DNA of 64,000 nt from a virus (taxonomy: Duplodnaviria; Caudoviricetes): the IMG/VR virus record IMGVR_UViG_3300029288_000084, positions 64,001 to 128,000 of that record; one strand, given 5' to 3'. Numbering within the stretch: the first letter of the stretch is position 1; every line of letters begins with the position of its first letter. A program made the position numbers and the translations under genes. Shown here in pieces: positions 1 to 64,000 of this stretch. The notes beneath the pieces were generated by a model. That model had not been told where the DNA came from. It did no database searches and worked only from the letters and a program-made list of their open reading frames with translations.

Positions 1-1586
1 CCATTGTTTGCCTCCATGTTTATTTCTTTGACTTCGTAAGGAAAACCTTCTTTACTATAATACTTTAAACGAGCATTGTGATGTATAAATGAAAAATTAT
101 CTACTCTGTGCATTCTACCTGTTTCTTTGTTGAGTTCCATTACAGATAGATTATCAACTATATCTATAACTGTGAGTCGTTTTTTTGACTCATGAATTCT
201 TAGACCTCGACCAATAGCTTGCAACACTCTTATCTTTGATTTGCTTCCAGCAGCTGAAACAATATTGTGTAGATTTTTAATATTAATTCCAACGCCAAAA
301 ACTTGAACTGATGCAACAACGATGCAGTTAGAATCTCGTTCACAATGAGCTCTTACTTCCTCTCTTATTTGAGCAGGAGTTGAACCATCGATGTAAAAAA
401 CTTTATTTATACCTTTCGTAAGTTCAGTTATTCGATTAAATAAATACTGGCCATGTTCAATTCGAGTAAACAAAACAAGGGTATTTTGTTTCATCATAGA
501 AACTAATCTACAAACCGCTTGATTTCTTCTTATGTGACTGTAGATATATTCAATTTCTTTTTGAAAAGCTTTTTTATTATCACCCTGAGCTAACGCTAAT
601 TGACGCATTAATTGACATTCTCGTTCAGGATATTTAAATACGTAAGGAAATATTTTTATCGGTGATAAGATACCTTTTTCTATCAAAGTTTTTGTTCTTA
701 TGATTTGATAGATTTCACCTACAAGTCCATTCATTACTAAATGATGAACTGGCCAATCATCAGTTGTTCCAGTCGCACCTAAACGCCAATCAGCATTTAT
801 ACAACTTTCGGCAATTTCAATCAAGCACTTTGCTTTTCCATATTGATGAAATTCATCGAGAATAATTGCTTTGAATCTTTTGAAATAGTTTATCATAGAG
901 CCATAAACTGGCTTGATATGTATACTTTGTATAGATTGCCAAGTTGATATTGTAATTTGTTTCGAAGTGTTTTTTTCCAATCCACTCATAATAATGTGAA
1001 TTTTATCACCAATAACATTGTATTTTTCATCATAGTGAATAAAATCACTTTGCATTTGTAATACAAGAGAAGTTGTTGGAACAACAAGAAGAATCTGTTC
1101 ATCAGATTTCAAAACATGTTCCAATAAATATTTGATATAGAGATAATATGCAAAAGATTTACCAGAGCCAGTTGGTGAAATAGCAACAAGACGCTTCAAG
1201 TATAAAGCAGCTTTTAGTAGATCTTTCTGATGCTCGTAAGTTCCTTTGATATCATCAGGTGGTGTGATAGATGAAATAAAATTTTCTATTTCAGAAATAG
1301 GAATTCCTTTATTTATATCATCAAATGAATTATCAATTTCATATGTGATACCTAATTCATTTAATTTTTGGATTAATTTATCTTTTAATCCAATATACAT
1401 TCTACCAGTTTTTTTCTGATATAAGTAAATTTTACCATCCCAAACACCCGCCCTGAATTTTGGTTGATACCAACTATCAGGTAGTATGTAAGACAAAGAT
1501 TCAACAAGATTTTTTTCTATCCCTTCATCTTCAGGAATGGCTAAAAGGTAACTTTCGTTAAGTTTTGTGATTGATACGTTTGGCAT
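1..1586 (-). CDS. uvsW: UvsW-like SF2 DNA helicase (3' end truncated by window edge; absent from ORF track)
   Basis: Hand translation from ATG at 1586: MPNVSITKLNESYL...WYQPKFRAGVWDGKIYLY; Walker A ISPTGSGKS, IIDEFH, GATGT, QAIGRGLR. Confidence 0.93.
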   Translation of the reverse strand, partial: MPNVSITKLNESYLLAIPEDEGIEKNLVESLSYILPDSWYQPKFRAGVWDGKIYLYQKKTGRMYIGLKDKLIQKLNELGITYEIDNSFDDINKGIPISEIENFISSITPPDDIKGTYEHQKDLLKAALYLKRLVAISPTGSGKSFAYYLYIKYLLEHVLKSDEQILLVVPTTSLVLQMQSDFIHYDEKYNVIGDKIHIIMSGLEKNTSKQITISTWQSIQSIHIKPVYGSMINYFKRFKAIILDEFHQYGKAKCLIEIAESCINADWRLGATGTTDDWPVHHLVMNGLVGEIYQIIRTKTLIEKGILSPIKIFPYVFKYPERECQLMRQLALAQGDNKKAFQKEIEYIYSHIRRNQAVCRLVSMMKQNTLVLFTRIEHGQYLFNRITELTKGINKVFYIDGSTPAQIREEVRAHCERDSNCIVVASVQVFGVGINIKNLHNIVSAAGSKSKIRVLQAIGRGLRIHESKKRLTVIDIVDNLSVMELNKETGRMHRVDNFSFIHHNARLKYYSKEGFPYEVKEINMEANN

Positions 1587-1877
1587 TTACTTTTTCATAT
1601 TCTTCAAGTACCCTTCGACAATAAAGTACTCATCAGAAATTGGCATTGCATTTACCAAGTAGGTTGATATTAGTAAAAGTATAACGATCTCTGATTCTAT
1701 TTTTATTTATCAGCATCTTTAAATAATCCTTCTATTTTTTTTATTAAATAATAATTTAACTTTAGTATTTTCAGTATTTTCTCCTTTAATACGGGGTCCA
1801 AATAATTTTTGACATACCATAAATATTTTATGATCTAACCAAAGACGAAATTGTGAAATTATTGAATTTTCTTTCAT

Positions 1878-2159
1878 TCAATCTTCTTTATTTTGCTGAA
1901 CAGGGAATTGGATAATATTATCTTTCACTTGAGGTTTTTCTTCAGAAATTTGTAAGTATGTGTATAAAGTTTTTATAACTAAAGCTAAATCACCATCTTC
2001 TGGTTTATGTGCAATGGGCGGCATATCAGGATGTTTTGGTTTCATCAATACATAATCATAACCACTTTCACCACCAACTCCTTGGTTTCCGCCACCAAGC
2101 ATCATTATTTCAAACTCTTCTGTTTGTTCATCATTGTTAAAAATTTTTACTTTTATCAT
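1878..2159 (-). CDS. hypothetical protein
   Basis: ORF with GGAG SD, overlaps upstream stop. Confidence 0.6.
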   Translation of the reverse strand: MIKVKIFNNDEQTEEFEIMMLGGGNQGVGGESGYDYVLMKPKHPDMPPIAHKPEDGDLALVIKTLYTYLQISEEKPQVKDNIIQFPVQQNKED

Positions 2160-2359
2160 ATTTTCTCCGGTATAAAAATATTACCATTTTTTAATTCAAT
2201 TCTAGTTAATGGGCATTTTTCTTCTTCAATACAATAAATTGTTCCAATAGGATCAGGAAAAGTTTTTAACGTTAATGCACAACAATCATGTATAAGATTA
2301 CATTCTGAACCTTGTTCATAATCATCACTACGACAAGGACATTTATTGCAATTTATCAT
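2156..2359 (-). CDS. small Cys-rich protein, paralog of 39124..39336 (likely start MINCNKC)
   Basis: GGGGG SD before internal ATG; MIxCxxCxC...CN...CPLxxIxLKNG shared with 39124..39336. Confidence 0.65.
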   Translation of the reverse strand: MINCNKCPCRSDDYEQGSECNLIHDCCALTLKTFPDPIGTIYCIEEEKCPLTRIELKNGNIFIPEKI

Positions 2360-2532
2360 ATTTCCCCCTAATAATTTACCATTTAATACTCTTTTCAATA
2401 TCAGAAATTAAATTTTTCATCATTTCAATTTTATGTTTTAACATTAAAATCAATCTTCTCTTATTTAGTCGATCAAAGTTGTAACTAGTAGGTTTTAGAC
2501 TAAGTGTTTTTTGTCCCCATATTTTTTTCATA

Positions 2533-2892
2533 TTACTCTCTTATAGCAATTCTAATACATATTGCATATTGTATCTTTTTTTTATCATCCATTTTTATAG
2601 GAATTGTTCCAAGTTGATAAAATTTTATTTGTTTATTTTCAAAATAATAATTTAGCATTTTCAATATATCTGGAAAATTTTCATATATGATATATTCTTG
2701 CTGAAGTAATATATCTGTTTGATAAGAATTTGCTACCCATTCTCTTTCTCCTTCTCCTTCTGTTGGAAAAGTCATTAAACCATAATAAGTAAATCTTGGT
2801 TCTTGTTTTTGTAAATAATTATGAAAAGCTGAGATAATAGCATTTTCTGATGTTAACATTTTATTCTCCAGCGAGAAACTTGCGGAACTCAA
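2533..2892 (-). CDS. hypothetical protein
   Basis: ORF downstream of uvsY; true start probably the internal MLTSEN. Confidence 0.55.
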   Translation of the reverse strand: MSSASFSLENKMLTSENAIISAFHNYLQKQEPRFTYYGLMTFPTEGEGEREWVANSYQTDILLQQEYIIYENFPDILKMLNYYFENKQIKFYQLGTIPIKMDDKKKIQYAICIRIAIRE

Positions 2893-3262
2893 TCATATTT
2901 TTGATAGCCCATCCACGATCCCGGAAATTGCTTATTGTTTCAGAAATGAATTTTATTAAGGAAGATTGATTCGAAATTTTTTCTTTTAATTCTCGAACTT
3001 CTTCATCTCCATCTACAAATATGAGAAGCTCTTTTTGTGTATCTGGAATTAGAGAATATTTTGTTCTGTAAAACACAATTTTTTCAGCATATAGTTGTTC
3101 ATATTGTTTTTGTAATTTGTTTATTGTAGTACTTTCACCTAAAAAAATGTTGATGTATTTTTGAATGAGCAAGGGGTTTTCAGAAGCATCAAAATCTAAT
3201 TTATTATGATCAATTTTCAATTCTTTGTTGATAGCTGTTTGTAGTTCTTTAATAGTAATCAT
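2861..3262 (-). CDS. uvsY: UvsY recombination mediator
   Basis: 133 aa, C-terminal RGWAIKNMIEFRKFLAG signature, near uvsW. Confidence 0.9.
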   Translation of the reverse strand: MITIKELQTAINKELKIDHNKLDFDASENPLLIQKYINIFLGESTTINKLQKQYEQLYAEKIVFYRTKYSLIPDTQKELLIFVDGDEEVRELKEKISNQSSLIKFISETISNFRDRGWAIKNMIEFRKFLAGE

Positions 3263-3276
3263 GTAACCTCAAATCA

Positions 3277-3307
3277 ATTATAATATATTTAAGAAGTTAA
3301 TTTAGTA
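3277..3307 (-). promoter_or_regulatory. TACTAAA-N18-TATAAT promoter motif (copy 1)
   Basis: Exact motif and spacing seen six times; upstream of uvsY. Confidence 0.75.
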
Positions 3308-3309
3308 AA

Positions 3310-4038
3310 TTAGCCACAAATAATATCGATTGGAAGCCTATGTGTATCTTGAAGCTCTTTTTCTAAAGCTTCTCTATCCTTTTCACCCTTGCTTCTAATT
3401 CCTTCAGCATTCAATGTTGACCCACCGGGTAAAGGAACCCCAGAATATTTGCACAAATTATCACCCCATTGTTCTCTAAAACAAGCGACCACATATTTTT
3501 TCAACCAATCGTTGTTATAAATATCAGGGAAATCATACGGATCATTCATTTTATAAACACGTAAAGCTAAAGTTTTTGACTCAACTGGTGCAGGAATAAA
3601 TTGAATTTGATGTGTTGTTGTATTGAAATTATAACCAGTTTCTTGACGAAATTTAATATCAATCATTTTCATCTTTTCAGCAAGTAATTCAAAACCAATC
3701 AAATCAATGTCACCAATCCATCGTCTTTCATTTAAGAATTCCCATTGAATAGAAAACGTTGGTTCGGACAATACTTCCTGAGTTACTTCAATCATATAAG
3801 GAATTGCTAAAATATCATCATCAAGGGTGTATTTATCAAGAGCTGCTGTGACTGCTAATAGTGAATATGTTAAACTTACACCTTCATCATGATATTTACA
3901 AAACATCTGAAGAGCATCATCAATTAAATCTGTTTGCTGTTCTGGCGTTATTTCAATATTTATAACACCATCACCTAGCTTACGAAGGGCATATGTTTTT
4001 AACCCTGCAAGCGTAGTTATTTTGTTAATACCCTTCAT
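3310..4038 (-). CDS. gp13: neck protein gp13-like
   Basis: LKTYALRKLG..VINIEIT.EQ..D.I..AL; WLKKY..A..REQWG.NL.KYSGVPLPGG. Confidence 0.9.
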   Translation of the reverse strand: MKGINKITTLAGLKTYALRKLGDGVINIEITPEQQTDLIDDALQMFCKYHDEGVSLTYSLLAVTAALDKYTLDDDILAIPYMIEVTQEVLSEPTFSIQWEFLNERRWIGDIDLIGFELLAEKMKMIDIKFRQETGYNFNTTTHQIQFIPAPVESKTLALRVYKMNDPYDFPDIYNNDWLKKYVVACFREQWGDNLCKYSGVPLPGGSTLNAEGIRSKGEKDREALEKELQDTHRLPIDIICG

Positions 4039-4385
4039 TATACTTTTTTAGCGTTTTTAGTTACTAAATTTTCTTTTGTACCTAATCCACTTAATGCTTC
4101 TTGTGAACCATCGATGATAGCATTTAGAATTTCTTTTGCTTTGGTAAAATCAACTGAAGCACCTAAATCTTTAGCCTTTAAAACATTTTCATTTACTTTG
4201 TTAAGACCGCTTTTAATTGTGGCATTGCAGGCAGCTACCTTGTTTTCATTCTCCCTCTTCATCTCAGGAGTTGCAGCATTTTTACCAGATTCATCACCGG
4301 TTAGGTTTCTAGGTTCACCAGTAACCTTTTGCCCCTTAATTCCCTTTTCTGTTTCTTCTTTTAAAAATTCTTTGAAGTTAATCAT
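4038..4385 (-). CDS. putative internal head protein (CTS-like leader MINFKEFLKEE)
   Basis: Leader resembles the T4 internal-protein capsid targeting sequence; charged body. Confidence 0.65.
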   Translation of the reverse strand: MINFKEFLKEETEKGIKGQKVTGEPRNLTGDESGKNAATPEMKRENENKVAACNATIKSGLNKVNENVLKAKDLGASVDFTKAKEILNAIIDGSQEALSGLGTKENLVTKNAKKV

Positions 4386-4764
4386 TTTTAATCTCCTTTA
4401 TTTTCTCTTCATATTTTTTTGTCAAACTTTTTACAAGCATTGTTTTGGATCTTTTTGGTTTATTACTGCCTTCAATCTCTTTAATTGCAATATTTAACTC
4501 ATCTGTTAATTTTGTAATCAGAGTTTCATTATTTTCTTCTAAGAGATTTGAATAATCATTTTCTTTAATAGATTCTACTTTTTCAGGAACTGTTTCTGGT
4601 ACTTGAATTACAGGTATAATTCCAGGCAGTAACTTTAACATCGTAGGAAATTTATTCTCTAGTCCATCAGGAAGATTTATATTTTTACCTACAATGATAC
4701 GATAAGACATTTTATCATCGTTTAACAACCATTCGTAACTTACTTTGTTCCAATAATTTGCCAC
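4378..4764 (-). CDS. late protein sharing its N-terminal domain with the multi-glycosyltransferase at 31616..34072
   Basis: 24/44 ungapped identities between the two N-termini. Confidence 0.7.
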   Translation of the reverse strand: MANYWNKVSYEWLLNDDKMSYRIIVGKNINLPDGLENKFPTMLKLLPGIIPVIQVPETVPEKVESIKENDYSNLLEENNETLITKLTDELNIAIKEIEGSNKPKRSKTMLVKSLTKKYEEKIKEIKND

Positions 4765-4765
4765 A

Positions 4766-4993
4766 TTACCCCCTAAAATCGATATTTAGATCACCAAAAA
4801 ATTTTTTGAAACTATTTATAATCTCGCCATTTTTCATTCCGCCACAACGAAAATAGTCAGTAGTAAAATTGATAGAAACTCCTCCTTTATCCCTTTTAAT
4901 TGCTAATCGAGCATCAGAATCTTTATCTATAGTTACCCTTTCTATTGTTGGGTCAATCACACCTTCTTTTAACAACTCACTAAACTTTTCCAT
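4766..4993 (-). CDS. putative internal head protein (MEKFSELLKE)
   Basis: CTS-like leader, AGGAG SD, TATAAATA upstream. Confidence 0.65.
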   Translation of the reverse strand: MEKFSELLKEGVIDPTIERVTIDKDSDARLAIKRDKGGVSINFTTDYFRCGGMKNGEIINSFKKFFGDLNIDFRG

Positions 4994-5009
4994 TTATTTC
5001 TCCTTAATG

Positions 5010-5017
5010 TATTTATA
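5010..5017 (-). promoter_or_regulatory. T4-type late promoter TATAAATA
   Basis: Intergenic exact match; others at 7206, 10396, 16912, 23878, 37528, 46974, 54412, 59856, 62633. Confidence 0.75.
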
Positions 5018-5022
5018 AAACC

Positions 5023-5565
5023 TTATGTTGGTTCAACAGTTAAATCAAAACTATCAAATGAAAAAGAACAGTCACATGTTAAAATATCAGATCCAGCTTT
5101 AACTGAAAAGGATATTCCGCCAATAGAAACAGGGAAACAATCTATAAATCTAAAAACAACCTGATCATTTTTCTTATTAGTCAAAATATGAAGCTCACAA
5201 TCAGATTTTACCGAATTTACAAATGTGCTTATTTTTTCCATCTGTTGTTGTGCTGATAATTGCATAACGTCTGGAAGTACTTGTAATTCTTTTGTATATA
5301 ACATCCACTTATACAATTGTCTGTAATTTGATAATGTTTCATCTATTATGAATGTTACCCGGAGATCAGAAAATGATAAAGAGGATCCAATGTGTTTAAA
5401 TTCATAAAACGGTGTATGAATTCCAAATTTTCCAATTGATATATCAGGTGTTCCTACGTCTACAATAGAATAAGAAACCTCAGGGAATTTTTCAATTACA
5501 AAATAATGATTTTGCCCCGATAATTGGGCATTTAGATTTGAAGAAGAATTAATTAATTGACTCAT
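5023..5565 (-). CDS. gp3: tail completion / tube terminator gp3-like
   Basis: Tube-fold pattern: FSDLRVTFIIDE.L.NY..LY.WM, LHILTN, F.DCFPVSIGGISF. Confidence 0.8.
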   Translation of the reverse strand: MSQLINSSSNLNAQLSGQNHYFVIEKFPEVSYSIVDVGTPDISIGKFGIHTPFYEFKHIGSSLSFSDLRVTFIIDETLSNYRQLYKWMLYTKELQVLPDVMQLSAQQQMEKISTFVNSVKSDCELHILTNKKNDQVVFRFIDCFPVSIGGISFSVKAGSDILTCDCSFSFDSFDLTVEPT

Positions 5566-7190
5566 ACTTCTTCATCTTTTGGTTGAGGTTCTTTTTTCTT
5601 TGGTGGAACGGAATCCTCTTTTTTGGGTGGAAATTGACCACTTCCTCCAGAACTGCCACCAGCTCCCTCATTACCCAAATCAGGATTCAAAGCTGCCTCT
5701 TCTTTTGCTTTTTCTTCTCGGACTTTTTTACATTCTTCCTTTTTCTTCTTCCATTCTTCTTCTGTGTATTTCAAAATCTTGATTGCTATATCATCATCTG
5801 TGTAGTAAACGCCAACAAAATCTCTCATCTTGCTAGCAAGATCGAGTCTATTGTTAAGCATTTCAGATTCTTTAATTTCTTCATAGTAATTATCATTTGT
5901 GTAAATATAACGGAATTTTTTCTTTATTTTGTCTAAAGTTTCTTTCGTTAATTTACCTTTAAATAGTAATTGTCTGTAAAGAAGTTCTGTAAATAAGGTT
6001 GAAAATTGTTTTCGAAGTTTATTTATGAACTTCATAAACTTAACTTCATCTCTCTCAATTTGGGTACTTCTTCCACTATCAAAGAGTGCCTTTTCCTTTG
6101 TTTCACGTCTTGACTCAGGTACTTTTAATGCTTTGTAAACCTTCAATACAAAGTAATAAAGATCATCTAATTCCCCAAGATTTGATCCACCTGCTAATGT
6201 TGAAATCGAAGATCCTTGGCCGTTGGTACTTTTACCAACGTAAAAATCCTCAATCATAGCCATTGTATTTTTTGTATTTGTAACTTGGCCAGTAGCAGAA
6301 TCATAAACAATTCTGTTTTGGAATTTGTGAATCAGACTCTTAATGTATTCTTCTGCTTTGGGTTTTGATAAATTGCCAGTATCAATTGAAAATACTCTTT
6401 TTTCAGGTGCTCTTACAATTCGATAAATTACAATAGCATCTTCTATCAATCTTAAGTTGTTTATTGCCTTTAAAGCTTTGTGTAGATATGAGACTTCAAG
6501 TCCAGTAACTCTATCAGTTCTAGCACTGCCAATATGAACAACTAGATCAGGTGAAACTTTCCATCTTAATTGTTTTTGTGGATCTGTGTAAATCCAATAT
6601 GTTTCTTTTTCTTTGATCTTAAATTCTTGTCTATCCTTTTGCTCTAATATCTTTTTAACATTTAATGGATCGAGTCTGTTTATTTTTAGAATGCCATTAC
6701 TTGTATTTTTTTTGCCAACTACTACTTCTAAATCTAATCTCCCATCTATATACCAAGTTTCAAAGTAATCTTGACCTTTTTGATTGAAAGATAAAAGATC
6801 TAAAATATTATCAAATTCTTCTTCTATTTCTTTTTTGATAGTATCAGCTAAATCTTTTTTGTCAATTCCAGATAAGTCAAGTTTAACTGAAACATCTTCA
6901 GAATCATTTATTACAGACTCATTTACAATTTCATCAATTGCTTCACCAACCTCTGGATAATTTGAAATTAATCTCCACGTACGTGTGTATGATTCCAATT
7001 GTTGTGAATTTTTTTCAACGGTAGCATCTGCTGATGTATTATATTCAAATGTAATCTGATACATTCCACCAGGCAGTTCATTTGAAAATTCAGTTGTCTG
7101 GCTTCTTTCAATTTCAGTTGTTGGTTTATCAACAAAAATTTCTTTAGCAGGTGCTACACTCTTGCCCAACCAATCTTCTAGTAAATTCAT
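5562..7190 (-). CDS. gp20: portal protein
   Basis: WYIDGR, SYLHKALK..NNLRLIEDAIVIYRIVRAPEKRVF.IDTGNL, RDEVKF.KFI..LR. Confidence 0.97.
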   Translation of the reverse strand: MNLLEDWLGKSVAPAKEIFVDKPTTEIERSQTTEFSNELPGGMYQITFEYNTSADATVEKNSQQLESYTRTWRLISNYPEVGEAIDEIVNESVINDSEDVSVKLDLSGIDKKDLADTIKKEIEEEFDNILDLLSFNQKGQDYFETWYIDGRLDLEVVVGKKNTSNGILKINRLDPLNVKKILEQKDRQEFKIKEKETYWIYTDPQKQLRWKVSPDLVVHIGSARTDRVTGLEVSYLHKALKAINNLRLIEDAIVIYRIVRAPEKRVFSIDTGNLSKPKAEEYIKSLIHKFQNRIVYDSATGQVTNTKNTMAMIEDFYVGKSTNGQGSSISTLAGGSNLGELDDLYYFVLKVYKALKVPESRRETKEKALFDSGRSTQIERDEVKFMKFINKLRKQFSTLFTELLYRQLLFKGKLTKETLDKIKKKFRYIYTNDNYYEEIKESEMLNNRLDLASKMRDFVGVYYTDDDIAIKILKYTEEEWKKKKEECKKVREEKAKEEAALNPDLGNEGAGGSSGGSGQFPPKKEDSVPPKKKEPQPKDEEV

Positions 7191-7205
7191 ATTTTCTCCA
7201 CTACA

Positions 7206-7213
7206 TATTTATA
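7206..7213 (-). promoter_or_regulatory. late promoter TATAAATA
   Basis: Immediately upstream of portal SD. Confidence 0.75.
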
Positions 7214-7218
7214 AGACA

Positions 7219-7875
7219 TTAAATTCTTTTCCTTGTAAATTTTTTCTTAGCTTCATTTTTTAATTTTCTAACCCTTTCTTTTTCTAACCTAATACTTTTT
7301 TGTATATTAGATTCTCGTTTAGGTGGTTGAATTCGATTTTTAACACGATGAAGAGATTGTAATTGATATTTCGTATCCTCGTAGGCCGTTTGAGCAGTAG
7401 CATCAATCCATTGTGCTCCTTCTGTTGTCATAGCATTGTACCATTCACGCCAATGTAATTCTACAAGATTGGATTTTATTCTTGATCTAATATATTTTCG
7501 GATAATTACCATGCCCTCTCTATACCATAAATTTGCTGCGTTCTTAATTTCATAATATGGTACGTGAGCTGGCAATTCTTTTTTGAGTAATTTGTAATTT
7601 TTAAGGATAATTTTCTTGATAAAATATTCTCTAGTTAATCTAGGAAGATAATGAAATGCTAAACCTAAAATATATTTTGAATCTACAGAAAGAACTAAAA
7701 TAATAGGAAAGGCATCATAGTATGCTAATTTACCTTCTTCATACATCTTACTATCATAATTGAAAAAATATATTTTTCCGGGGATGATATTTTTTGATCG
7801 ACCAGTTCTTAAGTTTTTTTCAGTGTATTTTTTCCAAAAATTTCTTTGTGCCTGCGTTATATTCAAATATGCCAT
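7219..7875 (-). CDS. gp2: DNA end protector protein
   Basis: PGKIYFFNYD.K...L.YYD.FP, GL.FHYLP motifs. Confidence 0.88.
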   Translation of the reverse strand: MAYLNITQAQRNFWKKYTEKNLRTGRSKNIIPGKIYFFNYDSKMYEEGKLAYYDAFPIILVLSVDSKYILGLAFHYLPRLTREYFIKKIILKNYKLLKKELPAHVPYYEIKNAANLWYREGMVIIRKYIRSRIKSNLVELHWREWYNAMTTEGAQWIDATAQTAYEDTKYQLQSLHRVKNRIQPPKRESNIQKSIRLEKERVRKLKNEAKKKFTRKRI

Positions 7876-10379
7876 TATGTGATTCCGTTATTGTTGTTTT
7901 TTCTCGTATATGGATCATCTAAATAAAAGCGATAATCAGGTTGTTGAATTACATTTGTTTGTGATATAATAGTTGGGCTTGCCTGTTGTTGATTTGGTTT
8001 TGTTGGTGTGGGGGTTGGGATATCTGTTACTGAAGCTAAAGTTGGTTGTGGCTTCCTAGCATTCTGTACATGCCAAGGTTCATTTTTTACTGGAGTATCT
8101 AAACCGGCCGATTCCATAAGTCCTAATCTCTTTGCTGTATTGATTTGTCGACTTTGTGCATCAAATGCTTTTGCTCCCTCGCCTCTATCTACGTGAGGAG
8201 ATCTATCTGGGGATGCAGCAAATTTATTTACTTTCTTTAACGCAGCTTGTTCAGCATATGTTCTAGCACCCGAATTTACTTGTAATTTTTCACCCGTTTC
8301 TTCTTTGTAATCAGTAGAAAGTTGAGCAAGATTTCCTTTAAGTCTGGGTTCTAAATTTTGAATATCAACATTTGGATTAGCTAGTGTTACATTATCTAAA
8401 GAAGTAGGAGATTCAGTAGCAGATGGGAGAATTATATTTTCGGTAGGTGCTTGAGGCATAGGTAAAGAAGGTGCATTTGCTTTGGGTATAGTTGGCATTG
8501 TAATAGATGCTTGCACTTGAGGAATTCCGCTTCTTTTCACTACTAAAAATTTCAACCACTTGTCTTGAAGATTCTTACCAGCTCGTCCAGTTCTAACTTT
8601 AGAGATCAGTCCATTTACTTGATCTTGTCTATTTTCATAATCAATATCTTTTGACAAACTTTCTTCTTGAGATCTTGTTATACCGTTTTGTTTTGCAAAT
8701 TCATTCCACAATCTTTGTCGTTCAGCAGATTTAGCTTTATTAACTCCTGTTGAGCCAACAATAGAAGCCATTTCTTGATCTTCAACACCCTGTTGCTTTT
8801 TCCATAAATGATTTAGAGTTAATCCCAAAGCCGCAATTGGTGCACCAAGAACTAAACCACCCCCAATACCAGCAGCTACGCCACCAACACCTGCATAACC
8901 AGAACCTGCTGCTGTAGCTGATGGTAACATTCCTTTTCCAAGATTTTTTCCTAATCCTAAAACTTTACTTAGTAAACTAGCCTTTCCAACTGTATCTAAA
9001 AGAGATGATCCCTTGCCTTCTTTATCAAGTGCAGCCTTTCTTTTACCAATACCTTGACTTTCCATGTAAGATTCAACATAATCGTGAATATCCATCAACC
9101 AAAAATCCCTATCTTCTACCTTGCGTTCTGAATAAACTCCATCCCAATTTTTTTTATAATCAACAAAATTATCCTTAAAATCTTCAACTAGTTTGTAAAA
9201 TTCTCCACCAGGGAGTAATGTACTAAAGAAATTTGACATAGCTTCTTCTTCGACAGGACTCATTTCTGTTGATGGCATTACAGAAGCAGTATAAAGAGGT
9301 CTTTCACCTCTAGCTGCTCCAAAATCTTCTGGCAATCCCAAACTTCCAGATTCTAATCCAAGTTCATCTTCTACACCAGCAGAGCTTGCCCTAATATCTT
9401 CCATCAAGGACTTTTCAAATTCGTCAGGTTCTTCAGCAGGTTCAACAACAGCTCGCTTTCTGTTTACAGATTCTATAAAGTTCTTTCTTCCTTCGGGGCT
9501 TTTTAATTCGCCAACTTTTTGCTCCATTTCAGTTAAAATAGGAGCCCATTTCTTTGGGTCATCTTTATTTTGTTCAAGGCGAAGAGTATATTCATTTTCC
9601 AATCTTTGTATTTCTTCATCTACTAACTGAGTTTTTGCTTTTTCAGATAATTTTTCAATCTTCTTTTTTTGATCGGGTTTTAATTTTTGACTTGATTTTT
9701 TTAACATCTCTGTATCAAATTCGTCCCCAACCTGATCTTTTGTTTTTCCTGAATACTTCTTTTTCTTTTCACTATAATATCTTTCTTTAGATTGATCATA
9801 TAATTTATCTTTCATTATACCTTGCATCAATTCTTTTTGTTGTAGAATTCTATGGGATTTAGCTTCTTCTTTCTGTTCCTTTCTTGCTTGTAACCACTGA
9901 GCTCCAATTATTAATGCAGGAGAATCAATTAAGACACCAGCTACACTAGCCATTGTAGCATATTTTCTTGACCCAGTAAATTGCTTTTTAATTTTACCTT
10001 TTACTGTTTGTTCAGGTGTTATAAGTTTTCCTGATTTTTTCTTTATTACACCTTTTCTTTGTTTAAATTCTTTCAATGCATTTGTATTCATAACAGTCAA
10101 CATATCATTTAGACTTTTGTATTCAACGTTTGTTAGTTGACCATTTGTATTTAATGCAGTAATTACTTTTCTGATATTTCGAATTGATTCCAAATTTTCT
10201 TGTGCATCTTCAGCTGTATTTGAAAGTATAATAGAATCAGCTAAATCATTCATTGAATCGGCAAGCGCGTATGCACCAGAAGAAAAATCATCTGGGTCTA
10301 CACGTTTTTTAGAAATGAGATTGAGTTTATTCCTCATTGATTTTTCAAATTCAGCTAATTTATTATTTTTATTGATCAT
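7875..10379 (-). CDS. tape measure / baseplate hub-like protein with C-terminal M15-type peptidase domain
   Basis: Long helical and Gly/Ala-rich protein after gp26/51; NSGART.AEQ..L, SPH, AFD, EPWH motifs. Confidence 0.7.
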   Translation of the reverse strand: MINKNNKLAEFEKSMRNKLNLISKKRVDPDDFSSGAYALADSMNDLADSIILSNTAEDAQENLESIRNIRKVITALNTNGQLTNVEYKSLNDMLTVMNTNALKEFKQRKGVIKKKSGKLITPEQTVKGKIKKQFTGSRKYATMASVAGVLIDSPALIIGAQWLQARKEQKEEAKSHRILQQKELMQGIMKDKLYDQSKERYYSEKKKKYSGKTKDQVGDEFDTEMLKKSSQKLKPDQKKKIEKLSEKAKTQLVDEEIQRLENEYTLRLEQNKDDPKKWAPILTEMEQKVGELKSPEGRKNFIESVNRKRAVVEPAEEPDEFEKSLMEDIRASSAGVEDELGLESGSLGLPEDFGAARGERPLYTASVMPSTEMSPVEEEAMSNFFSTLLPGGEFYKLVEDFKDNFVDYKKNWDGVYSERKVEDRDFWLMDIHDYVESYMESQGIGKRKAALDKEGKGSSLLDTVGKASLLSKVLGLGKNLGKGMLPSATAAGSGYAGVGGVAAGIGGGLVLGAPIAALGLTLNHLWKKQQGVEDQEMASIVGSTGVNKAKSAERQRLWNEFAKQNGITRSQEESLSKDIDYENRQDQVNGLISKVRTGRAGKNLQDKWLKFLVVKRSGIPQVQASITMPTIPKANAPSLPMPQAPTENIILPSATESPTSLDNVTLANPNVDIQNLEPRLKGNLAQLSTDYKEETGEKLQVNSGARTYAEQAALKKVNKFAASPDRSPHVDRGEGAKAFDAQSRQINTAKRLGLMESAGLDTPVKNEPWHVQNARKPQPTLASVTDIPTPTPTKPNQQQASPTIISQTNVIQQPDYRFYLDDPYTRKNNNNGIT

Positions 10380-10398
10380 TTAAATCCTCATTAAATAT

Positions 10399-10584
10399 TT
10401 ATAATGGAGGACCTTTTTTAGCCTTTTTCTTTTTAAGATATTCGATAGTTATCCCCTTCCAAATATCTCTTTCATATACCGTCATACCATTTATGTCAGC
10501 TAATGAAAATAATTTGCTTCTAGATAAAAGATCAAAATTCGTTTTAAAATAGTCTATTACGGAAGTATAATCAACTACAAGTCT
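10399..10584 (-). CDS. gp51: gp51-like baseplate hub assembly segment; no proper start, probably made by -1 frameshift from gp26
   Basis: Hand translation RLVVDYTSVIDYFKTNFDLLSRSKLFSLADINGMTVYERDIWKGITIEYLKKKKAKKGPPL* matches the gp51 pattern (Y..NF.L....S...I..M..YER.I). Confidence 0.72.
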   Translation of the reverse strand, partial: RLVVDYTSVIDYFKTNFDLLSRSKLFSLADINGMTVYERDIWKGITIEYLKKKKAKKGPPL

Positions 10585-11345
10585 AAAAAACGGAGTAGAT
10601 CTCTTTCTACGAGTTTATTGTCATTAAGACATTTTGTGCATTTCCATTCTAATTCAAAATATGGTTTTGGTTCATTGACAAACCACTCTTTAATTTTTAC
10701 AATGTCTTTTTTGGATAAATTATTATCTGTCCATTCTATTGCTTCTTTCGGTGTTTTGAAATCGTATCTGGTATCACCCTCAAGGAAGGCAACAATATGA
10801 CTTTGAATTAATTCCATTTCAGCAATAGTTCTGTTCTTTACAATATCTTTATTATCCTTGCTAGATAAACTACGCATATAATCAACCGTAGGATATTGAA
10901 GTTCAAGTCCTCTTGTAGGTGTTAATCTGACAATCTTATCCTTATTGACATTCAAATTTTCAATTTTTTCAATCTCACTTAATTTGAACAGAACACCTTT
11001 GTCAATATAAGGTTCACCATCAGAATCTAAACACTTATCATTTTGGCAAGGTACATTGAGATAAATAGATTCACCCTTTGAAATTTTCATAATTTCAAGA
11101 AAAGACCATATCATATCATTGTAACTCATTTTAGAGACATTAAAATTTGTTGGTTTAATTACACAATTTTCAACAACTCTGATTAATCCATCTAAAAATT
11201 CACTTGTTTCTTCCGATTCTTTCCCTATTAGCCAGATCTTTTCTTCTTTAACTAAAGCAGGTCTAATTTCAACCATGCTCCCGGCACTGGGTAGTTTCTT
11301 TTGATAAGTTTCCAATTGAATTTTTTGTATATCGTTATTCATCAT
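10575..11345 (-). CDS. gp26: baseplate hub assembly protein gp26-like
   Basis: LPS.G..V..RP.LVKEEK, SKGE, L.YPT, C-terminal CxxC. Confidence 0.88.
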   Translation of the reverse strand: MMNNDIQKIQLETYQKKLPSAGSMVEIRPALVKEEKIWLIGKESEETSEFLDGLIRVVENCVIKPTNFNVSKMSYNDMIWSFLEIMKISKGESIYLNVPCQNDKCLDSDGEPYIDKGVLFKLSEIEKIENLNVNKDKIVRLTPTRGLELQYPTVDYMRSLSSKDNKDIVKNRTIAEMELIQSHIVAFLEGDTRYDFKTPKEAIEWTDNNLSKKDIVKIKEWFVNEPKPYFELEWKCTKCLNDNKLVERDLLRFLDL

Positions 11346-11380
11346 AAACCTCCTATGTTAATATATATATAAGTGTATTC

Positions 11381-11911
11381 TTAAGCGTCTTTAAGTAAAT
11401 TTGTGATTTCAAAATCCCAATATTTAAATGTAACAGTAAATTGCATAGGCTCATCAACTTTCTCATAACCAAGACTAATATCAGCCAGATTTGTAGGATA
11501 AACTTCTCTTATTTTGTATTCTCTAACTGGTACTAAGGCTTTGTTAAGAATTGTAATAGCCATATCACAAACGTAATCTTTGTAATAGCTAACAGTAAAA
11601 GTGCTTTTATTTACAATCTGATCAATCCATTCTTCAAATGCTCTTCGAATTTTTAAATCTTTATCACAGATAAATGAAATTGTAATAGGATCAAAATCAA
11701 TTGAACTTGCAATATCTTTTTTCATCCCCCATAAAGCCATAGAATTAGTTCTTACTTCTTGTCCCGGGACATTTACAGAAGAAACAAGATATTTATATTC
11801 ATTATTGGGGAAAATAGATAGAAATTCTGTTCTAGTGAATTTAATGTGATAACGACTTGAAGAAGCTAACCCTTCAATATTTGATTTATAATCATCTACA
11901 GTATTAGACAT
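11381..11911 (-). CDS. tail tube-fold protein (gp54-like tube initiator)
   Basis: gp19-like fold motifs (SVNVPG, ITISFI.D, FEEW, VYPT.L.DI.L, FTVTF.Y), next to gp19. Confidence 0.75.
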   Translation of the reverse strand: MSNTVDDYKSNIEGLASSSRYHIKFTRTEFLSIFPNNEYKYLVSSVNVPGQEVRTNSMALWGMKKDIASSIDFDPITISFICDKDLKIRRAFEEWIDQIVNKSTFTVSYYKDYVCDMAITILNKALVPVREYKIREVYPTNLADISLGYEKVDEPMQFTVTFKYWDFEITNLLKDA

Positions 11912-11921
11912 AATACTCCTT

Positions 11922-11950
11922 GAAAAAAAAGGGGGAAATTGCTTTCCCCC
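11922..11950 (-). terminator. intrinsic terminator after tail tube gene
   Basis: GGGGGAAA-loop-TTTCCCCC followed by T run on minus strand. Confidence 0.8.
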
Positions 11951-11961
11951 ACTGATTTGCG

Positions 11962-12483
11962 TTAAATCTTAGCCCCTCTTGTTGTCTCAGATTCCCAGTA
12001 ATCATATGCGAAATTAACTGTATATTCTTCTGGAGAATCATTTGTATCCCAGTTTAATGCAATAGCACCACCAACGTTTGTTGGTATGCATCCAACCATG
12101 TGATATGTTTTGATAATATTGTGTTTACCATCGAGATGGTCAACACGCATATTTCTCTTAACATCATTTGCATTAATTGTTGAAATATTATCAACTGCTC
12201 CATTTACTAGCTCAGCCCACTCTTCCAGTTTCTTTCTGATTGTGAAGTTTAAATCGTTGTAAACTTCAACTGACCAATCATCGAAACTAGAATCTCCTGG
12301 AAAGACGATCTTTCTACCCATATAACCAACTTTGAAGTTGCCAATTGTTCTTGTTGGAACTTCAGAAGCTTTGCATAAAAACTGCATTATGGATTCACTA
12401 CCGGTTGGGAAAACAAGAGTGACTTGGAATAGATTTGGCCTAGATAAACTATTAACAGCTGACCTGAATCGATCTACATCCAT
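11962..12483 (-). CDS. gp19: tail tube protein
   Basis: RPNLF.V, FLCKA..VP, YMGRKI.FPGD..FDDW.V.VYND, AYDYW. Confidence 0.95.
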   Translation of the reverse strand: MDVDRFRSAVNSLSRPNLFQVTLVFPTGSESIMQFLCKASEVPTRTIGNFKVGYMGRKIVFPGDSSFDDWSVEVYNDLNFTIRKKLEEWAELVNGAVDNISTINANDVKRNMRVDHLDGKHNIIKTYHMVGCIPTNVGGAIALNWDTNDSPEEYTVNFAYDYWESETTRGAKI

Positions 12484-12511
12484 TCTGTTTTCCTCCTTTA
12501 CAAGATTTTAT

Positions 12512-12545
12512 GAGGAACTGTTAGCTTTGACACTAACAGTTCCTC
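12512..12545 (-). terminator. long hairpin after major capsid gene (terminator or RNA stabiliser)
   Basis: AGGAACTGTTAG / CTAACAGTTCCT inverted repeat; no clear U-tract. Confidence 0.55.
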
Positions 12546-12573
12546 TTTACTTTCAATCAATACTATCACTCGT

Positions 12574-13926
12574 TTATAGAGTGATTGTGATCATCCTGTA
12601 ATAGAGTTCAGCACCGAATGGATTCTCGCCTAAACCATATCTGGTGTGGAACCAGATTCTGTTTTGACCATCTTCCTCACCAATGCCTTTCTTTACGTAT
12701 ACAGGAACATATGGGCAATAATATAAACCGGTATCCCACTCGCCGCCCTTGTAACCAATGGAAACGTAATCAGAAGTAGCGTACATATCGCAATAGACTT
12801 TGTACTTGCCACCTAAGGTTCCCATGAATGCATTGGCGCCGAGGTTGACATCAGCTAACCCACCAGAAACACCTTGACCAGCAGCGATCCAATGGCGCAT
12901 AGTCTCGAACTCAGAAATGACATCCAGAGATGCAACAATGATATTGCCGCGGCCTCTCATTGTGGTTTTTGCAATCTGGTTTGAAACTTTGTTGATATTA
13001 CCATACATTTCATAAGTACGTTCCATTGCCCATCTGCCAGGGGTACCATCGGTGCTGTAATTCCAAGAAGAAGTGCCACCTAGAGCAGCTTTCTCATTCC
13101 ACTTATCAAGGAACTTTTTGTTCATCTCAGCGATGATTTCCTGAGACATAATCTTGGTTAGCTCAGTATCGGCATCCAGATTCTGTTGAGCTTTTAAGTC
13201 CTGTTGGAGTTCATCAGTGTACTTAGCTTTTAGTTTGTAGCTATCAGCGGTAACTGTGGTTTTGAAGATGTCGAAACCAACTTCCTTGATGTTCTTTGCA
13301 GCAGCCTCAGCGAGTGCTACTGTAGTGAACTTTGCGTAATCCTTGAATAGGAACTTCCAGGCGATTTCGTTGGGATATACGGCAGAAATTGTGGTTATAG
13401 CAGTTGCATAAGGATCTGCATCATCAACTGCAGCAGCAGCTACAAAGGTACCAGAAGTCACATCTACTAACACTGTGTTAGTTTCAATGTAACGAATGAC
13501 GCCTACTGCAGGAGCAGCAGTTGAAATTGTGTCGCCAACAGAAAAGCCAGAAGCATCAGCTAGAACTAGGACAGTTGAAGTTGTGCGCTTGATGGCGTTG
13601 TTGGTATCATTATGATAAGAACTCTTTAAACCAAAGATCAGGCCCGAAGGACCGCTCATTGGCTGGGTACCATATAGATCCATACCGATTAGGTTTGGAT
13701 AACCCCTACGAATAACTGAAATCAGAACTGGGTCATATTTCTCAATATCACCAGTCTCTGTACGTTCTGTTAGTTTGTACTTACGGAAGTTCTCTAACAT
13801 TACGGCAACGAATTCTCTCTTATCCTGATTTTTGATTTCAGGAAAGCGAGAATGGTTTAGAATTTCGGCATAGCTTTCAGCCAAAAGTTCTTTGTTTGTC
13901 TTGACAATTTCTAAATTTTTATCCAT
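12574..13926 (-). CDS. gp23: major capsid protein
   Basis: DPVLIS.IRR..PNLI, GTQPMSGPSGLIF, ELQQDLKA, RGRGN, G.YYCPYVP, TRYG. Confidence 0.97.
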   Translation of the reverse strand: MDKNLEIVKTNKELLAESYAEILNHSRFPEIKNQDKREFVAVMLENFRKYKLTERTETGDIEKYDPVLISVIRRGYPNLIGMDLYGTQPMSGPSGLIFGLKSSYHNDTNNAIKRTTSTVLVLADASGFSVGDTISTAAPAVGVIRYIETNTVLVDVTSGTFVAAAAVDDADPYATAITTISAVYPNEIAWKFLFKDYAKFTTVALAEAAAKNIKEVGFDIFKTTVTADSYKLKAKYTDELQQDLKAQQNLDADTELTKIMSQEIIAEMNKKFLDKWNEKAALGGTSSWNYSTDGTPGRWAMERTYEMYGNINKVSNQIAKTTMRGRGNIIVASLDVISEFETMRHWIAAGQGVSGGLADVNLGANAFMGTLGGKYKVYCDMYATSDYVSIGYKGGEWDTGLYYCPYVPVYVKKGIGEEDGQNRIWFHTRYGLGENPFGAELYYRMITITL

Positions 13927-13944
13927 TTTATGGCTTTCCTCCTT

Positions 13945-14652
13945 TTAACCAATTGCTAGTTTGCTGAGTTTTGAAGCAAACTTTGTTGCATCAGAATCAG
14001 CAGATTCGTTGATAATTTTCTTCCCATCATCAACATCCTCATCTTTGGAATTTAAAAAGCTTTCTTTCATGATTTTGATTTTTTCAGCAAAATCTTCGGC
14101 TCCCTCAAATTCCACCTCACCCATTAGAGTCTTTAGTTTTTCAACTTGATCTAACGGCATGCCTACTGTATTCTCTGCCCATACACGTAGACCAACTTCC
14201 AGTGTCTTCTCTTCCTTTAAAACTATAACCTCTTCCATAAGAGTGTTAGCTGTTTCTTTTAGTTCAGCTTCTTTAGTTTTGAAATCCTCAGCTAAAGGAG
14301 CAATGCCTTCAGGAAGTTGTAAATTGTGCTCTTTGAAAACACCTACAATACCTTTGAATAAATTCTCGTAGAGATGGTTTTTCATTGTTGCTTCTAAAAC
14401 ATCAACTTTCTCATTTAAATATTCCTCAGCTAATTTTTGAGTATATTCGCCGAGTTTATTAATGAGGTTGTCTTTAAATTCAACAAGTTCAGTCCTTGTC
14501 TCTTCGATCAGTTGATTCTTAATCTCTTCTTTGAGTGTTGCAATATGGGCAGATATTGCTCCTTCCCAAAGAGTATCAAGATTTTTGACTACTTCTTCAG
14601 TCAAAATTTTAGGATCAACTGACTTAAAAAGTTCTTTAAGTTGTTCCTTCAT
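13945..14652 (-). CDS. gp22: prohead scaffolding protein
   Basis: Acidic coiled coil between gp21 and gp23; KIKIMKESF. Confidence 0.88.
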   Translation of the reverse strand: MKEQLKELFKSVDPKILTEEVVKNLDTLWEGAISAHIATLKEEIKNQLIEETRTELVEFKDNLINKLGEYTQKLAEEYLNEKVDVLEATMKNHLYENLFKGIVGVFKEHNLQLPEGIAPLAEDFKTKEAELKETANTLMEEVIVLKEEKTLEVGLRVWAENTVGMPLDQVEKLKTLMGEVEFEGAEDFAEKIKIMKESFLNSKDEDVDDGKKIINESADSDATKFASKLSKLAIG

Positions 14653-14738
14653 ATCTTTACCTCCTATTGAATATGTATAAAAATCTTAATTTGTAATTCT
14701 GTCAAAAATTGTTTTTAAGAAAAGATAAGAGAAAGGAA

Positions 14739-15212
14739 CTATTCTTTTATATTACGAATTTTGGATTTTAATTCTTCTATTTTATCTCTTAGTTCTTTCT
14801 TTTTTATATCAACTTTGTCTTTGTGATAATATTTTTCATCTAAATTATCAAATAATTCAGAAAGTTTGGCAATTTGTTCTTCATAGCTTTTAATTTTTGC
14901 TTCAGTGGCAGCTCTATCTAATGTTTCAGTTAAAAGATCTCTAAATGTATAAGGAGAATGAGATTCATTTTTAGAGGCATCCATCTTATCATTTCTTTCT
15001 ACTTGAGACCTTCTATTTTTTTCAGGTAAATTTTGCCTTCTCAATTGTTGTTGTTCATTTTTCCACTGTTTTTCTAAATCTTGTATAGCTTTAGAAAGCC
15101 TACCATATTCTCTGTCTTGAAATTCTTGAGATCCAGGAGCATCTTTATACAAAAATACAGCGGATTGCTTACGCAATTTTTCTCGTTTTTTATCAAATTC
15201 TTCTTTTGTCAT
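14739..15212 (-). CDS. charged coiled-coil protein with internal CTS-like segment (YTFRDLLTE)
   Basis: Inserted between gp21 and gp22; segment resembles YTFKDLVEE of 16144..16458. Confidence 0.6.
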   Translation of the reverse strand: MTKEEFDKKREKLRKQSAVFLYKDAPGSQEFQDREYGRLSKAIQDLEKQWKNEQQQLRRQNLPEKNRRSQVERNDKMDASKNESHSPYTFRDLLTETLDRAATEAKIKSYEEQIAKLSELFDNLDEKYYHKDKVDIKKKELRDKIEELKSKIRNIKE

Positions 15213-15880
15213 TTTTTCCTCTTCATATCTTCAACTAATTCTTCAAATATCTTAATCAGAGTTTGACTCTTTTCTTCAACTGACATATTGACTTTGTATC
15301 TAACATCAATTTTATTATTTACGCTTTCAACTAACAACCCCTCTTCATTGAACTCAAACTCAACATCTTCACGAATGCCACGAACAAATGCAGCCTGTGC
15401 AGAAGGCTCAATTACAAGATCTCCTGGTGTGATTAAATGGAGATTTGATTGAACATAACTAGCATCGCTTCTTTCATCTAGAGTCCCAACTGAACGAGAA
15501 GACATTCCCAAAGTACTATCAATATCAATAAGGCCCCTAACGATTTTTCCTAAACCTTCCGGTGCAACTATTGCTTTTGAAATATAATCATACCCGTTTT
15601 TTTGAATATTTAAAAATCGGTGTGAAATTCTCTCTTCGTTTATTTTAGCATTATCAGGATGACCATATTCACCAAAACCTCTGTTTTGATTAATTTTTTC
15701 AGTCGTATAAGCTACAACTTCACGGTTAATAAATTCATCGGGATAAATACGTCCATTTCGGTTCTTAATATTGGACTGAATTGTAACACCTTCAACAAAG
15801 TATTGCTTTGGTTTATCAGCAGACTCTTGTATTATGTTTTTGACAATGTCAAATGTTTCTTCCTTAATTAGTTTCATCAA
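15209..15880 (-). CDS. gp21: prohead protease
   Basis: KNRNGRIYP, GEYGHP, RISH, GMSSRS.G, DLV.EPSA..A. Confidence 0.95.
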   Translation of the reverse strand: MMKLIKEETFDIVKNIIQESADKPKQYFVEGVTIQSNIKNRNGRIYPDEFINREVVAYTTEKINQNRGFGEYGHPDNAKINEERISHRFLNIQKNGYDYISKAIVAPEGLGKIVRGLIDIDSTLGMSSRSVGTLDERSDASYVQSNLHLITPGDLVIEPSAQAAFVRGIREDVEFEFNEEGLLVESVNNKIDVRYKVNMSVEEKSQTLIKIFEELVEDMKRKK

Positions 15881-15892
15881 TTATCACCTCTT

Positions 15893-16135
15893 TTATGGCA
15901 TTACTATAATTTCATCAACTGTTTGTTTATTACCTTGCTCATGTGCCATTTTAATAGCAGTTCTTATTGCATCTGTAATCCCCATATTTGGACGGGGATT
16001 ATAATCTTTTCCATTAACTTTTATTATCCAATTTCCAGATCCCCTAGGTTTTTTGCCTTGAGAATTTTCATATCTACTAGTATCTACTCTGTAACTTTCC
16101 TCAAGTACCTCTTCAAATAATTCTTTAAAATCCAT
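15893..16135 (-). CDS. putative internal head protein (MDFKELFEEVLEES)
   Basis: CTS-like leader at internal ATG with GAGG SD. Confidence 0.6.
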   Translation of the reverse strand: MDFKELFEEVLEESYRVDTSRYENSQGKKPRGSGNWIIKVNGKDYNPRPNMGITDAIRTAIKMAHEQGNKQTVDEIIVMP

Positions 16136-16143
16136 ACTTATCC

Positions 16144-16458
16144 TCAACGGTAGTAACCATTATGAGATGCAATAACACCTAATTGTCCACCAGCTTTCTT
16201 TACTTTATCTTCGACTTTGTCCCCGACGTCTTTGTACTTCTTTTTGTGCTTCTCATATGCCTCTTCACCTTTGCTGTATGGTGGCCGAGTGTTAGATTCT
16301 CTGTTAGCGAGATTATACTTAAATTTAGCAAGTCTATTTTTCTCACTCTGAGTCAACAGATGTGCAGGTTTTTTCATTAAATCAGATATCTTAGCTTCTT
16401 CTATTACTTCTTCTACAAGGTCTTTAAAAGTATATTCAGTTGAACAAGATTTACTCAT
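16144..16458 (-). CDS. putative internal head / core protein (YTFKDLVEEVIEEA)
   Basis: CTS-like segment and basic body at the gp68 position. Confidence 0.6.
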   Translation of the reverse strand: MSKSCSTEYTFKDLVEEVIEEAKISDLMKKPAHLLTQSEKNRLAKFKYNLANRESNTRPPYSKGEEAYEKHKKKYKDVGDKVEDKVKKAGGQLGVIASHNGYYR

Positions 16459-16481
16459 TTTTTTCTCCGTTTAAAATAATC

Positions 16482-16730
16482 TTACTTTTCATCCTCATCT
16501 GTGTTCTCATTATCATCATTTTCATCACTGTTGTTATCGCTATTTTCATTCTCATCAACATCTTCTTTCTTAGCTTCAGAAAGACCTAATTCTTGAGACA
16601 TGAAGTTAGGAAACTTTTCTTGAACTAATTTAATACGTTCTTTGATTTTCTCATCAACATCAGCACAAAATTCCTCTTTGAAGGTTGAAAAATCACCATC
16701 TAAAACGTTTTTTAAAACTGTAGCTTTCAT
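16482..16730 (-). CDS. prohead core protein gp67-like
   Basis: Small, very acidic tail, upstream of gp21. Confidence 0.65.
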   Translation of the reverse strand: MKATVLKNVLDGDFSTFKEEFCADVDEKIKERIKLVQEKFPNFMSQELGLSEAKKEDVDENENSDNNSDENDDNENTDEDEK

Positions 16731-16949
16731 TTTTATTTCTCCTAATTTTATTTATACTATTGCTCTAAAAAATTTAACGATTTTTTTGAGCATTCTTCCT
16801 TCATAGACTGAACTTGCCTATCAATTTCTTGATAAGTAGAGGTTCGATCTCCAGAAGCGTAAATTCCGGTGTAATCCACCGTACTGTTTTTATTTTTTAT
16901 TTTCATATACATATTTATAAATTCTTTTCAAATTTTCCAAAATAAAAAG

Positions 16950-16980
16950 AGTAAAAGGGGTTATTGAAACCCCTTTTACT
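16950..16980. terminator. bidirectional terminator after tail sheath gene
   Basis: AGTAAAAGGGG / CCCCTTTTACT inverted repeat with T runs. Confidence 0.8.
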
Positions 16981-17004
16981 GTATATCCCATTTACTCTAC
17001 TTTC

Positions 17005-18687
17005 TTATGCATTAATTAAAACTTCACTGAAGTTGACATCAGTTCCAACAGCAATGAAGTTTAATTTGATAAACTCAGCAGCACGAGCAGGTTTGATATA
17101 AATATCACCAACAAATTCATTGGCATCTATGATTGCACCAGTATTGTTTGTAGTATCACAAATAACCTTGTAATCAAAAATGCCTCTGCGACCTTTGATT
17201 CTACGAAGGAAAGGTTCAACCATTAACTTGAATAATGTTCTCTGATAATCATCATTGAATTCAAAAATCATCCACTTAGCAGCTGAAGAAATAGCTTTTT
17301 CTAGAACAATGAATAGTCTTCGGACATTGATTCTATCAAAAGCAGATGGAGCAGAGAGCATTGTTTTCTGACCCCAAGCAACATTTCCTTCACCTGGGAA
17401 AGCAACGATTGGGTTGATGTTGTTTTTGTATAATGTATCTCTGTAAGCTTTTGTAGGATAAATAGCAAATTTGATAACATTCTTGATTTGACCTCTGACT
17501 AAACCTGCAGGTGGATACCATGCATCAGTCAATGTCTCAGATCTTGCAAGAACACCAGCCATATCTCCTGACATTGGAATCCAACGATACTTGTCAGTAT
17601 ACTTATCGTAAATATACTTCCACTGTGCATAGATTGCAGCATAAGAAGAGTTTTTATTCAATGTGGTGTTTTTGTATGTAACACAAGCTGTGATTGAAGT
17701 TGAAAGATCCCCAGCCATAACAGCAGAAGCAGGAATATCTAAAATAGCCATTGCATCTAAACGAGTGTCACAAATATCAACTATATATCCTTGGCTTACT
17801 TCGTCATTGTTAGCACCGTCAAATAGTAAGCTAATATCAAATTCTTCTGGATTTGCAAATAGATCATAACCTAATTCGATATCAGCAACTGCAGGGGTTC
17901 CATCAACACCACCAGCAAGATAAGTTGCTTCAAAAGACATTGGGCTTAAAGCAATTGTAGTATTATCAAAAGCATAAATCCACTGAGACTTTTGATTGAT
18001 GACATTCTCAATATAAGTAGATTTGCCATATGAATCTTTTGCATCAGGATCCATATCAACTAGCCACTTTTCTACTAATGTCCAATTATCATCTAAATCA
18101 TTTTTTGCCATAACAGCAATTGCCAATTGATCGTATTTGTCATATGTATTCGAAACAGGTGCATATTCAAAATTGTTGACAAATGTTAATGAACCAGCAA
18201 TTATGTTGGCAGTTGCAAAATCATCTGCAGTTGCTAAGGCAACCTTGATTTTGGTATTGCCAAGAGCACCAGGATATTTAGCAACAATATGTAACTTTTC
18301 ATGAGCAGCAAAAGTAATTGTTGGAATGCCAGAATAATTTGGAATATAAGGATTTGATCCTATTGTTAATACAGCAGTAGCTTGACCTTCATCAGCAACA
18401 GCAATACCAGCATTTTTAGCTGTATCATGATCTACAGCTCTGACTAGATACAGGCTACTTGCGTAACGTAAAAATTCTGCAGCTGAGTGCCAATGCTGAA
18501 AGTTAGTGTCAAGTGGCAATCCGAAATAAGAACAAAGTTCTTTTTCAGTTGTTACTTGTTTTCTTTCAAAACAAGGACCCCAAGAAAAGTTACCTGCCAT
18601 ACCAGCAATAGTAGTTGCTATTTGAGCTACGCCTAATGTGGTATCAAACTCTTGAATTGTAACCGAAGGACTTAAACTAAATGCCAT
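17005..18687 (-). CDS. gp18: tail sheath protein
   Basis: SPSV.I.E.D, G.F.WGP, W.PPAG..RG, RD.LY..NINP, WGQKT, FDRINVRRLF, FEFND. Confidence 0.97.
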   Translation of the reverse strand: MAFSLSPSVTIQEFDTTLGVAQIATTIAGMAGNFSWGPCFERKQVTTEKELCSYFGLPLDTNFQHWHSAAEFLRYASSLYLVRAVDHDTAKNAGIAVADEGQATAVLTIGSNPYIPNYSGIPTITFAAHEKLHIVAKYPGALGNTKIKVALATADDFATANIIAGSLTFVNNFEYAPVSNTYDKYDQLAIAVMAKNDLDDNWTLVEKWLVDMDPDAKDSYGKSTYIENVINQKSQWIYAFDNTTIALSPMSFEATYLAGGVDGTPAVADIELGYDLFANPEEFDISLLFDGANNDEVSQGYIVDICDTRLDAMAILDIPASAVMAGDLSTSITACVTYKNTTLNKNSSYAAIYAQWKYIYDKYTDKYRWIPMSGDMAGVLARSETLTDAWYPPAGLVRGQIKNVIKFAIYPTKAYRDTLYKNNINPIVAFPGEGNVAWGQKTMLSAPSAFDRINVRRLFIVLEKAISSAAKWMIFEFNDDYQRTLFKLMVEPFLRRIKGRRGIFDYKVICDTTNNTGAIIDANEFVGDIYIKPARAAEFIKLNFIAVGTDVNFSEVLINA

Positions 18688-18822
18688 TATTCACCTTCTC
18701 CGTTCTTAGTAAAACCAAGAACAATTGATTTTGTGTATTTCATTAATACACCTCCTTTTCAAAAATATATATAAAAAAGCCTCTAAAAATCATTATTTTT
18801 TATTTTTTTGACACGGAAAAAT

Positions 18823-18853
18823 TACTAAATAAATACCTTAATTATTATATAAT
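18823..18853 (+). promoter_or_regulatory. TACTAAA-N18-TATAAT promoter motif (copy 2, plus strand)
   Basis: Heads the only plus-strand island. Confidence 0.75.
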
Positions 18854-18859
18854 GTATTT

Positions 18860-19460
18860 GATGAATAAGAAGAATTTAAAATGTGAAAGAGTTGATGATT
18901 TCAAATCAACAAGGCAGGTAAATCTTTTCAGCTTCTGTTTCTTTGATTTACCAAATCGCCAAAAGATCACGCGCGTAGGAATATGATCATGCTAAACAGA
19001 AGCGCTAATACTTTGGCTGTATCATTACGAAACAGCCCCCGTAGCAGTGCGATCATGCCTTCAGGGGTGAAGGGTCAGGGATCGTACGGCCAGCCCAAAG
19101 GAGACAAGCTCACTCCCCGGTACGATAAGCTGGGGCTTTATGTTGTTTTAGGGGAGATGAAAAAAATAACGGTTTTTGGGAGTATTTTTTCCAGCTTTGC
19201 CACTGATCGCTTGCGAGATGGGCAGGGGAAGTCGACCGAAAAAAATATTCTTAGTTTTGTGGTGTGTACTACCATGATGCTGATCACATTATGGTTCGCC
19301 AAAAACATCCACTTCTCCGTGATTAGGAGACAGCAAGCATGCTGCTGGAATTATTAAAAAATGCTCGTTATTCTGGGCCAAATCCAGTTCCAGAATTCGC
19401 TCTTAGGCTACACCGAGTTTAAGAGTGTTATACCAAGTACGTTAAGCTTGGTTGCAATAA
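18860..19460 (+). ncRNA. putative large structured ncRNA or structured leader
   Basis: Visibly GC-richer than flanks, many stem-loops, downstream of promoter motif, no credible ORF. Confidence 0.45.
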
Positions 19461-19478
19461 TAAAAAGGGGAGTTAAAA

Positions 19479-19694
19479 ATGTACGAACGGTATGATCATC
19501 ATGGAAAATTAGTTTGGGTTAGGAAAGATTTGAAAGGAAAGCATCGCGAACATTGTCTTTGTTTCAGTTGCAGTAAGTTGAATATTGAAGATCGAGAAAA
19601 AAATTGTCCTATTGCAAATGCTTTATTTGCTCTTTGTGTTCAATTCAATCTTACTACTCCAGTGTTTGAATGCCCTGAATTTAAAGAGGTATAA
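19479..19694 (+). CDS. small Cys/His-rich (Zn-binding?) protein
   Basis: GGGGAG SD; HCLCFSC, CP, ECP. Confidence 0.7.
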   Translation: MYERYDHHGKLVWVRKDLKGKHREHCLCFSCSKLNIEDREKNCPIANALFALCVQFNLTTPVFECPEFKEV

Positions 19695-19695
19695 A

Positions 19696-20064
19696 ATGAC
19701 ACATGAGGAAATTGAAAAAGATCCAAGATTTATTGTATTGTCAAATTATAGTTCAAAAGTATACGAGTATAAGGTTGCTGTATTTAGTTTACAAGTCAAA
19801 TATGATTTGTTAAAGAAAGAACAAGAATTCAAAAAGCAAAGTGTGATTGCTACGATTGCTGCAGAAAAAACAGAAGATGGGAAAAAGAAATTTGGCAATG
19901 AGGATCAAAGACAAACTGAGTTTCAAAAACGATTAGAGAATGATGAAAACTATCATTCTAATGAAAAAGAATTGCAGTTACTTTATGCTGAAATCCAGAG
20001 AAAAGTAATTGAAATTTCATACTTGCTTACCGAAATAGAAAATTATCGTTTATTCGTAAAATAA
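19696..20064 (+). CDS. hypothetical coiled-coil protein (start MTHEE)
   Basis: GAGG SD before internal ATG. Confidence 0.65.
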   Translation: MTHEEIEKDPRFIVLSNYSSKVYEYKVAVFSLQVKYDLLKKEQEFKKQSVIATIAAEKTEDGKKKFGNEDQRQTEFQKRLENDENYHSNEKELQLLYAEIQRKVIEISYLLTEIENYRLFVK

Positions 20065-20075
20065 AAGGAGAAAAA

Positions 20076-20380
20076 ATGTCAGAAATCAAAATCATTGTTT
20101 TAAAAACAGGTGAACAACTTTTAGCTAGGTTGAATATGGAGATGGTACAATTGTGATGGAAAAACCAGTTATGATGTTTCCTCTCCCCGGTAATAAGATT
20201 TCATTTAGAGATTGGATTATTGGAGCAAAATTAGATAAGGTAGCTGTTAAGAATGAAAATATCAATGTTGTAGTTGATCCTTCAAAAGAAATAGAAGATA
20301 TTTACGTTAGCAGTACTTCTAAAATTCAAGCACCGCCTCTTGGTGCGAAGATGTCTATTCTAGGAAACAAGCAATCTTAG
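20076..20380 (+). pseudogene. frameshifted gene of a small T4-like phage protein (Sm-like pattern)
   Basis: AGGAG SD then MSEIKIIVLKTGEQLLA; continues VEYGDGTIVMEKPV in another frame near 20127. Confidence 0.6.
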
Positions 20381-21816
20381 CCAATTCTAATAACTGATAG
20401 CATTTTTTCACTATCACCGTCATCATCATCCATAAGAGTTGCAGGTGAATTTTCCATACCATTTGACATTACTATAGCAGATACTTGGGAATCTATTTGA
20501 ACTTGATGTTCTTTTAAAAATTTCTCTCTAAAACTGATTGGCGCTTCTATGAATTCATCTAAAAACCCAGTTGATTGAACACAAGAGAAAAATACCAATC
20601 CCATAACCATATCATCGTGATAACCAGTTTCAGCTTCGTAACTGTTATTTTTTCTAACAAATTTATAAAATTCACTTATTGTATCAAAGTCATTGACTAT
20701 TAACTTTTCATATTCCATCAATGTTCTTAAATTGCCGCAGCCAACTCTTTTTGTTCTTGTTGTTGTTCTAAGTCCCAATTCTTTTTTATTTTGTTCCATA
20801 TAAAGCATAGAATCAGTTCCTATATCGTTAGCTAAAATATCAAGAACATCTTTTCCAAAACCTATGTTATTTTCAATGATAGTTAAAGTGTTCTCACCGC
20901 CGTACATTTTTATGAGTTCATCATAAATTGTTGCATAGTGTTGATATGGACATTCAGAATCTCGATAAGTTGCAACTTGTTCATATGGGCTTGTAGAAAG
21001 ATCAATAACAGAAATTGTATAGAAATCTTGTTTTTTACCTTCGCTTGGATCTCCAACTATAGCGTAGTAATGACCTGGTATGACTTTGCCCAATGCCTCA
21101 TCCTTTTTGAATAGTATTGGTTCTTGATAAATTTTTAACTTATCTTCATAGTAAGTTCGAATTGGAGTTTTGTGAGTTAATTCAGCTAGCTTTTTACCGC
21201 CAATTAAAGTGTCTGAGGAACCTAGAATTTGACAATCATATTCTTGGTTCCACATCATTTCGCCGATGTTGCTTATTGTTAATTTCTTAAATGCTTCATC
21301 TCTACCAGGAATTTCATTCCATGCAACTTTCAAATACTTGAATTGACTGCGACCTTCAACAGCTTCATTCCAGAATTTAGCAAAGTGATTATATCCAATT
21401 GGAGTGGATGAAAGTGTAATTCTTGAATGCTTGGCTGAAGAAATTGTAGGATAAATGGATGCTAAGAAGTCAGCAGCCATATTAGAATTTGTTTTTGAAC
21501 AATTGTGGCAAGTTATTCCATTGCCTATATAATGGTTTCCGTCCCGTACATTTAATAAATCATAGAAAAAATTCTCTTTTTTAACTTTTTCAATTTTTTT
21601 AATTCTTTTATTTTGAACTATATCTCCAATATTTAAATTTTTTGCTTTTACAAACATATTATTTTGTTTTATTTTATGTTCATTTGAACATTCAACTACA
21701 GTTTTATTATTAAAAATTATTTTTAGTGATTCATTTTTAATTGTTATACTTATACCATCAAAATCTTTCCAACCATTTTCTGTTAAAACTTCGTAATCAG
21801 ATGTTAATATTTTCAT
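20377..21816 (-). CDS. gp17: terminase large subunit C-terminal part, preceded by 105-aa split intein C fragment
   Basis: IntC: LTENGW, CS.EH, YDL, NGITCHN/C; extein: SSTPIGYNHF, QEYDC, ENN, HDDMVM. Confidence 0.95.
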   Translation of the reverse strand: MKILTSDYEVLTENGWKDFDGISITIKNESLKIIFNNKTVVECSNEHKIKQNNMFVKAKNLNIGDIVQNKRIKKIEKVKKENFFYDLLNVRDGNHYIGNGITCHNCSKTNSNMAADFLASIYPTISSAKHSRITLSSTPIGYNHFAKFWNEAVEGRSQFKYLKVAWNEIPGRDEAFKKLTISNIGEMMWNQEYDCQILGSSDTLIGGKKLAELTHKTPIRTYYEDKLKIYQEPILFKKDEALGKVIPGHYYAIVGDPSEGKKQDFYTISVIDLSTSPYEQVATYRDSECPYQHYATIYDELIKMYGGENTLTIIENNIGFGKDVLDILANDIGTDSMLYMEQNKKELGLRTTTRTKRVGCGNLRTLMEYEKLIVNDFDTISEFYKFVRKNNSYEAETGYHDDMVMGLVFFSCVQSTGFLDEFIEAPISFREKFLKEHQVQIDSQVSAIVMSNGMENSPATLMDDDDGDSEKMLSVIRIG

Positions 21817-22693
21817 TAATTTTTCTCATTAGTTTATTAAAAACTTCTTCTTTATTTTTGTAATAATCATGTTCCCAAATTTCTATTACTCTATATCCAG
21901 CAAAAATAGCAGCATTTACTTTTTTCTTCCAATACACTCTATATTCTTTGGGTGTTATACCTCTATGTTCTTTATTTTCATCCGGAAATAAACTTTCATG
22001 ATAATGCCAATATGTACCATTAAATTCTACAATTAATTTTAAATCTTTTATTGTAAAATCATAAGAGTAATATTTTGTTTTTTTATCAACATCATTGAGA
22101 ATAAATTCATTATTAAGTGGGTTAAATCTAACACTAGATTTTAATTTATTATCTAAAGCATTGTAAATATTCCAACTTAGTTCCTTATGCCATTTTGATA
22201 TACTATTCTGCGAAGCTTCTCTATTCATTATTGATTTTTCTGATTGGAAAGAATTTATAATTCCATACTTTTTTAATAAAGTATTTTTTCTTTTTTCTTT
22301 ACACTTTACACTTTTAGATCTTTGTGCAAGTATTTTGTTTCTTTCAATTACTTCATTTTTATGTAAAATATGCCAATTGTGAATTTTTGTTCTTTTTTCT
22401 TCTGTCCATAAATAAGAAGTTTTATCTCTACCTATAGTCCCTTCTTGATATGATTTAGTAATACATTCTAGTGAATTACACCTTTTAAAAAATCCCTTGT
22501 TAATACTAATAAATACTGAAGATTTATTACAATATTTACATTTAGGAATATTACTATGCAAAATATATTTTGCATAGTAATCTTTTGGTTGTATTGAATG
22601 TTTTTTAATATGTTTGGTAAAATTTGAATTTTTTGCATTTTTATAAAATATCTTACTACAAATTTCACAAGTTATTATTTGATTATTTTCCAT
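21797..22693 (-). CDS. free-standing homing endonuclease (Vsr / PD-(D/E)xK type) between split terL halves
   Basis: N-terminal Zn fingers; YDF...IVEFNGTYWH...GYRVIEIWE. Confidence 0.85.
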   Translation of the reverse strand: MENNQIITCEICSKIFYKNAKNSNFTKHIKKHSIQPKDYYAKYILHSNIPKCKYCNKSSVFISINKGFFKRCNSLECITKSYQEGTIGRDKTSYLWTEEKRTKIHNWHILHKNEVIERNKILAQRSKSVKCKEKRKNTLLKKYGIINSFQSEKSIMNREASQNSISKWHKELSWNIYNALDNKLKSSVRFNPLNNEFILNDVDKKTKYYSYDFTIKDLKLIVEFNGTYWHYHESLFPDENKEHRGITPKEYRVYWKKKVNAAIFAGYRVIEIWEHDYYKNKEEVFNKLMRKINENINI

Positions 22694-22694
22694 G

Positions 22695-23378
22695 TTATTT
22701 AATAAAAACTAAATGAGTTGTACCTATTAGTCTATTAGCAAAATCAGACATTTTAATGTTTTCTACAATTCCTGTTTTTTTATTTCTAACTGTAATAACA
22801 GTATTGCCTAAAAAACATTCATCCCAGTATAGATTTTTGATTGGGAAACCAGATAAAGCATCTTTTGATGTTGCAGCTGAAATAGATCTTGAACCATTTT
22901 CTAATTCAAAACCGCCTGATTGCCAACTAACAACACCTTGTTGCATCCAGAAAGGAAGACCCTGGAACATCTTTTGCATAGTAGAAATAATTTCAAAGGC
23001 TGTCTTCTCTTTGTTAGCAACAATACCACAAATTTCATAAGGAAAGAAATTCATCAAATAAGTATAAACACCCGATGTAACAGTTGTTTTACCTGATTGT
23101 CTTGGATTCATGAAGATGTTAAAACGATTCTCCATCATCATGTTGATCATAGTTGTTTGATATGGTCTGGGTTCGAATAAAACCCATTGTCCAGAATCTA
23201 ATGACAATGTTTTTAAGTAAGTTTTAAAAAAATAGTGAATTCCAGTCTTTGGTTCTTTACATTTTCTAATTTCGTCCAGTTGGTATTGGCTGTAAGGAAT
23301 TTCAATTCCGGCTTTACGAAGGTTGAATTTTCCCTGAAAATAATCAGTTTTTTGAGGTTGATATACTATTTCATCCAT
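22695..23378 (-). CDS. gp17: terminase large subunit N-terminal part with 40-aa split intein N fragment
   Basis: PYQ, RQSGKTT Walker A, ELENGS, YWDE then CFLGNTVITV. Confidence 0.95.
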   Translation of the reverse strand: MDEIVYQPQKTDYFQGKFNLRKAGIEIPYSQYQLDEIRKCKEPKTGIHYFFKTYLKTLSLDSGQWVLFEPRPYQTTMINMMMENRFNIFMNPRQSGKTTVTSGVYTYLMNFFPYEICGIVANKEKTAFEIISTMQKMFQGLPFWMQQGVVSWQSGGFELENGSRSISAATSKDALSGFPIKNLYWDECFLGNTVITVRNKKTGIVENIKMSDFANRLIGTTHLVFIK

Positions 23379-23865
23379 AAGGATCTTCGTCTTGTTCTTC
23401 TAGAGGTTCAGGAACGCCTACAGCTTCAAGCATTTTTTGTTCATCTTGAATAGATTGGAATTTAAGGACATCACTCATCTTACCAAAGAATATTGCTTTT
23501 TCTATTACTTGTGTTGGTTTAGCATCTTTTGGAACTTCTTCTTTAGCTAGTTTGTAAATCTCAGCAACTGTTTTTGATGCTTGTAAAATTTGAGAACCGC
23601 TGCTTGCAACTGCTTCTAGTAATCTAGCAACCACTTCTGCCATACGAGGCGAGGGATCAGCTCTTAATTCTTCTAGTAAAATATCAACAACTTCTTGATT
23701 TGTTTTCATTGATTTTCTCAATTCTCTTTTAACAAATCGATAATCATCTTCTAAATTTTCAGAAGGTCTATCATCATCTTCTGGCATAGTGCTAGGTATA
23801 TTTTTATCTTCAGAATCCGCTATTCCTAATTTATCTTCCCAATTACGTCTAGGTCTCAAAATCAA
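23371..23865 (-). CDS. gp16: terminase small subunit
   Basis: EDDY..V..., PRMAEV...L, FFG; upstream of terL; start codon uncertain. Confidence 0.85.
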   Translation of the reverse strand: MILRPRRNWEDKLGIADSEDKNIPSTMPEDDDRPSENLEDDYRFVKRELRKSMKTNQEVVDILLEELRADPSPRMAEVVARLLEAVASSGSQILQASKTVAEIYKLAKEEVPKDAKPTQVIEKAIFFGKMSDVLKFQSIQDEQKMLEAVGVPEPLEEQDEDPYG

Positions 23866-23896
23866 CCTCCTGATAAATATTTATAAAATTGAATTC

Positions 23897-24079
23897 TTAT
23901 TCATATTCTTTTAATTCTAATTCTAATTCTTTCATTTTCTTTTGATATTTTTTTCTCTCTTCATCACTTAAATTTTCAGCTGTTAATGCTTGTTGAGTTG
24001 CTTGTATTTTCATATAAATATTATGTTTTTCATCCCAATTTGATTTTACTTCGTTTAATAATTTTTGAAATTTTTTCAT
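23897..24079 (-). CDS. putative internal head protein (MKKFQKLLNE)
   Basis: CTS-like leader. Confidence 0.6.
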   Translation of the reverse strand: MKKFQKLLNEVKSNWDEKHNIYMKIQATQQALTAENLSDEERKKYQKKMKELELELKEYE

Positions 24080-24897
24080 TCTGGTTTGTCCTCCGTTACT
24101 ACTGTTGTTTTACCTTCTTGAATATTTGTTCTTGTAATATGCCAATCATCACCTTCTTCAGCTTCCCAAGGAATGACTTCTTGTTCCTCTTCCCACCAAG
24201 TATATGGATCAGCTGAATCTAAATCATCGATATCTCGAATTTTCATAATAGTTTTTTTGATAATACTAGACTCAACATTCTGTTTGTAAAGATATCCTTT
24301 CAATGTAAATGACAAATCCCATTGAACAATTCGATCTCTTGTATCTTCACCTGATTCTAATTGCAAATTGTAATTAGGACCACTTGTCAAATCAACAGGT
24401 GTCACCCTCTTGATTCCAAGTGTAGGCATTTCATTTACTGAAATCATATATGTTGGATCAAAGAAAGGACAAATTTGTTCGATCAGTTGTTGACAATCAG
24501 ATTCATTGACAGCCCACATAGCTAACGAATATGAAAAGTTCCAAGGTGATGGTTCAAAAAATCTTATCATCTTGTCAGGATCTGTTACAGTAGGATCAGC
24601 TACTCTGTATGCATTTTTTAGATTCTTTTTTCTACTTGGATCTGGACTGAGATTTGTCAAAATAAAAGACATTCTTGGAAGAAGAATTGAAAATGGATCA
24701 TTTTGCTTCTCAGCATATTGTTTTAACTGTTCATAAAATTTGCGTTTAGAAGCCTGAATCAAGGGAACTTTTATTGATTGAGTTTCAACTACACCATAAG
24801 GATCAGCTCTCTGAACATAGAGATTAGAGAAAATTGTACCAAATGCAATTGCATATCGGCGAATGATTCCGTGATAAAAATAAGTTCCTGCTAACAT
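24076..24897 (-). CDS. gp15: tail sheath stabiliser / tail terminator
   Basis: YFYH..IRRY..AFG..F, IKVP, LPRMSF, Q.IEQI.PFF.P. Confidence 0.93.
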   Translation of the reverse strand: MLAGTYFYHGIIRRYAIAFGTIFSNLYVQRADPYGVVETQSIKVPLIQASKRKFYEQLKQYAEKQNDPFSILLPRMSFILTNLSPDPSRKKNLKNAYRVADPTVTDPDKMIRFFEPSPWNFSYSLAMWAVNESDCQQLIEQICPFFDPTYMISVNEMPTLGIKRVTPVDLTSGPNYNLQLESGEDTRDRIVQWDLSFTLKGYLYKQNVESSIIKKTIMKIRDIDDLDSADPYTWWEEEQEVIPWEAEEGDDWHITRTNIQEGKTTVVTEDKPE

Positions 24898-25130
24898 TAT
24901 TTTTCAGTGGTTTCTTTTTGAGCTCTTTTTTCTTGATTTATTTTTATACAAATTGTAGCTAATTTTCCATATGATTGACTCAAGTATCGGGCATATCCTA
25001 CCATATTGTTATAATCTCCTTTCTTTTTACATTCATTAAGGTTATATCTTGCATCAGATATATCTTTATTAATTTTCCCTAATTCATCCATGGAATCTTC
25101 TTCATTTAATAATTCCTCAAACTTTTGCAT
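24897..25130 (-). CDS. putative internal head protein (MQKFEELLNEE)
   Basis: CTS-like leader. Confidence 0.6.
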   Translation of the reverse strand: MQKFEELLNEEDSMDELGKINKDISDARYNLNECKKKGDYNNMVGYARYLSQSYGKLATICIKINQEKRAQKETTEK

Positions 25131-25377
25131 TCTCTTTCTCCTTTTGTTTTTTTAAACGATAATTGTAATCAGGATTATCAGTTGAAAATTTTCTGTCTTG
25201 GATATATTTGCCCTTTTCACAGAATTTCCAATGGAATGAAAATGGTGTTAATGTCATTTTCTTACCACATTTTGGACAAACTCGAACCTTCTCTTCATCT
25301 AAAATAATATGACGAATTAAAACTTCTTCGTAATTACCACACTCTTTACTTTCACACTCGAATCCGTAAATTGGCAT
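25117..25377 (-). CDS. FmdB-like zinc ribbon protein
   Basis: MPIY.F.C...CG...E...CPKCG. Confidence 0.8.
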   Translation of the reverse strand: MPIYGFECESKECGNYEEVLIRHIILDEEKVRVCPKCGKKMTLTPFSFHWKFCEKGKYIQDRKFSTDNPDYNYRLKKQKEKENAKV

Positions 25378-25388
25378 TTATAAACCTC

Positions 25389-26012
25389 CTATTGTGATCC
25401 AAATGGATCTGCTTCTGAATTATCAATCACATTATCTTCGCTATCTTCGTTTTGGATATGCGGAGCATCATCCATGTTGTCGTTATTTGCAATAATTGAA
25501 TTTATGTCTACTGTTAATTCCTCCTCATCGTTTAAAGCTGTTAGTGATTCTTTAGAATATTTGAAACGTCTAGCTTTGATGGTATAAGTTGAAACTTGAC
25601 CAAGATGATAGAAAGAAGATTCCATATCTACATGAGAAATCTCCATTATCATTTTATCTTTTTGCCAAGGCAAATATAGCAAATCACTTATCATTGGCCT
25701 TTCTAAACCAGTATAAACTTTGAATTGATCTATTTGAATAGCAAAAGAAGCCTCATCGTTCAATTCTAATCCAAACTTGGCATACATATCACCTTGACCT
25801 TCCCAACCACCTGTGTTGAGAACATAGATAGTCATTTCATATTTATCTTCAAATTTCATCAAGGGATCTTCGCCATAGAAGAAATCTAAAGCTACGTTGG
25901 TTTTAGGCAAATAGTAAGCTTGAACACCATACATTTCAATCATTTCGTTGACAATTTTATTGTACGTTGTAAATTCATTGCCACGATAGAATTGAAAGTA
26001 TTGATTAGCCAT
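25389..26012 (-). CDS. gp14: neck / head completion protein
   Basis: E.I.MYG...YYLP, GED...KF, GWEG.GD..AKFGL, P...DLLY.P, DPFG end. Confidence 0.92.
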   Translation of the reverse strand: MANQYFQFYRGNEFTTYNKIVNEMIEMYGVQAYYLPKTNVALDFFYGEDPLMKFEDKYEMTIYVLNTGGWEGQGDMYAKFGLELNDEASFAIQIDQFKVYTGLERPMISDLLYLPWQKDKMIMEISHVDMESSFYHLGQVSTYTIKARRFKYSKESLTALNDEEELTVDINSIIANNDNMDDAPHIQNEDSEDNVIDNSEADPFGSQ

Positions 26013-26172
26013 TTTTTAGTTGCTTTAAAGTTTGTATGTATCTTGCTAATAATTTTTCTTTGTCTTTGACTTTTGTTTTCAATTCTTCTATTTCTTTCTC
26101 AATTTTATTGATCGAAGTTTGTATGTATTCAGTATTATCTTCTTCATTCAATAATTCTTCAATTTTATTCAC
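26005..26172 (-). CDS. putative internal head protein (GTG start, MNKIEELLNEED; 55 aa, below track cutoff)
   Basis: Hand translation; fills the gap exactly. Confidence 0.6.
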   Translation of the reverse strand: MNKIEELLNEEDNTEYIQTSINKIEKEIEELKTKVKDKEKLLARYIQTLKQLKNG

Positions 26173-26174
26173 TT

Positions 26175-26603
26175 TTATTCTTCTTTCTTAAGAAATTTGT
26201 TTTTCATAGTTTCTAACCACAATTTAATAACAGGTTTTAATAAAGCATATCCACCACATGTTAATCCAGTGAAAAGCATATATTGAACAATTGTCCACAT
26301 TGAAATTTCTACAGTACTTCCATCTGTGATTGGTAATTTGCCACTGTATTTTACAATAAATGAGAAACAATACCAGCCTACTAACCAACTTACAGCTAGT
26401 TTCCAACCATTCATTTCAATGAGTTTTTCAATCCAATCTAACTTGTAGGGATCATGAAAATATTTCTTTTCAATAAAGCATGCTAGAGTTTTTATAATCC
26501 ACTTGATAATATTGGTTGCGATTATCATAGTGAAAATAAAAACTAAAACTGCTATTAGGTCTATTTCTAAACCAAAGAGAAATGATATTTTCATTTTATT
26601 CAT
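26175..26603 (-). CDS. multi-pass membrane protein, holin candidate
   Basis: About three hydrophobic segments, charged tail, near endolysin. Confidence 0.5.
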   Translation of the reverse strand: MNKMKISFLFGLEIDLIAVLVFIFTMIIATNIIKWIIKTLACFIEKKYFHDPYKLDWIEKLIEMNGWKLAVSWLVGWYCFSFIVKYSGKLPITDGSTVEISMWTIVQYMLFTGLTCGGYALLKPVIKLWLETMKNKFLKKEE

Positions 26604-26799
26604 CCATATTTATTTTTTTATTTCTTAATTGTTCTAATTGTTTTTGTAATTCTTTTATTTGAGAATGAATTTCTTTTTCTTTCTTTTCAATATATTCATC
26701 TTTTGCTTTTTTTAATGCATCTAATTTTGCATGCACATCTTTCAAAATTTCATCTTTTGAATTTGGATCTTCTTTCAATAATTCTTCAAATTTTTTCAT
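26596..26799 (-). CDS. putative internal head protein (MKKFEELLKED)
   Basis: CTS-like leader, AGGAG SD. Confidence 0.65.
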   Translation of the reverse strand: MKKFEELLKEDPNSKDEILKDVHAKLDALKKAKDEYIEKKEKEIHSQIKELQKQLEQLRNKKINMDE

Positions 26800-26828
26800 T
26801 TTTTATTCTCCTTTAAAAATATATATAA

Positions 26829-27602
26829 TTACTTTATGCGACCGTAGCCTAATAATTGTGGAACATTTGTTGCATCGTAGTATATTGGAATTTTTGACAT
26901 ATTTAAACAACTATCACAATATCTACTTTGAGAACTCTTTGCTATAAAAATAGTATTACAAATTAAACATTTATTATGATAAATTCTATTTTTAAAAGCA
27001 TTTTTTAATTTATTTTTATTTTCTTCGCTTCTAGTTTTTTCAAACCAAAAATTTTTATTTACTTTGTAATATTCTCTTATTTTTATTTTAAAATTATTAT
27101 TTTGTTCAATAGAGTGTTTTTTACCTTTATTAATTCCCATCATTGTCTCACTCATTTTTTTTCTAAATTCATCTGTTACAGGTTTTCTATTTTTAGCTGC
27201 TTCTCTTAAATGTTGTTTATGTATTTCAGTTTTTGGTTTGCCTTTCCAACTTATACTATGTTCTTTGTAATATTTTTTTAAGGTAGTACTTATTTGAATG
27301 CGAATTTCTTCAGATGGATTACTTACACCATCTTCGCCATCAGTCAAATTATATCCATTTGGCGTTTTACTATTTAATTTTCTAATCCAAGTACTTTCAA
27401 AATTGTTGTATTCTTCTTTCGTACAATGTAATAAAACCCATCTTTTGTGATTTTCTACCCCATATTTCTTTATCGATCTTCCAATCAAAATTCCATGCCC
27501 CCACATATCAGATTGTTGCAATTCTTCATTAGAATTACATTCAATAGTTTTACCTATGTATTTTTTACCATTGATTAGATTTTGAATACAGTAAACTATC
27601 AT
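26829..27602 (-). CDS. GIY-YIG homing endonuclease (Seg-like)
   Basis: IVYCIQNLINGKKYIG, GYNLTDG, NUMOD3-like repeats, C-terminal CxxC. Confidence 0.9.
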   Translation of the reverse strand: MIVYCIQNLINGKKYIGKTIECNSNEELQQSDMWGHGILIGRSIKKYGVENHKRWVLLHCTKEEYNNFESTWIRKLNSKTPNGYNLTDGEDGVSNPSEEIRIQISTTLKKYYKEHSISWKGKPKTEIHKQHLREAAKNRKPVTDEFRKKMSETMMGINKGKKHSIEQNNNFKIKIREYYKVNKNFWFEKTRSEENKNKLKNAFKNRIYHNKCLICNTIFIAKSSQSRYCDSCLNMSKIPIYYDATNVPQLLGYGRIK

Positions 27603-27654
27603 TTTATTTTATTCTTCCATAACCAAGAAGTTTGGGAACATTTGTTGCATCATA
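26829..27654 (-). repeat. diverged direct repeat of endolysin 3' end (26829-26879 vs 27604-27654)
   Basis: YDATNVP(Q/K)LLGYGRIK* at both ends, synonymous codons differ. Confidence 0.9.
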
Positions 27655-28149
27655 TTTATATTTATTTACAACAGATGGAAAAGCACCTTTATTTCCTTCC
27701 AGCGTTTTTAGAATTTTTTTCCAAGAACCGGGTGAAACTTCTGAATCATATCGATCAAGAACAAAACCAACATGACCCATCCAAGAAAATTCGTTATCAC
27801 CTCTCCAGAAAAATACAATATCTCCTGCTTGCGGTTCTTGTTCTTGAATATCTTTCCAAGCCCAACCATTTGCTTTAAAAATATTATGAAGTTTTCTTGC
27901 TGATAGTGTATATTCGAATGGCATCGAAATATTTAAATTCTCGCATGCTTCTTTTATACACCAACAAACAAAAGCTGCGCACCAATTCATAGGTGGTTCA
28001 GCTAAACCATTGAGATATTTCCTAATGTAAGGACCTGAGTTGTTAGTTCCCTCTTCTCCTGCATTAGCATCAAATTCCATGACAGCAAGACTCAGTGCAT
28101 TTTTTAAAATTTCTAATTTTTTGTCAGTTACTTTTAGCATTTCCATCAA
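27604..28149 (-). CDS. CHAP-domain endolysin / peptidoglycan hydrolase
   Basis: NNSG..I..Y, WCAAFV.W, P.AGDIVFF, GHVGFV, TLEGN. Confidence 0.88.
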   Translation of the reverse strand: MMEMLKVTDKKLEILKNALSLAVMEFDANAGEEGTNNSGPYIRKYLNGLAEPPMNWCAAFVCWCIKEACENLNISMPFEYTLSARKLHNIFKANGWAWKDIQEQEPQAGDIVFFWRGDNEFSWMGHVGFVLDRYDSEVSPGSWKKILKTLEGNKGAFPSVVNKYKYDATNVPKLLGYGRIK

Positions 28150-28315
28150 TGTTCTCCCTTAAAATATCAGATAATTCTAGTAATTTGTTATTGTGCATAT
28201 AAACGGTTTCTTTTGTAATTAGAATTGTTTGTCTATCATCATATGGTTGTATTTCTGCAAAATTAATTTGCAATTTTCGCATTTCTCTTGCAACATATTC
28301 TAATACTTCTTTCAT
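28124..28315 (-). CDS. hypothetical protein
   Basis: ORF behind late-promoter-like TATATATA. Confidence 0.45.
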   Translation of the reverse strand: MKEVLEYVAREMRKLQINFAEIQPYDDRQTILITKETVYMHNNKLLELSDILRENIDGNAKSN

Positions 28316-28346
28316 ATAAAATATATATAAGAGTTAAGAAAAATTT

Positions 28347-28931
28347 CTAAAACATTAAATCGTGTTGATATGAGATACCAGCACCTTCTAATATTCTTTC
28401 TATTCTAGCTCTAGATTTTTCATGTAATATTATTCTATTTTTGTTATGTTGATACCAAATATTTGTTTCATAATATTTATCATTCGGAGGGCTAACAAAA
28501 CCTTGTGCTTTTCCTGCGCCAATCCAATCACATATCATTTCTTGTAAATATGGATATGGCATTTCAAGAACTTTTGTTCTTCCATTATCTTCAGGAAGAA
28601 CCCACCATTGCCAATGATGCTTGTTTCTTTTTTGATGAAGCAACCATGCAAAATCAAATTTTTCATCGTTTGTTACTTTAGGTTTACAAAAACCTTCTTT
28701 TTGAATATGTTCTTTACTTTTCTTTCCATAGAAATAATTCATATACGGAAAAAATTCATCAGGGAGAAATTTACTTAAATCGTGGGTTACACCACGCCAA
28801 AATAAACCTTCGTGAAAACATTCTAACATAACATACCATTTATGTTTAACGAGATATCTCAAATATTTAAAGAATTTCATAAAATTTCCTTTTTTGTTTC
28901 TTTTAATGTCTGTTTGATTTTGATTTTCCAT
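28347..28931 (-). CDS. DUF5662-like HD-related protein
   Basis: HK..V, HDLSK, H..RN.HH, EMICDW. Confidence 0.75.
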   Translation of the reverse strand: MENQNQTDIKRNKKGNFMKFFKYLRYLVKHKWYVMLECFHEGLFWRGVTHDLSKFLPDEFFPYMNYFYGKKSKEHIQKEGFCKPKVTNDEKFDFAWLLHQKRNKHHWQWWVLPEDNGRTKVLEMPYPYLQEMICDWIGAGKAQGFVSPPNDKYYETNIWYQHNKNRIILHEKSRARIERILEGAGISYQHDLMF

Positions 28932-29016
28932 CTATTAACAAAACCCATTTTATGTGGTTTACACATTTTACAAGATCTTTTTTTATGTTTATATTTACTA
29001 TCTCTATTTATTCCCA

Positions 29017-29742
29017 TTAGTAATTTACCTTTTTATCTTTCTGTTGTATCCTAGTCAAATTATATTTTTTCATAAAGTCTGCTAATTCTTGTTTGTAATT
29101 GATATTGTCTTTTTTCAAATTGGTATACAAATCTCCTCTGCCCATTGCACGTATATGTTCAACTGAAACAATGTCATATATACCAAGTTTTTTACCCATT
29201 TCTAAAGTTTTTTTAGACCATAAATAATCTAATCCCCATCCTGTTTTTGTATGATTAAAGTAATCAACAAATGAATGTAATGATTGATAACTAAAAAGCG
29301 GGCACATAATTTCTACAAATTTTGTTTCCCGAGCCACATTGTTTGGTTGTGTTGTTGTATGAGGCCATGTATGTGAACATCCACTTTTCAACGACGGTTG
29401 TGCAATGTAAAAATTATTCTTTTTCATCATTTCAAACATCAGATTAATATCAGCAGTTGATGCTTTTATATCATCATCAGGAAGCCAATAGTAATCATAA
29501 CAATTTAAAGTCTCAACATTTAGCAATGAATCATAAATTAGAGGATATTTGTAACCTTTCTTTTCAATATAAATGTCACATTCAGAATAATATTTATCTC
29601 TTACATTTCCATAATAAATCAAACAAAGATCAAAATTTTTAAATTTACTAGCTTCAACCCAAAATTTGTGAATAGAAGAATCGCCTACTGCTGCAATGAC
29701 TAGATTATTGTGGGTCATTTGCTTTGTTATTGATTTTGTCAT
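29017..29742 (-). CDS. DUF707-like glycosyltransferase
   Basis: YDYYWLPDDD, IAQPSL, FVEIMCP.F, GWGLD..W. Confidence 0.8.
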   Translation of the reverse strand: MTKSITKQMTHNNLVIAAVGDSSIHKFWVEASKFKNFDLCLIYYGNVRDKYYSECDIYIEKKGYKYPLIYDSLLNVETLNCYDYYWLPDDDIKASTADINLMFEMMKKNNFYIAQPSLKSGCSHTWPHTTTQPNNVARETKFVEIMCPLFSYQSLHSFVDYFNHTKTGWGLDYLWSKKTLEMGKKLGIYDIVSVEHIRAMGRGDLYTNLKKDNINYKQELADFMKKYNLTRIQQKDKKVNY

Positions 29743-30007
29743 TCAACCTAACCCATTCTTCTTTATTTTTATCCCATTCTCCAACAAAACAACTACCATA
29801 TAATTTATATCCATCTTTAATTGCATCTAAAAATAGTTGCCAATCACTTTTCCTTTCTACATTATTTAAAGTAACGATGGGAGGAAATGGTTTTGGGTTA
29901 GGCAAGCTTTCTCGATATTTGATAAGTTCGCGAAGTGCATCATTAAAGTTTCCATTAAAATCATCTGGCAATAAAAAATACATCTGATCTAAACTTAAAA
30001 CTTTCAT
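29705..30007 (-). CDS. hypothetical protein
   Basis: AGGAGG SD. Confidence 0.6.
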   Translation of the reverse strand: MKVLSLDQMYFLLPDDFNGNFNDALRELIKYRESLPNPKPFPPIVTLNNVERKSDWQLFLDAIKDGYKLYGSCFVGEWDKNKEEWVRLNDKINNKANDPQ

Positions 30008-30023
30008 ACAAACCTCCTTTGAT

Positions 30024-30539
30024 TTACATACTTCCTGAAACGCCTTTTTGTACTACCATTTCAAAACTATATATATCGATTGAATCAACTTGATAAACAA
30101 AAGTGACATTCTTAATTTTGTTTTGTAAAATATCCTTAACATAGTAAAAATCAAAATTTTCAATTTTATGACTTTGATTATATGGTTGATGTGTTTCTAA
30201 GCAATGTTTTCTATATTTTTGTTCAATAGGACAATATAAAATTAAACGACCATCTAATTTCAATACACGTAACCATTCTCTCAAAACCTTTTCTGTGTCT
30301 ACAAAATCTTCAAGCAAATGACTTGAAAAAACATAGTCCAAACTATTATCTTTGAACCAGTATAAGTTACTTGCATCACCCATTAAATTTTGAGGATGTT
30401 TACCAACATGTGTGTAAGGTTCAGTTAGATCAACGGTTATAGCAGTTGGAATAATTGGATCTCCACCATAACCTAAATCTAAACCATTACCAATACACCA
30501 GCAAGCCAAACGCTTTCTACATTTTTCTGTTTCGCTCAT
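30024..30539 (-). CDS. class I SAM methyltransferase
   Basis: GLDLGYG, DYVFSSHLLED, EWLRVLK.DG.L. Confidence 0.88.
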   Translation of the reverse strand: MSETEKCRKRLACWCIGNGLDLGYGGDPIIPTAITVDLTEPYTHVGKHPQNLMGDASNLYWFKDNSLDYVFSSHLLEDFVDTEKVLREWLRVLKLDGRLILYCPIEQKYRKHCLETHQPYNQSHKIENFDFYYVKDILQNKIKNVTFVYQVDSIDIYSFEMVVQKGVSGSM

Positions 30540-30798
30540 TTGTTTCCCTCTTTAGTGGTTCAATTTCCCAACTATACGAACAGCATTTACAATTACAGTG
30601 AATAGTATCTTTTTTATAAATTGCATAGTCATTGAAAAAAACAACAAACTCATTTGATCTATTTATTACACCATTCAGACTTTTAATACGAGCTATTTCT
30701 TTTTCTGGATTTGGATGTTTCGAATAAAATTGATAATAAACATCTTTTGACCCACACATAGGGCATGGTGTTTTGCAAGGAAGAATTTTTTTGCCCAT
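30517..30798 (-). CDS. small zinc-ribbon protein
   Basis: CPMCGS ... CKCCSY. Confidence 0.55.
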   Translation of the reverse strand: MGKKILPCKTPCPMCGSKDVYYQFYSKHPNPEKEIARIKSLNGVINRSNEFVVFFNDYAIYKKDTIHCNCKCCSYSWEIEPLKRETNERNRKM

Positions 30799-30929
30799 GT
30801 TAAAACCACGGTTTTAATGCCCAAATAATAGCCATAGCAACACATTTTACTGCTATTAGCAACATAAGTGCAAGTATAATTATTGTGATTATAGCAACAA
30901 CAATTTCCTTCATTGTTTCTTTCATTTTA

Positions 30930-31619
30930 TTACTCCCTTTCTAAAATCCAACAAGACCTAGGGCCAGCTTCACAGAATTTGTCTTTATATATTGTTGCCT
31001 TTACTTTTAGTTTGCAGATTTTAAATAATTGTTCAATACTTTCATGAGTCATCCAAAAAGAGTATTCATTGTTTTTAGCACCGCCTGGATCTGACATTCC
31101 ACTTTCAGGATAAAATGTGCCATTAAATGTGGTGTTGAATTCTTCCATTATACCATTAATTTGAGTTTTTGGGTTTGCAGTATGAGTTTCTAGAACTAGA
31201 TATTCTGAAAAATGTTTTGTTAAATCCATTAAATGTTTCATAGGATTATGAACATGATAAAATACGCCTGAGTGAAAAATAATATCCCATTCTTTATCTT
31301 GTGGCAAATTTTCAATATCACCAAGTATAAAATTTATTCTATTCATATTACAACCAAGAGAAAAACATCTAGCAAAACCCATGGCGAGATTTGATGCTCT
31401 ACAATCAATAGAATCTATATTATCTGCATTCATATATGCTAAAGAAACTGTGATATGCCCATCTAAAGTTCCAACATCTAAAACAGATTTGTTGTAAAAA
31501 GAAATAATCTTAGATGCTTCTTCAACACGACAATCCAAATCAGTAATTCGTAAAGGAATGCGCCAATCAAAACGTTGCTCTAATTCAACTATTTGTTCTT
31601 CGGTTAAAATGAATTTCAT
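30930..31619 (-). CDS. class I SAM methyltransferase
   Basis: VLDVGTLDG, WDIIFHSGVFYH..NP, LVLET. Confidence 0.85.
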   Translation of the reverse strand: MKFILTEEQIVELEQRFDWRIPLRITDLDCRVEEASKIISFYNKSVLDVGTLDGHITVSLAYMNADNIDSIDCRASNLAMGFARCFSLGCNMNRINFILGDIENLPQDKEWDIIFHSGVFYHVHNPMKHLMDLTKHFSEYLVLETHTANPKTQINGIMEEFNTTFNGTFYPESGMSDPGGAKNNEYSFWMTHESIEQLFKICKLKVKATIYKDKFCEAGPRSCWILERE

Positions 31620-34072
31620 TTCATCTCCTGTATTGCTCTATCTACCGCACTTTGTAACATTTGATGTGTTATCATTTCCATACACATATATTTTTTATCA
31701 CGTACACAATCAGCTGGGAAAATTCTAGGTGCTTTTTGCCAATGTTGACAACCTAAACACTTCAACCATTCAACAACTACGGGGAATGTTTTACTACTGA
31801 CGACTCTGTATTTTGGGTCTATCATTCCAAAAGGTACAACAGATGGAATATCAAATGCTTGTGCAATGTGCCAAGGCCCACTATCTAAACCTACAAATAT
31901 TTTTGCATTCTTCATAATAGAAACAAGATCACTGTAAGATGTGTTTTTTACATTGATATCTGAATTTAGCAAATATTTGCTGCCCACTTCTAAGATACTG
32001 AACCCTTTATTTCTTAAGTAATTTGTAATAAATCGAAATTTGTCTAGCGGTAATGCCCTACTATCCCAACCTCTTGTTGGTTCACAATGAACAACAGCTA
32101 CTCTTTTATCACCAAATAAATTCTTTATTTTGGTTTCACTACTTGCATTGGGATATAAATACAATCTTTTTTCATTGCTAACACCACATACTTTCGAATA
32201 AATATCTATAACGTGATTTTGTGGTTCCTTTTCATATGCCATATCCAAATCGAAAAATTTATCAAACAAACGATCATCTACTTCATCAGCAGTATTTGTG
32301 TACTTAACATCTGGATTCCCAACATAGATTTCAGGGTTCTTTGTTTGAACAGTAATTTCAGATAAGGGGTATTTTTGTTTCAAGCGATGAAGAACCCCAG
32401 TTGATAAAATTTCATCACCTAAAGCTCCACGTCTTTTGAATAATATTTTATAGTTGAAATTTCTGTTTTTGAAATAATAATCCCATCTCTGTTTAACAAA
32501 ATATTTGTTTTTAGCTTCATAACCGCGAACATCAATATCCAATTTACCCATCGTTGAAGAACGATGGTGCTTAATCGGTAAAGCCACAACTGCTATTTCA
32601 TATCCTCTTTCTCTCATTCTAAGAGAAAAATCTGTATCTTCGCAATAACCAAAAGATAGAACTTTATCATCAAACAATCCGTATCTTTTGACTAGTTGAT
32701 TTTTAATCATAGCACAAGACATTTCAATATATTCAACTTGACCATTAAAGAATCCTGTGCCATTGTTGTCTAAAGCAGCAGGATTTTGTTTCAAACCTAC
32801 AATTGCCATTTTTGGATTTGATAGAAATGGTCTTTCCATTTCATGCAGCCAATGTGGACAAACTTCTAAATCGTTATTTAAAATAACTAAATATTCACCA
32901 GAAGCAATTGAAGCATTGTAATTTTGAGGAGTCATAAACCCTTGATTTTCTTTTGAATAAAGAATTTGCACATTTGTATTATTTTGTAATTTTATTTTGA
33001 GTTCTTCCAAATAATTTTTTGTTCCATCTGTACTGTTATTATCAACGATGAGAAGTTCGAAATTTTTATCCATACCAAATTGAGTAATTACAGATTCGAG
33101 GCATTTTTTTGTCAATTCAACATGATTATGACAAACCATACTAATACTGTATTTTATCTTATTTGAAGAGGCAGTTGGAACAATTACAGAATGGTTTCTA
33201 TACTCGATAGTTTCATGTGAATGAATAATCTTGTATTTTTTGGATTGTATATTTTTTTCATGATTTACTTTGGTAAGCCCTTTCATTCTTGACATCATAC
33301 AATCAATTTCTTTAAACTTGTAACCAGCGTCTAGAATTCTTCTACACAAATCAACATCCATGAATACCATTGGGTATTTTTTTGCATCATATCGAATTTT
33401 CTTTATTACTTCTGTGTATGCTATAAAGATGCCGCCTTGGATATGTGGGCCAGTTTCTTTTGAAATTGTACCACCAATTGCATATTTGTTTTTTAAACCA
33501 GGTTCCTTCATTTCTTTTATCAAACAATTCAACCAGTTTTCATCGTATATGTAAGTGTGTTTTGTACACAGATAAACAAATAATTCAGTATTGCAAGCAT
33601 CTAAAGCTTTATTCATAGCCCCAGACAGAAGTTGCTTGTTACAATTTTGCAATAATGTAACATTCGGAAATCTAGATTTCAGTTTTACAACTACTTTTTT
33701 AACATAATCTATTTCTTTATTGTCGGTATTATTATCAACAATTATAAATTTTAGTTTTTCAAAATTATAATCCGTTTTTACAACTTGATTAATTATTTCA
33801 GAAAAACAAGATTTACTTTCCTGATTGGTAACCATAATAGTTGTAATACAATCACTACTCACAAGACTCACGGGATCGGTTTTTGTATGACACGGTGCTG
33901 CTACTGGAATATCCACAGTAATAGTTTTCTTTCCATATTGTTTTAACATTTTTTTGAATTTATCTTCTAGATCTTCTGGTAGATTTTTATTTAACCCTAC
34001 AGCAATTCTGTATGTACCACTTGTGTGATTCAAAGTCCATTCATGTCCAAGTAAATTGTAATAATCAGCCAT
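31616..34072 (-). CDS. multidomain glycosyltransferase (GT2-like + GT2 + GT9) with extra N-terminal domain
   Basis: IIVDNN; LIVDNNSTDGT, LNND, YCEDTD; RGALGD, GLDSGPWHIA.A..IP.V..FG. Confidence 0.9.
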   Translation of the reverse strand: MADYYNLLGHEWTLNHTSGTYRIAVGLNKNLPEDLEDKFKKMLKQYGKKTITVDIPVAAPCHTKTDPVSLVSSDCITTIMVTNQESKSCFSEIINQVVKTDYNFEKLKFIIVDNNTDNKEIDYVKKVVVKLKSRFPNVTLLQNCNKQLLSGAMNKALDACNTELFVYLCTKHTYIYDENWLNCLIKEMKEPGLKNKYAIGGTISKETGPHIQGGIFIAYTEVIKKIRYDAKKYPMVFMDVDLCRRILDAGYKFKEIDCMMSRMKGLTKVNHEKNIQSKKYKIIHSHETIEYRNHSVIVPTASSNKIKYSISMVCHNHVELTKKCLESVITQFGMDKNFELLIVDNNSTDGTKNYLEELKIKLQNNTNVQILYSKENQGFMTPQNYNASIASGEYLVILNNDLEVCPHWLHEMERPFLSNPKMAIVGLKQNPAALDNNGTGFFNGQVEYIEMSCAMIKNQLVKRYGLFDDKVLSFGYCEDTDFSLRMRERGYEIAVVALPIKHHRSSTMGKLDIDVRGYEAKNKYFVKQRWDYYFKNRNFNYKILFKRRGALGDEILSTGVLHRLKQKYPLSEITVQTKNPEIYVGNPDVKYTNTADEVDDRLFDKFFDLDMAYEKEPQNHVIDIYSKVCGVSNEKRLYLYPNASSETKIKNLFGDKRVAVVHCEPTRGWDSRALPLDKFRFITNYLRNKGFSILEVGSKYLLNSDINVKNTSYSDLVSIMKNAKIFVGLDSGPWHIAQAFDIPSVVPFGMIDPKYRVVSSKTFPVVVEWLKCLGCQHWQKAPRIFPADCVRDKKYMCMEMITHQMLQSAVDRAIQEMK

Positions 34073-34625
34073 GATCTAAATCCTCTTCGTTTGGGATTCC
34101 CTTTTTGATAAAAGGTAATCTAGAATTTTCATCTATTAGTATAAGATTAATACCCTTTTTTGTTGCTAATTGTTGACATTTACTGAATGCTTCTACTTGT
34201 CTATTCCAATTGTAATTTCTGCATCTTGGTTGAGGTGAAGGATATTTTTTATTAAAATCTTCATCCATTGAAAATCCTTGTAAATAAATTGTACTACCAG
34301 CTTTCATTTTGTACAGTAAGAATGAAATGAAAATAGAAGGTGTGCAACCAGGAATTAAATGATTTTCTTGTTGATATTGTCTAGATATACGTAAAATAGT
34401 AGCATCAGCAAATAAAGGCAAATCTTTAAGTTCATTGTAATGTGCAGATATTATTACTGTTGCATGTGCATCTGGATAAAATTCTAAAGCACTGTTGATT
34501 GTAAAAACAAGAATTCCAGATTTGTATTTGTACTTAGAGGCACATTTGCCTCTACCTACAACTACTATTTTATCTGTTTTAAGCGAATCCCATCCTTCTG
34601 TAAATTTTTCAATCTCTAGTGTCAT
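34065..34625 (-). CDS. putative Maf/DUF115-like or sialyltransferase-like glycosylation protein
   Basis: VVVGRG, FTINSA, IYLQGFSM pattern; coupled to GT gene. Confidence 0.5.
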   Translation of the reverse strand: MTLEIEKFTEGWDSLKTDKIVVVGRGKCASKYKYKSGILVFTINSALEFYPDAHATVIISAHYNELKDLPLFADATILRISRQYQQENHLIPGCTPSIFISFLLYKMKAGSTIYLQGFSMDEDFNKKYPSPQPRCRNYNWNRQVEAFSKCQQLATKKGINLILIDENSRLPFIKKGIPNEEDLDHG

Positions 34626-34628
34626 TTT

Positions 34629-35117
34629 TCAACATTGTGGAGCAACTTCTAGTTCTTCAACTATTTCTTCTTCTTCTTCTTTTTCTTCTCTTTCTTGAAG
34701 ATCATTCACAATCCAAGGAAGTAAATCTGATATTTCATCAATAGAAAATTTTTCATTTTCATTTTTACTTTTTGTTAGATCTGAAAGATAGAGTTTGAAA
34801 TTGTAGAGATCAATTTCATCATCTTCAAATGCTTCATTTAGTTTACGAAATTGTTCTTCATTTTCTTTTTTGATTTTTCTATCACCGCGAGGATTATCGA
34901 TCATTTGATCAGGATTTTTTGGATCTTTAATTTGAGCTACTTCACCTAGTTTAAAAAACCATTCTTTACGCAAATCCTTATAATCCTCAATCTTTCGTTT
35001 TATTTGTCTTATTGCATTAGCTGCACCATATATTGATTTCGGATTCAAGGTTGTTGAGCTAGCAATTTTTTGAAATGCCTTTTGTAAGGCAATTAATTCC
35101 TTTATCTTTACTTTCAT
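34629..35117 (-). CDS. DUF1617-like protein, paralog of 36354..36965
   Basis: Shared pattern (EL..L...., Y.A..A..QI, LG, DP..P, G...I..EN, Y.FK..LSDL). Confidence 0.55.
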   Translation of the reverse strand: MKVKIKELIALQKAFQKIASSTTLNPKSIYGAANAIRQIKRKIEDYKDLRKEWFFKLGEVAQIKDPKNPDQMIDNPRGDRKIKKENEEQFRKLNEAFEDDEIDLYNFKLYLSDLTKSKNENEKFSIDEISDLLPWIVNDLQEREEKEEEEEIVEELEVAPQC

Positions 35118-35118
35118 C

Positions 35119-35382
35119 TTAATCCTCCAATTTTTTTAAACATTGTACAGGAAAATACATTTCTTGTAATTCATTTTCAACGTACCATTGACAACAAGCT
35201 TTTAAACATTTCAATCTGACATTATTTCCATCTAGTTCTAAACAGAATTTTGAAATTACCATTTTAGGTCCACCAGAATTCAATATAACAGAATCTCCAA
35301 CATTAAATTTTGCAAAATCAAATATTTCTGCAAATGGTATTTGACAATATTCTTCTTCGGGTAATGTTTTCATGTAATTCAT
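35119..35382 (-). CDS. DUF2158 / YodC-like protein
   Basis: FNVGD.V.L.SGGPKM.I, C.W, F...CL. Confidence 0.8.
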   Translation of the reverse strand: MNYMKTLPEEEYCQIPFAEIFDFAKFNVGDSVILNSGGPKMVISKFCLELDGNNVRLKCLKACCQWYVENELQEMYFPVQCLKKLED

Positions 35383-35565
35383 TTTTTATCCTCCTGTAGT
35401 AACTGGCCCTCTTGCTTAGTAGATGTATCGTTTTTTAATTTCTCACCAATTTTTTTTAACTCTTCTACTTTTTGTTGAAGCGCTTTGATTTCTTTGATAT
35501 TCCTATCAATCTTTCTCTCATTCCACTCAATTTCTTTTTCAATAAATTCTTGCATTTTACCCCCT

Positions 35566-35832
35566 TTATGAAATTTTTCCAAGAGTTTTTAAAATTCTAT
35601 TGCGCAAGTATTCCGCATCATTCATTGATTGTTTTAATTGTTCAAATACTTTTTCACAATCCTTTATTTCATTTCGAATTCTGTTAATGTTTAAAATCTT
35701 TTCTGAATCTAGCGGATGATAATTGAAATAACCAAAACGTTTAGCTTTACATAATTCCTTTATCAATTCAGAACATTCTTCTATAACACGATCATTCAAA
35801 TTTCCTGTAGTTTCATATTTTGGATCGCTCAT
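35566..35832 (-). CDS. MazG-like helical protein
   Basis: EECSELIKELCK..RFG ... EI.D. Confidence 0.6.
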   Translation of the reverse strand: MSDPKYETTGNLNDRVIEECSELIKELCKAKRFGYFNYHPLDSEKILNINRIRNEIKDCEKVFEQLKQSMNDAEYLRNRILKTLGKIS

Positions 35833-36203
35833 TTGTATTGACCTTCGTTAAATTTTTCTAGTATATATTCTCGTGAATAGCCTAATTTGTAACCTAAATA
35901 AATTCTAGTTACAAATAAATTTTTTGTATATTCTTCTTTGCTTCCCATTTGCCATTGCTTTATGTATGCGCGCAATTCACATTTGAATCTATAATATTTC
36001 CAAAATTTATACAAATACTTATGGATTAAAAATCCTCTCCACCAAAATTGTTTTACATGTTCATATTCATGAGCAAGTAAACCAATATCATTTTTATAAT
36101 CTTTTCTGATTTTTATAAAGAAACCATAAGATGCACCATGAGTAGAATAATATTTTCCAATCTTATTGACATAAAATACCGGAATGATTCCAATCCATTT
36201 CAT
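35829..36203 (-). CDS. HExxH zinc metallopeptidase-like protein (start MKWIG)
   Basis: LLAHEYEHVKQ ... ELRAY; GAGG SD. Confidence 0.6.
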   Translation of the reverse strand: MKWIGIIPVFYVNKIGKYYSTHGASYGFFIKIRKDYKNDIGLLAHEYEHVKQFWWRGFLIHKYLYKFWKYYRFKCELRAYIKQWQMGSKEEYTKNLFVTRIYLGYKLGYSREYILEKFNEGQYK

Positions 36204-36353
36204 GGTTTCCTCGCTAGATGGATAATTGTACAAACAAAAATACATATAAACATCAAGATAGGAGCAAAAACTACTTCCCATGACATTGTAGGAATATAGT
36301 AAAATTTAATAGCAGCTAAAATTATTGTAAATATAGTAAGAATTGATAAAATA

Positions 36354-36965
36354 CTAACTAGCTTTTGATTCATTGGAATCATCAACAATCCAATGTTGTA
36401 AATTGCCAAAATCTAGAACGGCAAATTGAGAATTATTTTTCAAAGATTCTACTTTTTCATTCATGCTAGAAGTAATTTTCATAATTTCTTTGCATAGAAG
36501 TTCTAACTTAGCCCTTATAAAATCATCCTTTGGAGTTTTTTCAAACTCTTTCATTGCTGCAATTAGACCGTCAACTTTTTCATCGAATGTTTTTGCAAAT
36601 TCTTTCAAATAAACAAAATCAGATTTCAGATCAGAAAGATTGATTTTGAAATCATAAATATCTCCAACATCTTCATCTAACAATGCATTGTATTTTTCAT
36701 TGTATTTGTCCATGTTTTCAGGAATGATTTCTTTTCTTCCTTCACGATCTTGGATCTTTTTTGTTGGATCTGCAGGATCAGGAACCATAACAAATTGACC
36801 CAATTCATTATACAATGCAGTGTTTTTCTTATTATGAGCATCCATGAAATCTTGAATTTGCTTCAAAGCTTTTCCGGCTGCATACATTACCTTAATAGGT
36901 AAATTGTGTGAATTTGCTAACTTGTTGATACTGTCTCGAATCGATAAAATCTCTCGTAATGTCAT
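36354..36965 (-). CDS. DUF1617-like protein, paralog of 34629..35117
   Basis: GGAGG SD; alignment by eye. Confidence 0.55.
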   Translation of the reverse strand: MTLREILSIRDSINKLANSHNLPIKVMYAAGKALKQIQDFMDAHNKKNTALYNELGQFVMVPDPADPTKKIQDREGRKEIIPENMDKYNEKYNALLDEDVGDIYDFKINLSDLKSDFVYLKEFAKTFDEKVDGLIAAMKEFEKTPKDDFIRAKLELLCKEIMKITSSMNEKVESLKNNSQFAVLDFGNLQHWIVDDSNESKAS

Positions 36966-36989
36966 CTTAAACCTCCATTTAATTTTTAT

Positions 36990-37427
36990 TTAATTTATAT
37001 ATTTCCATTGTTTATTATTTTTAATAAAAGATATTAAAGATTGACTTACATTAAATTTAGAAGCAATTAATTGTTGAGTTAAAGAACTCTTTTTAATTTC
37101 TTTTATCTCATCTTTAGTTAATTTTCTTCCTTGTCTACTCTTTTTAACCATATCTTGCATATTATCTCGATGTGTTCCTAAAAATAAATGATTTGGATTA
37201 ACACAAAGTGGATTATCACATTTATGTAAAACACAGAGATCTGTTGGAATTTGCTCTATAAAAATTTCATATGAAACACGATGGGCTAATTTCATTTTAT
37301 AGTTTATGCCAAATGCTCCATAACCATTTTTTTTAAATTTAGCACCAGTCCATCCCCAACAATCATTTGAAGAAGTTTGTATAAATTTTTTTAAAAAATT
37401 ACTTTTTTGTTTGTCTGTTAATATCAT
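36990..37427 (-). CDS. HNH homing endonuclease
   Basis: CWGWTG, GYG, AHRVSY, VLHKCDNPLCVNPNHL, C-terminal HTH. Confidence 0.92.
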   Translation of the reverse strand: MILTDKQKSNFLKKFIQTSSNDCWGWTGAKFKKNGYGAFGINYKMKLAHRVSYEIFIEQIPTDLCVLHKCDNPLCVNPNHLFLGTHRDNMQDMVKKSRQGRKLTKDEIKEIKKSSLTQQLIASKFNVSQSLISFIKNNKQWKYIN

Positions 37428-37433
37428 ATTTTT

Positions 37434-37464
37434 ATTATATATTATTTTAAATTCTTATTTAGTA
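37434..37464 (-). promoter_or_regulatory. TACTAAA-N18-TATAAT promoter motif (copy 3)
   Basis: Only 6 nt between the -10 and the HNH ATG (leaderless). Confidence 0.75.
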
Positions 37465-37550
37465 AATTAATCACTATATTTCATAAAATCCTAATTTTAT
37501 TGTTTTATTTAATTTCTTCATATAATATATTTATAAAAGAAGGGTTAAAT

Positions 37551-37940
37551 TTACAATATTACTTTAGAAAAAATATTTTCATACGATTGAGAAAACCATA
37601 TTGTTCTACAACCTAAATTTCGTAAAAATACCGTACAACAATGACAAGGTTTAGAAATTTTCAATTCACCTTTTGAATTTAAACGAATATTGATCACTTC
37701 AAAACTTTCTTTATGTAATAATCCCTTTGCCTTTTTATATGCTTGAGTTTCAGAGTGAATCATTTGGTGATTCTTGTAGCCAAGGTACATTATCGGGGGT
37801 CCAGAACGATTTGTTGCCCATTCAATTAATTGATTTTTTTGAATTATGAAGGAATAGTGTTTATAACCATCAGCTCGTGAATGTTTTGGCAAATAATGTC
37901 GAGCTATTGTTAAACAAGTTTCAAGCAGTTTATTAGTCAC
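37551..37940 (-). CDS. cytidine/dCMP deaminase-like protein
   Basis: HSE ... SKPCHCC Zn motif. Confidence 0.75.
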   Translation of the reverse strand: MTNKLLETCLTIARHYLPKHSRADGYKHYSFIIQKNQLIEWATNRSGPPIMYLGYKNHQMIHSETQAYKKAKGLLHKESFEVINIRLNSKGELKISKPCHCCTVFLRNLGCRTIWFSQSYENIFSKVIL

Positions 37941-39140
37941 TAGATTTTCTTCCAGTTATAAGTTCTCTATTTAGATCTGCTGTTATATTATCAATTAACC
38001 TTTCTGTAATTTCTTTTAATTGTTCTTCGCTAATACCCATTTTTTCAAAATCCCAAGGTTTTAATTTTATTTCTATTTTATTATTAGTAAGAATTTTTAC
38101 TGTTTTACCTATTTTTGATTGTTTAAAAGGGACAAAAAGTTTTGTATCATATTTTCTAAGATTTTTATTTGTTAATGATTCATCGATATAAGTGGTAAAA
38201 TAGGGGTTGATATACAGAGACTCTTTTTCTTTTTTATGAAATAGCCCACGAAAGAATTTTTTAAACATTATACTATTTTTGAAATTGATTCTAGAGATTC
38301 AAAAACATCTTTTCCACAATTCGCACCAATTTTTTGAATGTCTAGTTTTTCCTCTTGTTCTTTTGTTAATTCAATTTCAACGGCTCTTCTTGTTATTCCA
38401 GAAGTTGTATTTAGAAATATCATTTGTGCATCGCGATTACTAAAAATAAAAAGTAATTTCATTTCTTTTTATAATCGCGAATGATGCGCCATTTTCTAAA
38501 TAGATGAGTTTTTTTAACTATTTCCATATCGATTTTTGCATCTTTCTTTTTTTTGTGCTTTTGTGAAATAGTAGTCCAAACAACCTGTCTTCCAGCTAAA
38601 ACATAACAATCATACATTTCATGCTCTGGTAGATACATGAATTGAATAATGTACATGTAGTGGAAAAGATAATTGTAAACATTACAAAAAAAGTTGATAA
38701 TTTTTTTGATCATTTTATACTCCTTTTCATTTTTTTATCCATATAGTAACTACAAAGTGCAAATATCAAACCACAGATATCAAGTGCCAATACAACAGTC
38801 CAAAAACCCATTTCTAATGCCCATGTGTTCATCTTTTCTCCTTTTCAATTATTCTATATTCATATATTCTTTTTAATGCTAACCACTCTCTTTTATGTTT
38901 TTCTAATACAACTTGCGCATCTGCTGCTGTTTTGTATTTTTTTATTGTTTTCCAATTGTTTTTGTCTTTTGGAAATAGTTGATGCATAAAACTTTTTTCC
39001 CAATGTTCATCAGCATAGCGATATTGTAAAATAAAATTTTTATCTACTTTCCTTTTACTACTAACAGGACAAATTTCTGATTTAGGTTCAATTCTTTTTT
39101 GTAAAGCATGTTTTGCAGCTATTTTAGCTCTTTCTGTCAT
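37933..39140 (-). other. run of small hypothetical ORFs (37933-38268, 38268-38462, 38459-38713, 38829-39140)
   Basis: Tightly packed or overlapping co-oriented ORFs. Confidence 0.55.
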
Positions 39141-39336
39141 CTTTAATCCTCACCATATTGTTTTTTATTGGAAAACGTACAACTCCATTTTTCAATTTGA
39201 CATGATCTAATGGACAATCTTTATTTTCAACTGCTATTCCAACACCTTCAACATATTCCAAGTTTTTGTGAGTTATATTACAAGTATTTTCAACTTCTCC
39301 TTCGTTTTTACAATAACAAAAATCACAAATTATCAT
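39124..39336 (-). CDS. small Cys-rich protein, paralog of 2156..2359
   Basis: MIICDFCYC...CN...CPLDHVKLKNG. Confidence 0.65.
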   Translation of the reverse strand: MIICDFCYCKNEGEVENTCNITHKNLEYVEGVGIAVENKDCPLDHVKLKNGVVRFPIKNNMVRIKDDRKS

Positions 39337-40436
39337 TCATTATACTCCAAGGAAAATTCAGGATTAATTACTTTGAAACTTAATTCTTTTTGATCTAATA
39401 CACTGCGGACAACAATGCCCTCCCTCTTTATAGTAGGATTTATTTTGCTTTGATCCTTGCTATATTCTACTGCTTGTGATACATTCCCCATTACACAAAT
39501 TAAACCTGTATTTTCACAATCAATAGGTACCATTTTAAAACTATATGCAGAACAAAAATCTTTAATATCAGCAAAACAAAAATATTCTTGTCTTGTAATA
39601 TCATATACATTGTACACATAAAATTCAAGTTCAGTTTTTTTATATTTATTATCTTGAATTTTAGGACCAATAATTTCACCTTGAATACAAATATCAATGC
39701 CAAGATCTTTTCGAGCTTGTTTTAATTTCTTTTCAATTTTTTCTTTAATAGCAATATTCCAATAATAAGAAGGTCTTATTGTTTTTTGATAACAATTTCG
39801 TGTACACACCCCAAAAATCGTATTAAACATATTTACTTTTTTAACAAAGTATGTTGCAGATGTTCCATCAATTTTCTCAGTTATGTAAACAGGATAATCA
39901 TAATTTAACCAATTAGGATGTTTTTGAATTCTTTCTTCGTCAGTCTTTTTTAGGAAGCTAGGAAATCCGCCCTTCAGTTTTTTATGGAAATATTTTTTAT
40001 AAATCACATGACGTTTAATATATCTGATGATTGCCCATTTACTAGATTTTTCTGGTTCTACGTCAACTTGCGGTAAAAGATCTTCATAGTGTTTGATATT
40101 AAGAACTTTTGTAACATCAGAACCTTCTTCACAATGTACAGTAACTTTCGGAAGAATTGATAATGGACAAACGAGTCCTTGTGAAATTTGTCCACGAAGT
40201 TTGATTGTTCTAACTCTGTATTTTCTTTCTTTCATAAAATCAAAATATGGATTATCTGAAGGTAAAACTGCATCAACTTCAATGTAAATAATCAAATCAT
40301 TTACTTTGAATTCACCCTTCTTTACAACACATTCCCAACCTAATATTTCTGCTACTTCAATCTTATCAGCATTAGGAATAGGTCTAAGATTTTTGATCTT
40401 CTGAATTGTGGCTAGAGATTCCCTCATTTGAATCAA
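39333..40436 (-). CDS. RNA ligase (DRB0094 / Rnl5-type)
   Basis: PIPNADKIE, LRGQISQGL, TEKIDGTS, QGEIIGP.IQ, EG.V, SFKVI. Confidence 0.92.
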   Translation of the reverse strand: MIQMRESLATIQKIKNLRPIPNADKIEVAEILGWECVVKKGEFKVNDLIIYIEVDAVLPSDNPYFDFMKERKYRVRTIKLRGQISQGLVCPLSILPKVTVHCEEGSDVTKVLNIKHYEDLLPQVDVEPEKSSKWAIIRYIKRHVIYKKYFHKKLKGGFPSFLKKTDEERIQKHPNWLNYDYPVYITEKIDGTSATYFVKKVNMFNTIFGVCTRNCYQKTIRPSYYWNIAIKEKIEKKLKQARKDLGIDICIQGEIIGPKIQDNKYKKTELEFYVYNVYDITRQEYFCFADIKDFCSAYSFKMVPIDCENTGLICVMGNVSQAVEYSKDQSKINPTIKREGIVVRSVLDQKELSFKVINPEFSLEYNE

Positions 40437-40743
40437 CCTCCTCTATTACATGCATAATTATTTTTTTGATATCTTTATCAATAGATGTCCAGTCTAAACG
40501 TTCTTTAAACATTTTTTCATTAAGTTGTTCATGTCGACCGTATGCTTTTATTCTTTCCCAACAAATATTTGCAATTTTTTCTCTTTTAGATACTTGAGTC
40601 AATTCAAGTATTTTTACACATTTTACATTTTTTTTAATACAATTGCAATATTCATATTCACAATCAATTATATGATCATGAATTGTTTTGTGATGACATA
40701 CATCATTATCACATCTATTAGCATATTCACATTTACATTTCAT
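40384..40743 (-). CDS. hypothetical Cys/His-rich protein
   Basis: GGAGG SD, behind promoter motif. Confidence 0.55.
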   Translation of the reverse strand: MKCKCEYANRCDNDVCHHKTIHDHIIDCEYEYCNCIKKNVKCVKILELTQVSKREKIANICWERIKAYGRHEQLNEKMFKERLDWTSIDKDIKKIIMHVIEEVDSNEGISSHNSEDQKS

Positions 40744-40767
40744 GACAAACCTCCATTTAACAATTAT

Positions 40768-40798
40768 ATTATAATAAAAAATCAGTTTATATTTAGTA
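40768..40798 (-). promoter_or_regulatory. TACTAAA-N18-TATAAT promoter motif (copy 4)
   Basis: Heads the accessory / glycosylation gene run. Confidence 0.75.
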
Positions 40799-40803
40799 GA
40801 ACT

Positions 40804-42177
40804 TTAACATGCCACCCAAAATAAAATTAATAATAAAATACCAAAAGCTAACCATCCTTGCCATGTCCATCTTTTAACATCAATGATTCTTTGCCATAGT
40901 GTTTTTTTCTTAATTGGCTGGGGTTTAACTGGACAAATAGCTCCAGTAGGTTTCCATTTTCCATTTTCACAGATGTGGGTTGTGATTATAGATCCATCCC
41001 AACATTTTTCTGTTTTAACTTCACCAATCAGACATTCGGGTCTCACATAATATTTTGTCCATTTTCCAAAATTTTCCAATGTTGGTAAATGTTCATGATA
41101 TGCTTTTGCTATTGCATCAAATACAGCAAGCTGTTCTTCTTTACAAATATCCCAAGGTGCATCATCAGGTAAATGTTCAATTGCAATGTAAGGATGGTCA
41201 ATTTCAATCCATGGCCAATTAACAGCATCAGTCCCTCTCCATGTAACAATCCTTTTTACTAATGCATACCACTGGGCAGCTTTTGGTTTGCCTGCTTGAC
41301 CCATACAACCATCATCACTTAATTCAATTCCAATAGGATGAGTGAACCAATTTTCACCAACATGTTCGAGAACATCTATACCATTAAATGGATAACCCAT
41401 ATGATGAACAACCCGTTTTACTCCAGCATCCCATTCTCTGTATTGACGCAAAGGATACCACATAAACAAATTATTTTTAGTAACAAATTTAGGAAATTCT
41501 TTAAAGATATCATTATCGTCAAGAGGAATTCTAGCACAAATTGGCCAACTAAAGATCCAGATCTTTTCTCTATCCATTAGTTGAAGTAACTTGAAACCAA
41601 AATATAAACTATTATCACCCATCTCATTACCCATACCAAATTTAATATTAAGTCCTTCATTTTTCAATTTGAACCATTCAAGACAATATGCTTCAAAGAA
41701 TGGGAAAGCGACATCTTCTAATAAACTATGCACACCATTGTTATTATTTCTAAATGGATTTTTCTTAATATCATCCTTATCTTTGTCATATTGATAAGCT
41801 AAATCAATTTTAATTGCAATACCGGGAGCGTTTATTCCAGCAGTTTGCGATGGATAATTTGCAATTTCAATCATGCGTTTTACAATTTCCCAATATCTCT
41901 TATTCTTTTGACTAAGATCATATACACCAGGAGAAACTTGAATCCATGGAGTTAGATTGTGTTTATAATCTTTGAATTCAGCATACCAATCAAACCAACA
42001 ATTCCAGCCCAACCAACGAAACATGTTGACACCACGATTAGCCATGTCAACACAATAGTTAAACCAACGTTCTTCATCCAAAACCCAGTCATTCAAAGTG
42101 TCAGACCAATTTACAAATTTTTGACTTGGATTTGTGTGAGGAAAAAAGTCACTTGCCATAATCCACATTTTATCCAT
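40804..42177 (-). CDS. putative glycoside hydrolase-like protein with C-terminal membrane anchor
   Basis: GVNMFR, YDL...N..YW, MGNE, LSDDG pattern; C-terminal hydrophobic helix. Confidence 0.45.
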   Translation of the reverse strand: MDKMWIMASDFFPHTNPSQKFVNWSDTLNDWVLDEERWFNYCVDMANRGVNMFRWLGWNCWFDWYAEFKDYKHNLTPWIQVSPGVYDLSQKNKRYWEIVKRMIEIANYPSQTAGINAPGIAIKIDLAYQYDKDKDDIKKNPFRNNNNGVHSLLEDVAFPFFEAYCLEWFKLKNEGLNIKFGMGNEMGDNSLYFGFKLLQLMDREKIWIFSWPICARIPLDDNDIFKEFPKFVTKNNLFMWYPLRQYREWDAGVKRVVHHMGYPFNGIDVLEHVGENWFTHPIGIELSDDGCMGQAGKPKAAQWYALVKRIVTWRGTDAVNWPWIEIDHPYIAIEHLPDDAPWDICKEEQLAVFDAIAKAYHEHLPTLENFGKWTKYYVRPECLIGEVKTEKCWDGSIITTHICENGKWKPTGAICPVKPQPIKKKTLWQRIIDVKRWTWQGWLAFGILLLILFWVAC

Positions 42178-42178
42178 T

Positions 42179-42514
42179 TTAAACCTCCCTTAAAATTACA
42201 TCAGAAATTACAAGAGTTCCAACATCTATTGTTTTAATAAATGTTCCATCACTTTTGTATAACTTTATTTCACTTTGATATGTTCTAGCTGGTATATCTG
42301 TATCTGTATGTAAAAGAGATAAAATACCAATACCAGAAGATGGATCATCAATAACAAATTCTTTATTTATTAATGCATCTGTATCTAAATCAGTAAATGT
42401 TTTTTTTGCTATAAATTTTAATTTAAGATCAGTTAAAGGATATACAGCGCCTGATTGTGTTAAATTGACATTTATCGTTTCTGTATTTCCTTTGTAAATT
42501 GTAATTTTAATCAT
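42179..42514 (-). CDS. BppU-like small beta-sandwich virion protein
   Basis: I.IYKG.T, PLTD, G...L...DT, Y..EI pattern next to fibre. Confidence 0.6.
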   Translation of the reverse strand: MIKITIYKGNTETINVNLTQSGAVYPLTDLKLKFIAKKTFTDLDTDALINKEFVIDDPSSGIGILSLLHTDTDIPARTYQSEIKLYKSDGTFIKTIDVGTLVISDVILREV

Positions 42515-42524
42515 TTTTTACCTC

Positions 42525-45032
42525 TTATGCATGTACTATTTTCAAAACATCATCTGTTCTGTACAAATCCCCAACTGCTAACCCTGCTGTTACCGCAGCG
42601 GCATTGTCAGCATATTCCACAATGCCTTGAATATTTGTAACCCCTCCACTTGGAGTTATTTTAAGATTCCCCGCTGAAGATACGGCAAAGTCTGTATAAT
42701 AGGTTGCCGATCCATCTGCATCGTTGTAAGTCAGTCTTAGACAGTCGCCCGTTGCGGAGTTAATTTCTAGTTTTTTGTCAGGAGTGGTTGTGCCGATGCC
42801 GATATTGCCACTACCAAGAATCGTCATCAATCTTGTTGTGTAGTTTTGAAACGCAAATGCAGGATCTGTTGCCGCCAATAACCCATAACTTGTTCCTGAT
42901 TTTTTGCCACTCCAAAATGCAATAACAGGTGAAGTAGGGGCAGTATGGCCACTTATACCGATAAAGCCAAGAGCCGACATGTTAGCATAATTTCCACACA
43001 ATCCTCTAAAACTAGCACAACCTCTATCGTTTACGCCTTCTTCCATCGAAAAAAATACATTTGTTGGAACAATACTTGTCATTCCATGAGCAAGTCCTGA
43101 GTCTGAAAGTCTTAATATTTTGTCGTAGGATCCCATAATTTCAAGCGATGCTGATGGTGCAATCGTTCCTATTCCGACTTTATCACTTCCATCAATATAA
43201 ATTGGCGAGTTTGCAATTTTTGTAGCGGATGTGAATTTTGGAACATATCCGCTTGTACCTGTTGAATTTATTAATCCATTCCATGTAGATCCGTTGTAGT
43301 AATATGGTTGATGTAAAGTTGAATCATAAACTTGTAATCCCTCAATTGGTGCAGATATTGCTGTTCTTTGAGTTGTAGTCATTCTTGGTTCAGCAAAACC
43401 TTTTGCAGTAGAAGTTAAATCTAAAATTGCAGAAGCATCGGGGACGAGTATTCCAATCCCCATCCTATCAGCACTTACATCGCCATCATGAAATTCTACA
43501 TCTCCACCTGTTACATAAATTGCCTTATTGATTGAAGAACCCCAAGTAGGCTTTTCAATGTAGAGTTGATAGAGATTTACAACAGGTAATGCAGTACCAT
43601 CCATGGTTGGATCAGGAGTATAGTTACATAATTTGATATTGTAAGCATTTGTTATACTTGCTGTACCTGTATCGGTAAATTCAGCACCAACTTTAGAACG
43701 TATACCATATGCATTTACAATATTAGCTGAAGTACCATAGTAACTTCTTGCAGATACACAAACATCTAAACCATATGCATTTGTTATAACTGGTGTTTTA
43801 CTGCCAACTGATAATGCATAAACACTGTCTAGAAGTCCATAAGAATCAGTTGTAATTCCGCCTCTTGTTTGTGCTTGAGAAGCAATACCTTCTACTTGTT
43901 GGGTTGTTCCTTTTGTTACTGCACTTGAATCAAGTCCTACAACATAGGCTATATTCCCTGTCCCCATCTGATAGGAAGTAAATTTGCCAGAAACAAGAAA
44001 TGTATGAGGCATAGATAATGAACCAGAATTTACAAAATTCTCCACCTGCATATTATAAATACTTCTATCTGTATCTGTTGTAAATGCAGTTCCATCATAT
44101 TTCAAATAAAATTGTGTTTGTGTACTGTGACTATCTTTAGGAATTTGTGAGGCTATTATATTATCACTCACATACACATTCGAATTTAAATATAATTTTT
44201 GTGCCGCAGTAGTAGAAGCAAATTCACCATAAATCAATGCTTTGGTTCTTGCATCTGCTTCTGAGGCTCTTTGAGTATTGTCTATGAATAATTTATTAGA
44301 ACCTGTTTCATAATAACCTGCTCGATAACCAAGAAATATATTTGAAGAACCCGAAATATTATTATACCCCGCATCATGACCTATACCTATATTGGCATTT
44401 CCACTAACTAAATATTCTAAAGCATTTGAGCCAATTCCAATATTATGATGACCACTTTCGATTCTTTGTAATGATGCTATACCAATACCCACATTTCTAT
44501 ACCCAGTATTATTTGTACTTACAAAATTACCCCAACCTGACGCATAACCCATATAAATATTGTCTTCTGCACTTACATCTAAAGTTGATGGGTCATGACT
44601 ATTCATCATAATATTATTGCCAACATTAAACCATAGTGAATTAAGAGTTAATTTTCCATTTACATTTACGGTACTGCCATCATCACTAATTAATGAATTT
44701 CCTAAAACATGACTTCCTGTAAATTTCGGAATGTAATTTACAGTTCCAGAACCAGAAATTTTGTTTGTGTGTTCCTCTAATGTTAAATGATAATATTGCT
44801 CTGATTGTCCACCCTGTAAATCACTAGATGAATTATGTAAACCTATGTTTGAAATATTATTATGTTCTTCTAAAGTTAAATGATAATATTGTGCAGCTTG
44901 TCCACCTTGAAGACCAGGATGTAAATTATGGTTTACAACTGTTCCTGTAGATGCAATAATTGGTGGTGTTGCAACAATCTCGGCATTTATTTGTACTGGA
45001 CTTGCAACTGTTACATCTATATTTACACTCAT
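42525..45032 (-). CDS. tail fibre / receptor-binding protein
   Basis: N.G.G..AL beta-roll repeats, GIGT..P repeats, PRMTT.QR.AI. Confidence 0.8.
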   Translation of the reverse strand: MSVNIDVTVASPVQINAEIVATPPIIASTGTVVNHNLHPGLQGGQAAQYYHLTLEEHNNISNIGLHNSSSDLQGGQSEQYYHLTLEEHTNKISGSGTVNYIPKFTGSHVLGNSLISDDGSTVNVNGKLTLNSLWFNVGNNIMMNSHDPSTLDVSAEDNIYMGYASGWGNFVSTNNTGYRNVGIGIASLQRIESGHHNIGIGSNALEYLVSGNANIGIGHDAGYNNISGSSNIFLGYRAGYYETGSNKLFIDNTQRASEADARTKALIYGEFASTTAAQKLYLNSNVYVSDNIIASQIPKDSHSTQTQFYLKYDGTAFTTDTDRSIYNMQVENFVNSGSLSMPHTFLVSGKFTSYQMGTGNIAYVVGLDSSAVTKGTTQQVEGIASQAQTRGGITTDSYGLLDSVYALSVGSKTPVITNAYGLDVCVSARSYYGTSANIVNAYGIRSKVGAEFTDTGTASITNAYNIKLCNYTPDPTMDGTALPVVNLYQLYIEKPTWGSSINKAIYVTGGDVEFHDGDVSADRMGIGILVPDASAILDLTSTAKGFAEPRMTTTQRTAISAPIEGLQVYDSTLHQPYYYNGSTWNGLINSTGTSGYVPKFTSATKIANSPIYIDGSDKVGIGTIAPSASLEIMGSYDKILRLSDSGLAHGMTSIVPTNVFFSMEEGVNDRGCASFRGLCGNYANMSALGFIGISGHTAPTSPVIAFWSGKKSGTSYGLLAATDPAFAFQNYTTRLMTILGSGNIGIGTTTPDKKLEINSATGDCLRLTYNDADGSATYYTDFAVSSAGNLKITPSGGVTNIQGIVEYADNAAAVTAGLAVGDLYRTDDVLKIVHA

Positions 45033-45422
45033 TTATTTTGTGACTTCAACCATTCTCAAAGTATTGATTTGTTTTTGTATTTCAGTTCGTCTCTGATTTA
45101 AAGTTTGTTTCCTTGCCGGGTCTTTGTCATCAGAAGTTCGAATTTCAACTGTAATTTCATTTAGTTTTGCATTTAATACATCTAGTCTATTTTTCTTTTC
45201 ATCGGCAGCCATTTCAGAAAGTTGTGATTCATCTAGTCCACCCTTTAAATATTTTATTTTTTGTTTTATTTTTTTGATTTCTTCTTCTGCATCTTGTATA
45301 TCTTTTGGATCTTTAGCATCAAATTTTTCATCTTTCCAACTTTCCAACTCTTTTTCTAACCTCTTAATTTCCGCTGTATTATCCTCTTCTAAAACTTCTT
45401 CAAATATTTGTTTGATTTCCAT
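45033..45422 (-). CDS. putative internal head protein (MEIKQIFEEVLEE)
   Basis: CTS-like leader; internal LDE/LSE. Confidence 0.62.
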   Translation of the reverse strand: MEIKQIFEEVLEEDNTAEIKRLEKELESWKDEKFDAKDPKDIQDAEEEIKKIKQKIKYLKGGLDESQLSEMAADEKKNRLDVLNAKLNEITVEIRTSDDKDPARKQTLNQRRTEIQKQINTLRMVEVTK

Positions 45423-45431
45423 TTTTACTCC

Positions 45432-45809
45432 TCAATGCCATTTCTTATAGAATTCATCTTTTAAATCAGCAAATTGACGTTGTAAGTCACGTTTTCTTTT
45501 TTCATCTTTTTCATAATCAATTTTAATTTTTAACTTTTTCCTTTCATCGACATATTTTTGAAATGCTTCTTTATAATCTTTGCCTTGATTTTCTTCTGAT
45601 TCAGAAATATTAACATTTTCATTTACAGGAAAATGGCACGTAGTTTGTGTATCATATCGAGTTAAAATAGTGTATTTCTTACCATCATTTCCAGTTACAG
45701 TACCATTAGATTCTGCTTTCCCATCTTTAATTAATTGTAAACCATGTTTGCGACTAATTATTTGACCAATTTTCTTTTTGTTTTCTTCAAACAATCTTTT
45801 TACTTTCAT
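45432..45809 (-). CDS. putative internal head protein (MKVKRLFEE)
   Basis: Shared leader, AGGAG SD. Confidence 0.62.
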   Translation of the reverse strand: MKVKRLFEENKKKIGQIISRKHGLQLIKDGKAESNGTVTGNDGKKYTILTRYDTQTTCHFPVNENVNISESEENQGKDYKEAFQKYVDERKKLKIKIDYEKDEKRKRDLQRQFADLKDEFYKKWH

Positions 45810-45824
45810 TTTATTTCTCCTTTA

Positions 45825-46643
45825 TCAATCAAACCAAAATACTATATTGAAATTCTTTGTTCCGCCTAATCTGTTTTTAATATGAATAGGTTCATAAGCA
45901 TCAGAACCAATACATAATTTAACATCAGTATTTGCATTTGCAACTACATTTGTAGAATTTGAAATTAGTGTAACTGTTCCATCTGCATCTATTGCAAACA
46001 TTGATCTTTCTTCATTTGCTCCAGCAATTACCCAACCAAAACCAGAATTAGTCACAGGTGGTAAATCAACTGATGCATCATCTAAAACATTTCCTTGATA
46101 ACGAAATACCTTTGGATTGCCGACAGAACTTGCATCTTGTTTAATATAACTTTCTAGCAATGTATCAACTTCAGTGTTTGTATAATAATTCCCAAACATT
46201 GTATCAAGAGTTACAGAAGTATAGTATTCGCTTATTTGGCAATAATCATTTAAAATAAGATTGATTTCAGATTCAGTATAGTAAAGATCATTATGTGTAT
46301 GTCCAACCAGTGATAATGCTGTAAATGACCCACCATCTAATCCAACTTTCCAAAGATCAGTCGCTTCTTCAAATCTTAAAATTGCATCAGCGGAACTTCC
46401 ACGATCAACTCTTATTCCAGCAACTCCAGGCGTTACTCCTGCTCCAGTTTCACCATAATTCAAATAAATATATTCTTGTTCAAAATAAGCTTCACCTTCA
46501 AGAGTAAAATTTTCAGAAAATGTTAAATCTCCTGAATATGGATCAAATGTGAAATCTGAAAATTCAGCAATTAATTCATTGAATCTAGTTCTAAAGATTG
46601 CTATTTGATCTGTAAGAATAATTTGATCTGTAATAAGTGCCAT
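45825..46643 (-). CDS. virion structural protein (fibre / baseplate associated)
   Basis: FRTRFN start, AGIRVDRG, HTHNDLYYTESE, YYT..EVD repeats. Confidence 0.7.
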   Translation of the reverse strand: MALITDQIILTDQIAIFRTRFNELIAEFSDFTFDPYSGDLTFSENFTLEGEAYFEQEYIYLNYGETGAGVTPGVAGIRVDRGSSADAILRFEEATDLWKVGLDGGSFTALSLVGHTHNDLYYTESEINLILNDYCQISEYYTSVTLDTMFGNYYTNTEVDTLLESYIKQDASSVGNPKVFRYQGNVLDDASVDLPPVTNSGFGWVIAGANEERSMFAIDADGTVTLISNSTNVVANANTDVKLCIGSDAYEPIHIKNRLGGTKNFNIVFWFD

Positions 46644-46957
46644 TATTTTTTTGTCCTTGCTTCATCTTCCATTTTTCGTAAACGGTTGTAGTAATCAGGA
46701 ATTTCTGCTAAATGATCTAATGCTATTTTTTTAGCAATATCTTTACTATCAGTGTGTTCAAATTCAACTTGAATTCCCATATTCAACTGTCCTTGATCTA
46801 TAGAAGATTCATCAATATTCTTTTGAAATGCTCGGCCTGCTTGCATGAAATTTTTAGTAAAATTAATTGGTCCATTGTTTATTTTATTTACAATGGGGGT
46901 TGTTTCACAAGAAGGTTGACACATTATATCTTCAAACATCTTTCTGAATCTTTCCAT
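46643..46957 (-). CDS. DUF5661-like protein with CTS-like leader (MERFRKMFED)
   Basis: QL.MGI.VE.EHT...A..IALDHL.E.PDYY..L. Confidence 0.8.
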   Translation of the reverse strand: MERFRKMFEDIMCQPSCETTPIVNKINNGPINFTKNFMQAGRAFQKNIDESSIDQGQLNMGIQVEFEHTDSKDIAKKIALDHLAEIPDYYNRLRKMEDEARTKK

Positions 46958-46985
46958 ACTATTCCTCCAAATTTATTTATAAAAT

Positions 46986-47149
46986 CATTTTGTATTTAAT
47001 AAGTTTTGTTGATAGATAAAATCCTTCAATTTTTGAAGTTCTGATCTCATTTCTCTCATTTCACGACGATCTTTTACAGCTTGATTTTCATCCTTTGTTT
47101 GTTGAAAAAGTAATGCACCTGTTCTTTTTTGTCTGTGTTGTGTTGGCAT
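46986..47149 (-). CDS. small coiled-coil protein (MPTQHRQKRTGALLF...)
   Basis: Hand translation; GAGG SD; type often found after DUF4815 genes; end approximate. Confidence 0.5.
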
Positions 47150-47151
47150 AT

Positions 47152-47376
47152 TTAACCCTCATTACCTAATGATTCATGAATATTTCTTTTATCCCTTAAT
47201 TTGTTTCTCTCTGCATCTAATTTTTTAATTTTTTCATTATGATCTGTAGAACATTTATTTTCTGGTATAGAAAATAATTTATCGATTTCTTGACCAATTG
47301 TAAATAATCTTTTATCAATTTCTTTATTTCTTTTTTGTCGTGTTTCATTATCTTCAAACAAGTTTTTTACTTTCAT
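47152..47376 (-). CDS. putative internal head protein (MKVKNLFED)
   Basis: Shared leader. Confidence 0.62.
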   Translation of the reverse strand: MKVKNLFEDNETRQKRNKEIDKRLFTIGQEIDKLFSIPENKCSTDHNEKIKKLDAERNKLRDKRNIHESLGNEG

Positions 47377-47696
47377 GCTCTCTTTCTCCTTTCTTCTTGG
47401 CCATCTCTTTGAACATGTAATTTGCGTCTGGCAATAATAGCCTTTCTAGTTTCATCATCATCTTTATCACCATTTCTGAAGCTAACTTTGTCAGATGCTC
47501 TCATCATTTTCAAACTGTTCAATTTTGTTTTTATAGTTTGCATTTTCTGTAATATTCTTGCTCTATTAGAAGAATCAGCGGTTTGATATTCTGATTTTAC
47601 TTGAGCAAGTTCTTGTTCAAACTCTTTCCGTTTTTTATCGAGTTCATCTTGTGTCATTTCTTGTAAAACCTCTTCAAATAATTTTTTTATTTTCAT
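47373..47696 (-). CDS. putative internal head protein (MKIKKLFEEVLQE)
   Basis: Shared leader. Confidence 0.62.
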   Translation of the reverse strand: MKIKKLFEEVLQEMTQDELDKKRKEFEQELAQVKSEYQTADSSNRARILQKMQTIKTKLNSLKMMRASDKVSFRNGDKDDDETRKAIIARRKLHVQRDGQEERRKRA

Positions 47697-47716
47697 TTAA
47701 TCCATCCTTTATTTTT

Positions 47717-47989
47717 TCATTTATTGTAAAGATTTTCTGCATTAATTTTATTTACACCCTTTTCGATAATACTATTTACAAATTCTTTGTTATTAGTTGT
47801 ATTATCTTTTCCTCGAGTTGTAACTAAATCATAAGCCTCTTTACTAGCTACATTATTATTTATTCCTATTTTTTTTAATTCTTGCCAAATATCATAATGA
47901 ATTGCTAATGCAGATCTAGTTCTTCGATCTGTAGTTTTATAATTTCTTTGATTTGCTGCAAGAGCTTCAAATAAATTCTTTACTTTCAT
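47717..47989 (-). CDS. putative internal head protein (MKVKNLFEA)
   Basis: Shared leader, AGGAG SD. Confidence 0.62.
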   Translation of the reverse strand: MKVKNLFEALAANQRNYKTTDRRTRSALAIHYDIWQELKKIGINNNVASKEAYDLVTTRGKDNTTNNKEFVNSIIEKGVNKINAENLYNK

Positions 47990-47998
47990 CCTATCTCC

Positions 47999-50900
47999 TT
48001 ATTTAGCTCTAGCAATCATTCTGTAATTCATCGCGACAGGTGATTTCCAATAGCTTGTGCTCTCAAGTAATAATCTTCCTGTAAAGTTTGTAAACCAGGT
48101 TGGTTCTGAAGTGTAATCGTAAACAACTGAAATTGCTGTGCTTGTTGTATTGCTTTCCAATGTATCAGATACAGTAAATCTTGCAACAGCATCACTATTT
48201 AACATTACATATACGTAATTGTTTAGAGTATCTATAGCAACAATTTTTGCTGTAGTTGCAGAATATGGATCAGGACTAACATCATCACCAACTGCAAACC
48301 CTGTTTCATCAGTAACAGTTAAACGTTGCAGTAAATCTAAATTGAATTCATATGTTTTGCGATAAAATCCATTTTCAAGGTCAGTGCTTTCAATCGCATC
48401 ATGAACCAATCTGAACCAGAGTGTAGTATCAGCTAATGGACTGAATTCTTTGATGATGTTTGTTCCGCTAGCTAAGTATTCGTCTAAAATGATCTTCATA
48501 TTGTTGTAAGCTGGAGCATCTTCAACAACCTTTGTTCTATACTGACCAGTTTGTGATACATCGTATTTGAAAAATACTAACGCAGTGTCAATATTGACCA
48601 TTGGAGTTGTTTTACCATTTCCAGTTAATACACCCTTGAATTGTATTTTTGTGCTAGCAGCACCAGTATCAATCTCATCACCCGGATTAAATACTGTCCA
48701 AGTAGTACCACTATCTAGTGAATAGAAATATTCGATTTGTGAATAAGGCATTTCTGAGAAAGTGTTTTTGAATATGAATCTTCCAAATCCAGCCCAAGCT
48801 GGTTTTGCAGGATCAGGATCAGTTATTGGAGCTGCAATTTCTTCAGTTATGAAAGATCCGCTTGTTTCGAAATTGCCCTCGTATAGCTTGATTGTCATAT
48901 CAAGATCTTGTGCAGGAGACCATGTTAAGCCATTTGAACTTGTGAATAAAACTCCATCTTGATAAGCTTGCTTCATGACAACGCTTCCAGAGTCAAGATC
49001 TGTTTGACCAAGCTTTGCAACAAAGACTGTATATTCAGTTGATTTTGAACCAATTGAAATGTAAAACTCTTGCATTGCTGGAATGAAAACTGGTTTTTGA
49101 AGAGTGATTTTTGTTTCAACAGTTCCATAAAGAGAGGTTGTAATCTCACTTGGATAAATCTCTTGCATATGAATGATGTTTTTGGAATCAGGTAAACCAT
49201 TGACCATATAACCAATTGTTAAGATAGCTGGTAATTCAGGAGCAAATGCATTATAGTTGTAATAATCATCTTGTACCATTGGCTTTGCTTCAGCATCTGC
49301 TTTTGTTCCAAAGTAAAACCCTAAAGCTGTAAGCAAGTGATCAGCAGCAAATATGAAGGATTGTGCAAGAGGATCGTGAGTAACATCTCCACTTTCTGCT
49401 TGCCATTCTTTTCCTATTCTGGCTGCACCTCCACCGCTTCCGCCATCCCCCGATTCATCAACAACACCTGTTGCTACTTGAGCTTTTAAAATCTCAAATA
49501 CGTCGATAGTTTGTTCATATGTTTTTGTGATAATGGTCTTATTTTCAATTACTCTATTAATTCCTTTTGCTTTGTAAATAACGGAGATTTCATTGTCATA
49601 CTCATCTGTTAGTTTAAGTTGAATATTTCCACATTCAACCCCAGCTGGGATATAGAATTTAGCATGCCAAGAACCATCAGCAGCAATTATGATCTTTGCA
49701 GCATTTACACCAGTGCCTTGCATATAAGGACTCTCTGCAATCAAAGTTACAGCTTGTCCACCAAATGTAGCACCAAGAATGCCTGCTGGTTCGAAACTAT
49801 ATCCTTTTATGTCAACCCATTTTTGTCTAGCATAAGTAACAAGACGATCTTTCACACTTGCATTGCCTTGAGATATGTTAGATCCGATTTGATTTCTACT
49901 CTCTTTTTGTAAAACTGTATCATTTGTAGGAGCTGAAACCCATTGTAACTGATGATTGTTAATCGTAGTTCTTATGATCTCATCTTCAATGACAGTTACT
50001 TCGGTTACAGTTTCATCTATCCATTCATCAATAGCTGGATTCATCGTAGCATATGGTAGATTTTTTATGTAGCCATGAGGATTCAGGTTCATCAAATCTG
50101 TCTTTAAGATATTTTCAAAAAATGCTGTATCTGAAAGCCATTTTAAAGTAATCAGTTTATCATAGCCTTCTTTGTCAGCATATTTTGTAATGTTGGTTTC
50201 TGTATCTGAATCTCTTTCTAAACCAAAAGCCAAATTTAAAGATACAATGTACAATTCACCATCCATCAAGTTCATCGATGCATAAAAATCAGTATGAGTA
50301 GCATCCGCCTTGTAGAAAGTATTGAAAGGATCTACTAAAATGCCTTTTAATGTTGTAGCTAGTTCACCTTCTTTGGCTTCACCTTCTAAGGCCAGTGCAG
50401 CTACATTTTCCTCTAAGTCATCTACGCGTTTCTTTAACTGATGCAATTCAAACATTGTTGTGCGTTCATAACGATATTCGTAGATGATTGCACTGCCATA
50501 ATCTAGTCCAGGCATAAACTTAATCCAGCCTAGTGGCAGTAACTCTTCATTGTAAGGTGGAATAACTGTTTTACTGTAAAGAGTTGGTGTACCTGTTTTA
50601 ACTACAATTTTTCCAAATTTATCAATTGCAAATAAATCTGTTCTTGCTTTGTAGACTGAATAATTAACAAGAACATTTGTTCCAACAGCAGGATCATCAC
50701 CACCAAGACCCCATGTAATTTGGTAAACGTTACCATCTGTTTCAGTTGGATCTGCTTCAATTTTGAAATCAGTATCTCGAACAGCATTTTTGTAATATCT
50801 GAATGAAACTGTATAATCAGTTCTGATTGAGGGTCTGTTGCCAACCCAATGAATTTGATCGGCAGCTAAAACATAATCAGTTGTTTCAATATATCCAGGA

Positions 50901-51916
50901 ATACTAACAATGCTTTCGATGCTTGAAAATACTAATCCGTAAGGATCTTCAAATGTATCATAATCACCAGAACCTCTTGTGATAGAAACAGTTTCAGCCA
51001 CAACTGCTGTTACAGTAATAAGTTCTACAGTAGGATCGATGACAACAAATGGGTGAAATAATTGGTAGCTTACTTCATAAGCATCAAAAGCATGAGGTTC
51101 GAGGGTATATTGTTCAGTTGTTAACGCTTTGTCAACTTCTATTGTTCTTGGTACAATGTAAGTATTGTCATACCCTTTTACATAACAAATACCAGGTGTT
51201 ACAGCTACTTTTATTTTACCAGTTGTTGTAGATGCTTCAGCTTTTAAACGCATCCCTTCTACTAGATAATTTCCAGATTCGTCATATGTTCTTTTTGCCA
51301 TAACATCTGCTAGAAGTGAATAACCAGGTTTACGTAAGAAATTTTGAACTACCCCATCTATCAGATTCCATATAGTAACAACATTTTCTTCATCAGCATA
51401 TTTGGATGTTGCAGGAAGTGTTGGTCTTGTTCCAACTGGTACATCTACGATTTTGACAAGTTTGACTTCAATCATCAAACGATGTGCACCATCCAAATTG
51501 TAGTTGCTATATCCTGAAGCAGGATCTGTTAAAGTTGGGTCTTCAGAATAAGTAACAAAAGTTTCTTCTATGTAAAAACCAATATTTTCAGTTCCTACTC
51601 CTAGTATTTCAAGTTCTTGTGCTTCTACTTCTAATACTCTTCCTTCAAAGTAAAATTTACCTTCTGGAAGATTAGCTGTTGCAGCTCCATATGGATCATT
51701 TAAAGCAATTGCAAGATTGCACCCGTCAGTAACAGAACCATTCTTAAACATTGAATTCCAGTTGAGAGTGTGTTGTTCATGTAAAAGGGTTTGTGTTTCT
51801 GTTAGTTCACGAGCTTGAGGAGCTTTGCCAGGTACAAATAGAACATTCTTATACTTTTTTGCTGCCTGATCAAGATGAGTGCTGTAATATGGAAAAATGT
51901 TAAGCGATCGCGCCAT
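47999..51916 (-). CDS. DUF4815 / VrlC-like large virion protein
   Basis: LNIFPYY, VLF.PG...QARELTE.Q, GAHR, A.RTYDESGNY, G..YVKG, DPLAQSF, D.DM. Confidence 0.88.
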   Translation of the reverse strand: MARSLNIFPYYSTHLDQAAKKYKNVLFVPGKAPQARELTETQTLLHEQHTLNWNSMFKNGSVTDGCNLAIALNDPYGAATANLPEGKFYFEGRVLEVEAQELEILGVGTENIGFYIEETFVTYSEDPTLTDPASGYSNYNLDGAHRLMIEVKLVKIVDVPVGTRPTLPATSKYADEENVVTIWNLIDGVVQNFLRKPGYSLLADVMAKRTYDESGNYLVEGMRLKAEASTTTGKIKVAVTPGICYVKGYDNTYIVPRTIEVDKALTTEQYTLEPHAFDAYEVSYQLFHPFVVIDPTVELITVTAVVAETVSITRGSGDYDTFEDPYGLVFSSIESIVSIPGYIETTDYVLAADQIHWVGNRPSIRTDYTVSFRYYKNAVRDTDFKIEADPTETDGNVYQITWGLGGDDPAVGTNVLVNYSVYKARTDLFAIDKFGKIVVKTGTPTLYSKTVIPPYNEELLPLGWIKFMPGLDYGSAIIYEYRYERTTMFELHQLKKRVDDLEENVAALALEGEAKEGELATTLKGILVDPFNTFYKADATHTDFYASMNLMDGELYIVSLNLAFGLERDSDTETNITKYADKEGYDKLITLKWLSDTAFFENILKTDLMNLNPHGYIKNLPYATMNPAIDEWIDETVTEVTVIEDEIIRTTINNHQLQWVSAPTNDTVLQKESRNQIGSNISQGNASVKDRLVTYARQKWVDIKGYSFEPAGILGATFGGQAVTLIAESPYMQGTGVNAAKIIIAADGSWHAKFYIPAGVECGNIQLKLTDEYDNEISVIYKAKGINRVIENKTIITKTYEQTIDVFEILKAQVATGVVDESGDGGSGGGAARIGKEWQAESGDVTHDPLAQSFIFAADHLLTALGFYFGTKADAEAKPMVQDDYYNYNAFAPELPAILTIGYMVNGLPDSKNIIHMQEIYPSEITTSLYGTVETKITLQKPVFIPAMQEFYISIGSKSTEYTVFVAKLGQTDLDSGSVVMKQAYQDGVLFTSSNGLTWSPAQDLDMTIKLYEGNFETSGSFITEEIAAPITDPDPAKPAWAGFGRFIFKNTFSEMPYSQIEYFYSLDSGTTWTVFNPGDEIDTGAASTKIQFKGVLTGNGKTTPMVNIDTALVFFKYDVSQTGQYRTKVVEDAPAYNNMKIILDEYLASGTNIIKEFSPLADTTLWFRLVHDAIESTDLENGFYRKTYEFNLDLLQRLTVTDETGFAVGDDVSPDPYSATTAKIVAIDTLNNYVYVMLNSDAVARFTVSDTLESNTTSTAISVVYDYTSEPTWFTNFTGRLLLESTSYWKSPVAMNYRMIARAK

Positions 51917-52160
51917 TATTTACTCCTTCTTTTGTTTTTGATACTTCAGGTTTTATTTTTTTCTTTTGCATGACTAAATCTCTTATTTTTTTGTTTAATT
52001 CTTCTATTTGCTTCATATAAGTTGTAATTGATTCTAAGCTTTTACCACTGTTATATGCACTGAGATATTTAGCGCGTAGATCATTCACTTCATCTCTAAG
52101 GTTATTGAGTTGATTATCTATATATTGTAGAGGTTCTTCAAATAAAATTTTAACTTTCAT
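51900..52160 (-). CDS. putative internal head protein (MKVKILFEE)
   Basis: Shared leader. Confidence 0.62.
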   Translation of the reverse strand: MKVKILFEEPLQYIDNQLNNLRDEVNDLRAKYLSAYNSGKSLESITTYMKQIEELNKKIRDLVMQKKKIKPEVSKTKEGVNNGAIA

Positions 52161-52166
52161 ATTCCT

Positions 52167-53069
52167 TTAGGTAGCATCTACCATTTCCTTCCATTTAGCT
52201 TTTTCATCTAAAATATCTTGTATACGTTTAAAATATCCCATTTTTTCAATATACTTGTAAATTAAGTTGTTGATTGAATTATTTAAATTATCCTTAACAA
52301 TAATCTGAGACGAGATTTCTAATGTTGAATCTTTTTCTAAAGATTCAGCTCTTAATGATTTCAGTAGATGTTTAGCAATGTAAATACTGTCAATATCAGC
52401 TAAAATTTCTTGTAATTTTAAACTTAGCAATTTTTGATAATCTTCTTGTTCTTTTTCAGATATCTTTTTACCATATTCCAAATAACTTGCATAAGCAGCT
52501 TTATCAGAATAAAATTCAGCCATAACAATATCTAATCCAGAAGTGAAAAATCTTGCAATTTCCATTGATGTTTTATAATTACGAATAACCATCTGATTAT
52601 CTTCTTTTTCAGCAGTAGAAATCCATTTATCTTCTAATACATCATAAATACCGCCCTCTTTTTTCCATTCTTCTTTGAATTTAGGACTGACATAGTAATT
52701 AACAGGATGTTCTGTTCCTGGTAATGGTTTTTCATTTAATTCAATATTAATTGGTTTACGAAGTATATTTTTCATCTCATCTTCTGGCATATCAATAACA
52801 AAATTAACATCAATATCAGAATCTTTTGTATATTGAAACCCCGTCATTGAACCTAAAATAAAAACATTTTTGTATGTTTTATCAGTCTTAGTTTTCAACC
52901 AAGCATCTAATTTATCAATGATATATTTTTTTGCTGACTTGAGTAATTTGTTGTTGCTATCCCAAAGTTCAGAACACATTTCATCTTGTAGTGGATCAAG
53001 AACACTTTCAGTAATCTGATTTTTTGTTTCATTTAACATTTCACTGAGAATGGAATTTATTTTACTCAT
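52167..53069 (-). CDS. nucleotidyltransferase (pol beta fold) with CTS-like N-terminus
   Basis: GS.....YT.DSDIDV; HPVNYYV; GIYDV...W. Confidence 0.8.
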   Translation of the reverse strand: MSKINSILSEMLNETKNQITESVLDPLQDEMCSELWDSNNKLLKSAKKYIIDKLDAWLKTKTDKTYKNVFILGSMTGFQYTKDSDIDVNFVIDMPEDEMKNILRKPINIELNEKPLPGTEHPVNYYVSPKFKEEWKKEGGIYDVLEDKWISTAEKEDNQMVIRNYKTSMEIARFFTSGLDIVMAEFYSDKAAYASYLEYGKKISEKEQEDYQKLLSLKLQEILADIDSIYIAKHLLKSLRAESLEKDSTLEISSQIIVKDNLNNSINNLIYKYIEKMGYFKRIQDILDEKAKWKEMVDAT

Positions 53070-53075
53070 TTTGAA

Positions 53076-53285
53076 TTATACTTTTTTATTTTCTTTTACA
53101 ATTTCTTTTTTGAACACTTCAACATCAGGGTGATTTTTAATATATTTTTTAAGTTCATTTTCATCATTAAATGTTCTACTAAATTTTGTAAGTTGTTGAA
53201 TTTTCTTTCTATCAGCTGATTGTATCTTATAATATCTTTGACCTGTGACTTTAATTTTATCTTCAAATAAAATTTTTACTTTCAT
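53076..53285 (-). CDS. putative internal head protein (MKVKILFED)
   Basis: Shared leader, AGGAG SD. Confidence 0.62.
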   Translation of the reverse strand: MKVKILFEDKIKVTGQRYYKIQSADRKKIQQLTKFSRTFNDENELKKYIKNHPDVEVFKKEIVKENKKV

Positions 53286-53294
53286 TTTATTCTC

Positions 53295-53825
53295 CTAAAA
53301 ATTCAAAATGATTTCGAACTTTTCACTTTGACTCGGATCTCTTGTAACATATGTGTGATTGTTGATGTAAAGAACTTCACCTTGATCAATTACATTAGCA
53401 CCTAGATACTCAACAGCTGTTAATAACACACCGCCAGCTCCTTCTGGATTCAGAAGAATTCCAGTTTGTCTAAATGTTGTATTTATTGGAGCAATATCAG
53501 AATAGTAAATAGTATTTGAAAAATATACTGATCTTGCATTTTCGTTAAAAGCATCTACATCAGCAACGAAGTGATAATCATATCCACCAACTTGGACATC
53601 TGGTCCATAAACATCATATGGATCATCATCAATGACCATATGTTTAACTGAAATTTTCTTAATGTAGATGAGTTCAGTTAAAGTCAAATCTGTAGCGAGT
53701 GGTGTAGGTGGGTTTAATTCATCTGCCCATACAGACGTTCTGCCAATTGCAAGATAGAGATTGACTTCTTGTTTTGTTGCTAATGCATTTAAAACCCTTT
53801 GTTTATCGGTGAAGATTGACGCCAT
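53295..53825 (-). CDS. baseplate wedge protein (gp8-like, short form)
   Basis: YLAIGR...W.DE.NPP.P, FRQ.GI..NP, GE.LYINN, R...Q.E...I...F. Confidence 0.75.
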   Translation of the reverse strand: MASIFTDKQRVLNALATKQEVNLYLAIGRTSVWADELNPPTPLATDLTLTELIYIKKISVKHMVIDDDPYDVYGPDVQVGGYDYHFVADVDAFNENARSVYFSNTIYYSDIAPINTTFRQTGILLNPEGAGGVLLTAVEYLGANVIDQGEVLYINNHTYVTRDPSQSEKFEIILNF

Positions 53826-53840
53826 GTTTTACTTCCTTTA

Positions 53841-53984
53841 TTAATCGGCCCACTTAAAGGGCCGTTTTTTCTTTTTCGACTTCAACATTTTTCCGAACAA
53901 TTTTGCTTTCTTTTCATCTTCTTTTCTCTTTTTATCATCATCTTTTTTATTTTCACTTTCTTCAAACAATTCTTTTACTTTCAT
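53841..53984 (-). CDS. putative internal head protein (MKVKELFEE, 47 aa, not in track)
   Basis: Hand translation; GAGGAG SD. Confidence 0.6.
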   Translation of the reverse strand: MKVKELFEESENKKDDDKKRKEDEKKAKLFGKMLKSKKKKRPFKWAD

Positions 53985-54151
53985 TTCTTATTCTCCTCTT
54001 GATGAATGTGAAATTTTATTTCATTGATTTCATTCTGTCTTTCTCCCCAAGGATCGCCATCTTTGGAGATCTTTTTCTTAATCTCTTCAATCTGAGATTT
54101 ATATCTTTTAATTCGTTCCATATCAGTTTCAAATAAATTGCCCACTTTCAT
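53981..54151 (-). CDS. putative internal head protein (MKVGNLFET, 56 aa, not in track)
   Basis: Hand translation; ATGA overlaps on both sides. Confidence 0.6.
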   Translation of the reverse strand: MKVGNLFETDMERIKRYKSQIEEIKKKISKDGDPWGERQNEINEIKFHIHQEENKK

Positions 54152-54393
54152 TTCTTGTTATAGAATGCCTTTGCATCAGCCAATGATAATTTTGGATTTA
54201 ATTTCATCATCTTCTTTATCTTCTCATCTTTTTCTTCATCTGTCAAATTACCCTTTGATAGTTTATTACCACTTGTTTTGATACTTTTGACAAATTTATG
54301 AGCATCTTCATCAGATAAATTTGGATTGGCATTTTGAATCCTTCTTTGCTTTTCTGATGCTTCTTCAACTTCAAATAATTTCTTTACTTGCAT
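54148..54393 (-). CDS. putative internal head protein (MQVKKLFE) with duplicated NP.LS..DA..F motif
   Basis: Shared leader, AGGAG SD, late promoter at 54412. Confidence 0.62.
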   Translation of the reverse strand: MQVKKLFEVEEASEKQRRIQNANPNLSDEDAHKFVKSIKTSGNKLSKGNLTDEEKDEKIKKMMKLNPKLSLADAKAFYNKK

Positions 54394-54429
54394 TCTATAC
54401 TCCTTTAAAATTATTTATAAAAGCAGTTA

Positions 54430-55015
54430 TTTAATTTCCACAGGTATTACAAAGATTTTTTAATATCATCTGGATGTGGCAATCTTGGAATGGCATCTTG
54501 TAATTTTTTCAATCTTGATATTTCTTTTTCAATGCTTTTCATTCAACCCTCAATTTGATTACAAGAACCCTCTGTTCTTTTAGTTCCTAATGAACTATCT
54601 AAATGATTGTATGTATTCCATAAGCACTTTTATCATTCTTCATTACTTGGTAAGGACCTTGATTGTAATGAATTTCAGTTACAGGTTTTTTAAATTAATT
54701 TGATCCTGTTGTCTTTCAACCTAGTTTAAAACATCTTGTGTTAAAGTTCCGACAATATTTGAAATACCTTCAAAGAGTTGTTTTACTTTCACTGTGTTTT
54801 TTTATCCATTCTTGACATTTTACTTTTGAACTACCACTAAATACAATAAAATCTTTCCAATTATCAACTCGATATTCTCCAGATGAATCTTTGTAATGTT
54901 TAAATGCATCTGTCTTTAATACATAATAGGTATTGCCAATTTCTAATCATCTTCCTTGTGCATCATGATATATTTTATATTTTTTGATATCTTCAAATAA
55001 TTGTTTTACTTTCAT
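54430..55015 (-). pseudogene. two decayed MKVKQLFE-leader ORFs (starts 55015 and 54792)
   Basis: In-frame TGA at codon 23 and TAG at codon 24, then further stops and frameshifts. Confidence 0.65.
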
Positions 55016-55033
55016 TTTAACCTCGTTTTATTT

Positions 55034-55906
55034 TTACGGTAGTAACGTTCTGTACACTGATAACTGATGATAAAAATAATCAAAATTTAAAGCTGATTGT
55101 TCCATATGATAAAATGTATCACCCCAATCTTCAAAGGTCATTTTTCCAATTCCTCTGAGGCTGCTATTTAAATCAGCAACAGTAAGAGCTGAAGCTTGAT
55201 ACACTAAGTTGTAAGTATCAAAATTTTGAAACTGGTATGCTGATATGATTTCATTTGCAAATGCTAGTGTATATGGATTTTGATCTTGAAGAGCTGGAAG
55301 CAATGTACCAATACATTCAACTATTCTCAAAAAGAAACACTTGCAACCAGCGGGGTGAAGTAAAAGTTCGATGATATCTTTTAATTCCACATATCCATAC
55401 ATTGTGGATTGAATTTCATATGTGTAGAAAGCTGAGTAGTAATTATCATGAATTTTTGAAGTTTCGTCTAGTGTGTGATTTGAATCTGATAAAAGAAAGA
55501 CGTGGTCACCAGGGTAGTAGAAACTAAAAGCTCCCATATGATTCATTAATCGGAAAATAAAATCATATGACTTTTCAGTTCCTTTTGAACTGTAAAAATC
55601 CTTCGCATTTTTGATCAGCTTTTTAACACCAATGTCTGTAATTCTATATAACGGAAAGGAATTTAGATATTGCTTGACATATTCTTCAAGAACATCTGAA
55701 TCGCTGTTATAGGGGTCATAAGCATCTTCAAGTGTATCTATATCTATGTAGTGTAAAAAATCATAGATGAGTTGAATTATCTTACCTTGTTGTTCACAGT
55801 ATTCAAGGTAACTTCTGATAAATATTTCAAATTTAGAATACGTTTCTCGTATATATGGAGTTAAGAAACGATCCATAAAAATAGAAAGAAATTTTTGATC
55901 ACTCAT
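55034..55906 (-). CDS. baseplate wedge protein (gp7-like N-terminal region)
   Basis: P.YIRE.Y..F..F...Y.EY, DID, FY.SKGTE.SY.F.FR, HPAG. Confidence 0.78.
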   Translation of the reverse strand: MSDQKFLSIFMDRFLTPYIRETYSKFEIFIRSYLEYCEQQGKIIQLIYDFLHYIDIDTLEDAYDPYNSDSDVLEEYVKQYLNSFPLYRITDIGVKKLIKNAKDFYSSKGTEKSYDFIFRLMNHMGAFSFYYPGDHVFLLSDSNHTLDETSKIHDNYYSAFYTYEIQSTMYGYVELKDIIELLLHPAGCKCFFLRIVECIGTLLPALQDQNPYTLAFANEIISAYQFQNFDTYNLVYQASALTVADLNSSLRGIGKMTFEDWGDTFYHMEQSALNFDYFYHQLSVYRTLLP

Positions 55907-56091
55907 TTTTTCCTTACATGTGGCCAGTGAACTTTAACACATTCAGGACAAATTCCATGAGAAATTCTTTCAGTTTTTTCATCTCTTTTTTCATTTTTCC
56001 AAACACCTTCACTTATTTTAGTTCTCTTACAATATGAACATACTTTGATAATTGGTTTTTCTTTATCTTCAAATAAAGTTTTAACTTTCAT
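55903..56091 (-). CDS. MKVKTLFED-leader protein with CxxC...SHGICPEC zinc domain
   Basis: Shared leader; CSYCK ... ISHGICPEC. Confidence 0.65.
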   Translation of the reverse strand: MKVKTLFEDKEKPIIKVCSYCKRTKISEGVWKNEKRDEKTERISHGICPECVKVHWPHVRKK

Positions 56092-56321
56092 CTTGGTTTT
56101 TGTTTGAATACATGATTGCTGGGAATGTTATATTTTTTCATTAAATACTGTAAATTATCTGAAGTTTCTTTTACTTGTGCTCTACCAGATTCACCATCCC
56201 AATAAGCATATCTATCTAATGTCATATCCTGTGTTTTGCTGACACCTTTTAGAGTAATTTTTTCATTGTTGTCAATGATAAATTTTTCAATGACTTCTTC
56301 AAACAATCTTTTTACTTTCAT
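56088..56321 (-). CDS. putative internal head protein (MKVKRLFEEVIE)
   Basis: Shared leader. Confidence 0.62.
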   Translation of the reverse strand: MKVKRLFEEVIEKFIIDNNEKITLKGVSKTQDMTLDRYAYWDGESGRAQVKETSDNLQYLMKKYNIPSNHVFKQKPR

Positions 56322-57536
56322 TTATTCCCCTTCTGTAAAATTAATAGCGGGTGTGAGAATCGAACTCACCTTAAGTTGGTTATGAGCCAACTGAAGCACC
56401 TTGCCTCCTACCCGCAATTTTTCTTTTTTACAATTGTTACAATAATAAGTTCTACTACTTTTAGATTCAAATTCATTTTTGCATTGACAACAATTTAATT
56501 TATAAATTCTATTTTTCATTTGATTATGTTTTACTATTGATTTATTGCATTCGTTACAAAAGTATCTTGTACTACTATTACTAATAAATTCAATATGACA
56601 TTTTTTACAAATATTTGCACACTTTCTATTTTTATAATTTTGAATTTTTATTATTTTATATTCGTTGGACTTTTTATAATCTTGAATATTTTTTTGACAT
56701 TTATAACAAAAATTTTTATTACCGGTATTACTTTGGAATTCAGTATTACATTTTTTACATATTTTTTTCCAAATTTGTTGTTTTCTTTTTTCTTTAATCA
56801 ATAATTTAGATTCTTCTTTATGATTTTTTCTAAACATTCCATTTCTTTGGCCACTATTAGAAATTTTTAATTTTTGTTTTGTTTCTTCAGATGGATAAAT
56901 TCCCTTATGACTTTCACTATTTATTTTTTTTCTATTTTCATCTTGTTTCATACCTTTCAATGGACTAATATATCCTTGTTTCACTTTTTCTTTCCAAGTT
57001 ATTTTTTGTTTTAATTTATGTTCTTCTGAACAAGGTATCCCTTTATTATGTGACGGTTTTCCTTTTAAATGATGTTCACTATTTTTATATCTATTTTTTA
57101 ATGATGAACTAGTTTTTTTATTTGATGCTTCATCGCGATGTCTACCTGTTAATTTTATACTAATCTTTTTTCTAATTTCCGGTAAAACAAACCTTCCCTT
57201 TATTGCTTTTTTAGAAATTTCGTTCCAATTCCATTTAGCTCCCTTACTACCGCCGCCGCCATCTGCTAAGTTATACCCATTTGGAATTTTAGTTTTTAAT
57301 TTCTTAATCCATAACCTTTCATATTTATCTAACTCATTAAAATCAAAAATATTTTTAATTAATATCCAACGTTTAAAACATTGTAATCCATATTTTTTAA
57401 TTGAATTCCATAATTCTTTATTACAACTGGAACCCCAATAATTTGATTTTTGAAATTCTTCTTCGGAATTATAATAAATTGATTGCCCTATATACTTTTT
57501 TCCATTAATTAAATTTTGAATACAATAAATAATCAT
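56322..57536 (-). CDS. GIY-YIG homing endonuclease with NUMOD3-like and CxxC repeats
   Basis: IIYCIQNLINGKKYIG, Y.GS, GYNL..GG; paralog of 26829..27602. Confidence 0.9.
   Translation of the reverse strand: MIIYCIQNLINGKKYIGQSIYYNSEEEFQKSNYWGSSCNKELWNSIKKYGLQCFKRWILIKNIFDFNELDKYERLWIKKLKTKIPNGYNLADGGGGSKGAKWNWNEISKKAIKGRFVLPEIRKKISIKLTGRHRDEASNKKTSSSLKNRYKNSEHHLKGKPSHNKGIPCSEEHKLKQKITWKEKVKQGYISPLKGMKQDENRKKINSESHKGIYPSEETKQKLKISNSGQRNGMFRKNHKEESKLLIKEKRKQQIWKKICKKCNTEFQSNTGNKNFCYKCQKNIQDYKKSNEYKIIKIQNYKNRKCANICKKCHIEFISNSSTRYFCNECNKSIVKHNQMKNRIYKLNCCQCKNEFESKSSRTYYCNNCKKEKLRVGGKVLQLAHNQLKVSSILTPAINFTEGE
56345..56416 (-). tRNA. tRNA with CAT anticodon (Met-type; unpaired 1:72), no encoded CCA
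   Basis: GCGGGT/ACCCGC acceptor, GTTGG-CTCATAA-CCAAC anticodon arm, GTGAG-TTCGATT-CTCAC T arm. Confidence 0.85.
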
Positions 57537-59224
57537 TAAATATACCTCGTTAAAGTAATGTTCATTGTTCCAAGTATTATTTTACGGTTTTTCTTATAGA
57601 ATACATCATTGTTTTCCACCATAAAATTTACACGATAACCAGTGATAGGTTGTTCTGTGCTTATGTTAAAATTTGGCCAAATTTCAATCTCACCAGTTGT
57701 GTAATCAACTTCACCAATAATAGCATTGCCCGATGTATTTAAAATATTTCCTAATTCATCATCGTAAAACCCTTCTGTTGCTGATATCACACATTCAACA
57801 GAACCAGGAATCAATTCATTTTCTAATTTCCAATGATAATTACCAGAACCAACTTTGGAAAAATAGAAATATGGTTGAATCTCTAAATCTGTGTTTTCGA
57901 TTTTTGTTAGAGTGTTGATAGCAGTTGTAAATTTTGCATTTTTAAACAAGGAATCAAATGAATCCATTTCATCGAAGAAATCTTCGATTTCCCCTTCAAC
58001 ATCATCTCGTACAACATTTAACTGGGATTCATATATTTGACTGTAATATGCTGTGCCAGAAACATCAATGTGGAAATATGAAATATCTATAAATTCTGGG
58101 TTGATTGTTAGAATATTTCTTGAATTCATGAAAGTTGTTAAAGTAGCTTTTTGAGCTGTTGTTAGATTGTAAGCACCAACAGGTTTGATTGCAATCCAAA
58201 CTTTTCCATAGACTGGATTTTCTGTATCTTCTTCCCCACCCCAAACATTGATTTCATCTACCAAGGCATGTTGACTAAGAATAGCTTCATAATCACCTTT
58301 TGTAACCATTCTATTTTGAGCTTCATAGAATTTTGGTGCATTCAACTTAATACTATCAAGAGTTTCTTCTTCTGTTCCACCTAACGATTGTTGTTCTAAT
58401 GTGATTGTGACTTTTGATTGATCGTAAGTCACTCCAAGGCTGTCAACTAGGACATCGTTCAAGGAGAATGTTTCAAAATTATTTCCATCTTCGCCATTGC
58501 ATTCTTTGTAAACAATAAGAATTGTTGAACCAAGATCTGGAATTTTTCCAACAATATTATCACCGAAAATAATTTTTACGTAACTATCTTCTGTGATTTC
58601 TATCGAATACATTTCGGTTGTTTCAGTTGCACCAACAATGTTATTTTGATTTGTCCATAATGTACCATCAACATAAACTTCAAAACCATCTTCGTCGACA
58701 ACAGTACTTTCAACTATGAATTCTTGGTTTGCTAACCCTGAAGAAACTTCAGACTGAGATGTTTGAGTACCTTCTCTGATTACAATTCCAGTAAACTTAA
58801 AATCATTTGCATTTGATAAAACATATTCTTCAGTTGTATAAAAATGATATCCTTCAACAATGAAATCTGTATATTTCGGGATTGTCAAAGTTGTTGCCAA
58901 CCCAGTTGGTTTGTAAGCTGTTTTAATTTCGAAAGTGACAATAGCTTCTGCACCAGCCTTTCTTCGAGGCGTATAGTTTAAATGTTTTACTATTAAGTTG
59001 ACATTTTTTCTTAAAGTTGCTGAATCTAAAAATATCTCATTAACAGACATATTTAGGTAGTATGACATGTAATGAATACAATATGCCATAACATCGACAA
59101 AATAAGAAATACCACTTCCTGTGAAGTTTACATCAGCAAACTCCGATTTTGTTTTAAGATATGCCTTGAGATTTGTTACAATATCGGCGAATTCAGTTTC
59201 GGAAATATTTAATTTCATACTCAT
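57536..59224 (-). CDS. gp6: baseplate wedge protein
   Basis: F.D.NF.GS, E.FLDSA..R, FGD...GK.P, ..QNR.VT..DY, V.WGGE; start probably MSMKL. Confidence 0.93.
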   Translation of the reverse strand: MSMKLNISETEFADIVTNLKAYLKTKSEFADVNFTGSGISYFVDVMAYCIHYMSYYLNMSVNEIFLDSATLRKNVNLIVKHLNYTPRRKAGAEAIVTFEIKTAYKPTGLATTLTIPKYTDFIVEGYHFYTTEEYVLSNANDFKFTGIVIREGTQTSQSEVSSGLANQEFIVESTVVDEDGFEVYVDGTLWTNQNNIVGATETTEMYSIEITEDSYVKIIFGDNIVGKIPDLGSTILIVYKECNGEDGNNFETFSLNDVLVDSLGVTYDQSKVTITLEQQSLGGTEEETLDSIKLNAPKFYEAQNRMVTKGDYEAILSQHALVDEINVWGGEEDTENPVYGKVWIAIKPVGAYNLTTAQKATLTTFMNSRNILTINPEFIDISYFHIDVSGTAYYSQIYESQLNVVRDDVEGEIEDFFDEMDSFDSLFKNAKFTTAINTLTKIENTDLEIQPYFYFSKVGSGNYHWKLENELIPGSVECVISATEGFYDDELGNILNTSGNAIIGEVDYTTGEIEIWPNFNISTEQPITGYRVNFMVENNDVFYKKNRKIILGTMNITLTRYI

Positions 59225-59237
59225 TTTATTCTCACAT

Positions 59238-59459
59238 CTACATTTGAACAATATCAGTGACTTTGACTACTGGACCTTTTTTATCGTTAAACTGAATAGG
59301 TAGTTTTAAATCACTTTTCCATTTTTCTGCGGTTTCTCTGTTTGGAAAATACAACCACTCTGTTGGTTCCGACCCATGTTCATTTCGAATAAGTCCTATT
59401 TTGAATTTATTATTTTTTTTATTGTGTATTTTGTACTCAAATAAATTTTTTACTTTCAT
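59238..59459 (-). CDS. putative internal head protein (MKVKNLFE)
   Basis: Shared leader, sits between gp25 and gp6. Confidence 0.62.
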   Translation of the reverse strand: MKVKNLFEYKIHNKKNNKFKIGLIRNEHGSEPTEWLYFPNRETAEKWKSDLKLPIQFNDKKGPVVKVTDIVQM

Positions 59460-59839
59460 CTTATCCTCTCTAGTATTACACTTACATCGTATTTTCCAAT
59501 TGTATTAACTATCTGAAATGTAATGTTGCAAATCATTTCATTTGCATCAATGCTTCCAGAGAATTCAACATCAACTTTTGTTACTCGCTTTTCATTTTTC
59601 TTTAGGGCAAGTTTTATTTCATCCTTTATCAATTCTCTGTTGAATGGGTTGTCTAAATCAAATAGAGCTTGTGAGATTCTTGGTCCAGAATTTGGATTAA
59701 ACAAACGGTTTCGTGTCATTACAATATTTTTAACCGATTGTTTTATCGCATTGACATCTAGAACCTTAGCTATATCATTTCGAATAGTCAGGCCCATGTT
59801 TAAATCGATGTCCGAATAAATATCAGTGTGAGTTGCCAT
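59456..59839 (-). CDS. gp25: baseplate wedge / sheath initiator
   Basis: YSDIDL, AIKQSVKNIV.T, R.FNP, E.RV. Confidence 0.9.
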   Translation of the reverse strand: MATHTDIYSDIDLNMGLTIRNDIAKVLDVNAIKQSVKNIVMTRNRLFNPNSGPRISQALFDLDNPFNRELIKDEIKLALKKNEKRVTKVDVEFSGSIDANEMICNITFQIVNTIGKYDVSVILERIR

Positions 59840-59909
59840 TATACTTCCTCAAAGATATTTATAATGACAGAAAAGAAAAAGAAACTATTTTTCTTACTTA
59901 AAATCAGTA

Positions 59910-59982
59910 AGGGAGGGGTAGGATTCGAACCTACATTTCACGGATCCACAATCCGTCGTTCTGCCAATTGAACTACCAACCC
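59910..59982 (-). tRNA. tRNA-His(GTG), atypical acceptor stem
   Basis: TAGTTCAATTGGCAGAAC D arm, ACGGA-TTGTGGA-TCCGT anticodon arm, GTAGG-TTCGAAT-CCTAC T arm; two acceptor mismatches. Confidence 0.75.
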
Positions 59983-59983
59983 A

Positions 59984-60784
59984 TTACTTAATTAAAATCA
60001 ATCCAGCTAGAACAGCTACAATAACCTCCCCTACCTTTCGCCAGAAGAGTTTATTCTTCAGGTTTTTAATTTTGCTGTTAGCAGTACCAAGATCTGTTTT
60101 AACTGATTTGATTTGTCGTTCGTAGATAATTTCATTTGTATCAACAGTTAATTTCAAATTGAATTCAATTCCCTTTAAATCATTTATTTGTGCTTTAAAC
60201 AAAGGAATTAATTCATCTTCATTTTTCTTATGCAATGTAAAAATTTTCTCATAATCAATTACGAACACAGAAAGGTCTTCTCTTTCTTTGGGCACAATCT
60301 CCATATAATTTCGATCTGCTACGATCTTGACATCAATATCATGTCTCTTTAAGGATGCCGCTAATTCAATATCCTTTTCTTTTTGAGATTTCTTTTTAAG
60401 ATCATTTTTGAAGTCTTCAAAATCATCTTCAATCTGTTTCTTTTCATTTTCTTTATCAAGAATCTTCTTATCTCTTTCAGCAACTCTAGCATCAGCTGCT
60501 ATAATATCCTTTGCTAGTGATTTTACAAACAACATCAATTTGGAAATTATTTTTTGATCCTCTTTGTATTGTTGAGCATTGATAGCATTTTCTTTTTCAA
60601 GTTTCTTCCCCTTCTGCCAGAGATAATAAGTTCTCCAACAAACAATCAAGAAAGAAAAAATAAGAATTGCAATTGCAATGTCTTTCAAATTTTTTGCCTT
60701 TAAAGAAGTAATAAATTTTACCACAACTTTTTTTACTGAAGCGAAAGCTTTTTTCAAAAATTCAATTACTTTTTTCATATTCAA
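59984..60784 (-). CDS. membrane-anchored coiled-coil protein (spanin-like?)
   Basis: N-terminal TM, long coiled coil, C-terminal hydrophobic segment. Confidence 0.5.
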   Translation of the reverse strand: MNMKKVIEFLKKAFASVKKVVVKFITSLKAKNLKDIAIAILIFSFLIVCWRTYYLWQKGKKLEKENAINAQQYKEDQKIISKLMLFVKSLAKDIIAADARVAERDKKILDKENEKKQIEDDFEDFKNDLKKKSQKEKDIELAASLKRHDIDVKIVADRNYMEIVPKEREDLSVFVIDYEKIFTLHKKNEDELIPLFKAQINDLKGIEFNLKLTVDTNEIIYERQIKSVKTDLGTANSKIKNLKNKLFWRKVGEVIVAVLAGLILIK

Positions 60785-61698
60785 TATCTCCTCTGTTGAA
60801 TTATTTTATCTATTTCATTTAATTGTATTTCATCTTTGGTAAAAGACAATTTGAACAATGGTGTACTTATACACATATGTGCAATCATATATCTCATCTT
60901 TTCTTGTTGAAAATGAGGCATAAGTTCAATCTGATTTTTATGCTCATTAAATATATATTTATAACATTCTCCAATTGAAATTTCTTGTAAAGAACAAGTA
61001 CAAGATTTTTCTAATATACAAATTGCTCCAAGTGGTACTCGCATATTTGCTGTATAAAGACCCCATGGAGTTCCACAGGCAATAAAACCTTCTGAAGTTT
61101 GCCTAACTAGTATTTGATCATCACATAAAATAAAATTTTTTGATAATTTAGCAGCAGTTGTTTTGCCACCTTCATCTGGAGCTAAGAATAGAATTGCTTT
61201 GTTATTTCTAACAATTGCAGATGTGTGAAGTAATATAGATGAAAAAGATGGGGCAAATACACTCAGCATCAATGATCCAATTATATTATTATTTTTAAAA
61301 TTTTCACTTAAGAAAAATATAGCAACATTTTTCTTAAAATCAAAAATACTAATTGAATTCTCGTTTATTTCAATTGTTAACATTTTACAATAACTTTTAG
61401 AAAAAAATAAGTAGTTTTGAAATTGAATAGAATACAAAATTTTAGATCGCATAAACGGAATGCCTACAACTGTTGCTTCTTTTAGGCATTGTTGCAATCT
61501 TTTATTAGGTAACATTCCACTATACATATTGGAATTAATTTTTATAATTCTCCATGTTATGTCGGGTTTAGATAAACTTTTATCAATAAGAAATGGATCA
61601 AATTCTTGATCTATTGGGTATTCTAAATAATTACAAAAAATCTTCAAACCACCGATATCAATATTTGTGTGCATTTCAGTGATGATGACCTGCAGCAC
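60781..61698 (-). CDS. HprK-related P-loop kinase-like protein (ScmC / lasso-kinase type)
   Basis: LLHTSAI, AILFLAPDEGGKTT, LCDD, GTPWG, PLGAI..L. Confidence 0.8.
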   Translation of the reverse strand: MLQVIITEMHTNIDIGGLKIFCNYLEYPIDQEFDPFLIDKSLSKPDITWRIIKINSNMYSGMLPNKRLQQCLKEATVVGIPFMRSKILYSIQFQNYLFFSKSYCKMLTIEINENSISIFDFKKNVAIFFLSENFKNNNIIGSLMLSVFAPSFSSILLHTSAIVRNNKAILFLAPDEGGKTTAAKLSKNFILCDDQILVRQTSEGFIACGTPWGLYTANMRVPLGAICILEKSCTCSLQEISIGECYKYIFNEHKNQIELMPHFQQEKMRYMIAHMCISTPLFKLSFTKDEIQLNEIDKIIQQRRY

Positions 61699-61903
61699 TA
61701 CCTACATTGCAATATGCACTTGGAAATCCACCACTTTGACAAGAACCTAAATAAGGCGACATACCACTTCTACATTCAGGTTCAGGCGGTTTAATTCCAC
61801 ACCCACTTTTACATTCACAATTTGGGCTATAAGAAGTTTGACCTATTACAATGCGAGAATTACAATCAATAGAAACGGGTGGTTCATATTTTATCTTTTT
61901 CAT
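61676..61903 (-). CDS. Cys-rich RiPP-like precursor peptide
   Basis: KYEPP leader; repeated CxSG/CxxG core; overlaps the kinase start. Confidence 0.65.
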   Translation of the reverse strand: MKKIKYEPPVSIDCNSRIVIGQTSYSPNCECKSGCGIKPPEPECRSGMSPYLGSCQSGGFPSAYCNVGSAAGHHH

Positions 61904-61909
61904 ATTTAA

Positions 61910-61940
61910 ATTATATACTAAACCTAAAATTAATTTAGTA
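61910..61940 (-). promoter_or_regulatory. TACTAAA-N18-TATAAT promoter motif (copy 5)
   Basis: Only 6 nt between the -10 and the precursor ATG (leaderless). Confidence 0.75.
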
Positions 61941-61945
61941 AAAAT

Positions 61946-62587
61946 TTAATTATGATCTACTGCTCTTCTAGCTTGTTGACTACATTCATCTAGTAAAACT
62001 TTTGTTTCGCCATTTACTAAACAAACAAGCTCAGTCATAAACAGTTGCATAAAATCTATTGATGCAGAAACAAATTTTATTCTTTTACTATTCTCAGTCG
62101 TAAAAAATATTTTTTGGATGACATTATTGTAGCGAATTAAATTTGGTCTATGTGTCTGATAATACCTCTGTGTAATTTCTTCACCGAGTAACTCTTTCAT
62201 TCTTTGTTCATTATATTTTGAAGCCGCAAATAAGTGATCTTGAAAAATTGTATAATTGGTAACATTATCCATATTTAAAGTTAAACCATCTACAATTAAA
62301 TTAATAAAAGTGTCAGATTTCATAATGGCTACTGCTTTATATTTTTCATCTATTTTACTTAAATAATAACATTGAATATCTGAAAATTTTTGTTGTATTT
62401 TGTCAATATCTGTGTTTGCTATCATATAATCTTTTAAGACTTTTACATCTTTTGACATTATATTAAAATTTTCAGATATTTTTTTTATATCTTTTCTCGT
62501 TTTTATTTGAGGTAATGATTGTATTAAAGTTGTTAAAACTGCAAATCCACCAACAGATAGAGATACAGCTAATGCTTCGCTCATCAT
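61946..62587 (-). CDS. hypothetical protein with N-terminal membrane anchor
   Basis: Hydrophobic N-terminus; late promoter at 62633. Confidence 0.55.
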   Translation of the reverse strand: MMSEALAVSLSVGGFAVLTTLIQSLPQIKTRKDIKKISENFNIMSKDVKVLKDYMIANTDIDKIQQKFSDIQCYYLSKIDEKYKAVAIMKSDTFINLIVDGLTLNMDNVTNYTIFQDHLFAASKYNEQRMKELLGEEITQRYYQTHRPNLIRYNNVIQKIFFTTENSKRIKFVSASIDFMQLFMTELVCLVNGETKVLLDECSQQARRAVDHN

Positions 62588-62647
62588 TTGAAATAAACTC
62601 CTCTAAGATTTCTGATTTTCAAACCTCAATATTATTTATAAAAGGAG

Positions 62648-63574
62648 TTATGTTTTATTCACATTTCTTATGAATAGCACATCTTCGTTTGATGCATTTT
62701 TAGAAAATTCCAACCAACGCTTTTGATTCTTTATGCCTGAAATTTGTGCCATCCATTCGATTGCTTCCTTAAAATTTGTGTTTATCATTATAGCATGAAT
62801 ACAAGTTTCTCTAGCTTCATTTCCACGATTTAAAAACCAAAGACATTTTGATAATTGAAAATACACTTCAGCAACTTCAGGTGCCCAAACCTTTGTTTTA
62901 GAAATTTCTAAGTACATTGAATAGTAGTAAAGTGCAGTGATGTAATCAAATCTGTAAACATATTCTCTAGCAAGATAAAATATAGATCTTATATCGTTTG
63001 GATTTTTTGTAACTTCTTGTTTTAAAATTCTTAATGATCTATTGGGGTCGGTTTTATGTGTTGGTGAATAATCATATACAACTGTAATATCTAGATATTT
63101 TGTTGCAGTAGAATTTATATAATTATGAACTGCCCCAACCCAGTAAACTTCACCACTCTTTTTGTATAATCTAGGAGATAAATGTTTTGTCGTTCCATCA
63201 ACAGAAATGACATTCACGTTTATCGCATTTGTTTTACCATCATCTAGTTGAGGGAGTAACATTTTTATTTTTGCTATTCCATCTTGTTCAAGTTGTTCAT
63301 CTGCATCAATCGTTAACACCCAATCTCCAGTTACATATTCTAATGCTTTGTTTCTTGCTTCAGCAAAATTATCATTCCATTTGTAAACATTTTCTATATA
63401 ATTAACATTATCTATAACATTTTGATATATAGTAAAATCTGCTACTATTTCTCGAGTTTTATCAGTTGAACCAGTATCTAATATAATTATTTCATCAGCA
63501 TCTTTTACTGATGATAAACATTTTTTGATCATCTCTTCTTCATTTTTGACTATCATACAAACGGAAAGTTTCAT
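62648..63574 (-). CDS. GT2 glycosyltransferase with TPR-like C-terminus (protein/peptide-glycosylating type)
   Basis: LSVCMIVKNEE, DTGSTD.T, W.DNFA.ARN, IDADE, helical FYLARE repeats. Confidence 0.88.
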   Translation of the reverse strand: MKLSVCMIVKNEEEMIKKCLSSVKDADEIIILDTGSTDKTREIVADFTIYQNVIDNVNYIENVYKWNDNFAEARNKALEYVTGDWVLTIDADEQLEQDGIAKIKMLLPQLDDGKTNAINVNVISVDGTTKHLSPRLYKKSGEVYWVGAVHNYINSTATKYLDITVVYDYSPTHKTDPNRSLRILKQEVTKNPNDIRSIFYLAREYVYRFDYITALYYYSMYLEISKTKVWAPEVAEVYFQLSKCLWFLNRGNEARETCIHAIMINTNFKEAIEWMAQISGIKNQKRWLEFSKNASNEDVLFIRNVNKT

Positions 63575-63591
63575 TATTTACCTCTCTATTA

Positions 63592-63622
63592 ATTATATTA
63601 TATTTTCAACGAATGTTTAGTA
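63592..63622 (-). promoter_or_regulatory. TACTAAA-N18-TATAAT promoter motif (copy 6)
   Basis: Upstream of GT2-TPR gene. Confidence 0.75.
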
Positions 63623-63633
63623 AATTAATATTA

Positions 63634-64000
63634 TTAATTTTCAACAAATATTATTGGTTTATAAACTAATTTAACAGGAATGGCGAAATTGGTATAACCA
63701 CTGCCATTCCAGTAAGAATATGCTGGAATATCAAAATATGTTCCTGTATATGATGTAGTACCAGCAACATAGTCAATTTTGTTAGAAACAGTTCTGGTAA
63801 TCTCAAAATATAATGATCCGGCTAAAATTTTATTTATATTCCAAACTACATCTGCAGTAGAAACCTCCACAGTATTACTGCCATAGCTTATGGTTGCTAT
63901 TTTTAATTCGTATGTTCCTGCATATAAGTCCCATAAAACTTGTTTGATAAAAATTGGGTATTTGATATTAACATAAGCAGCATATTTAGTGTAACTACTG
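63634..64000 (-). CDS. 3' part of a probable structural protein (truncated by window end)
   Basis: Track ORF 63634-63870 appears to extend to the window edge; beta-rich, Thr/Tyr-rich. Confidence 0.45.
   Translation of the reverse strand, partial: SSYTKYAAYVNIKYPIFIKQVLWDLYAGTYELKIATISYGSNTVEVSTADVVWNINKILAGSLYFEITRTVSNKIDYVAGTTSYTGTYFDIPAYSYWNGSGYTNFAIPVKLVYKPIIFVEN

Follow-up and report, generated by a model that had tools for sequence, protein, structure and literature searches.

According to Freeman et al. 2023, as cited in PMC12619734, mycobacteriophage virions are glycosylated by glycosyltransferases that the phages themselves encode. A second group of described enzymes joins a GT2 glycosyltransferase to TPR and includes GmaR, the O-GlcNAc transferase of Listeria flagellin, and the SunS/ThuS-type glycocin enzymes (PMC12457901, PMC6405829, PMC8620827); the known relatives of this build act on Ser, Thr or Cys, not on Tyr (PMC12457901, PMC8620827). 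The label 'DPY motif' is already in use for D-x4-FP-x8-Y in the translocation domain of nuclease bacteriocins (Pyocin_S; PMC5536347), which has the name alone in common with the motif considered here: the bacteriocin pattern gives 0 matches in the phage genome, and the proteins bearing the phage motif belong to phage structural families. We describe a tripeptide, D-P-Y (DPY), that occurs some seven to eight times more often than by chance in loops and tails of the particle-building proteins of a T4-like phage and its relatives.

The window analysed is a stretch of 64,000 nucleotides from the 153-kb genome of this phage, and its DNA is present in landfill and groundwater metagenome runs. The initial annotation had listed 13 copies of DPY in the window, and all 13 were verified in coordinate, strand and frame, within long ORFs of the minus strand; they are spread over 10 different proteins. 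From the composition of the window proteome (20,476 aa), 1.81 copies would be expected globally and 1.80 protein by protein, close to the rough figure of about 2 given before. The excess (Poisson p 6.8e-8) ranks first among all tripeptides and survives multiple-test correction (Bonferroni about 5e-4), and none of 300 within-protein shuffles was as extreme for any tripeptide. Genome-wide there are 16 sites, 15 of which lie in the structural module at 67-131 kb; the module (20.8k aa) thus holds 15 copies versus 1.9 expected, and the other 28.3k aa hold 1 versus 2.0 (Fisher p 2.5e-5). We found no DPY site in the accessory enzymes of the window, as had been noticed initially, and DGY in the same genome is not enriched (3 versus 3.2 expected).

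The signal is at the level of protein. Across the genome, GAYCCNTAY on the coding strand falls in frame 0 in 16 of 16 cases and never in the other two frames, and on the non-coding strand it occurs 4 times versus about 5.5 expected under a first-order model. The frame test rules out a DNA-level signal, in which GATCC words acting in methylation or restriction, or as a binding site, would merely translate as DPY, and this reading is left with next to no credence. GATCC is indeed found in 15 of the 16 sites, but GAT makes up 89% of Asp codons, so that GATCC at these sites is merely Asp-Pro as it is written in this genome. Neither the flanking bases nor the wider DNA around the sites is conserved, and the codons of DPY, including the varied Pro and Tyr codons from which a protein-level signal had first been proposed, match genome usage.

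The sites also have common surroundings. The residue after DPY is G, S, T, D, N or A in 15 of 16 cases (p 7e-7), a bias absent after DP[^Y] and [^D]PY. Acidic residues make up 25% of the upstream positions versus 13% in the background, and basic residues 6% versus 14% near the motif, which agrees with the acidic context and small following residue first described. Furthermore, three unrelated proteins have in common an extended motif, D-[ILV]-D-x-L-x(0-5)-DPY; 3 of the 9 D-[ILV]-D-x-L pentapeptides in the genome lead into DPY, versus 0 of 53 in control loci. With this common context in non-homologous proteins, the DPY sites form one class. Tyrosine sulfation favours acidic, turn-rich and basic-poor surroundings, and those of DPY fit this description; a search of the genome with one sulfotransferase family, PF13469, gave no match (the record is about 85% complete).

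Chance together with ascertainment has to be weighed against these figures: a tripeptide picked by eye from 8000 could have been inflated by a DP and PY bias and by inheritance within a clade. DPY was chosen after looking, and DP (63 versus 38 expected) and PY (48 versus 31) are both somewhat high; a first-order expectation from their counts gives 4.7 copies of DPY, against which the excess (p 1e-3) is not significant after 8000 tests. Copies in the relatives L005-L009 that are not homologous to the sites of this phage are, by our own tally, only modestly above expectation, at roughly 6 versus 3. However, DP and PY counts are inflated largely because the DPY sites are counted in both, and conditional tests in the structural region gave Y after DP in 15 of 70 cases (3.3 expected), D before PY in 15 of 48 (2.8 expected) and P within DxY in 15 of 82 (2.7 expected). 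The family-wise tests are passed, independent agreement comes from the flanks, the extended motif and the module contrast, and single proteins of the clade carry four or five copies where about 0.07 would be expected. We therefore consider chance very improbable, and this explanation already close to refuted.

The enrichment is not a general property of T4-like phages. No excess of DPY was seen in T4 or a pelagiphage (2 versus 1.8 expected in T4, 2 versus 3.2 in Mosig), in 80 T4-like metagenome loci (223,000 aa; 14 versus 21.4), or among distant homologues, namely 92 of DUF4815 (18 versus 16.2) and 128 representatives of the gp7 family (14 versus 13.5). In contrast, gp7-like proteins of the lineage contain 24 copies versus 1.5 expected and its gp15 proteins 9 versus 0.4, counts that are not independent across relatives as many sites are shared by descent. 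By these sequence comparisons, the motif is specific to one clade of T4-like phages, all of them uncultured.

Among the carriers are capsid, neck, sheath stabiliser, baseplate wedge, giant DUF4815 tail protein and small terminase; all genes and sites given below are on the minus strand. PHROG or Pfam matches uphold the initial names gp13, gp23, gp16, gp15, DUF4815, gp8-like and gp7-like, but 'tape measure' and 'holin candidate' are left without family support. The gp13-like head-tail adaptor (gene 3310-4038) has DPY at residue 166 (3535-3543), where Mosig (DPE) and T4 (DPN) have the D-P in common and, among those sampled, only this phage has the Tyr. The former 'tape measure', an 834-aa protein (7875-10379) for which Pfam gives no family and PHROG just one weak hit, has DPY near its C-terminus at residue 822 of 834 (7908-7916), a site covered by no relative in the comparison. 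In the gp23-like major capsid protein (gene 12574-13926), DPY at residue 171 (13408-13416) is retained in the relatives L001 and L003 (73-83% identity), and Mosig and T4 lack it at the corresponding position. DPY occupies residues 161-163 of the 164 of the small terminase, gp16 (site 23377-23385, gene 23371-23865), and lies in an acidic C-terminal tail, ...EEQDEDPYG, that is missing in the homologues of L005, T4 and Mosig. The tail sheath stabiliser gp15 (gene 24076-24897) carries two copies. At residue 32 (24796-24804), 7 of 9 lineage homologues have DPY and one has DAY, and T4 and Mosig differ; at residue 230 (24202-24210), which follows DIDDL of the extended motif, 4 of 9 lineage homologues have DPY in the aligned column of A3 and 3 have DAY or NAY, and gp15 of L005 has a DPY of its own (residue 227) about 10 columns downstream. 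The former 'holin candidate', a 142-aa protein (26175-26603) without a family in Pfam or PHROG, has DPY at residue 51 (26445-26453), which is not kept in the sole homologue found (L006).

On the tail side, a 272-aa protein (gene 45825-46643), whose homologues follow the DUF4815 gene in relatives, has DPY at residue 34 (46536-46544); L005 has D-E-Y-G there, other relatives differ, and the homologue in L009 has DPY elsewhere. The 1305-aa DUF4815 tail protein (gene 47999-51916) has three copies. The one at residue 74 (51689-51697), in a loop of variable length, is also present in P0004, P0009 and the close relative L013; P0005 has DGY, and the remaining relatives have other residues or a shorter loop. 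The copy at residue 324 (50939-50947) lies in a well-conserved block where relatives have D-[AVILM]-Y-G, so that the Pro alone is specific to this phage, and the one at residue 1216 (48263-48271), in a variable loop, is found in this phage only, among about 16 lineage homologues. In the gp8-like baseplate protein (family BW3TFN; gene 53295-53825), DPY at residue 68 (53616-53624) recurs in L009 and L013, L005 has SPY, and in L006 and L007 the loop is deleted. Finally, the gp7-like baseplate wedge protein (gene 55034-55906) has DPY at residue 64 (55709-55717), in an inserted acidic loop after DIDTL, and 18 of 25 homologues, down to 43% identity, keep it despite varying loop length. The wider gp7 family has no loop at this place, and its helix runs on as DIDxTLDEF; relative to that family the loop is an insertion, and it holds little besides the motif and acidic residues.

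Comparison of relatives suggests that these sites are maintained. Indel-rich loops retain DPY in the gp7-like, gp15 and gp8-like proteins, as does DUF4815 site 74, down to 43-76% identity, and new sites appear in P0131, P0159, P0136 and P0137, as judged from alignments. Of the five copies in the gp7-like protein of P0131, four are new; two loops of P0159 carry tandem DPYDPY, which L005 has as well, and a form DPYDPYSPY is seen in the clade. Loss is all-or-none in pattern, and Phe replaces the Tyr in 1 of 48 Y/F cells versus 14% in the remaining Tyr columns of those alignments; some sites keep D and Y with a varying middle residue (DUF4815 site 324, and DAY in gp15). What is kept or re-invented in this way is probably read by something. 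DPY, in most cases with a small residue after it and with Lys and Arg scarce in its acidic surroundings, is very probably a real short linear motif that is selected at the protein level. The initial inference of a protein-level motif under selection in lineage-specific loops has held on the strength of the enrichment, the flat controls, the context, the retention and gains, and the gp7-like insertion. The particular functions first offered for it, namely Tyr O-glycosylation, metal binding or docking, are conjectural.

The main rival is that DPY acts in cis, where an Asx-Pro turn or helix N-cap with a Tyr and a small residue stiffens loops and nothing reads it. D-P is a common starter of turns and caps in proteins, and T4 and Mosig already have it at the gp13 site. 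All three modelled sites lie between secondary-structure elements in low-confidence AF2 models: gp15 residue 32 in the turn of an N-terminal beta-hairpin (strands 27-30 and 40-43), gp15 residue 230 in a loop between strands 215-221 and 234-242, and the gp7-like site in a loop at 61-68 between helices, with residues 64-66 before a helix starting at 69. The two models (mean pLDDT 52 and 58, under 50 at or next to each site) give a 'loop' assignment at these 3 sites, not solvent exposure. The residue that follows, Gly or a small polar one, is of the kind that tight turns and capping boxes have, gp15 and gp7 sites show either P or A in the middle, and a structural D..Y pair fits the conserved D-x-Y-G at DUF4815 site 324 equally well. 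A turn, however, leaves unexplained both the restriction to one clade, with five control sets flat, and the lack of DPY in the enzymes that this genome encodes. A turn is also difficult to recognize in tandem DPYDPY or DPYDPYSPY, the terminase site is at the extreme C-terminus, the gp7 loop occurs solely as a motif-bearing insertion, and Tyr almost never becomes Phe. We thus regard an action purely in cis as possible but doubtful.

The reading that we prefer is that a factor made during infection would recognize DPY in trans, a proposal to which we give slightly less than an even chance. Proteins that build or fill the particle would present the motif on variable loops, on inserted loops and on terminal tails, each DPY loop being a small tag, not a part of the fold; the tandem copies and the site in the C-terminal tail suit such a tag better than they suit an element of the fold. 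A surface-coat function cannot cover all the sites, for the small terminase does not belong to the virion and the 834-aa protein, should it be a tape measure as first suggested, would lie inside the tail. Covalent modification centred on the Tyr hydroxyl is the mechanism that we judge most likely, and the non-covalent docking of an assembly or decoration partner common to these proteins would be nearly as likely. The sequons that other viral structural proteins carry offer an analogy, by which the phage's own glycosyltransferases would be the leading candidate modifiers; that DPY is specifically a glycosylation site we consider an uncertain and rather unlikely guess. In its full form, the proposal that an undescribed system encoded by the phage modifies tyrosine (O-glycosylation being most plausible) on many particle proteins before assembly, with acidic-D-P-Y-small as its recognition site, is speculative and may well not hold.

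Candidate readers are encoded in the genome. A block of glycan genes on the minus strand (29017-34072; Pfam), inside the structural module, specifies a DUF707 protein, a methyltransferase and an 818-aa GT2 plus GT9-like protein; it is conserved beside the neck and gp15 genes in L014, the single close relative sampled at this locus, and is joined there by dTDP-sugar genes. A second candidate, identified by sequence match, is a 308-aa GT2-TPR protein glycosyltransferase (62648-63574, minus strand), whose best matches among solved structures are GmaR (E 2e-24) and SunS (E 2e-17). It was found in none of the relative loci compared, which are partial contigs only, and is missing at the syntenic place in L013, a close relative that retains DPY. 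Its neighbours offer other plausible substrates, namely a collagen-like fibre protein and a Cys-rich 75-aa peptide.

DPY can be set beside the known systems as follows. The Asx-Pro turn or helix N-cap (Pro at N1) occurs universally and needs no Tyr; like DPY it places Asp-Pro at the start of a loop or helix and a small or capping residue two positions on, but it shows no excess in control phages and no tandem occurrence. Three-residue sequons are represented by N-x-S/T and by the Bacteroidota O-glycosylation motif D-S/T-[AILVMT]. DPY resembles them as a short ordered motif that includes Asp, is scattered over unrelated proteins of the same class, and is gained and lost as sequons are in exposed regions; however, sequon systems have Asn, Ser or Thr as acceptors and work outside the cytoplasm, and the sole hydroxy-amino acid of DPY is Tyr. 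Glycocin enzymes modify a residue in a loop adjoining a helix, and the gp7-like DPY loop resembles such an acceptor loop. The enzyme at 62648-63574 has the same GT2-plus-TPR build as GmaR and the SunS/ThuS-type enzymes (comparison structures PDB 22ao, 7msp and 7msk). As in mycobacteriophages, insofar as they are presented in PMC12619734, glycosyltransferase genes lie among structural genes, particle proteins are the proposed targets, and attachment of the sugar would take place in the cytoplasm, either ahead of assembly or in its course. The mycobacteriophage glycans are placed by that account at the C-termini of capsid and tail tube subunits, with no three-residue tag on several proteins described in it, whereas the present system is known from sequence alone and its proposed acceptor is Tyr.

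The initial annotation had counted 13 Asp-Pro-Tyr (DPY) tripeptides in the window, mostly in particle-building proteins, where about two would be expected by chance. Six-frame translation returned exactly these 13 sites, position for position, all on the minus strand and in frame with a long ORF, and the composition of the window proteome (104 non-overlapping ORFs, 20,476 aa) gave a chance expectation of 1.81. The excess (Poisson p 6.8e-8) ranked first among all tripeptides, with a Bonferroni value over 8000 tripeptides of ~5e-4; indeed, none of 300 within-protein shuffles reached the observed p for any tripeptide (lowest p 1.5e-7). The first-order expectation from DP and PY counts, which include the DPY sites themselves, was 4.7 (p 1e-3). 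In the structural region DP was followed by Y in 15 of 70 cases (3.3 expected), PY was preceded by D in 15 of 48 (2.8 expected), and DxY had P in the middle in 15 of 82 (2.7 expected). No related tripeptide in the structural module was comparable, whether DPF (4 versus 1.8 expected), DPW (1 versus 0.6), NPY (4 versus 2.1), YPD (2 versus 1.9), DGY (3 versus 3.2) or DAY (3 versus 3.1). Genome-wide there are 16 DPY sites against 3.8 expected, 15 of which, including two in tail proteins just past the right end of the window, lie within 67-131 kb, while the remaining 28,250 aa contain one (Fisher p 2.5e-5). Outside the window (positions 1-64000 and 128001-152932 of the whole record) CPF is strongly over-represented (9 versus 0.8 expected), as are the collagen-type tripeptides PTG, TGP and GPT; a collagen-like 234-aa protein (record positions 128476-129180) carries one DPY immediately before its Gly-x-Thr repeats.

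The signal resides in the protein, as had been proposed. GAYCCNTAY on the coding strand is in frame 0 in all 16 cases, and occurs on the other strand 4 times against ~5.5 expected. Since GAT makes up 89% of the Asp codons in the genome, GATCC merely spells Asp-Pro here; Pro and Tyr codons at the DPY sites match genome usage, and the neighbouring bases are unconserved. A DNA-level cause was thus rejected on the frame test and codon usage, and such causes, together with chance, are close to excluded.

The record (152,932 bp, linear, 30.5% G+C, ~85% complete by CheckV, with nearly all genes on the minus strand), whose bases 64001-128000 make up the window, belongs to a T4-like but distant myophage. 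No deposited phage has a major capsid protein more than 37% identical to its own (top match, cyanophage S-SKS1), gp15 (gene 24076-24897) shows ~35% identity to proteins from cyanophages and Pelagibacter phages, and the giant DUF4815 tail protein (1305 aa, gene 47999-51916) is 27% identical to SPO1-type proteins. Near-identical DNA is present in landfill and groundwater metagenome runs; there were no RNA runs among the sequencing runs listed with the window's DNA. The large terminase is apparently split into two minus-strand ORFs, one for the N-terminal ATPase (22695-23378) and the other, with a weak intein-splicing match, for the nuclease (20377-21816); between them lies a 298-aa ORF (21797-22693, minus strand) with weak endonuclease-like matches (DUF559, REase). 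A 404-aa ORF (56322-57536, minus strand) flanked by the gp6-like and gp7-like genes of the baseplate, with no counterpart there in the related locus L013, has a NUMOD3 match (E 6e-4; 20.1 bits, just below the Pfam cut-off of 20.4) and is possibly homing-endonuclease-like.

DPY is not generally abundant in T4-like structural proteins, a possibility ruled out by five control sets: Pelagibacter phage Mosig (100 kb; 2 versus 3.2 expected), the T4 structural region (2 versus 1.8), 92 distant DUF4815 homologues (183,000 aa; 18 versus 16.2), 80 T4-like metagenome loci retrieved through gp15 (223,506 aa; 14 versus 21.4) and 128 distant gp7-family representatives (97,000 aa; 14 versus 13.5). That all five lie near expectation indicates that the composition-based expectation is realistic and the excess clade-specific. 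In the DUF4815 family [NST]-P-Y is high as well (152 versus 64 in the distant homologues), chiefly through a small number of conserved columns, SPY near residue 729 being one.

The DPY sites share a context beyond the tripeptide. The next residue, described in the initial annotation as often G, S or D, is G, S, T, D, N or A at 15 of the 16 sites (background 0.33, p 7e-7), and no such bias was found at DP[^Y], [^D]PY or D[^P]Y. The acidic surroundings reported there are likewise borne out, with 25% acidic residues in the eight upstream positions against a background of 13% (p 2e-4); basic residues (Lys and Arg) up to eight positions from DPY amount to 6% versus 14% (p 1e-4). In AlphaFold2 models, whose low confidence (mean pLDDT 52 for the gp7-like protein and 58 for gp15) limits their use to loop assignment, all three modelled sites are predicted to lie in segments that link secondary-structure elements, and pLDDT is below 50 at each site or beside it. 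Moreover, D-[ILV]-D-x-L is followed by DPY at most five residues on in three unrelated proteins: gp15 (C-terminal part), the gp7-like protein (gene 55034-55906; N-terminal part) and a tail protein of 491 aa (genome 129188-130663). These are three of just nine such pentapeptides in the genome; in the control loci DPY follows none of the 53. The small residue after the motif would suit a purely structural turn acting in cis, which needs no reader.

Relatives, found by database searches, form a clade at 45-75% identity (loci L005-L009, L013 and L014); counts from them share ancestry and are hence not independent, and a further locus, L096, is ~92% identical to L005 and so is a strain of it rather than independent. 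Scanning viral contigs for the DUF4815 protein yielded no relatives. Of 25 homologues, with identities as low as 43%, 18 have DPY at the gp7-like site, within a loop that varies in length and sequence and holds hardly anything but acidic residues and the motif. In the wider gp7 family there is no loop at this place and the helix continues as DIDxTLDEF, so the loop is a clade-specific insertion. Seven of nine gp15 homologues have DPY at site 32, and closer relatives retain it at the gp8-like and capsid sites and at DUF4815 site 74. Only this phage has DPY at DUF4815 site 1216, in the terminase tail and in an insertion of the 491-aa protein; only relatives have it at about DUF4815 residue 388, in a neck protein and in a homologue of a 272-aa protein. 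The gp7-like protein P0131 of a relative, at 56% identity, carries five DPY, of which four are new and lie in variable loops (~0.07 expected per protein), another (P0159) has DPYDPY(SPY) in two loops, and L005 has DPYDPY. In the clade alignments the motif is lost by deletion or by substitution with unrelated residues, and Phe takes the place of its Tyr in 1 of 48 Y/F cells, compared with 14% at other Tyr columns.

Some columns are consistent with the structural turn. The aligned column of gp15 site 230 has DPY in four of nine homologues and DAY or NAY in three, and at DUF4815 site 324 Pro is private to this phage, the relatives having D-[AVILM]-Y-G; D-x-Y thus persists at some sites around a variable middle residue, Pro alternates with Ala, and D-P at the gp13 site is ancient. 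The turn, however, accounts poorly for tandem copies, for a copy in an acidic tail at a C-terminus, for an inserted loop with little else in it, for all-or-none loss with almost no Phe, and for an extended context common to unrelated proteins and a motif missing from the genome's enzymes, and we consider it rather unlikely. The same observations favour DPY as a motif read in trans, which we advance tentatively, at close to even odds: the loops would be tags that another factor either modifies or docks on, the two variants sharing this likelihood about equally.

Candidate readers that would modify such tags are encoded nearby. The structural module contains a glycan block (29017-34072, minus strand) that encodes a methyltransferase, a DUF707 protein and an 818-aa polypeptide combining two GT2 regions with one that is GT9-like. 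In L014 the block (59-62% identity) adjoins neck and gp15 genes and gains, at 5143-7510, genes for an RmlC-like dTDP-sugar isomerase and two epimerases/reductases, the whole lying between lysis and neck genes; this combination implies a phage-made methylated deoxy-sugar glycan. A 308-aa GT2-plus-TPR protein (62648-63574, minus strand) matches GmaR (E 2e-24), SunS (E 2e-17) and a ThuS-like enzyme, and by this resemblance to protein and peptide glycosyltransferases may be a DPY reader, as a candidate only. The related glycocin enzymes yield glycopeptides whose sugar is O- or S-linked (PMC12457901, PMC6405829, PMC8620827). Two genes away are those for a Cys-rich 75-aa peptide (61676-61903) and a P-loop protein (60781-61698), and judging from sequence the stretch 60781-63574 (minus strand) resembles a unit for peptide glycosylation of the glycocin type, placed within the baseplate cluster. 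Encoded beside the enzyme, the Cys-rich peptide and a collagen-like fibre protein are other plausible substrates. All three genes are missing from the corresponding place in the close relative L013, though L013 retains its DPY sites. A predicted complex of the enzyme with the gp7-like DPY loop (residues 25-105) scored 0.00, which gives no verdict. The genome has no family matches to prolyl hydroxylase (PF13640) or sulfotransferase (PF13469).

Two further features of the clade stand apart. Small ORFs beginning M-K-V-K-x-L-F-E (strict pattern) number 15 in the genome (window 45033-59459 and elsewhere), two in L013 and four in L014, with none in T4, Mosig, the 80 control loci or the sampled parts of L005-L009; as the last of these bear DPY, leader and motif are not coextensive, and a tie between them was rejected. 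On the 123.5-kb contig of another related phage (protein P0008) a Cas12f1/TnpB-like gene (PF07282) lies a few genes past the DUF4815 gene.

No account of phage proteins with a contiguous DPY motif turned up in literature searches, in line with the initial annotation; a bacteriocin 'DPY motif' is a different, non-contiguous pattern, not present in this genome and unrelated. If only structural, DPY would still be an unusual, clade-specific loop idiom with repeated invention. If read, it would be a virus-wide tag of particle proteins, invisible to family searches, and a direct handle on how particles of uncultured phages are coated, assembled or disguised. Because motif, carriers and candidate enzymes are all named, the claim is testable with a few recombinant proteins. 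Simple but properly controlled tripeptide statistics can expose functional marks in viral dark matter. Tyr-directed modification by phage enzymes, if true, would be new chemistry for phage virions. Mycobacteriophage virions are glycosylated by phage enzymes (Freeman et al. 2023, cited in PMC12619734), and the glycans, according to the same citing account, are located at the C-termini of capsid and tail tube proteins.

Follow-up and report, generated by a model that had tools for sequence, protein, structure and literature searches.

The question raised by this locus is why a small late protein encoded among the neck genes and a large glycosyltransferase encoded in a separate glycan unit of the same phage should begin with the same domain. 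Both genes lie in the window, the whole 64,000-nucleotide stretch of DNA that was analysed; they are referred to here as ORF128 and GT818 (818 aa), and their common domain as the N-module.

The N-module and the neck-gene locus

ORF128 is encoded in a compact group of late genes, with the following features.

5010..5017, minus strand: T4-type late promoter TATAAATA, 24 nt before ORF75
4766..4993, minus strand: ORF75, CTS-like small protein, first gene in the late mini-operon
4813..4820, minus strand: second TATAAATA late promoter, 56 nt before ORF128
4378..4764, minus strand: ORF128 (type A), a small N-module protein made late; residues 1-45 form the N-module (nt 4630-4764), residues 46-67 a flexible Pro/Val/Ile linker and residues 68-127 a helical hairpin whose turn reads KPKRSK
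4038..4385, minus strand: ORF115, CTS-like small protein between ORF128 and gp13, overlapping its neighbours by 8 nt and 1 nt
3310..4038, minus strand: homologue of gp13 (neck/head-tail adaptor); in all relatives the small N-module genes sit directly upstream

The preliminary description of this DNA had placed ORF128 in a late unit between CTS-leader genes and next to gp13, and this placement holds: two small ORFs with T4-CTS-like N-termini flank the gene, the TATAAATA promoters are present, and a true gp13 homologue is one gene away. The start codon of ORF128 is GTG, preceded by the ribosome-binding site AGGGGG.

The N-terminal ~45 residues are common to ORF128 and GT818 (BLASTP, 26/60 identical, E=8e-14). 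Both ORFs are as previously described, and their N-termini align without gaps at 23/44 identities, or 24/44 when the GTG start is read as Met; a Val/Ile/Pro-rich stretch, also claimed earlier, indeed follows the module in each protein. The module starts with M-A-D-Y-F-N and ends with K-F-P/K-x-M-L. At the DNA level the two copies are 58% identical, third codon positions agree in only 17/44 cases and 13 identical residues are specified by different codons, which indicates conservation on the protein level rather than a recent copy.

Structure prediction of ORF128 with AF2 (19-sequence alignment) gave a pLDDT of 96-97 over residues 1-45, with 4-5 strands and a short helix, followed by a low-confidence linker and then the helical hairpin. 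As modelled, the N-module is an autonomously folding beta-domain of ~45 residues, previously undescribed; it is not hydrophobic in character.

Like the T4 CTS, the N-module would be an N-terminal address on late proteins that otherwise have nothing in common, and CTS-like genes adjoin ORF128. The module might be read as a signal by which small proteins and enzyme alike are loaded into the head and later injected, as are T4 Alt and the internal proteins. Its strictly N-terminal position, the flanking CTS-like leader proteins, the late promoters and the basic C-terminal tails of several small N-module proteins would suit such a role. However, the CTS is an unfolded leader of ~10 residues that is cleaved at L/I-x-E, whereas the N-module is a folded domain of 45 residues, and alignments of 19-22 sequences show no L/I-x-E protease site conserved where the module ends. 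We regard loading into the head as very unlikely, and a further point against it comes from the gene order of a relative described below.

Distribution of the N-module and its small carriers

An exhaustive profile search over 1.84 billion proteins yielded 15 true matches to the N-module, all beginning at residues 1-8 and all from relatives of this phage, a small group of uncultured T4-like phages; one further candidate, P0018, is a repeat protein and was rejected as a false positive. The carriers are of two kinds, small late proteins (95-183 aa) and large glycan enzymes; the profile search for fusion partners that the preliminary description had called for thus found glycan enzymes as the only large partners, in three architectures. 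The whole 152.9-kb record holds only two copies. The distant gp13-bearing phages L049-L051 are without the module, which marks it as lineage-restricted.

Word-indexed searches with ORF128 and with residues 1-60 of GT818 recovered only the queries themselves, tblastn with ORF128 matched none of 50,697 GenBank phage records, and a 'longer' search with the 19-sequence alignment found nothing, a weak negative as its results were swamped. The module showed no Pfam, PHROG, PDB or fibritin similarity; its profile against PDB sequences and the Atlas look-alikes gave nothing usable, and in wide fold searches (Foldseek PDB, BFVD, VIA-align) the matches were taken up by the C-terminal helical hairpin rather than the N-module.

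About 12 positions of the module are conserved and are the same in the small and the enzyme-fused classes, at ~50% identity and with many synonymous differences. No targeting role at all would be needed if the module were just a stable N-terminal cap for folding or solubility, or a cassette for translation start that recombination has spread. Such a role-free module would fit a docking partner that is only putative, the want of a known fold relative in searches dominated by the hairpin, and a tree of 22 modules that gave no resolution on whether the enzyme-fused copies form one clade. The ~12 positions kept in both classes, the glycan enzymes as sole large partners and the retention of the module through a cassette swap (see below) nevertheless indicate a specific, selected function, so that we give the absence of targeting only a slight chance.

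In each phage examined, the genes of the small carriers are late ones that sit among the neck genes and are coupled to them. They are usually coupled to the gp13 gene itself: in 7 loci the small N-module gene lies directly upstream of gp13, either overlapping it or with a CTS-like mini-gene in between, and in several phages the small genes have TATAAATA in front of them. Long linkers rich in Pro/Thr/Ser, or PVEPAPVI repeats, occur in many of the small proteins. G000 and G001, both of the long contigs available, each contain one enzyme fusion and one small N-module protein; this co-occurrence is a count of two genomes, the other contigs being fragments.

The small proteins could be partners, regulators or acceptors of the enzymes, with modules pairing as homo- or hetero-oligomers; the small protein would recruit, scaffold or compete, and its Pro/Thr/Ser/Val-rich linker may be a glycan acceptor. 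The presence of both module forms in G000 and G001 and the long linkers and repeats are in line with this, as are a class-specific Lys in the enzyme-fused modules at the place where most small proteins have Pro, and the edge-to-edge pairing that a beta-rich module as modelled might allow. The linker of ORF128 is, on the other hand, almost free of Ser and Thr, oligomerisation is itself putative, and such pairing does not explain why the small genes are invariably coupled to gp13. This relation between the two carriers is unlikely in our judgement, and it overlaps with docking since the small protein could itself be neck-bound.

Glycan enzymes behind the N-module

The enzyme-fused copy of the window heads GT818, which lies in a long minus-strand unit with these features.

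37528..37535, minus strand: late promoter TATAAATA, heading the long unit with the glycan genes
37434..37464, minus strand: middle-type promoter TACTAAAT-N17-TATAAT, directly before ORF 36990-37427; a terminator separating this promoter from the glycan genes was not detected
34629..35117, minus strand: ORF162, conserved companion
34065..34625, minus strand: ORF186, companion gene conserved in three loci, where it lies upstream of the fusion; MptE-like/DUF115 structural look-alikes, a lead only
31616..34072, minus strand: GT818, GT2-GT2-GT9; N-module nt 33935-34072, then linker
about 33578-33844, minus strand: GT2-like domain 1 of GT818
about 32795-33148, minus strand: GT2 domain 2 of GT818
31619-32455, minus strand: GT9-like GT-B domain of GT818 with a conserved four-Cys cluster
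30930..31619, minus strand: SAM methyltransferase, 229 aa, overlapping the GT818 stop
30024..30539, minus strand: SAM methyltransferase, 171 aa
29017..29742, minus strand: DUF707 protein, 63% identical to its counterpart in the L008 locus

The triple architecture proposed for GT818 was confirmed above the Pfam gathering scores. PF00535 matched two GT2 stretches, about residues 77-165 and 309-426 (102.8 bits, cut-off 23.3; seen again in the genome search), and PF01075 matched a GT9 stretch at 711-757 (28.9 bits, gathering score 22) that covers only 47/247 profile positions. As read from the sequence, domain 2 has L-N-N-D-L-E after the fourth strand, where an acidic metal/nucleotide motif of the DxD type is expected. 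Domain 1 has C-T-K-H-T there, as does P0012, and may for this reason be atypical or non-catalytic. A likeness of the Cys-rich GT9-like domain to the protein heptosyltransferases TibC/Aah was considered and dropped, the PDB search having returned only WaaC at E=0.87. The structural look-alikes of ORF186 in the Atlas are MptE-like clusters and a 751-aa viral GT2 cluster (TM 0.73-0.76); against Pfam (PF01973, MptE-like/DUF115; Maf, WaaZ) it had no match. A Rosetta-stone link between ORF186 and P0015 was likewise set aside (BLASTP E=1.0, hhalign 0.2%) and is left as an Atlas structure lead. The cluster also contains a small membrane peptide ORF.

Three unrelated architectures occur among the large module carriers, those of GT818/P0012, L008/L017 and P0015. 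Their catalytic bodies are GT2-GT2-GT9, methyltransferase-GT-GT, and a region without family assignment followed by GT2; the L008/L017 fusion combines glycosyltransferase and methyltransferase. The L008 locus is syntenic with that of the window: ORF162, ORF186, the DUF707 gene and a lysozyme-like gene are 49-63% identical. The two fusions have only the 44-aa module in common (57% identity). The enzyme body has been swapped and the module kept.

Directly downstream of the fusion in G001, and within one late unit with it, lie sugar-nucleotide and tailoring genes of the same orientation. The enzyme should accordingly be active in the cytoplasm, late in infection. These donor-sugar and tailoring enzymes are without the module, which also counts against loading of the enzyme into heads, since an enzyme so served should work in the producing cell.

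The targets offered in the literature for glycosyltransferase clusters of aquatic and T4-like phages are DNA, host surface or virion, mostly without evidence (PMC12801897, PMC12619734). Modification of DNA would have the enzymes decorate modified phage bases, with the N-module and the basic small proteins binding DNA or the replisome. The glycosyltransferases of DNA-hypermodifying phages are diverse, according to work cited in PMC12619734, and the glycan unit of the window has a middle-type promoter as well. Against this, the 85%-complete record has no gene of the thymidylate-synthase or hydroxymethylase families, the operon containing P0015 is headed by the late promoter TATAAATA, and GT-A/GT9 families together with coupling to neck genes are a poor fit. 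A DNA target has a very slim chance.

Remodelling of the host envelope, a late change of LPS, capsule or another host glycan with the N-module binding a host or membrane factor, could for example keep progeny from adsorbing to debris. GT2 and GT9 are families typical of polysaccharide and LPS synthesis, and the named families nearest to the GT818 domains are polysaccharide and LPS heptosyltransferases, although every such match, RfaQ/heptosyltransferase models included, scores far below the equivalog cut-offs. A role at the cell surface is also what the literature usually ascribes to cyanophage glycosyltransferase clusters (PMC12801897), and the membrane peptide ORF could be counted in its favour. 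The module is, however, not hydrophobic, its small carriers are late genes bound up with the neck genes throughout, and the phage is lytic and T4-like. We consider an envelope target quite unlikely.

A possible docking role at the phage neck

The reading that we prefer, with a probability approaching an even chance, is that this lineage has, in the N-module, a domain of its own for docking at the particle or neck, by which exchangeable glycan enzymes are recruited. The preliminary description had proposed a virion- or prohead-docking module; targeting of glycan enzymes to a phage structure is retained, and the prohead is not favoured over the neck. Docking is suggested by the strict N-terminal position, the glycan-only large partners, the body swap, the co-occurrence in two genomes, the operon coupling of the small genes to gp13 and the late promoters before both gene kinds.

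In the mechanism envisaged, the N-module would be the N-terminal targeting domain of one lineage of distant T4-like phages, with one or two small late module proteins made from the gp13 operon, directly upstream of gp13, and with glycan-enzyme catalytic bodies as exchangeable cassettes behind the module. Since the same residues are conserved in both kinds of carrier, both most likely bind one and the same phage partner, and gene position and operon coupling point to the neck ring of gp13, or to some other site on the particle, as the most plausible candidate. The flexible linker would tether the enzyme to assembling particles late in infection, where it could build a (methylated) glycan on virion proteins, helped by the co-transcribed MptE-like ORF186, the DUF707 protein and the methyltransferases, and in another phage by sugar-nucleotide enzymes. 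The binding itself, gp13 or the neck as partner and a virion protein as acceptor are all parts that we infer.

T4 fibritin offers the closest positional parallel. Its N-terminal domain binds the gp13 dodecamer and is required for attachment to the T4 particle (PMC12929629; PMC3004832). The T4 gene order is 12-wac-13-14, and the small N-module genes directly upstream of gp13 occupy the slot of wac; the general build, an N-terminal anchor, an extended linker and a helical C-terminus, is also alike. The N-terminal domains are nevertheless dissimilar in sequence (hhalign probability 0.6%, and no fibritin among the PDB profile hits), and lineage gp13 is ~67 residues shorter where T4 has the fibritin-binding domain III, both of which speak against neck docking. 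T4 fibritin is, moreover, a segmented trimeric coiled coil of 487 aa with a foldon, in contrast to small carriers of 95-183 aa with a two-helix hairpin (AF2) or a basic tail, and the N-module also sits on enzymes. We know of no fibritin anchor on enzymes. Further points to the contrary are the middle-type promoter of the window's glycan unit and its distance of 27 kb from ORF128, and the homology of GT818, which gives no acceptor. The DPY tripeptide that had been invoked for virion glycosylation is indeed enriched (13 observed, 1.7 expected), but nothing connects it with the enzymes.

Tailspikes and depolymerases of the P22/Sf6/HK620 type have a conserved N-terminal particle-binding domain and exchangeable catalytic C-termini. 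The N-module is likewise kept before unrelated catalytic bodies in syntenic loci (window and L008), with P0015 as a third architecture. Its cargo differs in being nucleotide-sugar-dependent synthetic enzymes, which work only inside the cell, whereas tailspikes are extracellular, glycan-degrading receptor-binding proteins; it is also found on small non-enzymatic proteins, and its presence in the virion is putative. Chlorovirus PBCV-1 A064R combines glycosyltransferase and methyltransferase activities in three domains and acts on the capsid protein. This multi-domain viral enzyme resembles the L008/L017 fusion in build and belongs to a eukaryotic virus; no shared docking module is known to us for it. 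In mycobacteriophages, phage-encoded glycosyltransferases are likewise proposed to decorate virion proteins. There they are free-standing (Freeman et al. 2023, as summarised in PMC12619734), the glycans are carried by capsid and tail-tube subunits at their C-termini and no docking module is described, whereas here they are fused to the module and virion glycosylation is putative.

The most specific form of the idea, a plug-in address system in which a fibritin-slot anchor binds the gp13 neck ring and mounts exchangeable multi-enzyme glycan factories on assembling or finished virions, is possible but doubtful. Were it true, no machinery for virion glycosylation would be known before it that has a docking code dedicated to it, and none at all outside actinobacteriophages. 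A module shared with a neck-operon protein is a concrete, testable handle on the function of glycosyltransferase clusters: the 45-residue domain can be fused to a reporter for partner fishing, and nature offers three enzyme cassettes for comparison. Docking, if true, would explain how cytoplasmic glycan enzymes are directed by a virus to its own particle, and would provide a compact tag for cargo display or recruitment on T4-type necks.

The shared N-terminal module

The two proteins reported in the preliminary description to have a common N-terminus are both encoded by open frames:

4378-4764, minus strand: ORF128, a small late protein gene
31616-34072, minus strand: GT818, the gene of the 818-aa GT2-GT2-GT9 protein

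ORF128 starts with GTG, preceded by the ribosome-binding site AGGGGG. The N-termini align without gaps (BLASTP, 26/60 identities, E=8e-14), which bears out the proposed relationship. The DNA of the shared stretch is 58% identical over 132 nt, only 17 of 44 third codon positions match and 13 identical residues are specified by different codons; the sequences thus indicate that the module is conserved by selection at the protein level, and exclude a recent duplication. The conserved residues of the module are M-A-D-Y-F-N, a Trp six positions later, and then Y-R-I-x-x-G-x-N-x-x-L-P-x-G-L-E-x-K-F-P/K-x-M-L, and exactly two copies are present in the 152.9-kb virus record.

Pfam recognizes two GT2 stretches and one GT9 stretch in GT818 and has no match to its residues 1-60, while ORF128 belongs to no family in Pfam or PHROG. 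The module itself has no family in Pfam, PHROG, NCBIfam or PDB, and no glycosyltransferase docking domain in phages was described in the literature searched. It is classed as a new domain family, and its arrangement would be a variation on a known principle, in which an N-terminal module binds the particle and the cargo behind it can be exchanged.

The ORF128 module folded alone gave a poor prediction. AF2 with a 19-sequence alignment gave a pLDDT of 96-97 for residues 1-45, with predicted strands at 2-6, 12-16, 19-23, 26-31 and 43-45 and a helix at 35-38, followed by a low-confidence linker (residues 50-67) and a confident helical hairpin (residues 68-127). Fold searches of this model returned matches mostly from the hairpin and were uninformative on the module, whose profile also gave no usable match to PDB sequences or in the Atlas look-up.

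Small carriers beside gp13

The window phage is a distant T4-like myovirus, its portal being 39% identical to cyanomyovirus portals. The minus-strand gene order is sheath, gp21 protease, scaffold, capsid protein, two tube-like genes, hub, an 834-aa protein, gp2, portal, a third tube-like gene, ORF75, ORF128, ORF115, a gp13 homologue, UvsY and UvsW. Both ends of the 242-aa 'adaptor' match T4 gp13 (E=2e-10), and in relatives the protein carries the precomputed Pfam label Phage_T4_gp13; the earlier placement of gp13 (neck protein) near ORF128 is therefore confirmed, with ORF115 intervening. Every locus of sufficient length (the window, L006, L007, L010, G001/L045, L052 and L054) has the small gene between gp13 and the portal-proximal tube-like gene; there is either an overlap of 1-8 nt with gp13 or a single intervening mini-gene, itself overlapping, that resembles those with a capsid targeting sequence (CTS). 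Four phages have two small genes in tandem: type A encodes about 140 aa, with a helical hairpin whose turn reads K-x-K-R-S-K, and type B about 110 aa.

Other features, here and at other loci, were observed as follows:

window 4038-4385 and 4766-4993, L006 2211-2444, L010 7026-7325, L055 1247-1540: flanking CTS-like mini-genes
window 5023-5565, 11381-11911 and 11962-12483: three paralogous tail-tube-family genes (phrog_45)
L006 2444-3172 and 3989-4765: two ORFs, GIY-YIG homing-endonuclease-like by eye, flanking the gp13 gene
L045 9928-12279, L010 594-3257, window 7875-10379: a 780-890-aa protein upstream of gp2
window 20377-23378, minus strand: terminase large-subunit region, apparently interrupted
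window 21797-22693: a 298-aa ORF with homing-endonuclease PHROG matches, with a terminase fragment (20377-21816) on one side and further ORFs on the other

The T4 CTS leader is M-K-T-Y-Q-E-F-I-A-E, and the leaders of the mini-genes, e.g. M-x-x-F-K-E/D-L-L-x-E, are similar to it. The mini-gene separating the small gene from gp13 is kept in several relatives; in L006, one GIY-YIG-like ORF is inserted exactly between this mini-gene and gp13. The portal-proximal phrog_45 gene adjoins the small genes in all relatives and may encode a tube or neck terminator. The 780-890-aa protein, which may be tape-measure-like with a lytic domain, has a terminal VanY/M15-type peptidase-like motif in G001 (the phage record encoding the carrier P0015) and L010, and in the window a weak endolysin PHROG match only.

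The annotated T4 gene order is 12, wac, 13, 14, wac being the fibritin gene. Twelve fibritin trimers are anchored on domain III of the gp13 dodecamer by way of their N-terminal domains (PMC12929629), and particle attachment depends on the N-terminus of fibritin (PMC3004832). By this order and mode of attachment, the small proteins hold the slot of fibritin and share the logic of its N-terminal anchor. However, the small proteins are no homologues of fibritin (hhalign probability 0.6%), they are short and without the long coiled coil, and the gp13 of this lineage is about 67 residues shorter than that of T4, in a region that includes domain III.

Enzyme partners and expression

A HMMER search of 1.84 billion representative proteins with a two-sequence profile of the module gave 16 matches at E<=0.001. 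P0018, a repeat protein, was rejected as a false positive; in every other match the module starts at residues 1-8. The carriers comprise 12 small proteins (95-180 aa) and two long ones, P0012 (824 aa), which is 60% identical to GT818 across its entire length, and P0015 (745 aa). Further carriers came from DNA-pattern scans of IMG/VR and a metagenome collection, filtered with the module HMM: L008 (812 aa) as the third long one, a fourth that is truncated (L017), and additional small ones. The HMM search for fusion partners suggested earlier thus returned glycan-modifying enzymes as the long partners; every long carrier is a predicted enzyme of this kind, with three unrelated bodies.

The first body, GT2-GT2-GT9, occurs in GT818 and P0012; its GT2/GT9 homology in GT818 is generic, far under every equivalog cut-off. 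In P0015, the module is followed by a region without assignment and a strong GT2 domain, and the genes after it encode radical-SAM/SPASM proteins, methyltransferases, a kinase and a Polysacc_synt_2 / RmlD-type / Epimerase_2 trio. The third body, in L008 and L017, has a methyltransferase-like domain and two GT-A-like regions, as read from the sequence, paralogy with an upstream ORF and weak NCBIfam matches. Synteny between the window locus and that of L008 takes in ORF162, ORF186, the DUF707 gene and a lysozyme-like gene (49-63% identity), yet the match between GT818 and the L008 fusion is confined to the first 44 residues (57% identity), which indicates that the enzyme body has been exchanged behind a retained module. 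ORF186 adjoins the fusion in three loci; its structural look-alikes in the Atlas are MptE-like/DUF115, a link for which sequence tests were negative.

Further observations, in the glycan genes and elsewhere, are:

31619-31740: C-x2-C ... C ... C cluster ending the GT9-like domain at the GT818 C-terminus
30799-30929, minus strand: mini-ORF of ~41 aa with a single hydrophobic membrane-like segment, in the 131-nt gap between a methyltransferase and ORF93, inside the glycan cluster
28932-29016, minus strand: short basic Cys peptide K-R-S-C-x-M-C-K-P-H-K, in the gap that follows DUF707, conserved in the syntenic locus (L008 6390-6614)
62648-63574, minus strand: free-standing GT2 gene (308 aa, 87.6 bits to PF00535) without the module

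Conservation of the Cys cluster between GT818 and P0012 suggests a metal site.

In the window, L006, G001 and L055, the T4-type late promoter TATAAATA lies 23-36 nt ahead of the small genes or of the mini-operons that contain them, and one-mismatch versions occur in other loci. In G001 (115.9 kb), it stands 23 nt before the first gene of a three-gene operon containing P0015. Two elements head the long terminator-free unit with the glycan genes:

37528-37535: TATAAATA
37434-37464: middle-type promoter of this phage

Expression of the fusions is accordingly predicted to be late, and that of the glycan unit of the window phage probably also middle. Both long records, G000 (the whole record of the window phage) and G001, combine a single enzyme fusion with a single small protein, the latter in the gp13 slot (n=2).

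A candidate address domain

The strict N-terminal position, the flexible tether, the same conserved positions in both classes of carrier, the limitation of cargo to glycan enzymes, the cassette swap behind a kept module and the co-occurrence are as expected of an address domain that would bring different cargos to one partner. In the module tree the branching is ambiguous; in no case does an enzyme-fused module pair with that of the small protein from its own phage, and at a position that is Pro in most small proteins all five enzyme-fused modules have Lys. In G001, donor-sugar genes lie directly downstream of the fusion, co-oriented within one late unit, which argues for action of the enzyme in the producing cell during assembly and not after injection. 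Glycosylation of DNA as the function of the enzyme is weakened, since the 85%-complete record has no gene of the thymidylate-synthase or hydroxymethylase families.

The tripeptide DPY, associated with these enzymes in the preliminary description, is indeed enriched in minus-strand proteins of >=90 aa (13 observed, 1.7 expected; maximum 6 in 500 shuffles), mostly after acidic residues; no evidence was found linking it to the enzymes. It occurs in the capsid protein, gp13, the 834-aa and 1305-aa tail proteins, baseplate-region proteins and others, the genes concerned lying at:

12577-13926
3313-4038
7878-10379
48002-51916
24079-24897
and others

The gp13 site is kept in L006, L007 and L010 and is missing at that position in G001.

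As an address domain, the module with its flexible tether would bring a glycan enzyme to a common phage partner, for which the neck is the best guess, given the analogy with fibritin and the coupling of the small genes to gp13 in one operon.

Follow-up and report, generated by a model that had tools for sequence, protein, structure and literature searches.

Gene organization of the locus

The phage that carries the gene pair described here is large and T4-like and comes from landfill and groundwater. We analysed its 152.9-kb record, which is estimated to be 85% complete, and in particular a stretch of 64,000 nucleotides of it, hereafter called the window. On the minus strand of the window, a promoter-like motif (positions 61910 to 61942) is followed by a precursor-type peptide gene of 75 amino acids (61676 to 61903; ORF list and a 29-sequence alignment, A2), a ScmC-family enzyme gene of 297 amino acids (60781 to 61674) and a downstream gene of 266 amino acids with a TTG start preceded by GGAG (59984 to 60784; ORF list). 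Both open reading frames of the original prediction were thus recovered on this strand.

The phage-specific motif, TTTACTAAA-N18-TATAAT, occurs six times in the window, whereas 0.06 occurrences were expected by chance, and it also precedes the gene pair in a second viral contig, L005 (about positions 5604-5636). These counts bear out the earlier proposal that the unit is under its own phage-type promoter. A generic scan of the window for sigma-70 promoters (and terminators) showed no enrichment, with 28 sigma-70 matches found versus 27.6 expected. Six nucleotides separate the end of TATAAT from the ATG of the peptide gene, no Shine-Dalgarno sequence was found ahead of this ATG, and the mRNA of the pair may be leaderless.

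The stop codon of the peptide gene and the ATG of the enzyme gene at 61674 are separated by a spacer of 1 nt (TGA-A-ATG). The overlap of the two reading frames in the original prediction exists when the enzyme is read from an alternative GTG start at 61698; we favour the ATG because the alignments of homologues support it, and with this start the overlap disappears. In all three phage-type copies of the pair (the window, L005 and another contig, L087), the enzyme start is located no more than 5 nt from the peptide stop or the two genes overlap, and the peptide and ScmC genes are likely to be translationally coupled. The TTG start of the 266-aa gene overlaps the stop codon of the ScmC gene by 4 nt, and this gene is probably on the same transcript as the pair. 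It belongs to no Pfam family, its PHROG match to an Rz-like spanin was weak (E 0.13), and no homologue was found beside the pair in L005; it is context only and not a conserved partner of the pair.

The precursor-type peptide

The peptide starts with MKKIKYEPP, contains the units CKSG, CRSG, CQSG and CNVG, and ends with HHH. Its basic N-terminus is followed by a Y-x-x-P-x3-D leader (approximately residues 1 to 22), which ends near G-Q, and by a core of C-x-x-G-x-x-P repeats with seven Cys residues, four C-x-x-G units among these. In the alignment of 29 sequences, Y6, P9, G21, C55, G58, C65 and G68 were invariant and D13 was nearly so; the YxxP leader noticed at the outset is therefore a constant feature of the family. 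Within the core, invariance is limited to Cys and Gly; Ser and Thr, none of which is invariant there, are enriched in the C-x-x-G units and directly behind them. The D-L-S-G stretch typical of the bacterial leaders is absent from the phage leader.

None of the Pfam and NCBIfam models matched the peptide, including the ScmA model TIGR04252 (cut-off 35 bits), which found nothing in the phage genome at E values up to 10 and nothing above the cut-off in five genomes with full cassettes. The peptide family is covered by no database model. In a profile search of the C-x-x-G repeat precursor family, the window peptide was found with an E value of 1.3e-8, and it has the Y-x-x-P-x3-D leader, the G-Q junction, at least three C-x-x-G units and the position directly upstream of ScmC that define this family.

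The ScmC-family enzyme

The precomputed assignment of the enzyme is Pfam PF27840 (ScmC); searches with a copy of Pfam without this model and with PHROG returned nothing for either the peptide or the enzyme. The NCBIfam equivalog model for ScmC, TIGR04249, matched the phage enzyme in the P-loop region only (15.5 bits, E 0.0085; cut-off 125). The same model matched 26 of the 30 members of the enzyme family, none of them strongly (best E 5.6e-9), and HprK-related kinase A was matched by 17 of the 30 (best E 6.5e-4, to HprK_rel_A). The Pfam models Hpr_kinase_C and PEPCK_ATP had no match in the phage enzyme.

Numbered from the ATG, the conserved motifs are H150 within H-T-S, APDEGGKTT (165-173), DD (185-186) and GTPW (201-204). 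These motifs, already pointed out in the original prediction as H-x-S, GGKTT, DD and GTPW, are real, and except for the Ser of H-x-S they are invariant in 30 homologues. The phage enzyme carries all family-invariant residues, with the P-loop and metal-binding residues intact. Divergent natural haplotypes recovered in other studies also have an uninterrupted gene, and their changes spare the invariant residues.

The AlphaFold2 model of the enzyme had a pLDDT of 92.8. The best 50 Foldseek matches of this model were PEP carboxykinase (PEPCK) or HPr kinase/phosphorylase (HprK/P), with E values down to 8e-6, except for an unrelated cryo-EM chain at rank 34. The VIA-align comparison with PEPCK spanned residues 1-297 (Z 13.2, 234 residues aligned, rmsd 4.6), and the structural match was better to PEPCK than to HprK/P. 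The family profile pairs H150, GGKTT and DD with the PEPCK motifs MHASAN, GTGKTT and GDDEH, which we take to be its Mn, Mg-ATP and P-loop residues; in a search of PDB sequences, the profile retrieved only PEPCK 1ii2 (E 0.39). The enzyme is thus a ScmC-family protein with a modelled PEP-carboxykinase/HPr-kinase P-loop fold and a predicted phosphotransferase domain. The earlier identification as an HprK-like kinase agrees with PF27840 and with this fold, kinase activity being a prediction. No RRE signal was detected in the N-lobe of ScmC when the family was compared with the ScmD/PqqD alignment by hhalign (probability 0.05).

Conservation and origin of the pair

Of 34 related loci, 29 have a homologous small ORF immediately before the gene of the ScmC homologue, and the loci come from at least six phyla. 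Among the metagenome loci, the peptide was found upstream in 29 of 46, and for most of the remaining loci the contig contains no upstream sequence. The adjacency of peptide and ScmC is far beyond chance. The original prediction had named two findings that would speak against it, namely a kinase from families never linked to peptides and a peptide not conserved beside the homologues; neither was found. A RiPP-type unit of precursor and enzyme is accordingly supported by the leader, the ScmC family and the conserved adjacency. The ScmC family itself comprises roughly 230 sequence clusters at E values below 1e-30.

IMG/VR contained one other copy only of the pair. In L005, the peptide is 53% and the enzyme 38% identical to those of the window, and the neighbouring genes are different; L087 also carries the pair. 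Good conservation between the three phage-type copies extends to the core of the peptide and is not confined to the leader. No homologue of the peptide was found by tblastn in 50,697 GenBank phage records, the region had no megablast match among GenBank phages, and a tblastn search of these with ScmC found only two weak P-loop matches, in unannotated faecal phage contigs.

The bacterial loci have two architectures, the full SynChlorMet cassette and the bare pair of precursor and ScmC. In the full cassette (28 loci), a precursor of the same family stands in the order ScmD-ScmE-ScmF-precursor-ScmC-S26-ABC, that is, with a PqqD protein, two radical SAM/SPASM enzymes, an S26 peptidase and an ABC exporter. 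The full cassettes score at or near the cut-offs for ScmD, ScmE and ScmF, and their ScmE matches the PapB family (E 1.9e-24). The ScmC tree places the two phage sequences (99/99) within a clade of 19 rows (100/99), which consists of radical-SAM-free pairs and of contigs too short to classify, with no full cassette. This placement indicates an intact minimal two-gene unit and not a truncated cassette, and the idea of a captured partial cassette is not supported. On this evidence, what the phage took was an entire natural unit of two genes, originating in a bacterial clade free of radical SAM genes.

We also surveyed 13 bacterial genomes with a minimal or unclassified pair. ScmE (360-402 bits) was present elsewhere in six of them, and G004 has a ScmE fragment at a contig end; ScmE was not detected in the remaining six, all of which are draft genomes from metagenomes. 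The three ScmE genes that we examined are located in islands with further C-x-x-G precursors, and the bacterial radical SAM islands include ScmC-like genes of their own, which are short and divergent. We had considered that radical SAM islands without ScmC might draw it solely from a ychF-adjacent bacterial pair; this was rejected because the islands have their own ScmC-like genes. As about half of the pair-bearing bacterial genomes also have SCM radical SAM islands elsewhere, the pair may not be autonomous.

No PqqD was detected in the 152.9-kb phage record (85% complete) at E values up to 1, and neither ScmE nor ScmF was found, the best ScmE score (29 bits) falling on a QueE-like gene. This is the only radical SAM gene of the phage, and it was rejected as a peptide maturase because it is QueE-like and adjoins a PTPS/QueD gene. 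The lack of PqqD and SCM radical SAM genes, previously stated for the window, therefore holds for the whole phage record. The phage neighbourhood of the pair contained no RRE, no SpI/S26 leader peptidase and no MsbA-like exporter.

Comparison with known systems

The SynChlorMet cassette (ScmA, TIGR04252; ScmC, TIGR04249; ScmD, TIGR04248; ScmE, TIGR04250; ScmF, TIGR04251) shares with the phage pair the ScmC family and a precursor directly before ScmC. In contrast, the phage has the precursor and ScmC only, without ScmD, ScmE, ScmF, S26 peptidase or exporter; its ScmC scores below the TIGR04249 cut-off (15.5 versus 125) and its peptide is unmatched by ScmA. Although the cassette has been in the family databases for years, we found no paper on it, on its product or on ScmC, and our literature search for phage RiPPs returned nothing specific. 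The new part is the phage-borne version of precursor and ScmC without a recognition protein.

In the LPP clusters of Bacillota (lppA-K-B-S-D-N), the HprK-like LppK polyphosphorylates Ser3 of a precursor with a Y-x-x-P leader and works with the RRE protein LppB, a peptidase and an exporter (Popov et al., Nat Commun 2026, PMC13381572); HprK-like kinases of lasso clusters do likewise, according to work cited in PMC13381572. The phage pair resembles LPP in having a Y-x-x-P-leader precursor beside an HprK-fold enzyme, and in LPP the primary modification is the work of the HprK-like kinase. Three further features are common to LPP and the full SCM cassettes, namely an RRE, a leader peptidase of the S26 type and an MsbA-like exporter. 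However, the LPP cores are not Cys-repeat cores, the phage has no RRE, peptidase or exporter, and ScmC resembles the HprK-related kinases only marginally in sequence. The paeninodin-type lasso kinases belong to the same P-loop kinase superfamily and, as far as they are described in PMC13381572, act on a ribosomal precursor with a Y-x-x-P leader, whereas the phage has no lasso cyclase, no B1/B2 proteins and no macrolactam-type core, and its enzyme has a PEPCK-like N-lobe with a match spanning the whole protein. In both the LPP and lasso systems a separate RRE accompanies the kinase, unlike in the phage pair.

HprK/P and ATP-dependent PEPCK (1knx, 1kkl, 2pc9, 1ii2) share with the phage enzyme the fold and the equivalent His...G-x-G-K-T-T...D-D residues, but the identity is 8-14%, and in the phage the gene adjoins a peptide gene rather than genes of the PTS or of gluconeogenesis. 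Ranthipeptides and sactipeptides (PapB/freyrasin type) also have a core of repeated short Cys motifs, but the phage has no radical SAM maturase, so such thioether cross-linking would not occur without host enzymes.

Proposed function and alternatives

We give an even chance to the reading that the pair is a self-contained two-gene peptide-modification module, a promoter-equipped cargo of the T4-like phage. ScmC would bind the leader directly, which we propose because the phage has no PqqD-type recognition protein; it would use Mg/Mn-ATP and move one or more phosphoryl groups onto the core, most likely onto the Ser and Thr residues that are enriched in the C-x-x-G units and directly behind them. 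The modified peptide would then act inside the infected cell, as the phage supplies no leader peptidase or exporter. From the fold and from the precedent of LppK and the lasso kinases, we consider phosphoryl transfer to the peptide the most likely chemistry; as invariance in the core is confined to Cys and Gly, no acceptor stands out, and a chemistry directed at Cys would fit the data equally well. We infer the enzyme-substrate relation, the phosphorylation, the acceptor residue and the biological role alike. A bolder form, which we think unlikely, is an autonomous RiPP system in which a PEPCK-fold enzyme alone reads the Y-x-x-P leader and installs on the C-x-x-G units a chemistry undescribed for this fold; candidates are S-phosphorylation of Cys, or phosphorylation of Ser/Thr followed by elimination and addition of Cys to form thioether rings. 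If so, the product would be used in infection, for example in host takeover, metal/thiol handling or signalling.

The phage peptide might instead depend on the host, being primed or escorted by the phage ScmC and finished by the SynChlorMet machinery of the host (PqqD, two radical SAM/SPASM enzymes, S26 and ABC), and the outcome would be a phage-specified variant of the cross-linked, exported peptide of the host. The same precursor family heads the 28 full cassettes, the Y-x-x-P leader is of the motif type bound by PqqD-type recognition proteins (PMC13381572), and both the ScmE genes in six of the 13 pair-bearing genomes (plus the G004 fragment) and the islands with further C-x-x-G precursors are consistent with such a route. 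We consider it rather unlikely, because ScmE was not detected in six of the pair-bearing draft genomes, the clade of minimal pairs is phylogenetically apart from the cassette-linked ScmC, the bacterial islands have their own divergent ScmC-like genes and the phage leader lacks the D-L-S-G stretch. The G+C content also differs, being about 30% in the phage versus 55-60% in the genomes of the nearest bacterial ScmC relatives. A decoy, in which the peptide, the enzyme or both titrate or mis-modify the host SynChlorMet system and stop the host peptide product in infection, would explain the leader motif common to phage and host-type precursors, the promoter motif of the pair and the lack of export or processing genes beside it. 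We judge it very unlikely, as a pure leader decoy would need neither the core conserved across the three phage-type copies nor an enzyme with intact catalytic residues.

The peptide may also not be a substrate at all, ScmC phosphorylating a small molecule or a host protein with the Cys-rich peptide as a cofactor, regulator or metal/thiol-binding partner. The substrate of PEPCK is a small molecule, not a peptide, and PEP carboxykinases were the best full-length structural matches; the invariance of only Cys and Gly in the core, without a fixed hydroxyl acceptor, and the C-terminal HHH point in the same direction. The layout of leader and repeat core is, however, typical of modified-peptide precursors, and the full cassettes set the peptide among PqqD, radical SAM/SPASM enzymes, S26 and an exporter, which marks it as a substrate, so that we regard this explanation as quite improbable. 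Least probable in our view is a glycocin-like route, in which the GT2-TPR glycosyltransferase (62648-63574, minus strand) S-glycosylates the cysteines of the peptide. Its gene is located two genes upstream of the pair on the same strand with the same promoter motif, and its best NCBIfam match is the SunS peptide S-glycosyltransferase (E 1.3e-17), but this match covers the generic GT2 domain only and scores 63.7 bits where the cut-off is 350, and neither L005 nor any bacterial locus has a glycosyltransferase next to the pair.

A lytic-type phage with a RiPP-style unit is a rare case. The phage copy is the smallest version found here, with one peptide and one enzyme, tightly coupled and without confounding helper genes, and the chemistry of ScmC itself could be studied alone with this pair; what is learned would extend to the roughly 230 clusters of the ScmC family. 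In the second phage the pair has been kept at another site of the genome, with the same type of promoter; this is an argument for a benefit of the pair to the phage.

The gene pair and its promoter-like motif

The IMG/VR virus record that contains the window is 152,932 bp long and is estimated to be 85% complete. The window has about 30% G+C, and its minus strand holds nearly all of the genes. Baseplate wedge proteins of T4-like cyanophages share about 30% identity with the gp6-type protein of the phage, and by this comparison the phage is a distant T4-like myovirus. Landfill and groundwater metagenomes contain the stretch, and most of it is present in two further studies.

Two minus-strand ORFs, flanked by baseplate genes and a glycosyltransferase, were called for a Cys-rich peptide (61676-61903, 75 aa) and an ScmC-family enzyme (60781-61674, 297 aa, or 305 aa from a GTG at 61698). 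Both stood where the original prediction had placed them, but the overlap that it described exists only with the GTG start: since the alignment of 30 enzyme homologues begins at the ATG, the junction is TGA-A-ATG, and such a 1-nt spacer is typical of translational coupling. A tRNA-His (GTG) gene lies just downstream of the operon (59910-59982, minus strand), and a tRNA-Met (CAT) gene (56344-56417, minus strand) overlaps the 3' end of the ORF at 56322-57536.

The predicted phage-type promoter of the pair was borne out by a motif, TTTACTAAA-N18-TATAAT, directly upstream of the peptide gene (61910-61942, minus strand). Six copies of the motif lie in the window, at 3277-3309(-), 18821-18853(+), 37434-37466(-), 40768-40800(-), 61910-61942(-) and 63592-63624(-), against 0.06 expected by chance, and it also precedes the pair in a second viral contig (L005). 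Because the 21-nt spacing between TTTACT and TATAAT exceeds that of a standard sigma-70 -35/-10 promoter, the upstream box may be a site for an activator or an alternative factor. In the promoters of the peptide gene (61901-61909) and of an HNH endonuclease gene (37425-37433), 6 nt separate the end of TATAAT from the ATG, with no Shine-Dalgarno sequence, so both mRNAs may be leaderless. The gene of a GT2 and TPR glycosyltransferase (62648-63574, minus strand; PHROG 13126) is preceded by the same motif.

L005 (30.7% G+C) is the one other IMG/VR copy of the pair, with a peptide 53% and an enzyme 38% identical to those of the window. Its neighbours differ from the window's: next after the pair come genes for an HNH endonuclease and a T4-type RNase H. 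The window's HNH homing-endonuclease gene (36990-37427, minus strand) is 42% identical to that L005 gene (6840-7340, plus strand), which comes immediately after the pair, a hint that homing endonucleases may help to move such cargo.

The enzyme and peptide families

A word-indexed search yielded 32 relatives of the enzyme (top non-self match, 40% identity), nearly all with a precomputed assignment to Pfam PF27840 (ScmC), and 230 of 1.84 billion cluster representatives matched in a profile search at E below 1e-30. The NCBIfam ScmC model (TIGR04249) scored the phage enzyme at 15.5 bits, not reaching its cut-off of 125; in the family-level HMM check, this model hit 26 of 30 members, none of them strongly, and the HprK-related kinase A model hit 17 of 30. 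The H, GGKTT, DD and GTPW motifs noted originally are invariant among the 30 homologues (H150, A-P-D-E-G-G-K-T-T at 165-173, D185-D186 and G-T-P-W at 201-204), and the phage enzyme retains every invariant residue. Two co-existing haplotypes, seen in the runs X2 (groundwater) and X3 (landfill), which come from different studies, diverge by 9-13% at 60795-60946 and 61159-61320; the enzyme frame stays open, the invariant residues are spared, and a 1-nt deletion and a 1-nt insertion 3 nt apart restore the frame.

The confident AlphaFold2 model of the enzyme (pLDDT 92.8, pTM 0.90) found only PEP carboxykinases (PEPCK) or HPr kinase/phosphorylase (HprK/P) among the top 50 Foldseek matches in the PDB, except for an unrelated cryo-EM chain at rank 34. 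VIA-align superposed it over its whole length on Thermus PEPCK (Z 13.2, 234 residues aligned, rmsd 4.6 Å). In the profile-to-PDB alignment, the ScmC His, G-G-K-T-T and D-D fall opposite MHASAN, GTGKTT and GDDEH of PEPCK, the Mn, P-loop/Mg-ATP and metal-binding residues of that enzyme. ScmC accordingly resembles an active, metal-dependent nucleotide phosphotransferase. No PqqD-like recognition domain was detected in ScmC by hhalign against the ScmD alignment (probability 0.05).

The peptide is kept beside the enzyme homologues. Two Aminicenantes loci have an uncalled small ORF of the same layout directly upstream of the ScmC homologue, and a systematic scan placed such a peptide upstream in 29 of 34 loci, by clustering, and in 29 of 46 metagenome loci, where most loci without it have almost no upstream contig DNA. 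The predicted YxxP leader was upheld: in the 29-sequence alignment Y6, P9 and G21 are invariant, D13 is nearly so, and the C-x-x-G units have invariant Cys and Gly. Each repeat has approximately the form G-x-C-x-x-G-[S/G]-x-[P/A], with Ser/Thr enriched and fixed at no position. No Pfam or NCBIfam model matched the family; the ScmA precursor model (TIGR04252) had no match in the phage genome, and in five genomes that carry full cassettes no score surpassed its cut-off.

Phylogenetic position of the phage pair

The database-defined SynChlorMet cassette houses the precursor and ScmC at 28 loci, in the order ScmD (PqqD), ScmE, ScmF, precursor, ScmC, S26 signal-peptidase-like protein and MsbA-like ABC exporter; in one bacterial locus with the full cassette (L020), the radical SAM/SPASM proteins ScmE and ScmF score 401 and 361 bits. 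The bare pair, often adjoined by ychF, was found in at least 10 loci with at least 3.5 kb of upstream and 2.5 kb of downstream flank. A maximum-likelihood tree, built from 63 ScmC sequences, has a clade of 19 rows (support 100/99) with no members other than minimal pairs, phages and contigs whose shortness prevents classification. In it, the two phage sequences form a sister pair (99/99) and nest with one Aminicenantes sequence and one from a Chrysiogenales draft genome. Because they lie inside the minimal-pair clade, the phage pair is, as judged from this tree, a natural minimal unit and not a cassette truncated by the phage, which runs against the proposed captured partial cassette. The carriage of such a pair by a lytic-type phage, a phage unit without even a recognition protein, and the bare pair as a clade of its own are new, and the phage pair offers a minimal experimental handle on ScmC.

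Possible chemistry

Among characterised systems, the closest analogue is the LPP pathway, which like the phage pair combines an HprK-like kinase with a Y-x-x-P-leader precursor. There, LppK adds several phosphates to core Ser3 and deletion of lppK abolishes the modification; according to the authors, the HprK-like kinases of lasso clusters act likewise (PMC13381572). From the fold, the intact catalytic residues, the leader type and the gene coupling, the most likely chemistry would be an ATP-dependent phosphorylation in which ScmC modifies the peptide, a reading to which we give about an even chance. Against it, no core position carries an invariant hydroxyl residue, the fold is closer to PEPCK than to HprK/P, and the pair comes without a recognition protein.

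Maturation of the phage peptide in trans by SynChlorMet enzymes of the host is rather unlikely in our estimate, action of ScmC on a non-peptide substrate more so, and interference of the pair with a host system has a slight chance. The pairs of the window, of L005 and of a short JGI contig (L087), the last a third and closely similar one, share a well-conserved core, for example C-Q-S-G-G-x-P-S-x-x-C-x-V-G-S-A-A, which argues for a functional product over a mere leader decoy. Least probable is S-glycosylation of the peptide by the nearby GT2-TPR enzyme: its best NCBIfam match is the SunS peptide S-glycosyltransferase, but the score, 63.7 bits, falls short of the 350-bit cut-off, and the enzyme was never linked to the pair at the bacterial loci or in L005.

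Helper genes and autonomy of the minimal unit

As noted originally for the window, no PqqD gene and no ScmE-like gene was detected in the phage genome as represented by the 85%-complete record. Its only radical SAM gene, outside the window, is QueE-like and adjoins a PTPS/QueD gene (G000:C1 about 43143-44394, L001 1099-2350, minus strand); these two genes probably serve a 7-deazaguanine pathway and have no relation to the peptide.

The evidence on autonomy is mixed. We searched 14 bacterial genomes and tallied 13 of them, in which the locus lies outside the cassette-linked clade and is either minimal or of a length that does not allow classification; G014, which belongs to that clade, was left out. 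Six have an ScmE of 360-402 bits elsewhere (G001, G002, G003, G007, G009 and G011), G004 has an ScmE fragment at a contig end, and none was detected in the other six. Since all of these genomes are metagenome-assembled drafts, absence is weak evidence. The ScmE loci of G001-G003, fetched with their flanks, are large radical SAM islands with further C-x-x-G precursor genes (L037 11338-11628(+); L039 2843-3034(-) and 7245-7514(-); L038 9412-9609(+)), in genomes that also have the ychF-adjacent minimal pair. Since these islands have ScmC genes of their own or short, divergent ScmC-like ones (in two of the three, only one of about 226 aa), that pair is not simply their missing kinase. In Aminicenantes-type genomes, open frames of 677-696 aa (G003:C10:70502-72343, G001:C34:6743-8614 and G001:C25:41259-43112) have matches to a radical SAM domain as well as to the ScmC/HprK-like P-loop region, and appear to encode radical SAM-kinase fusion proteins.
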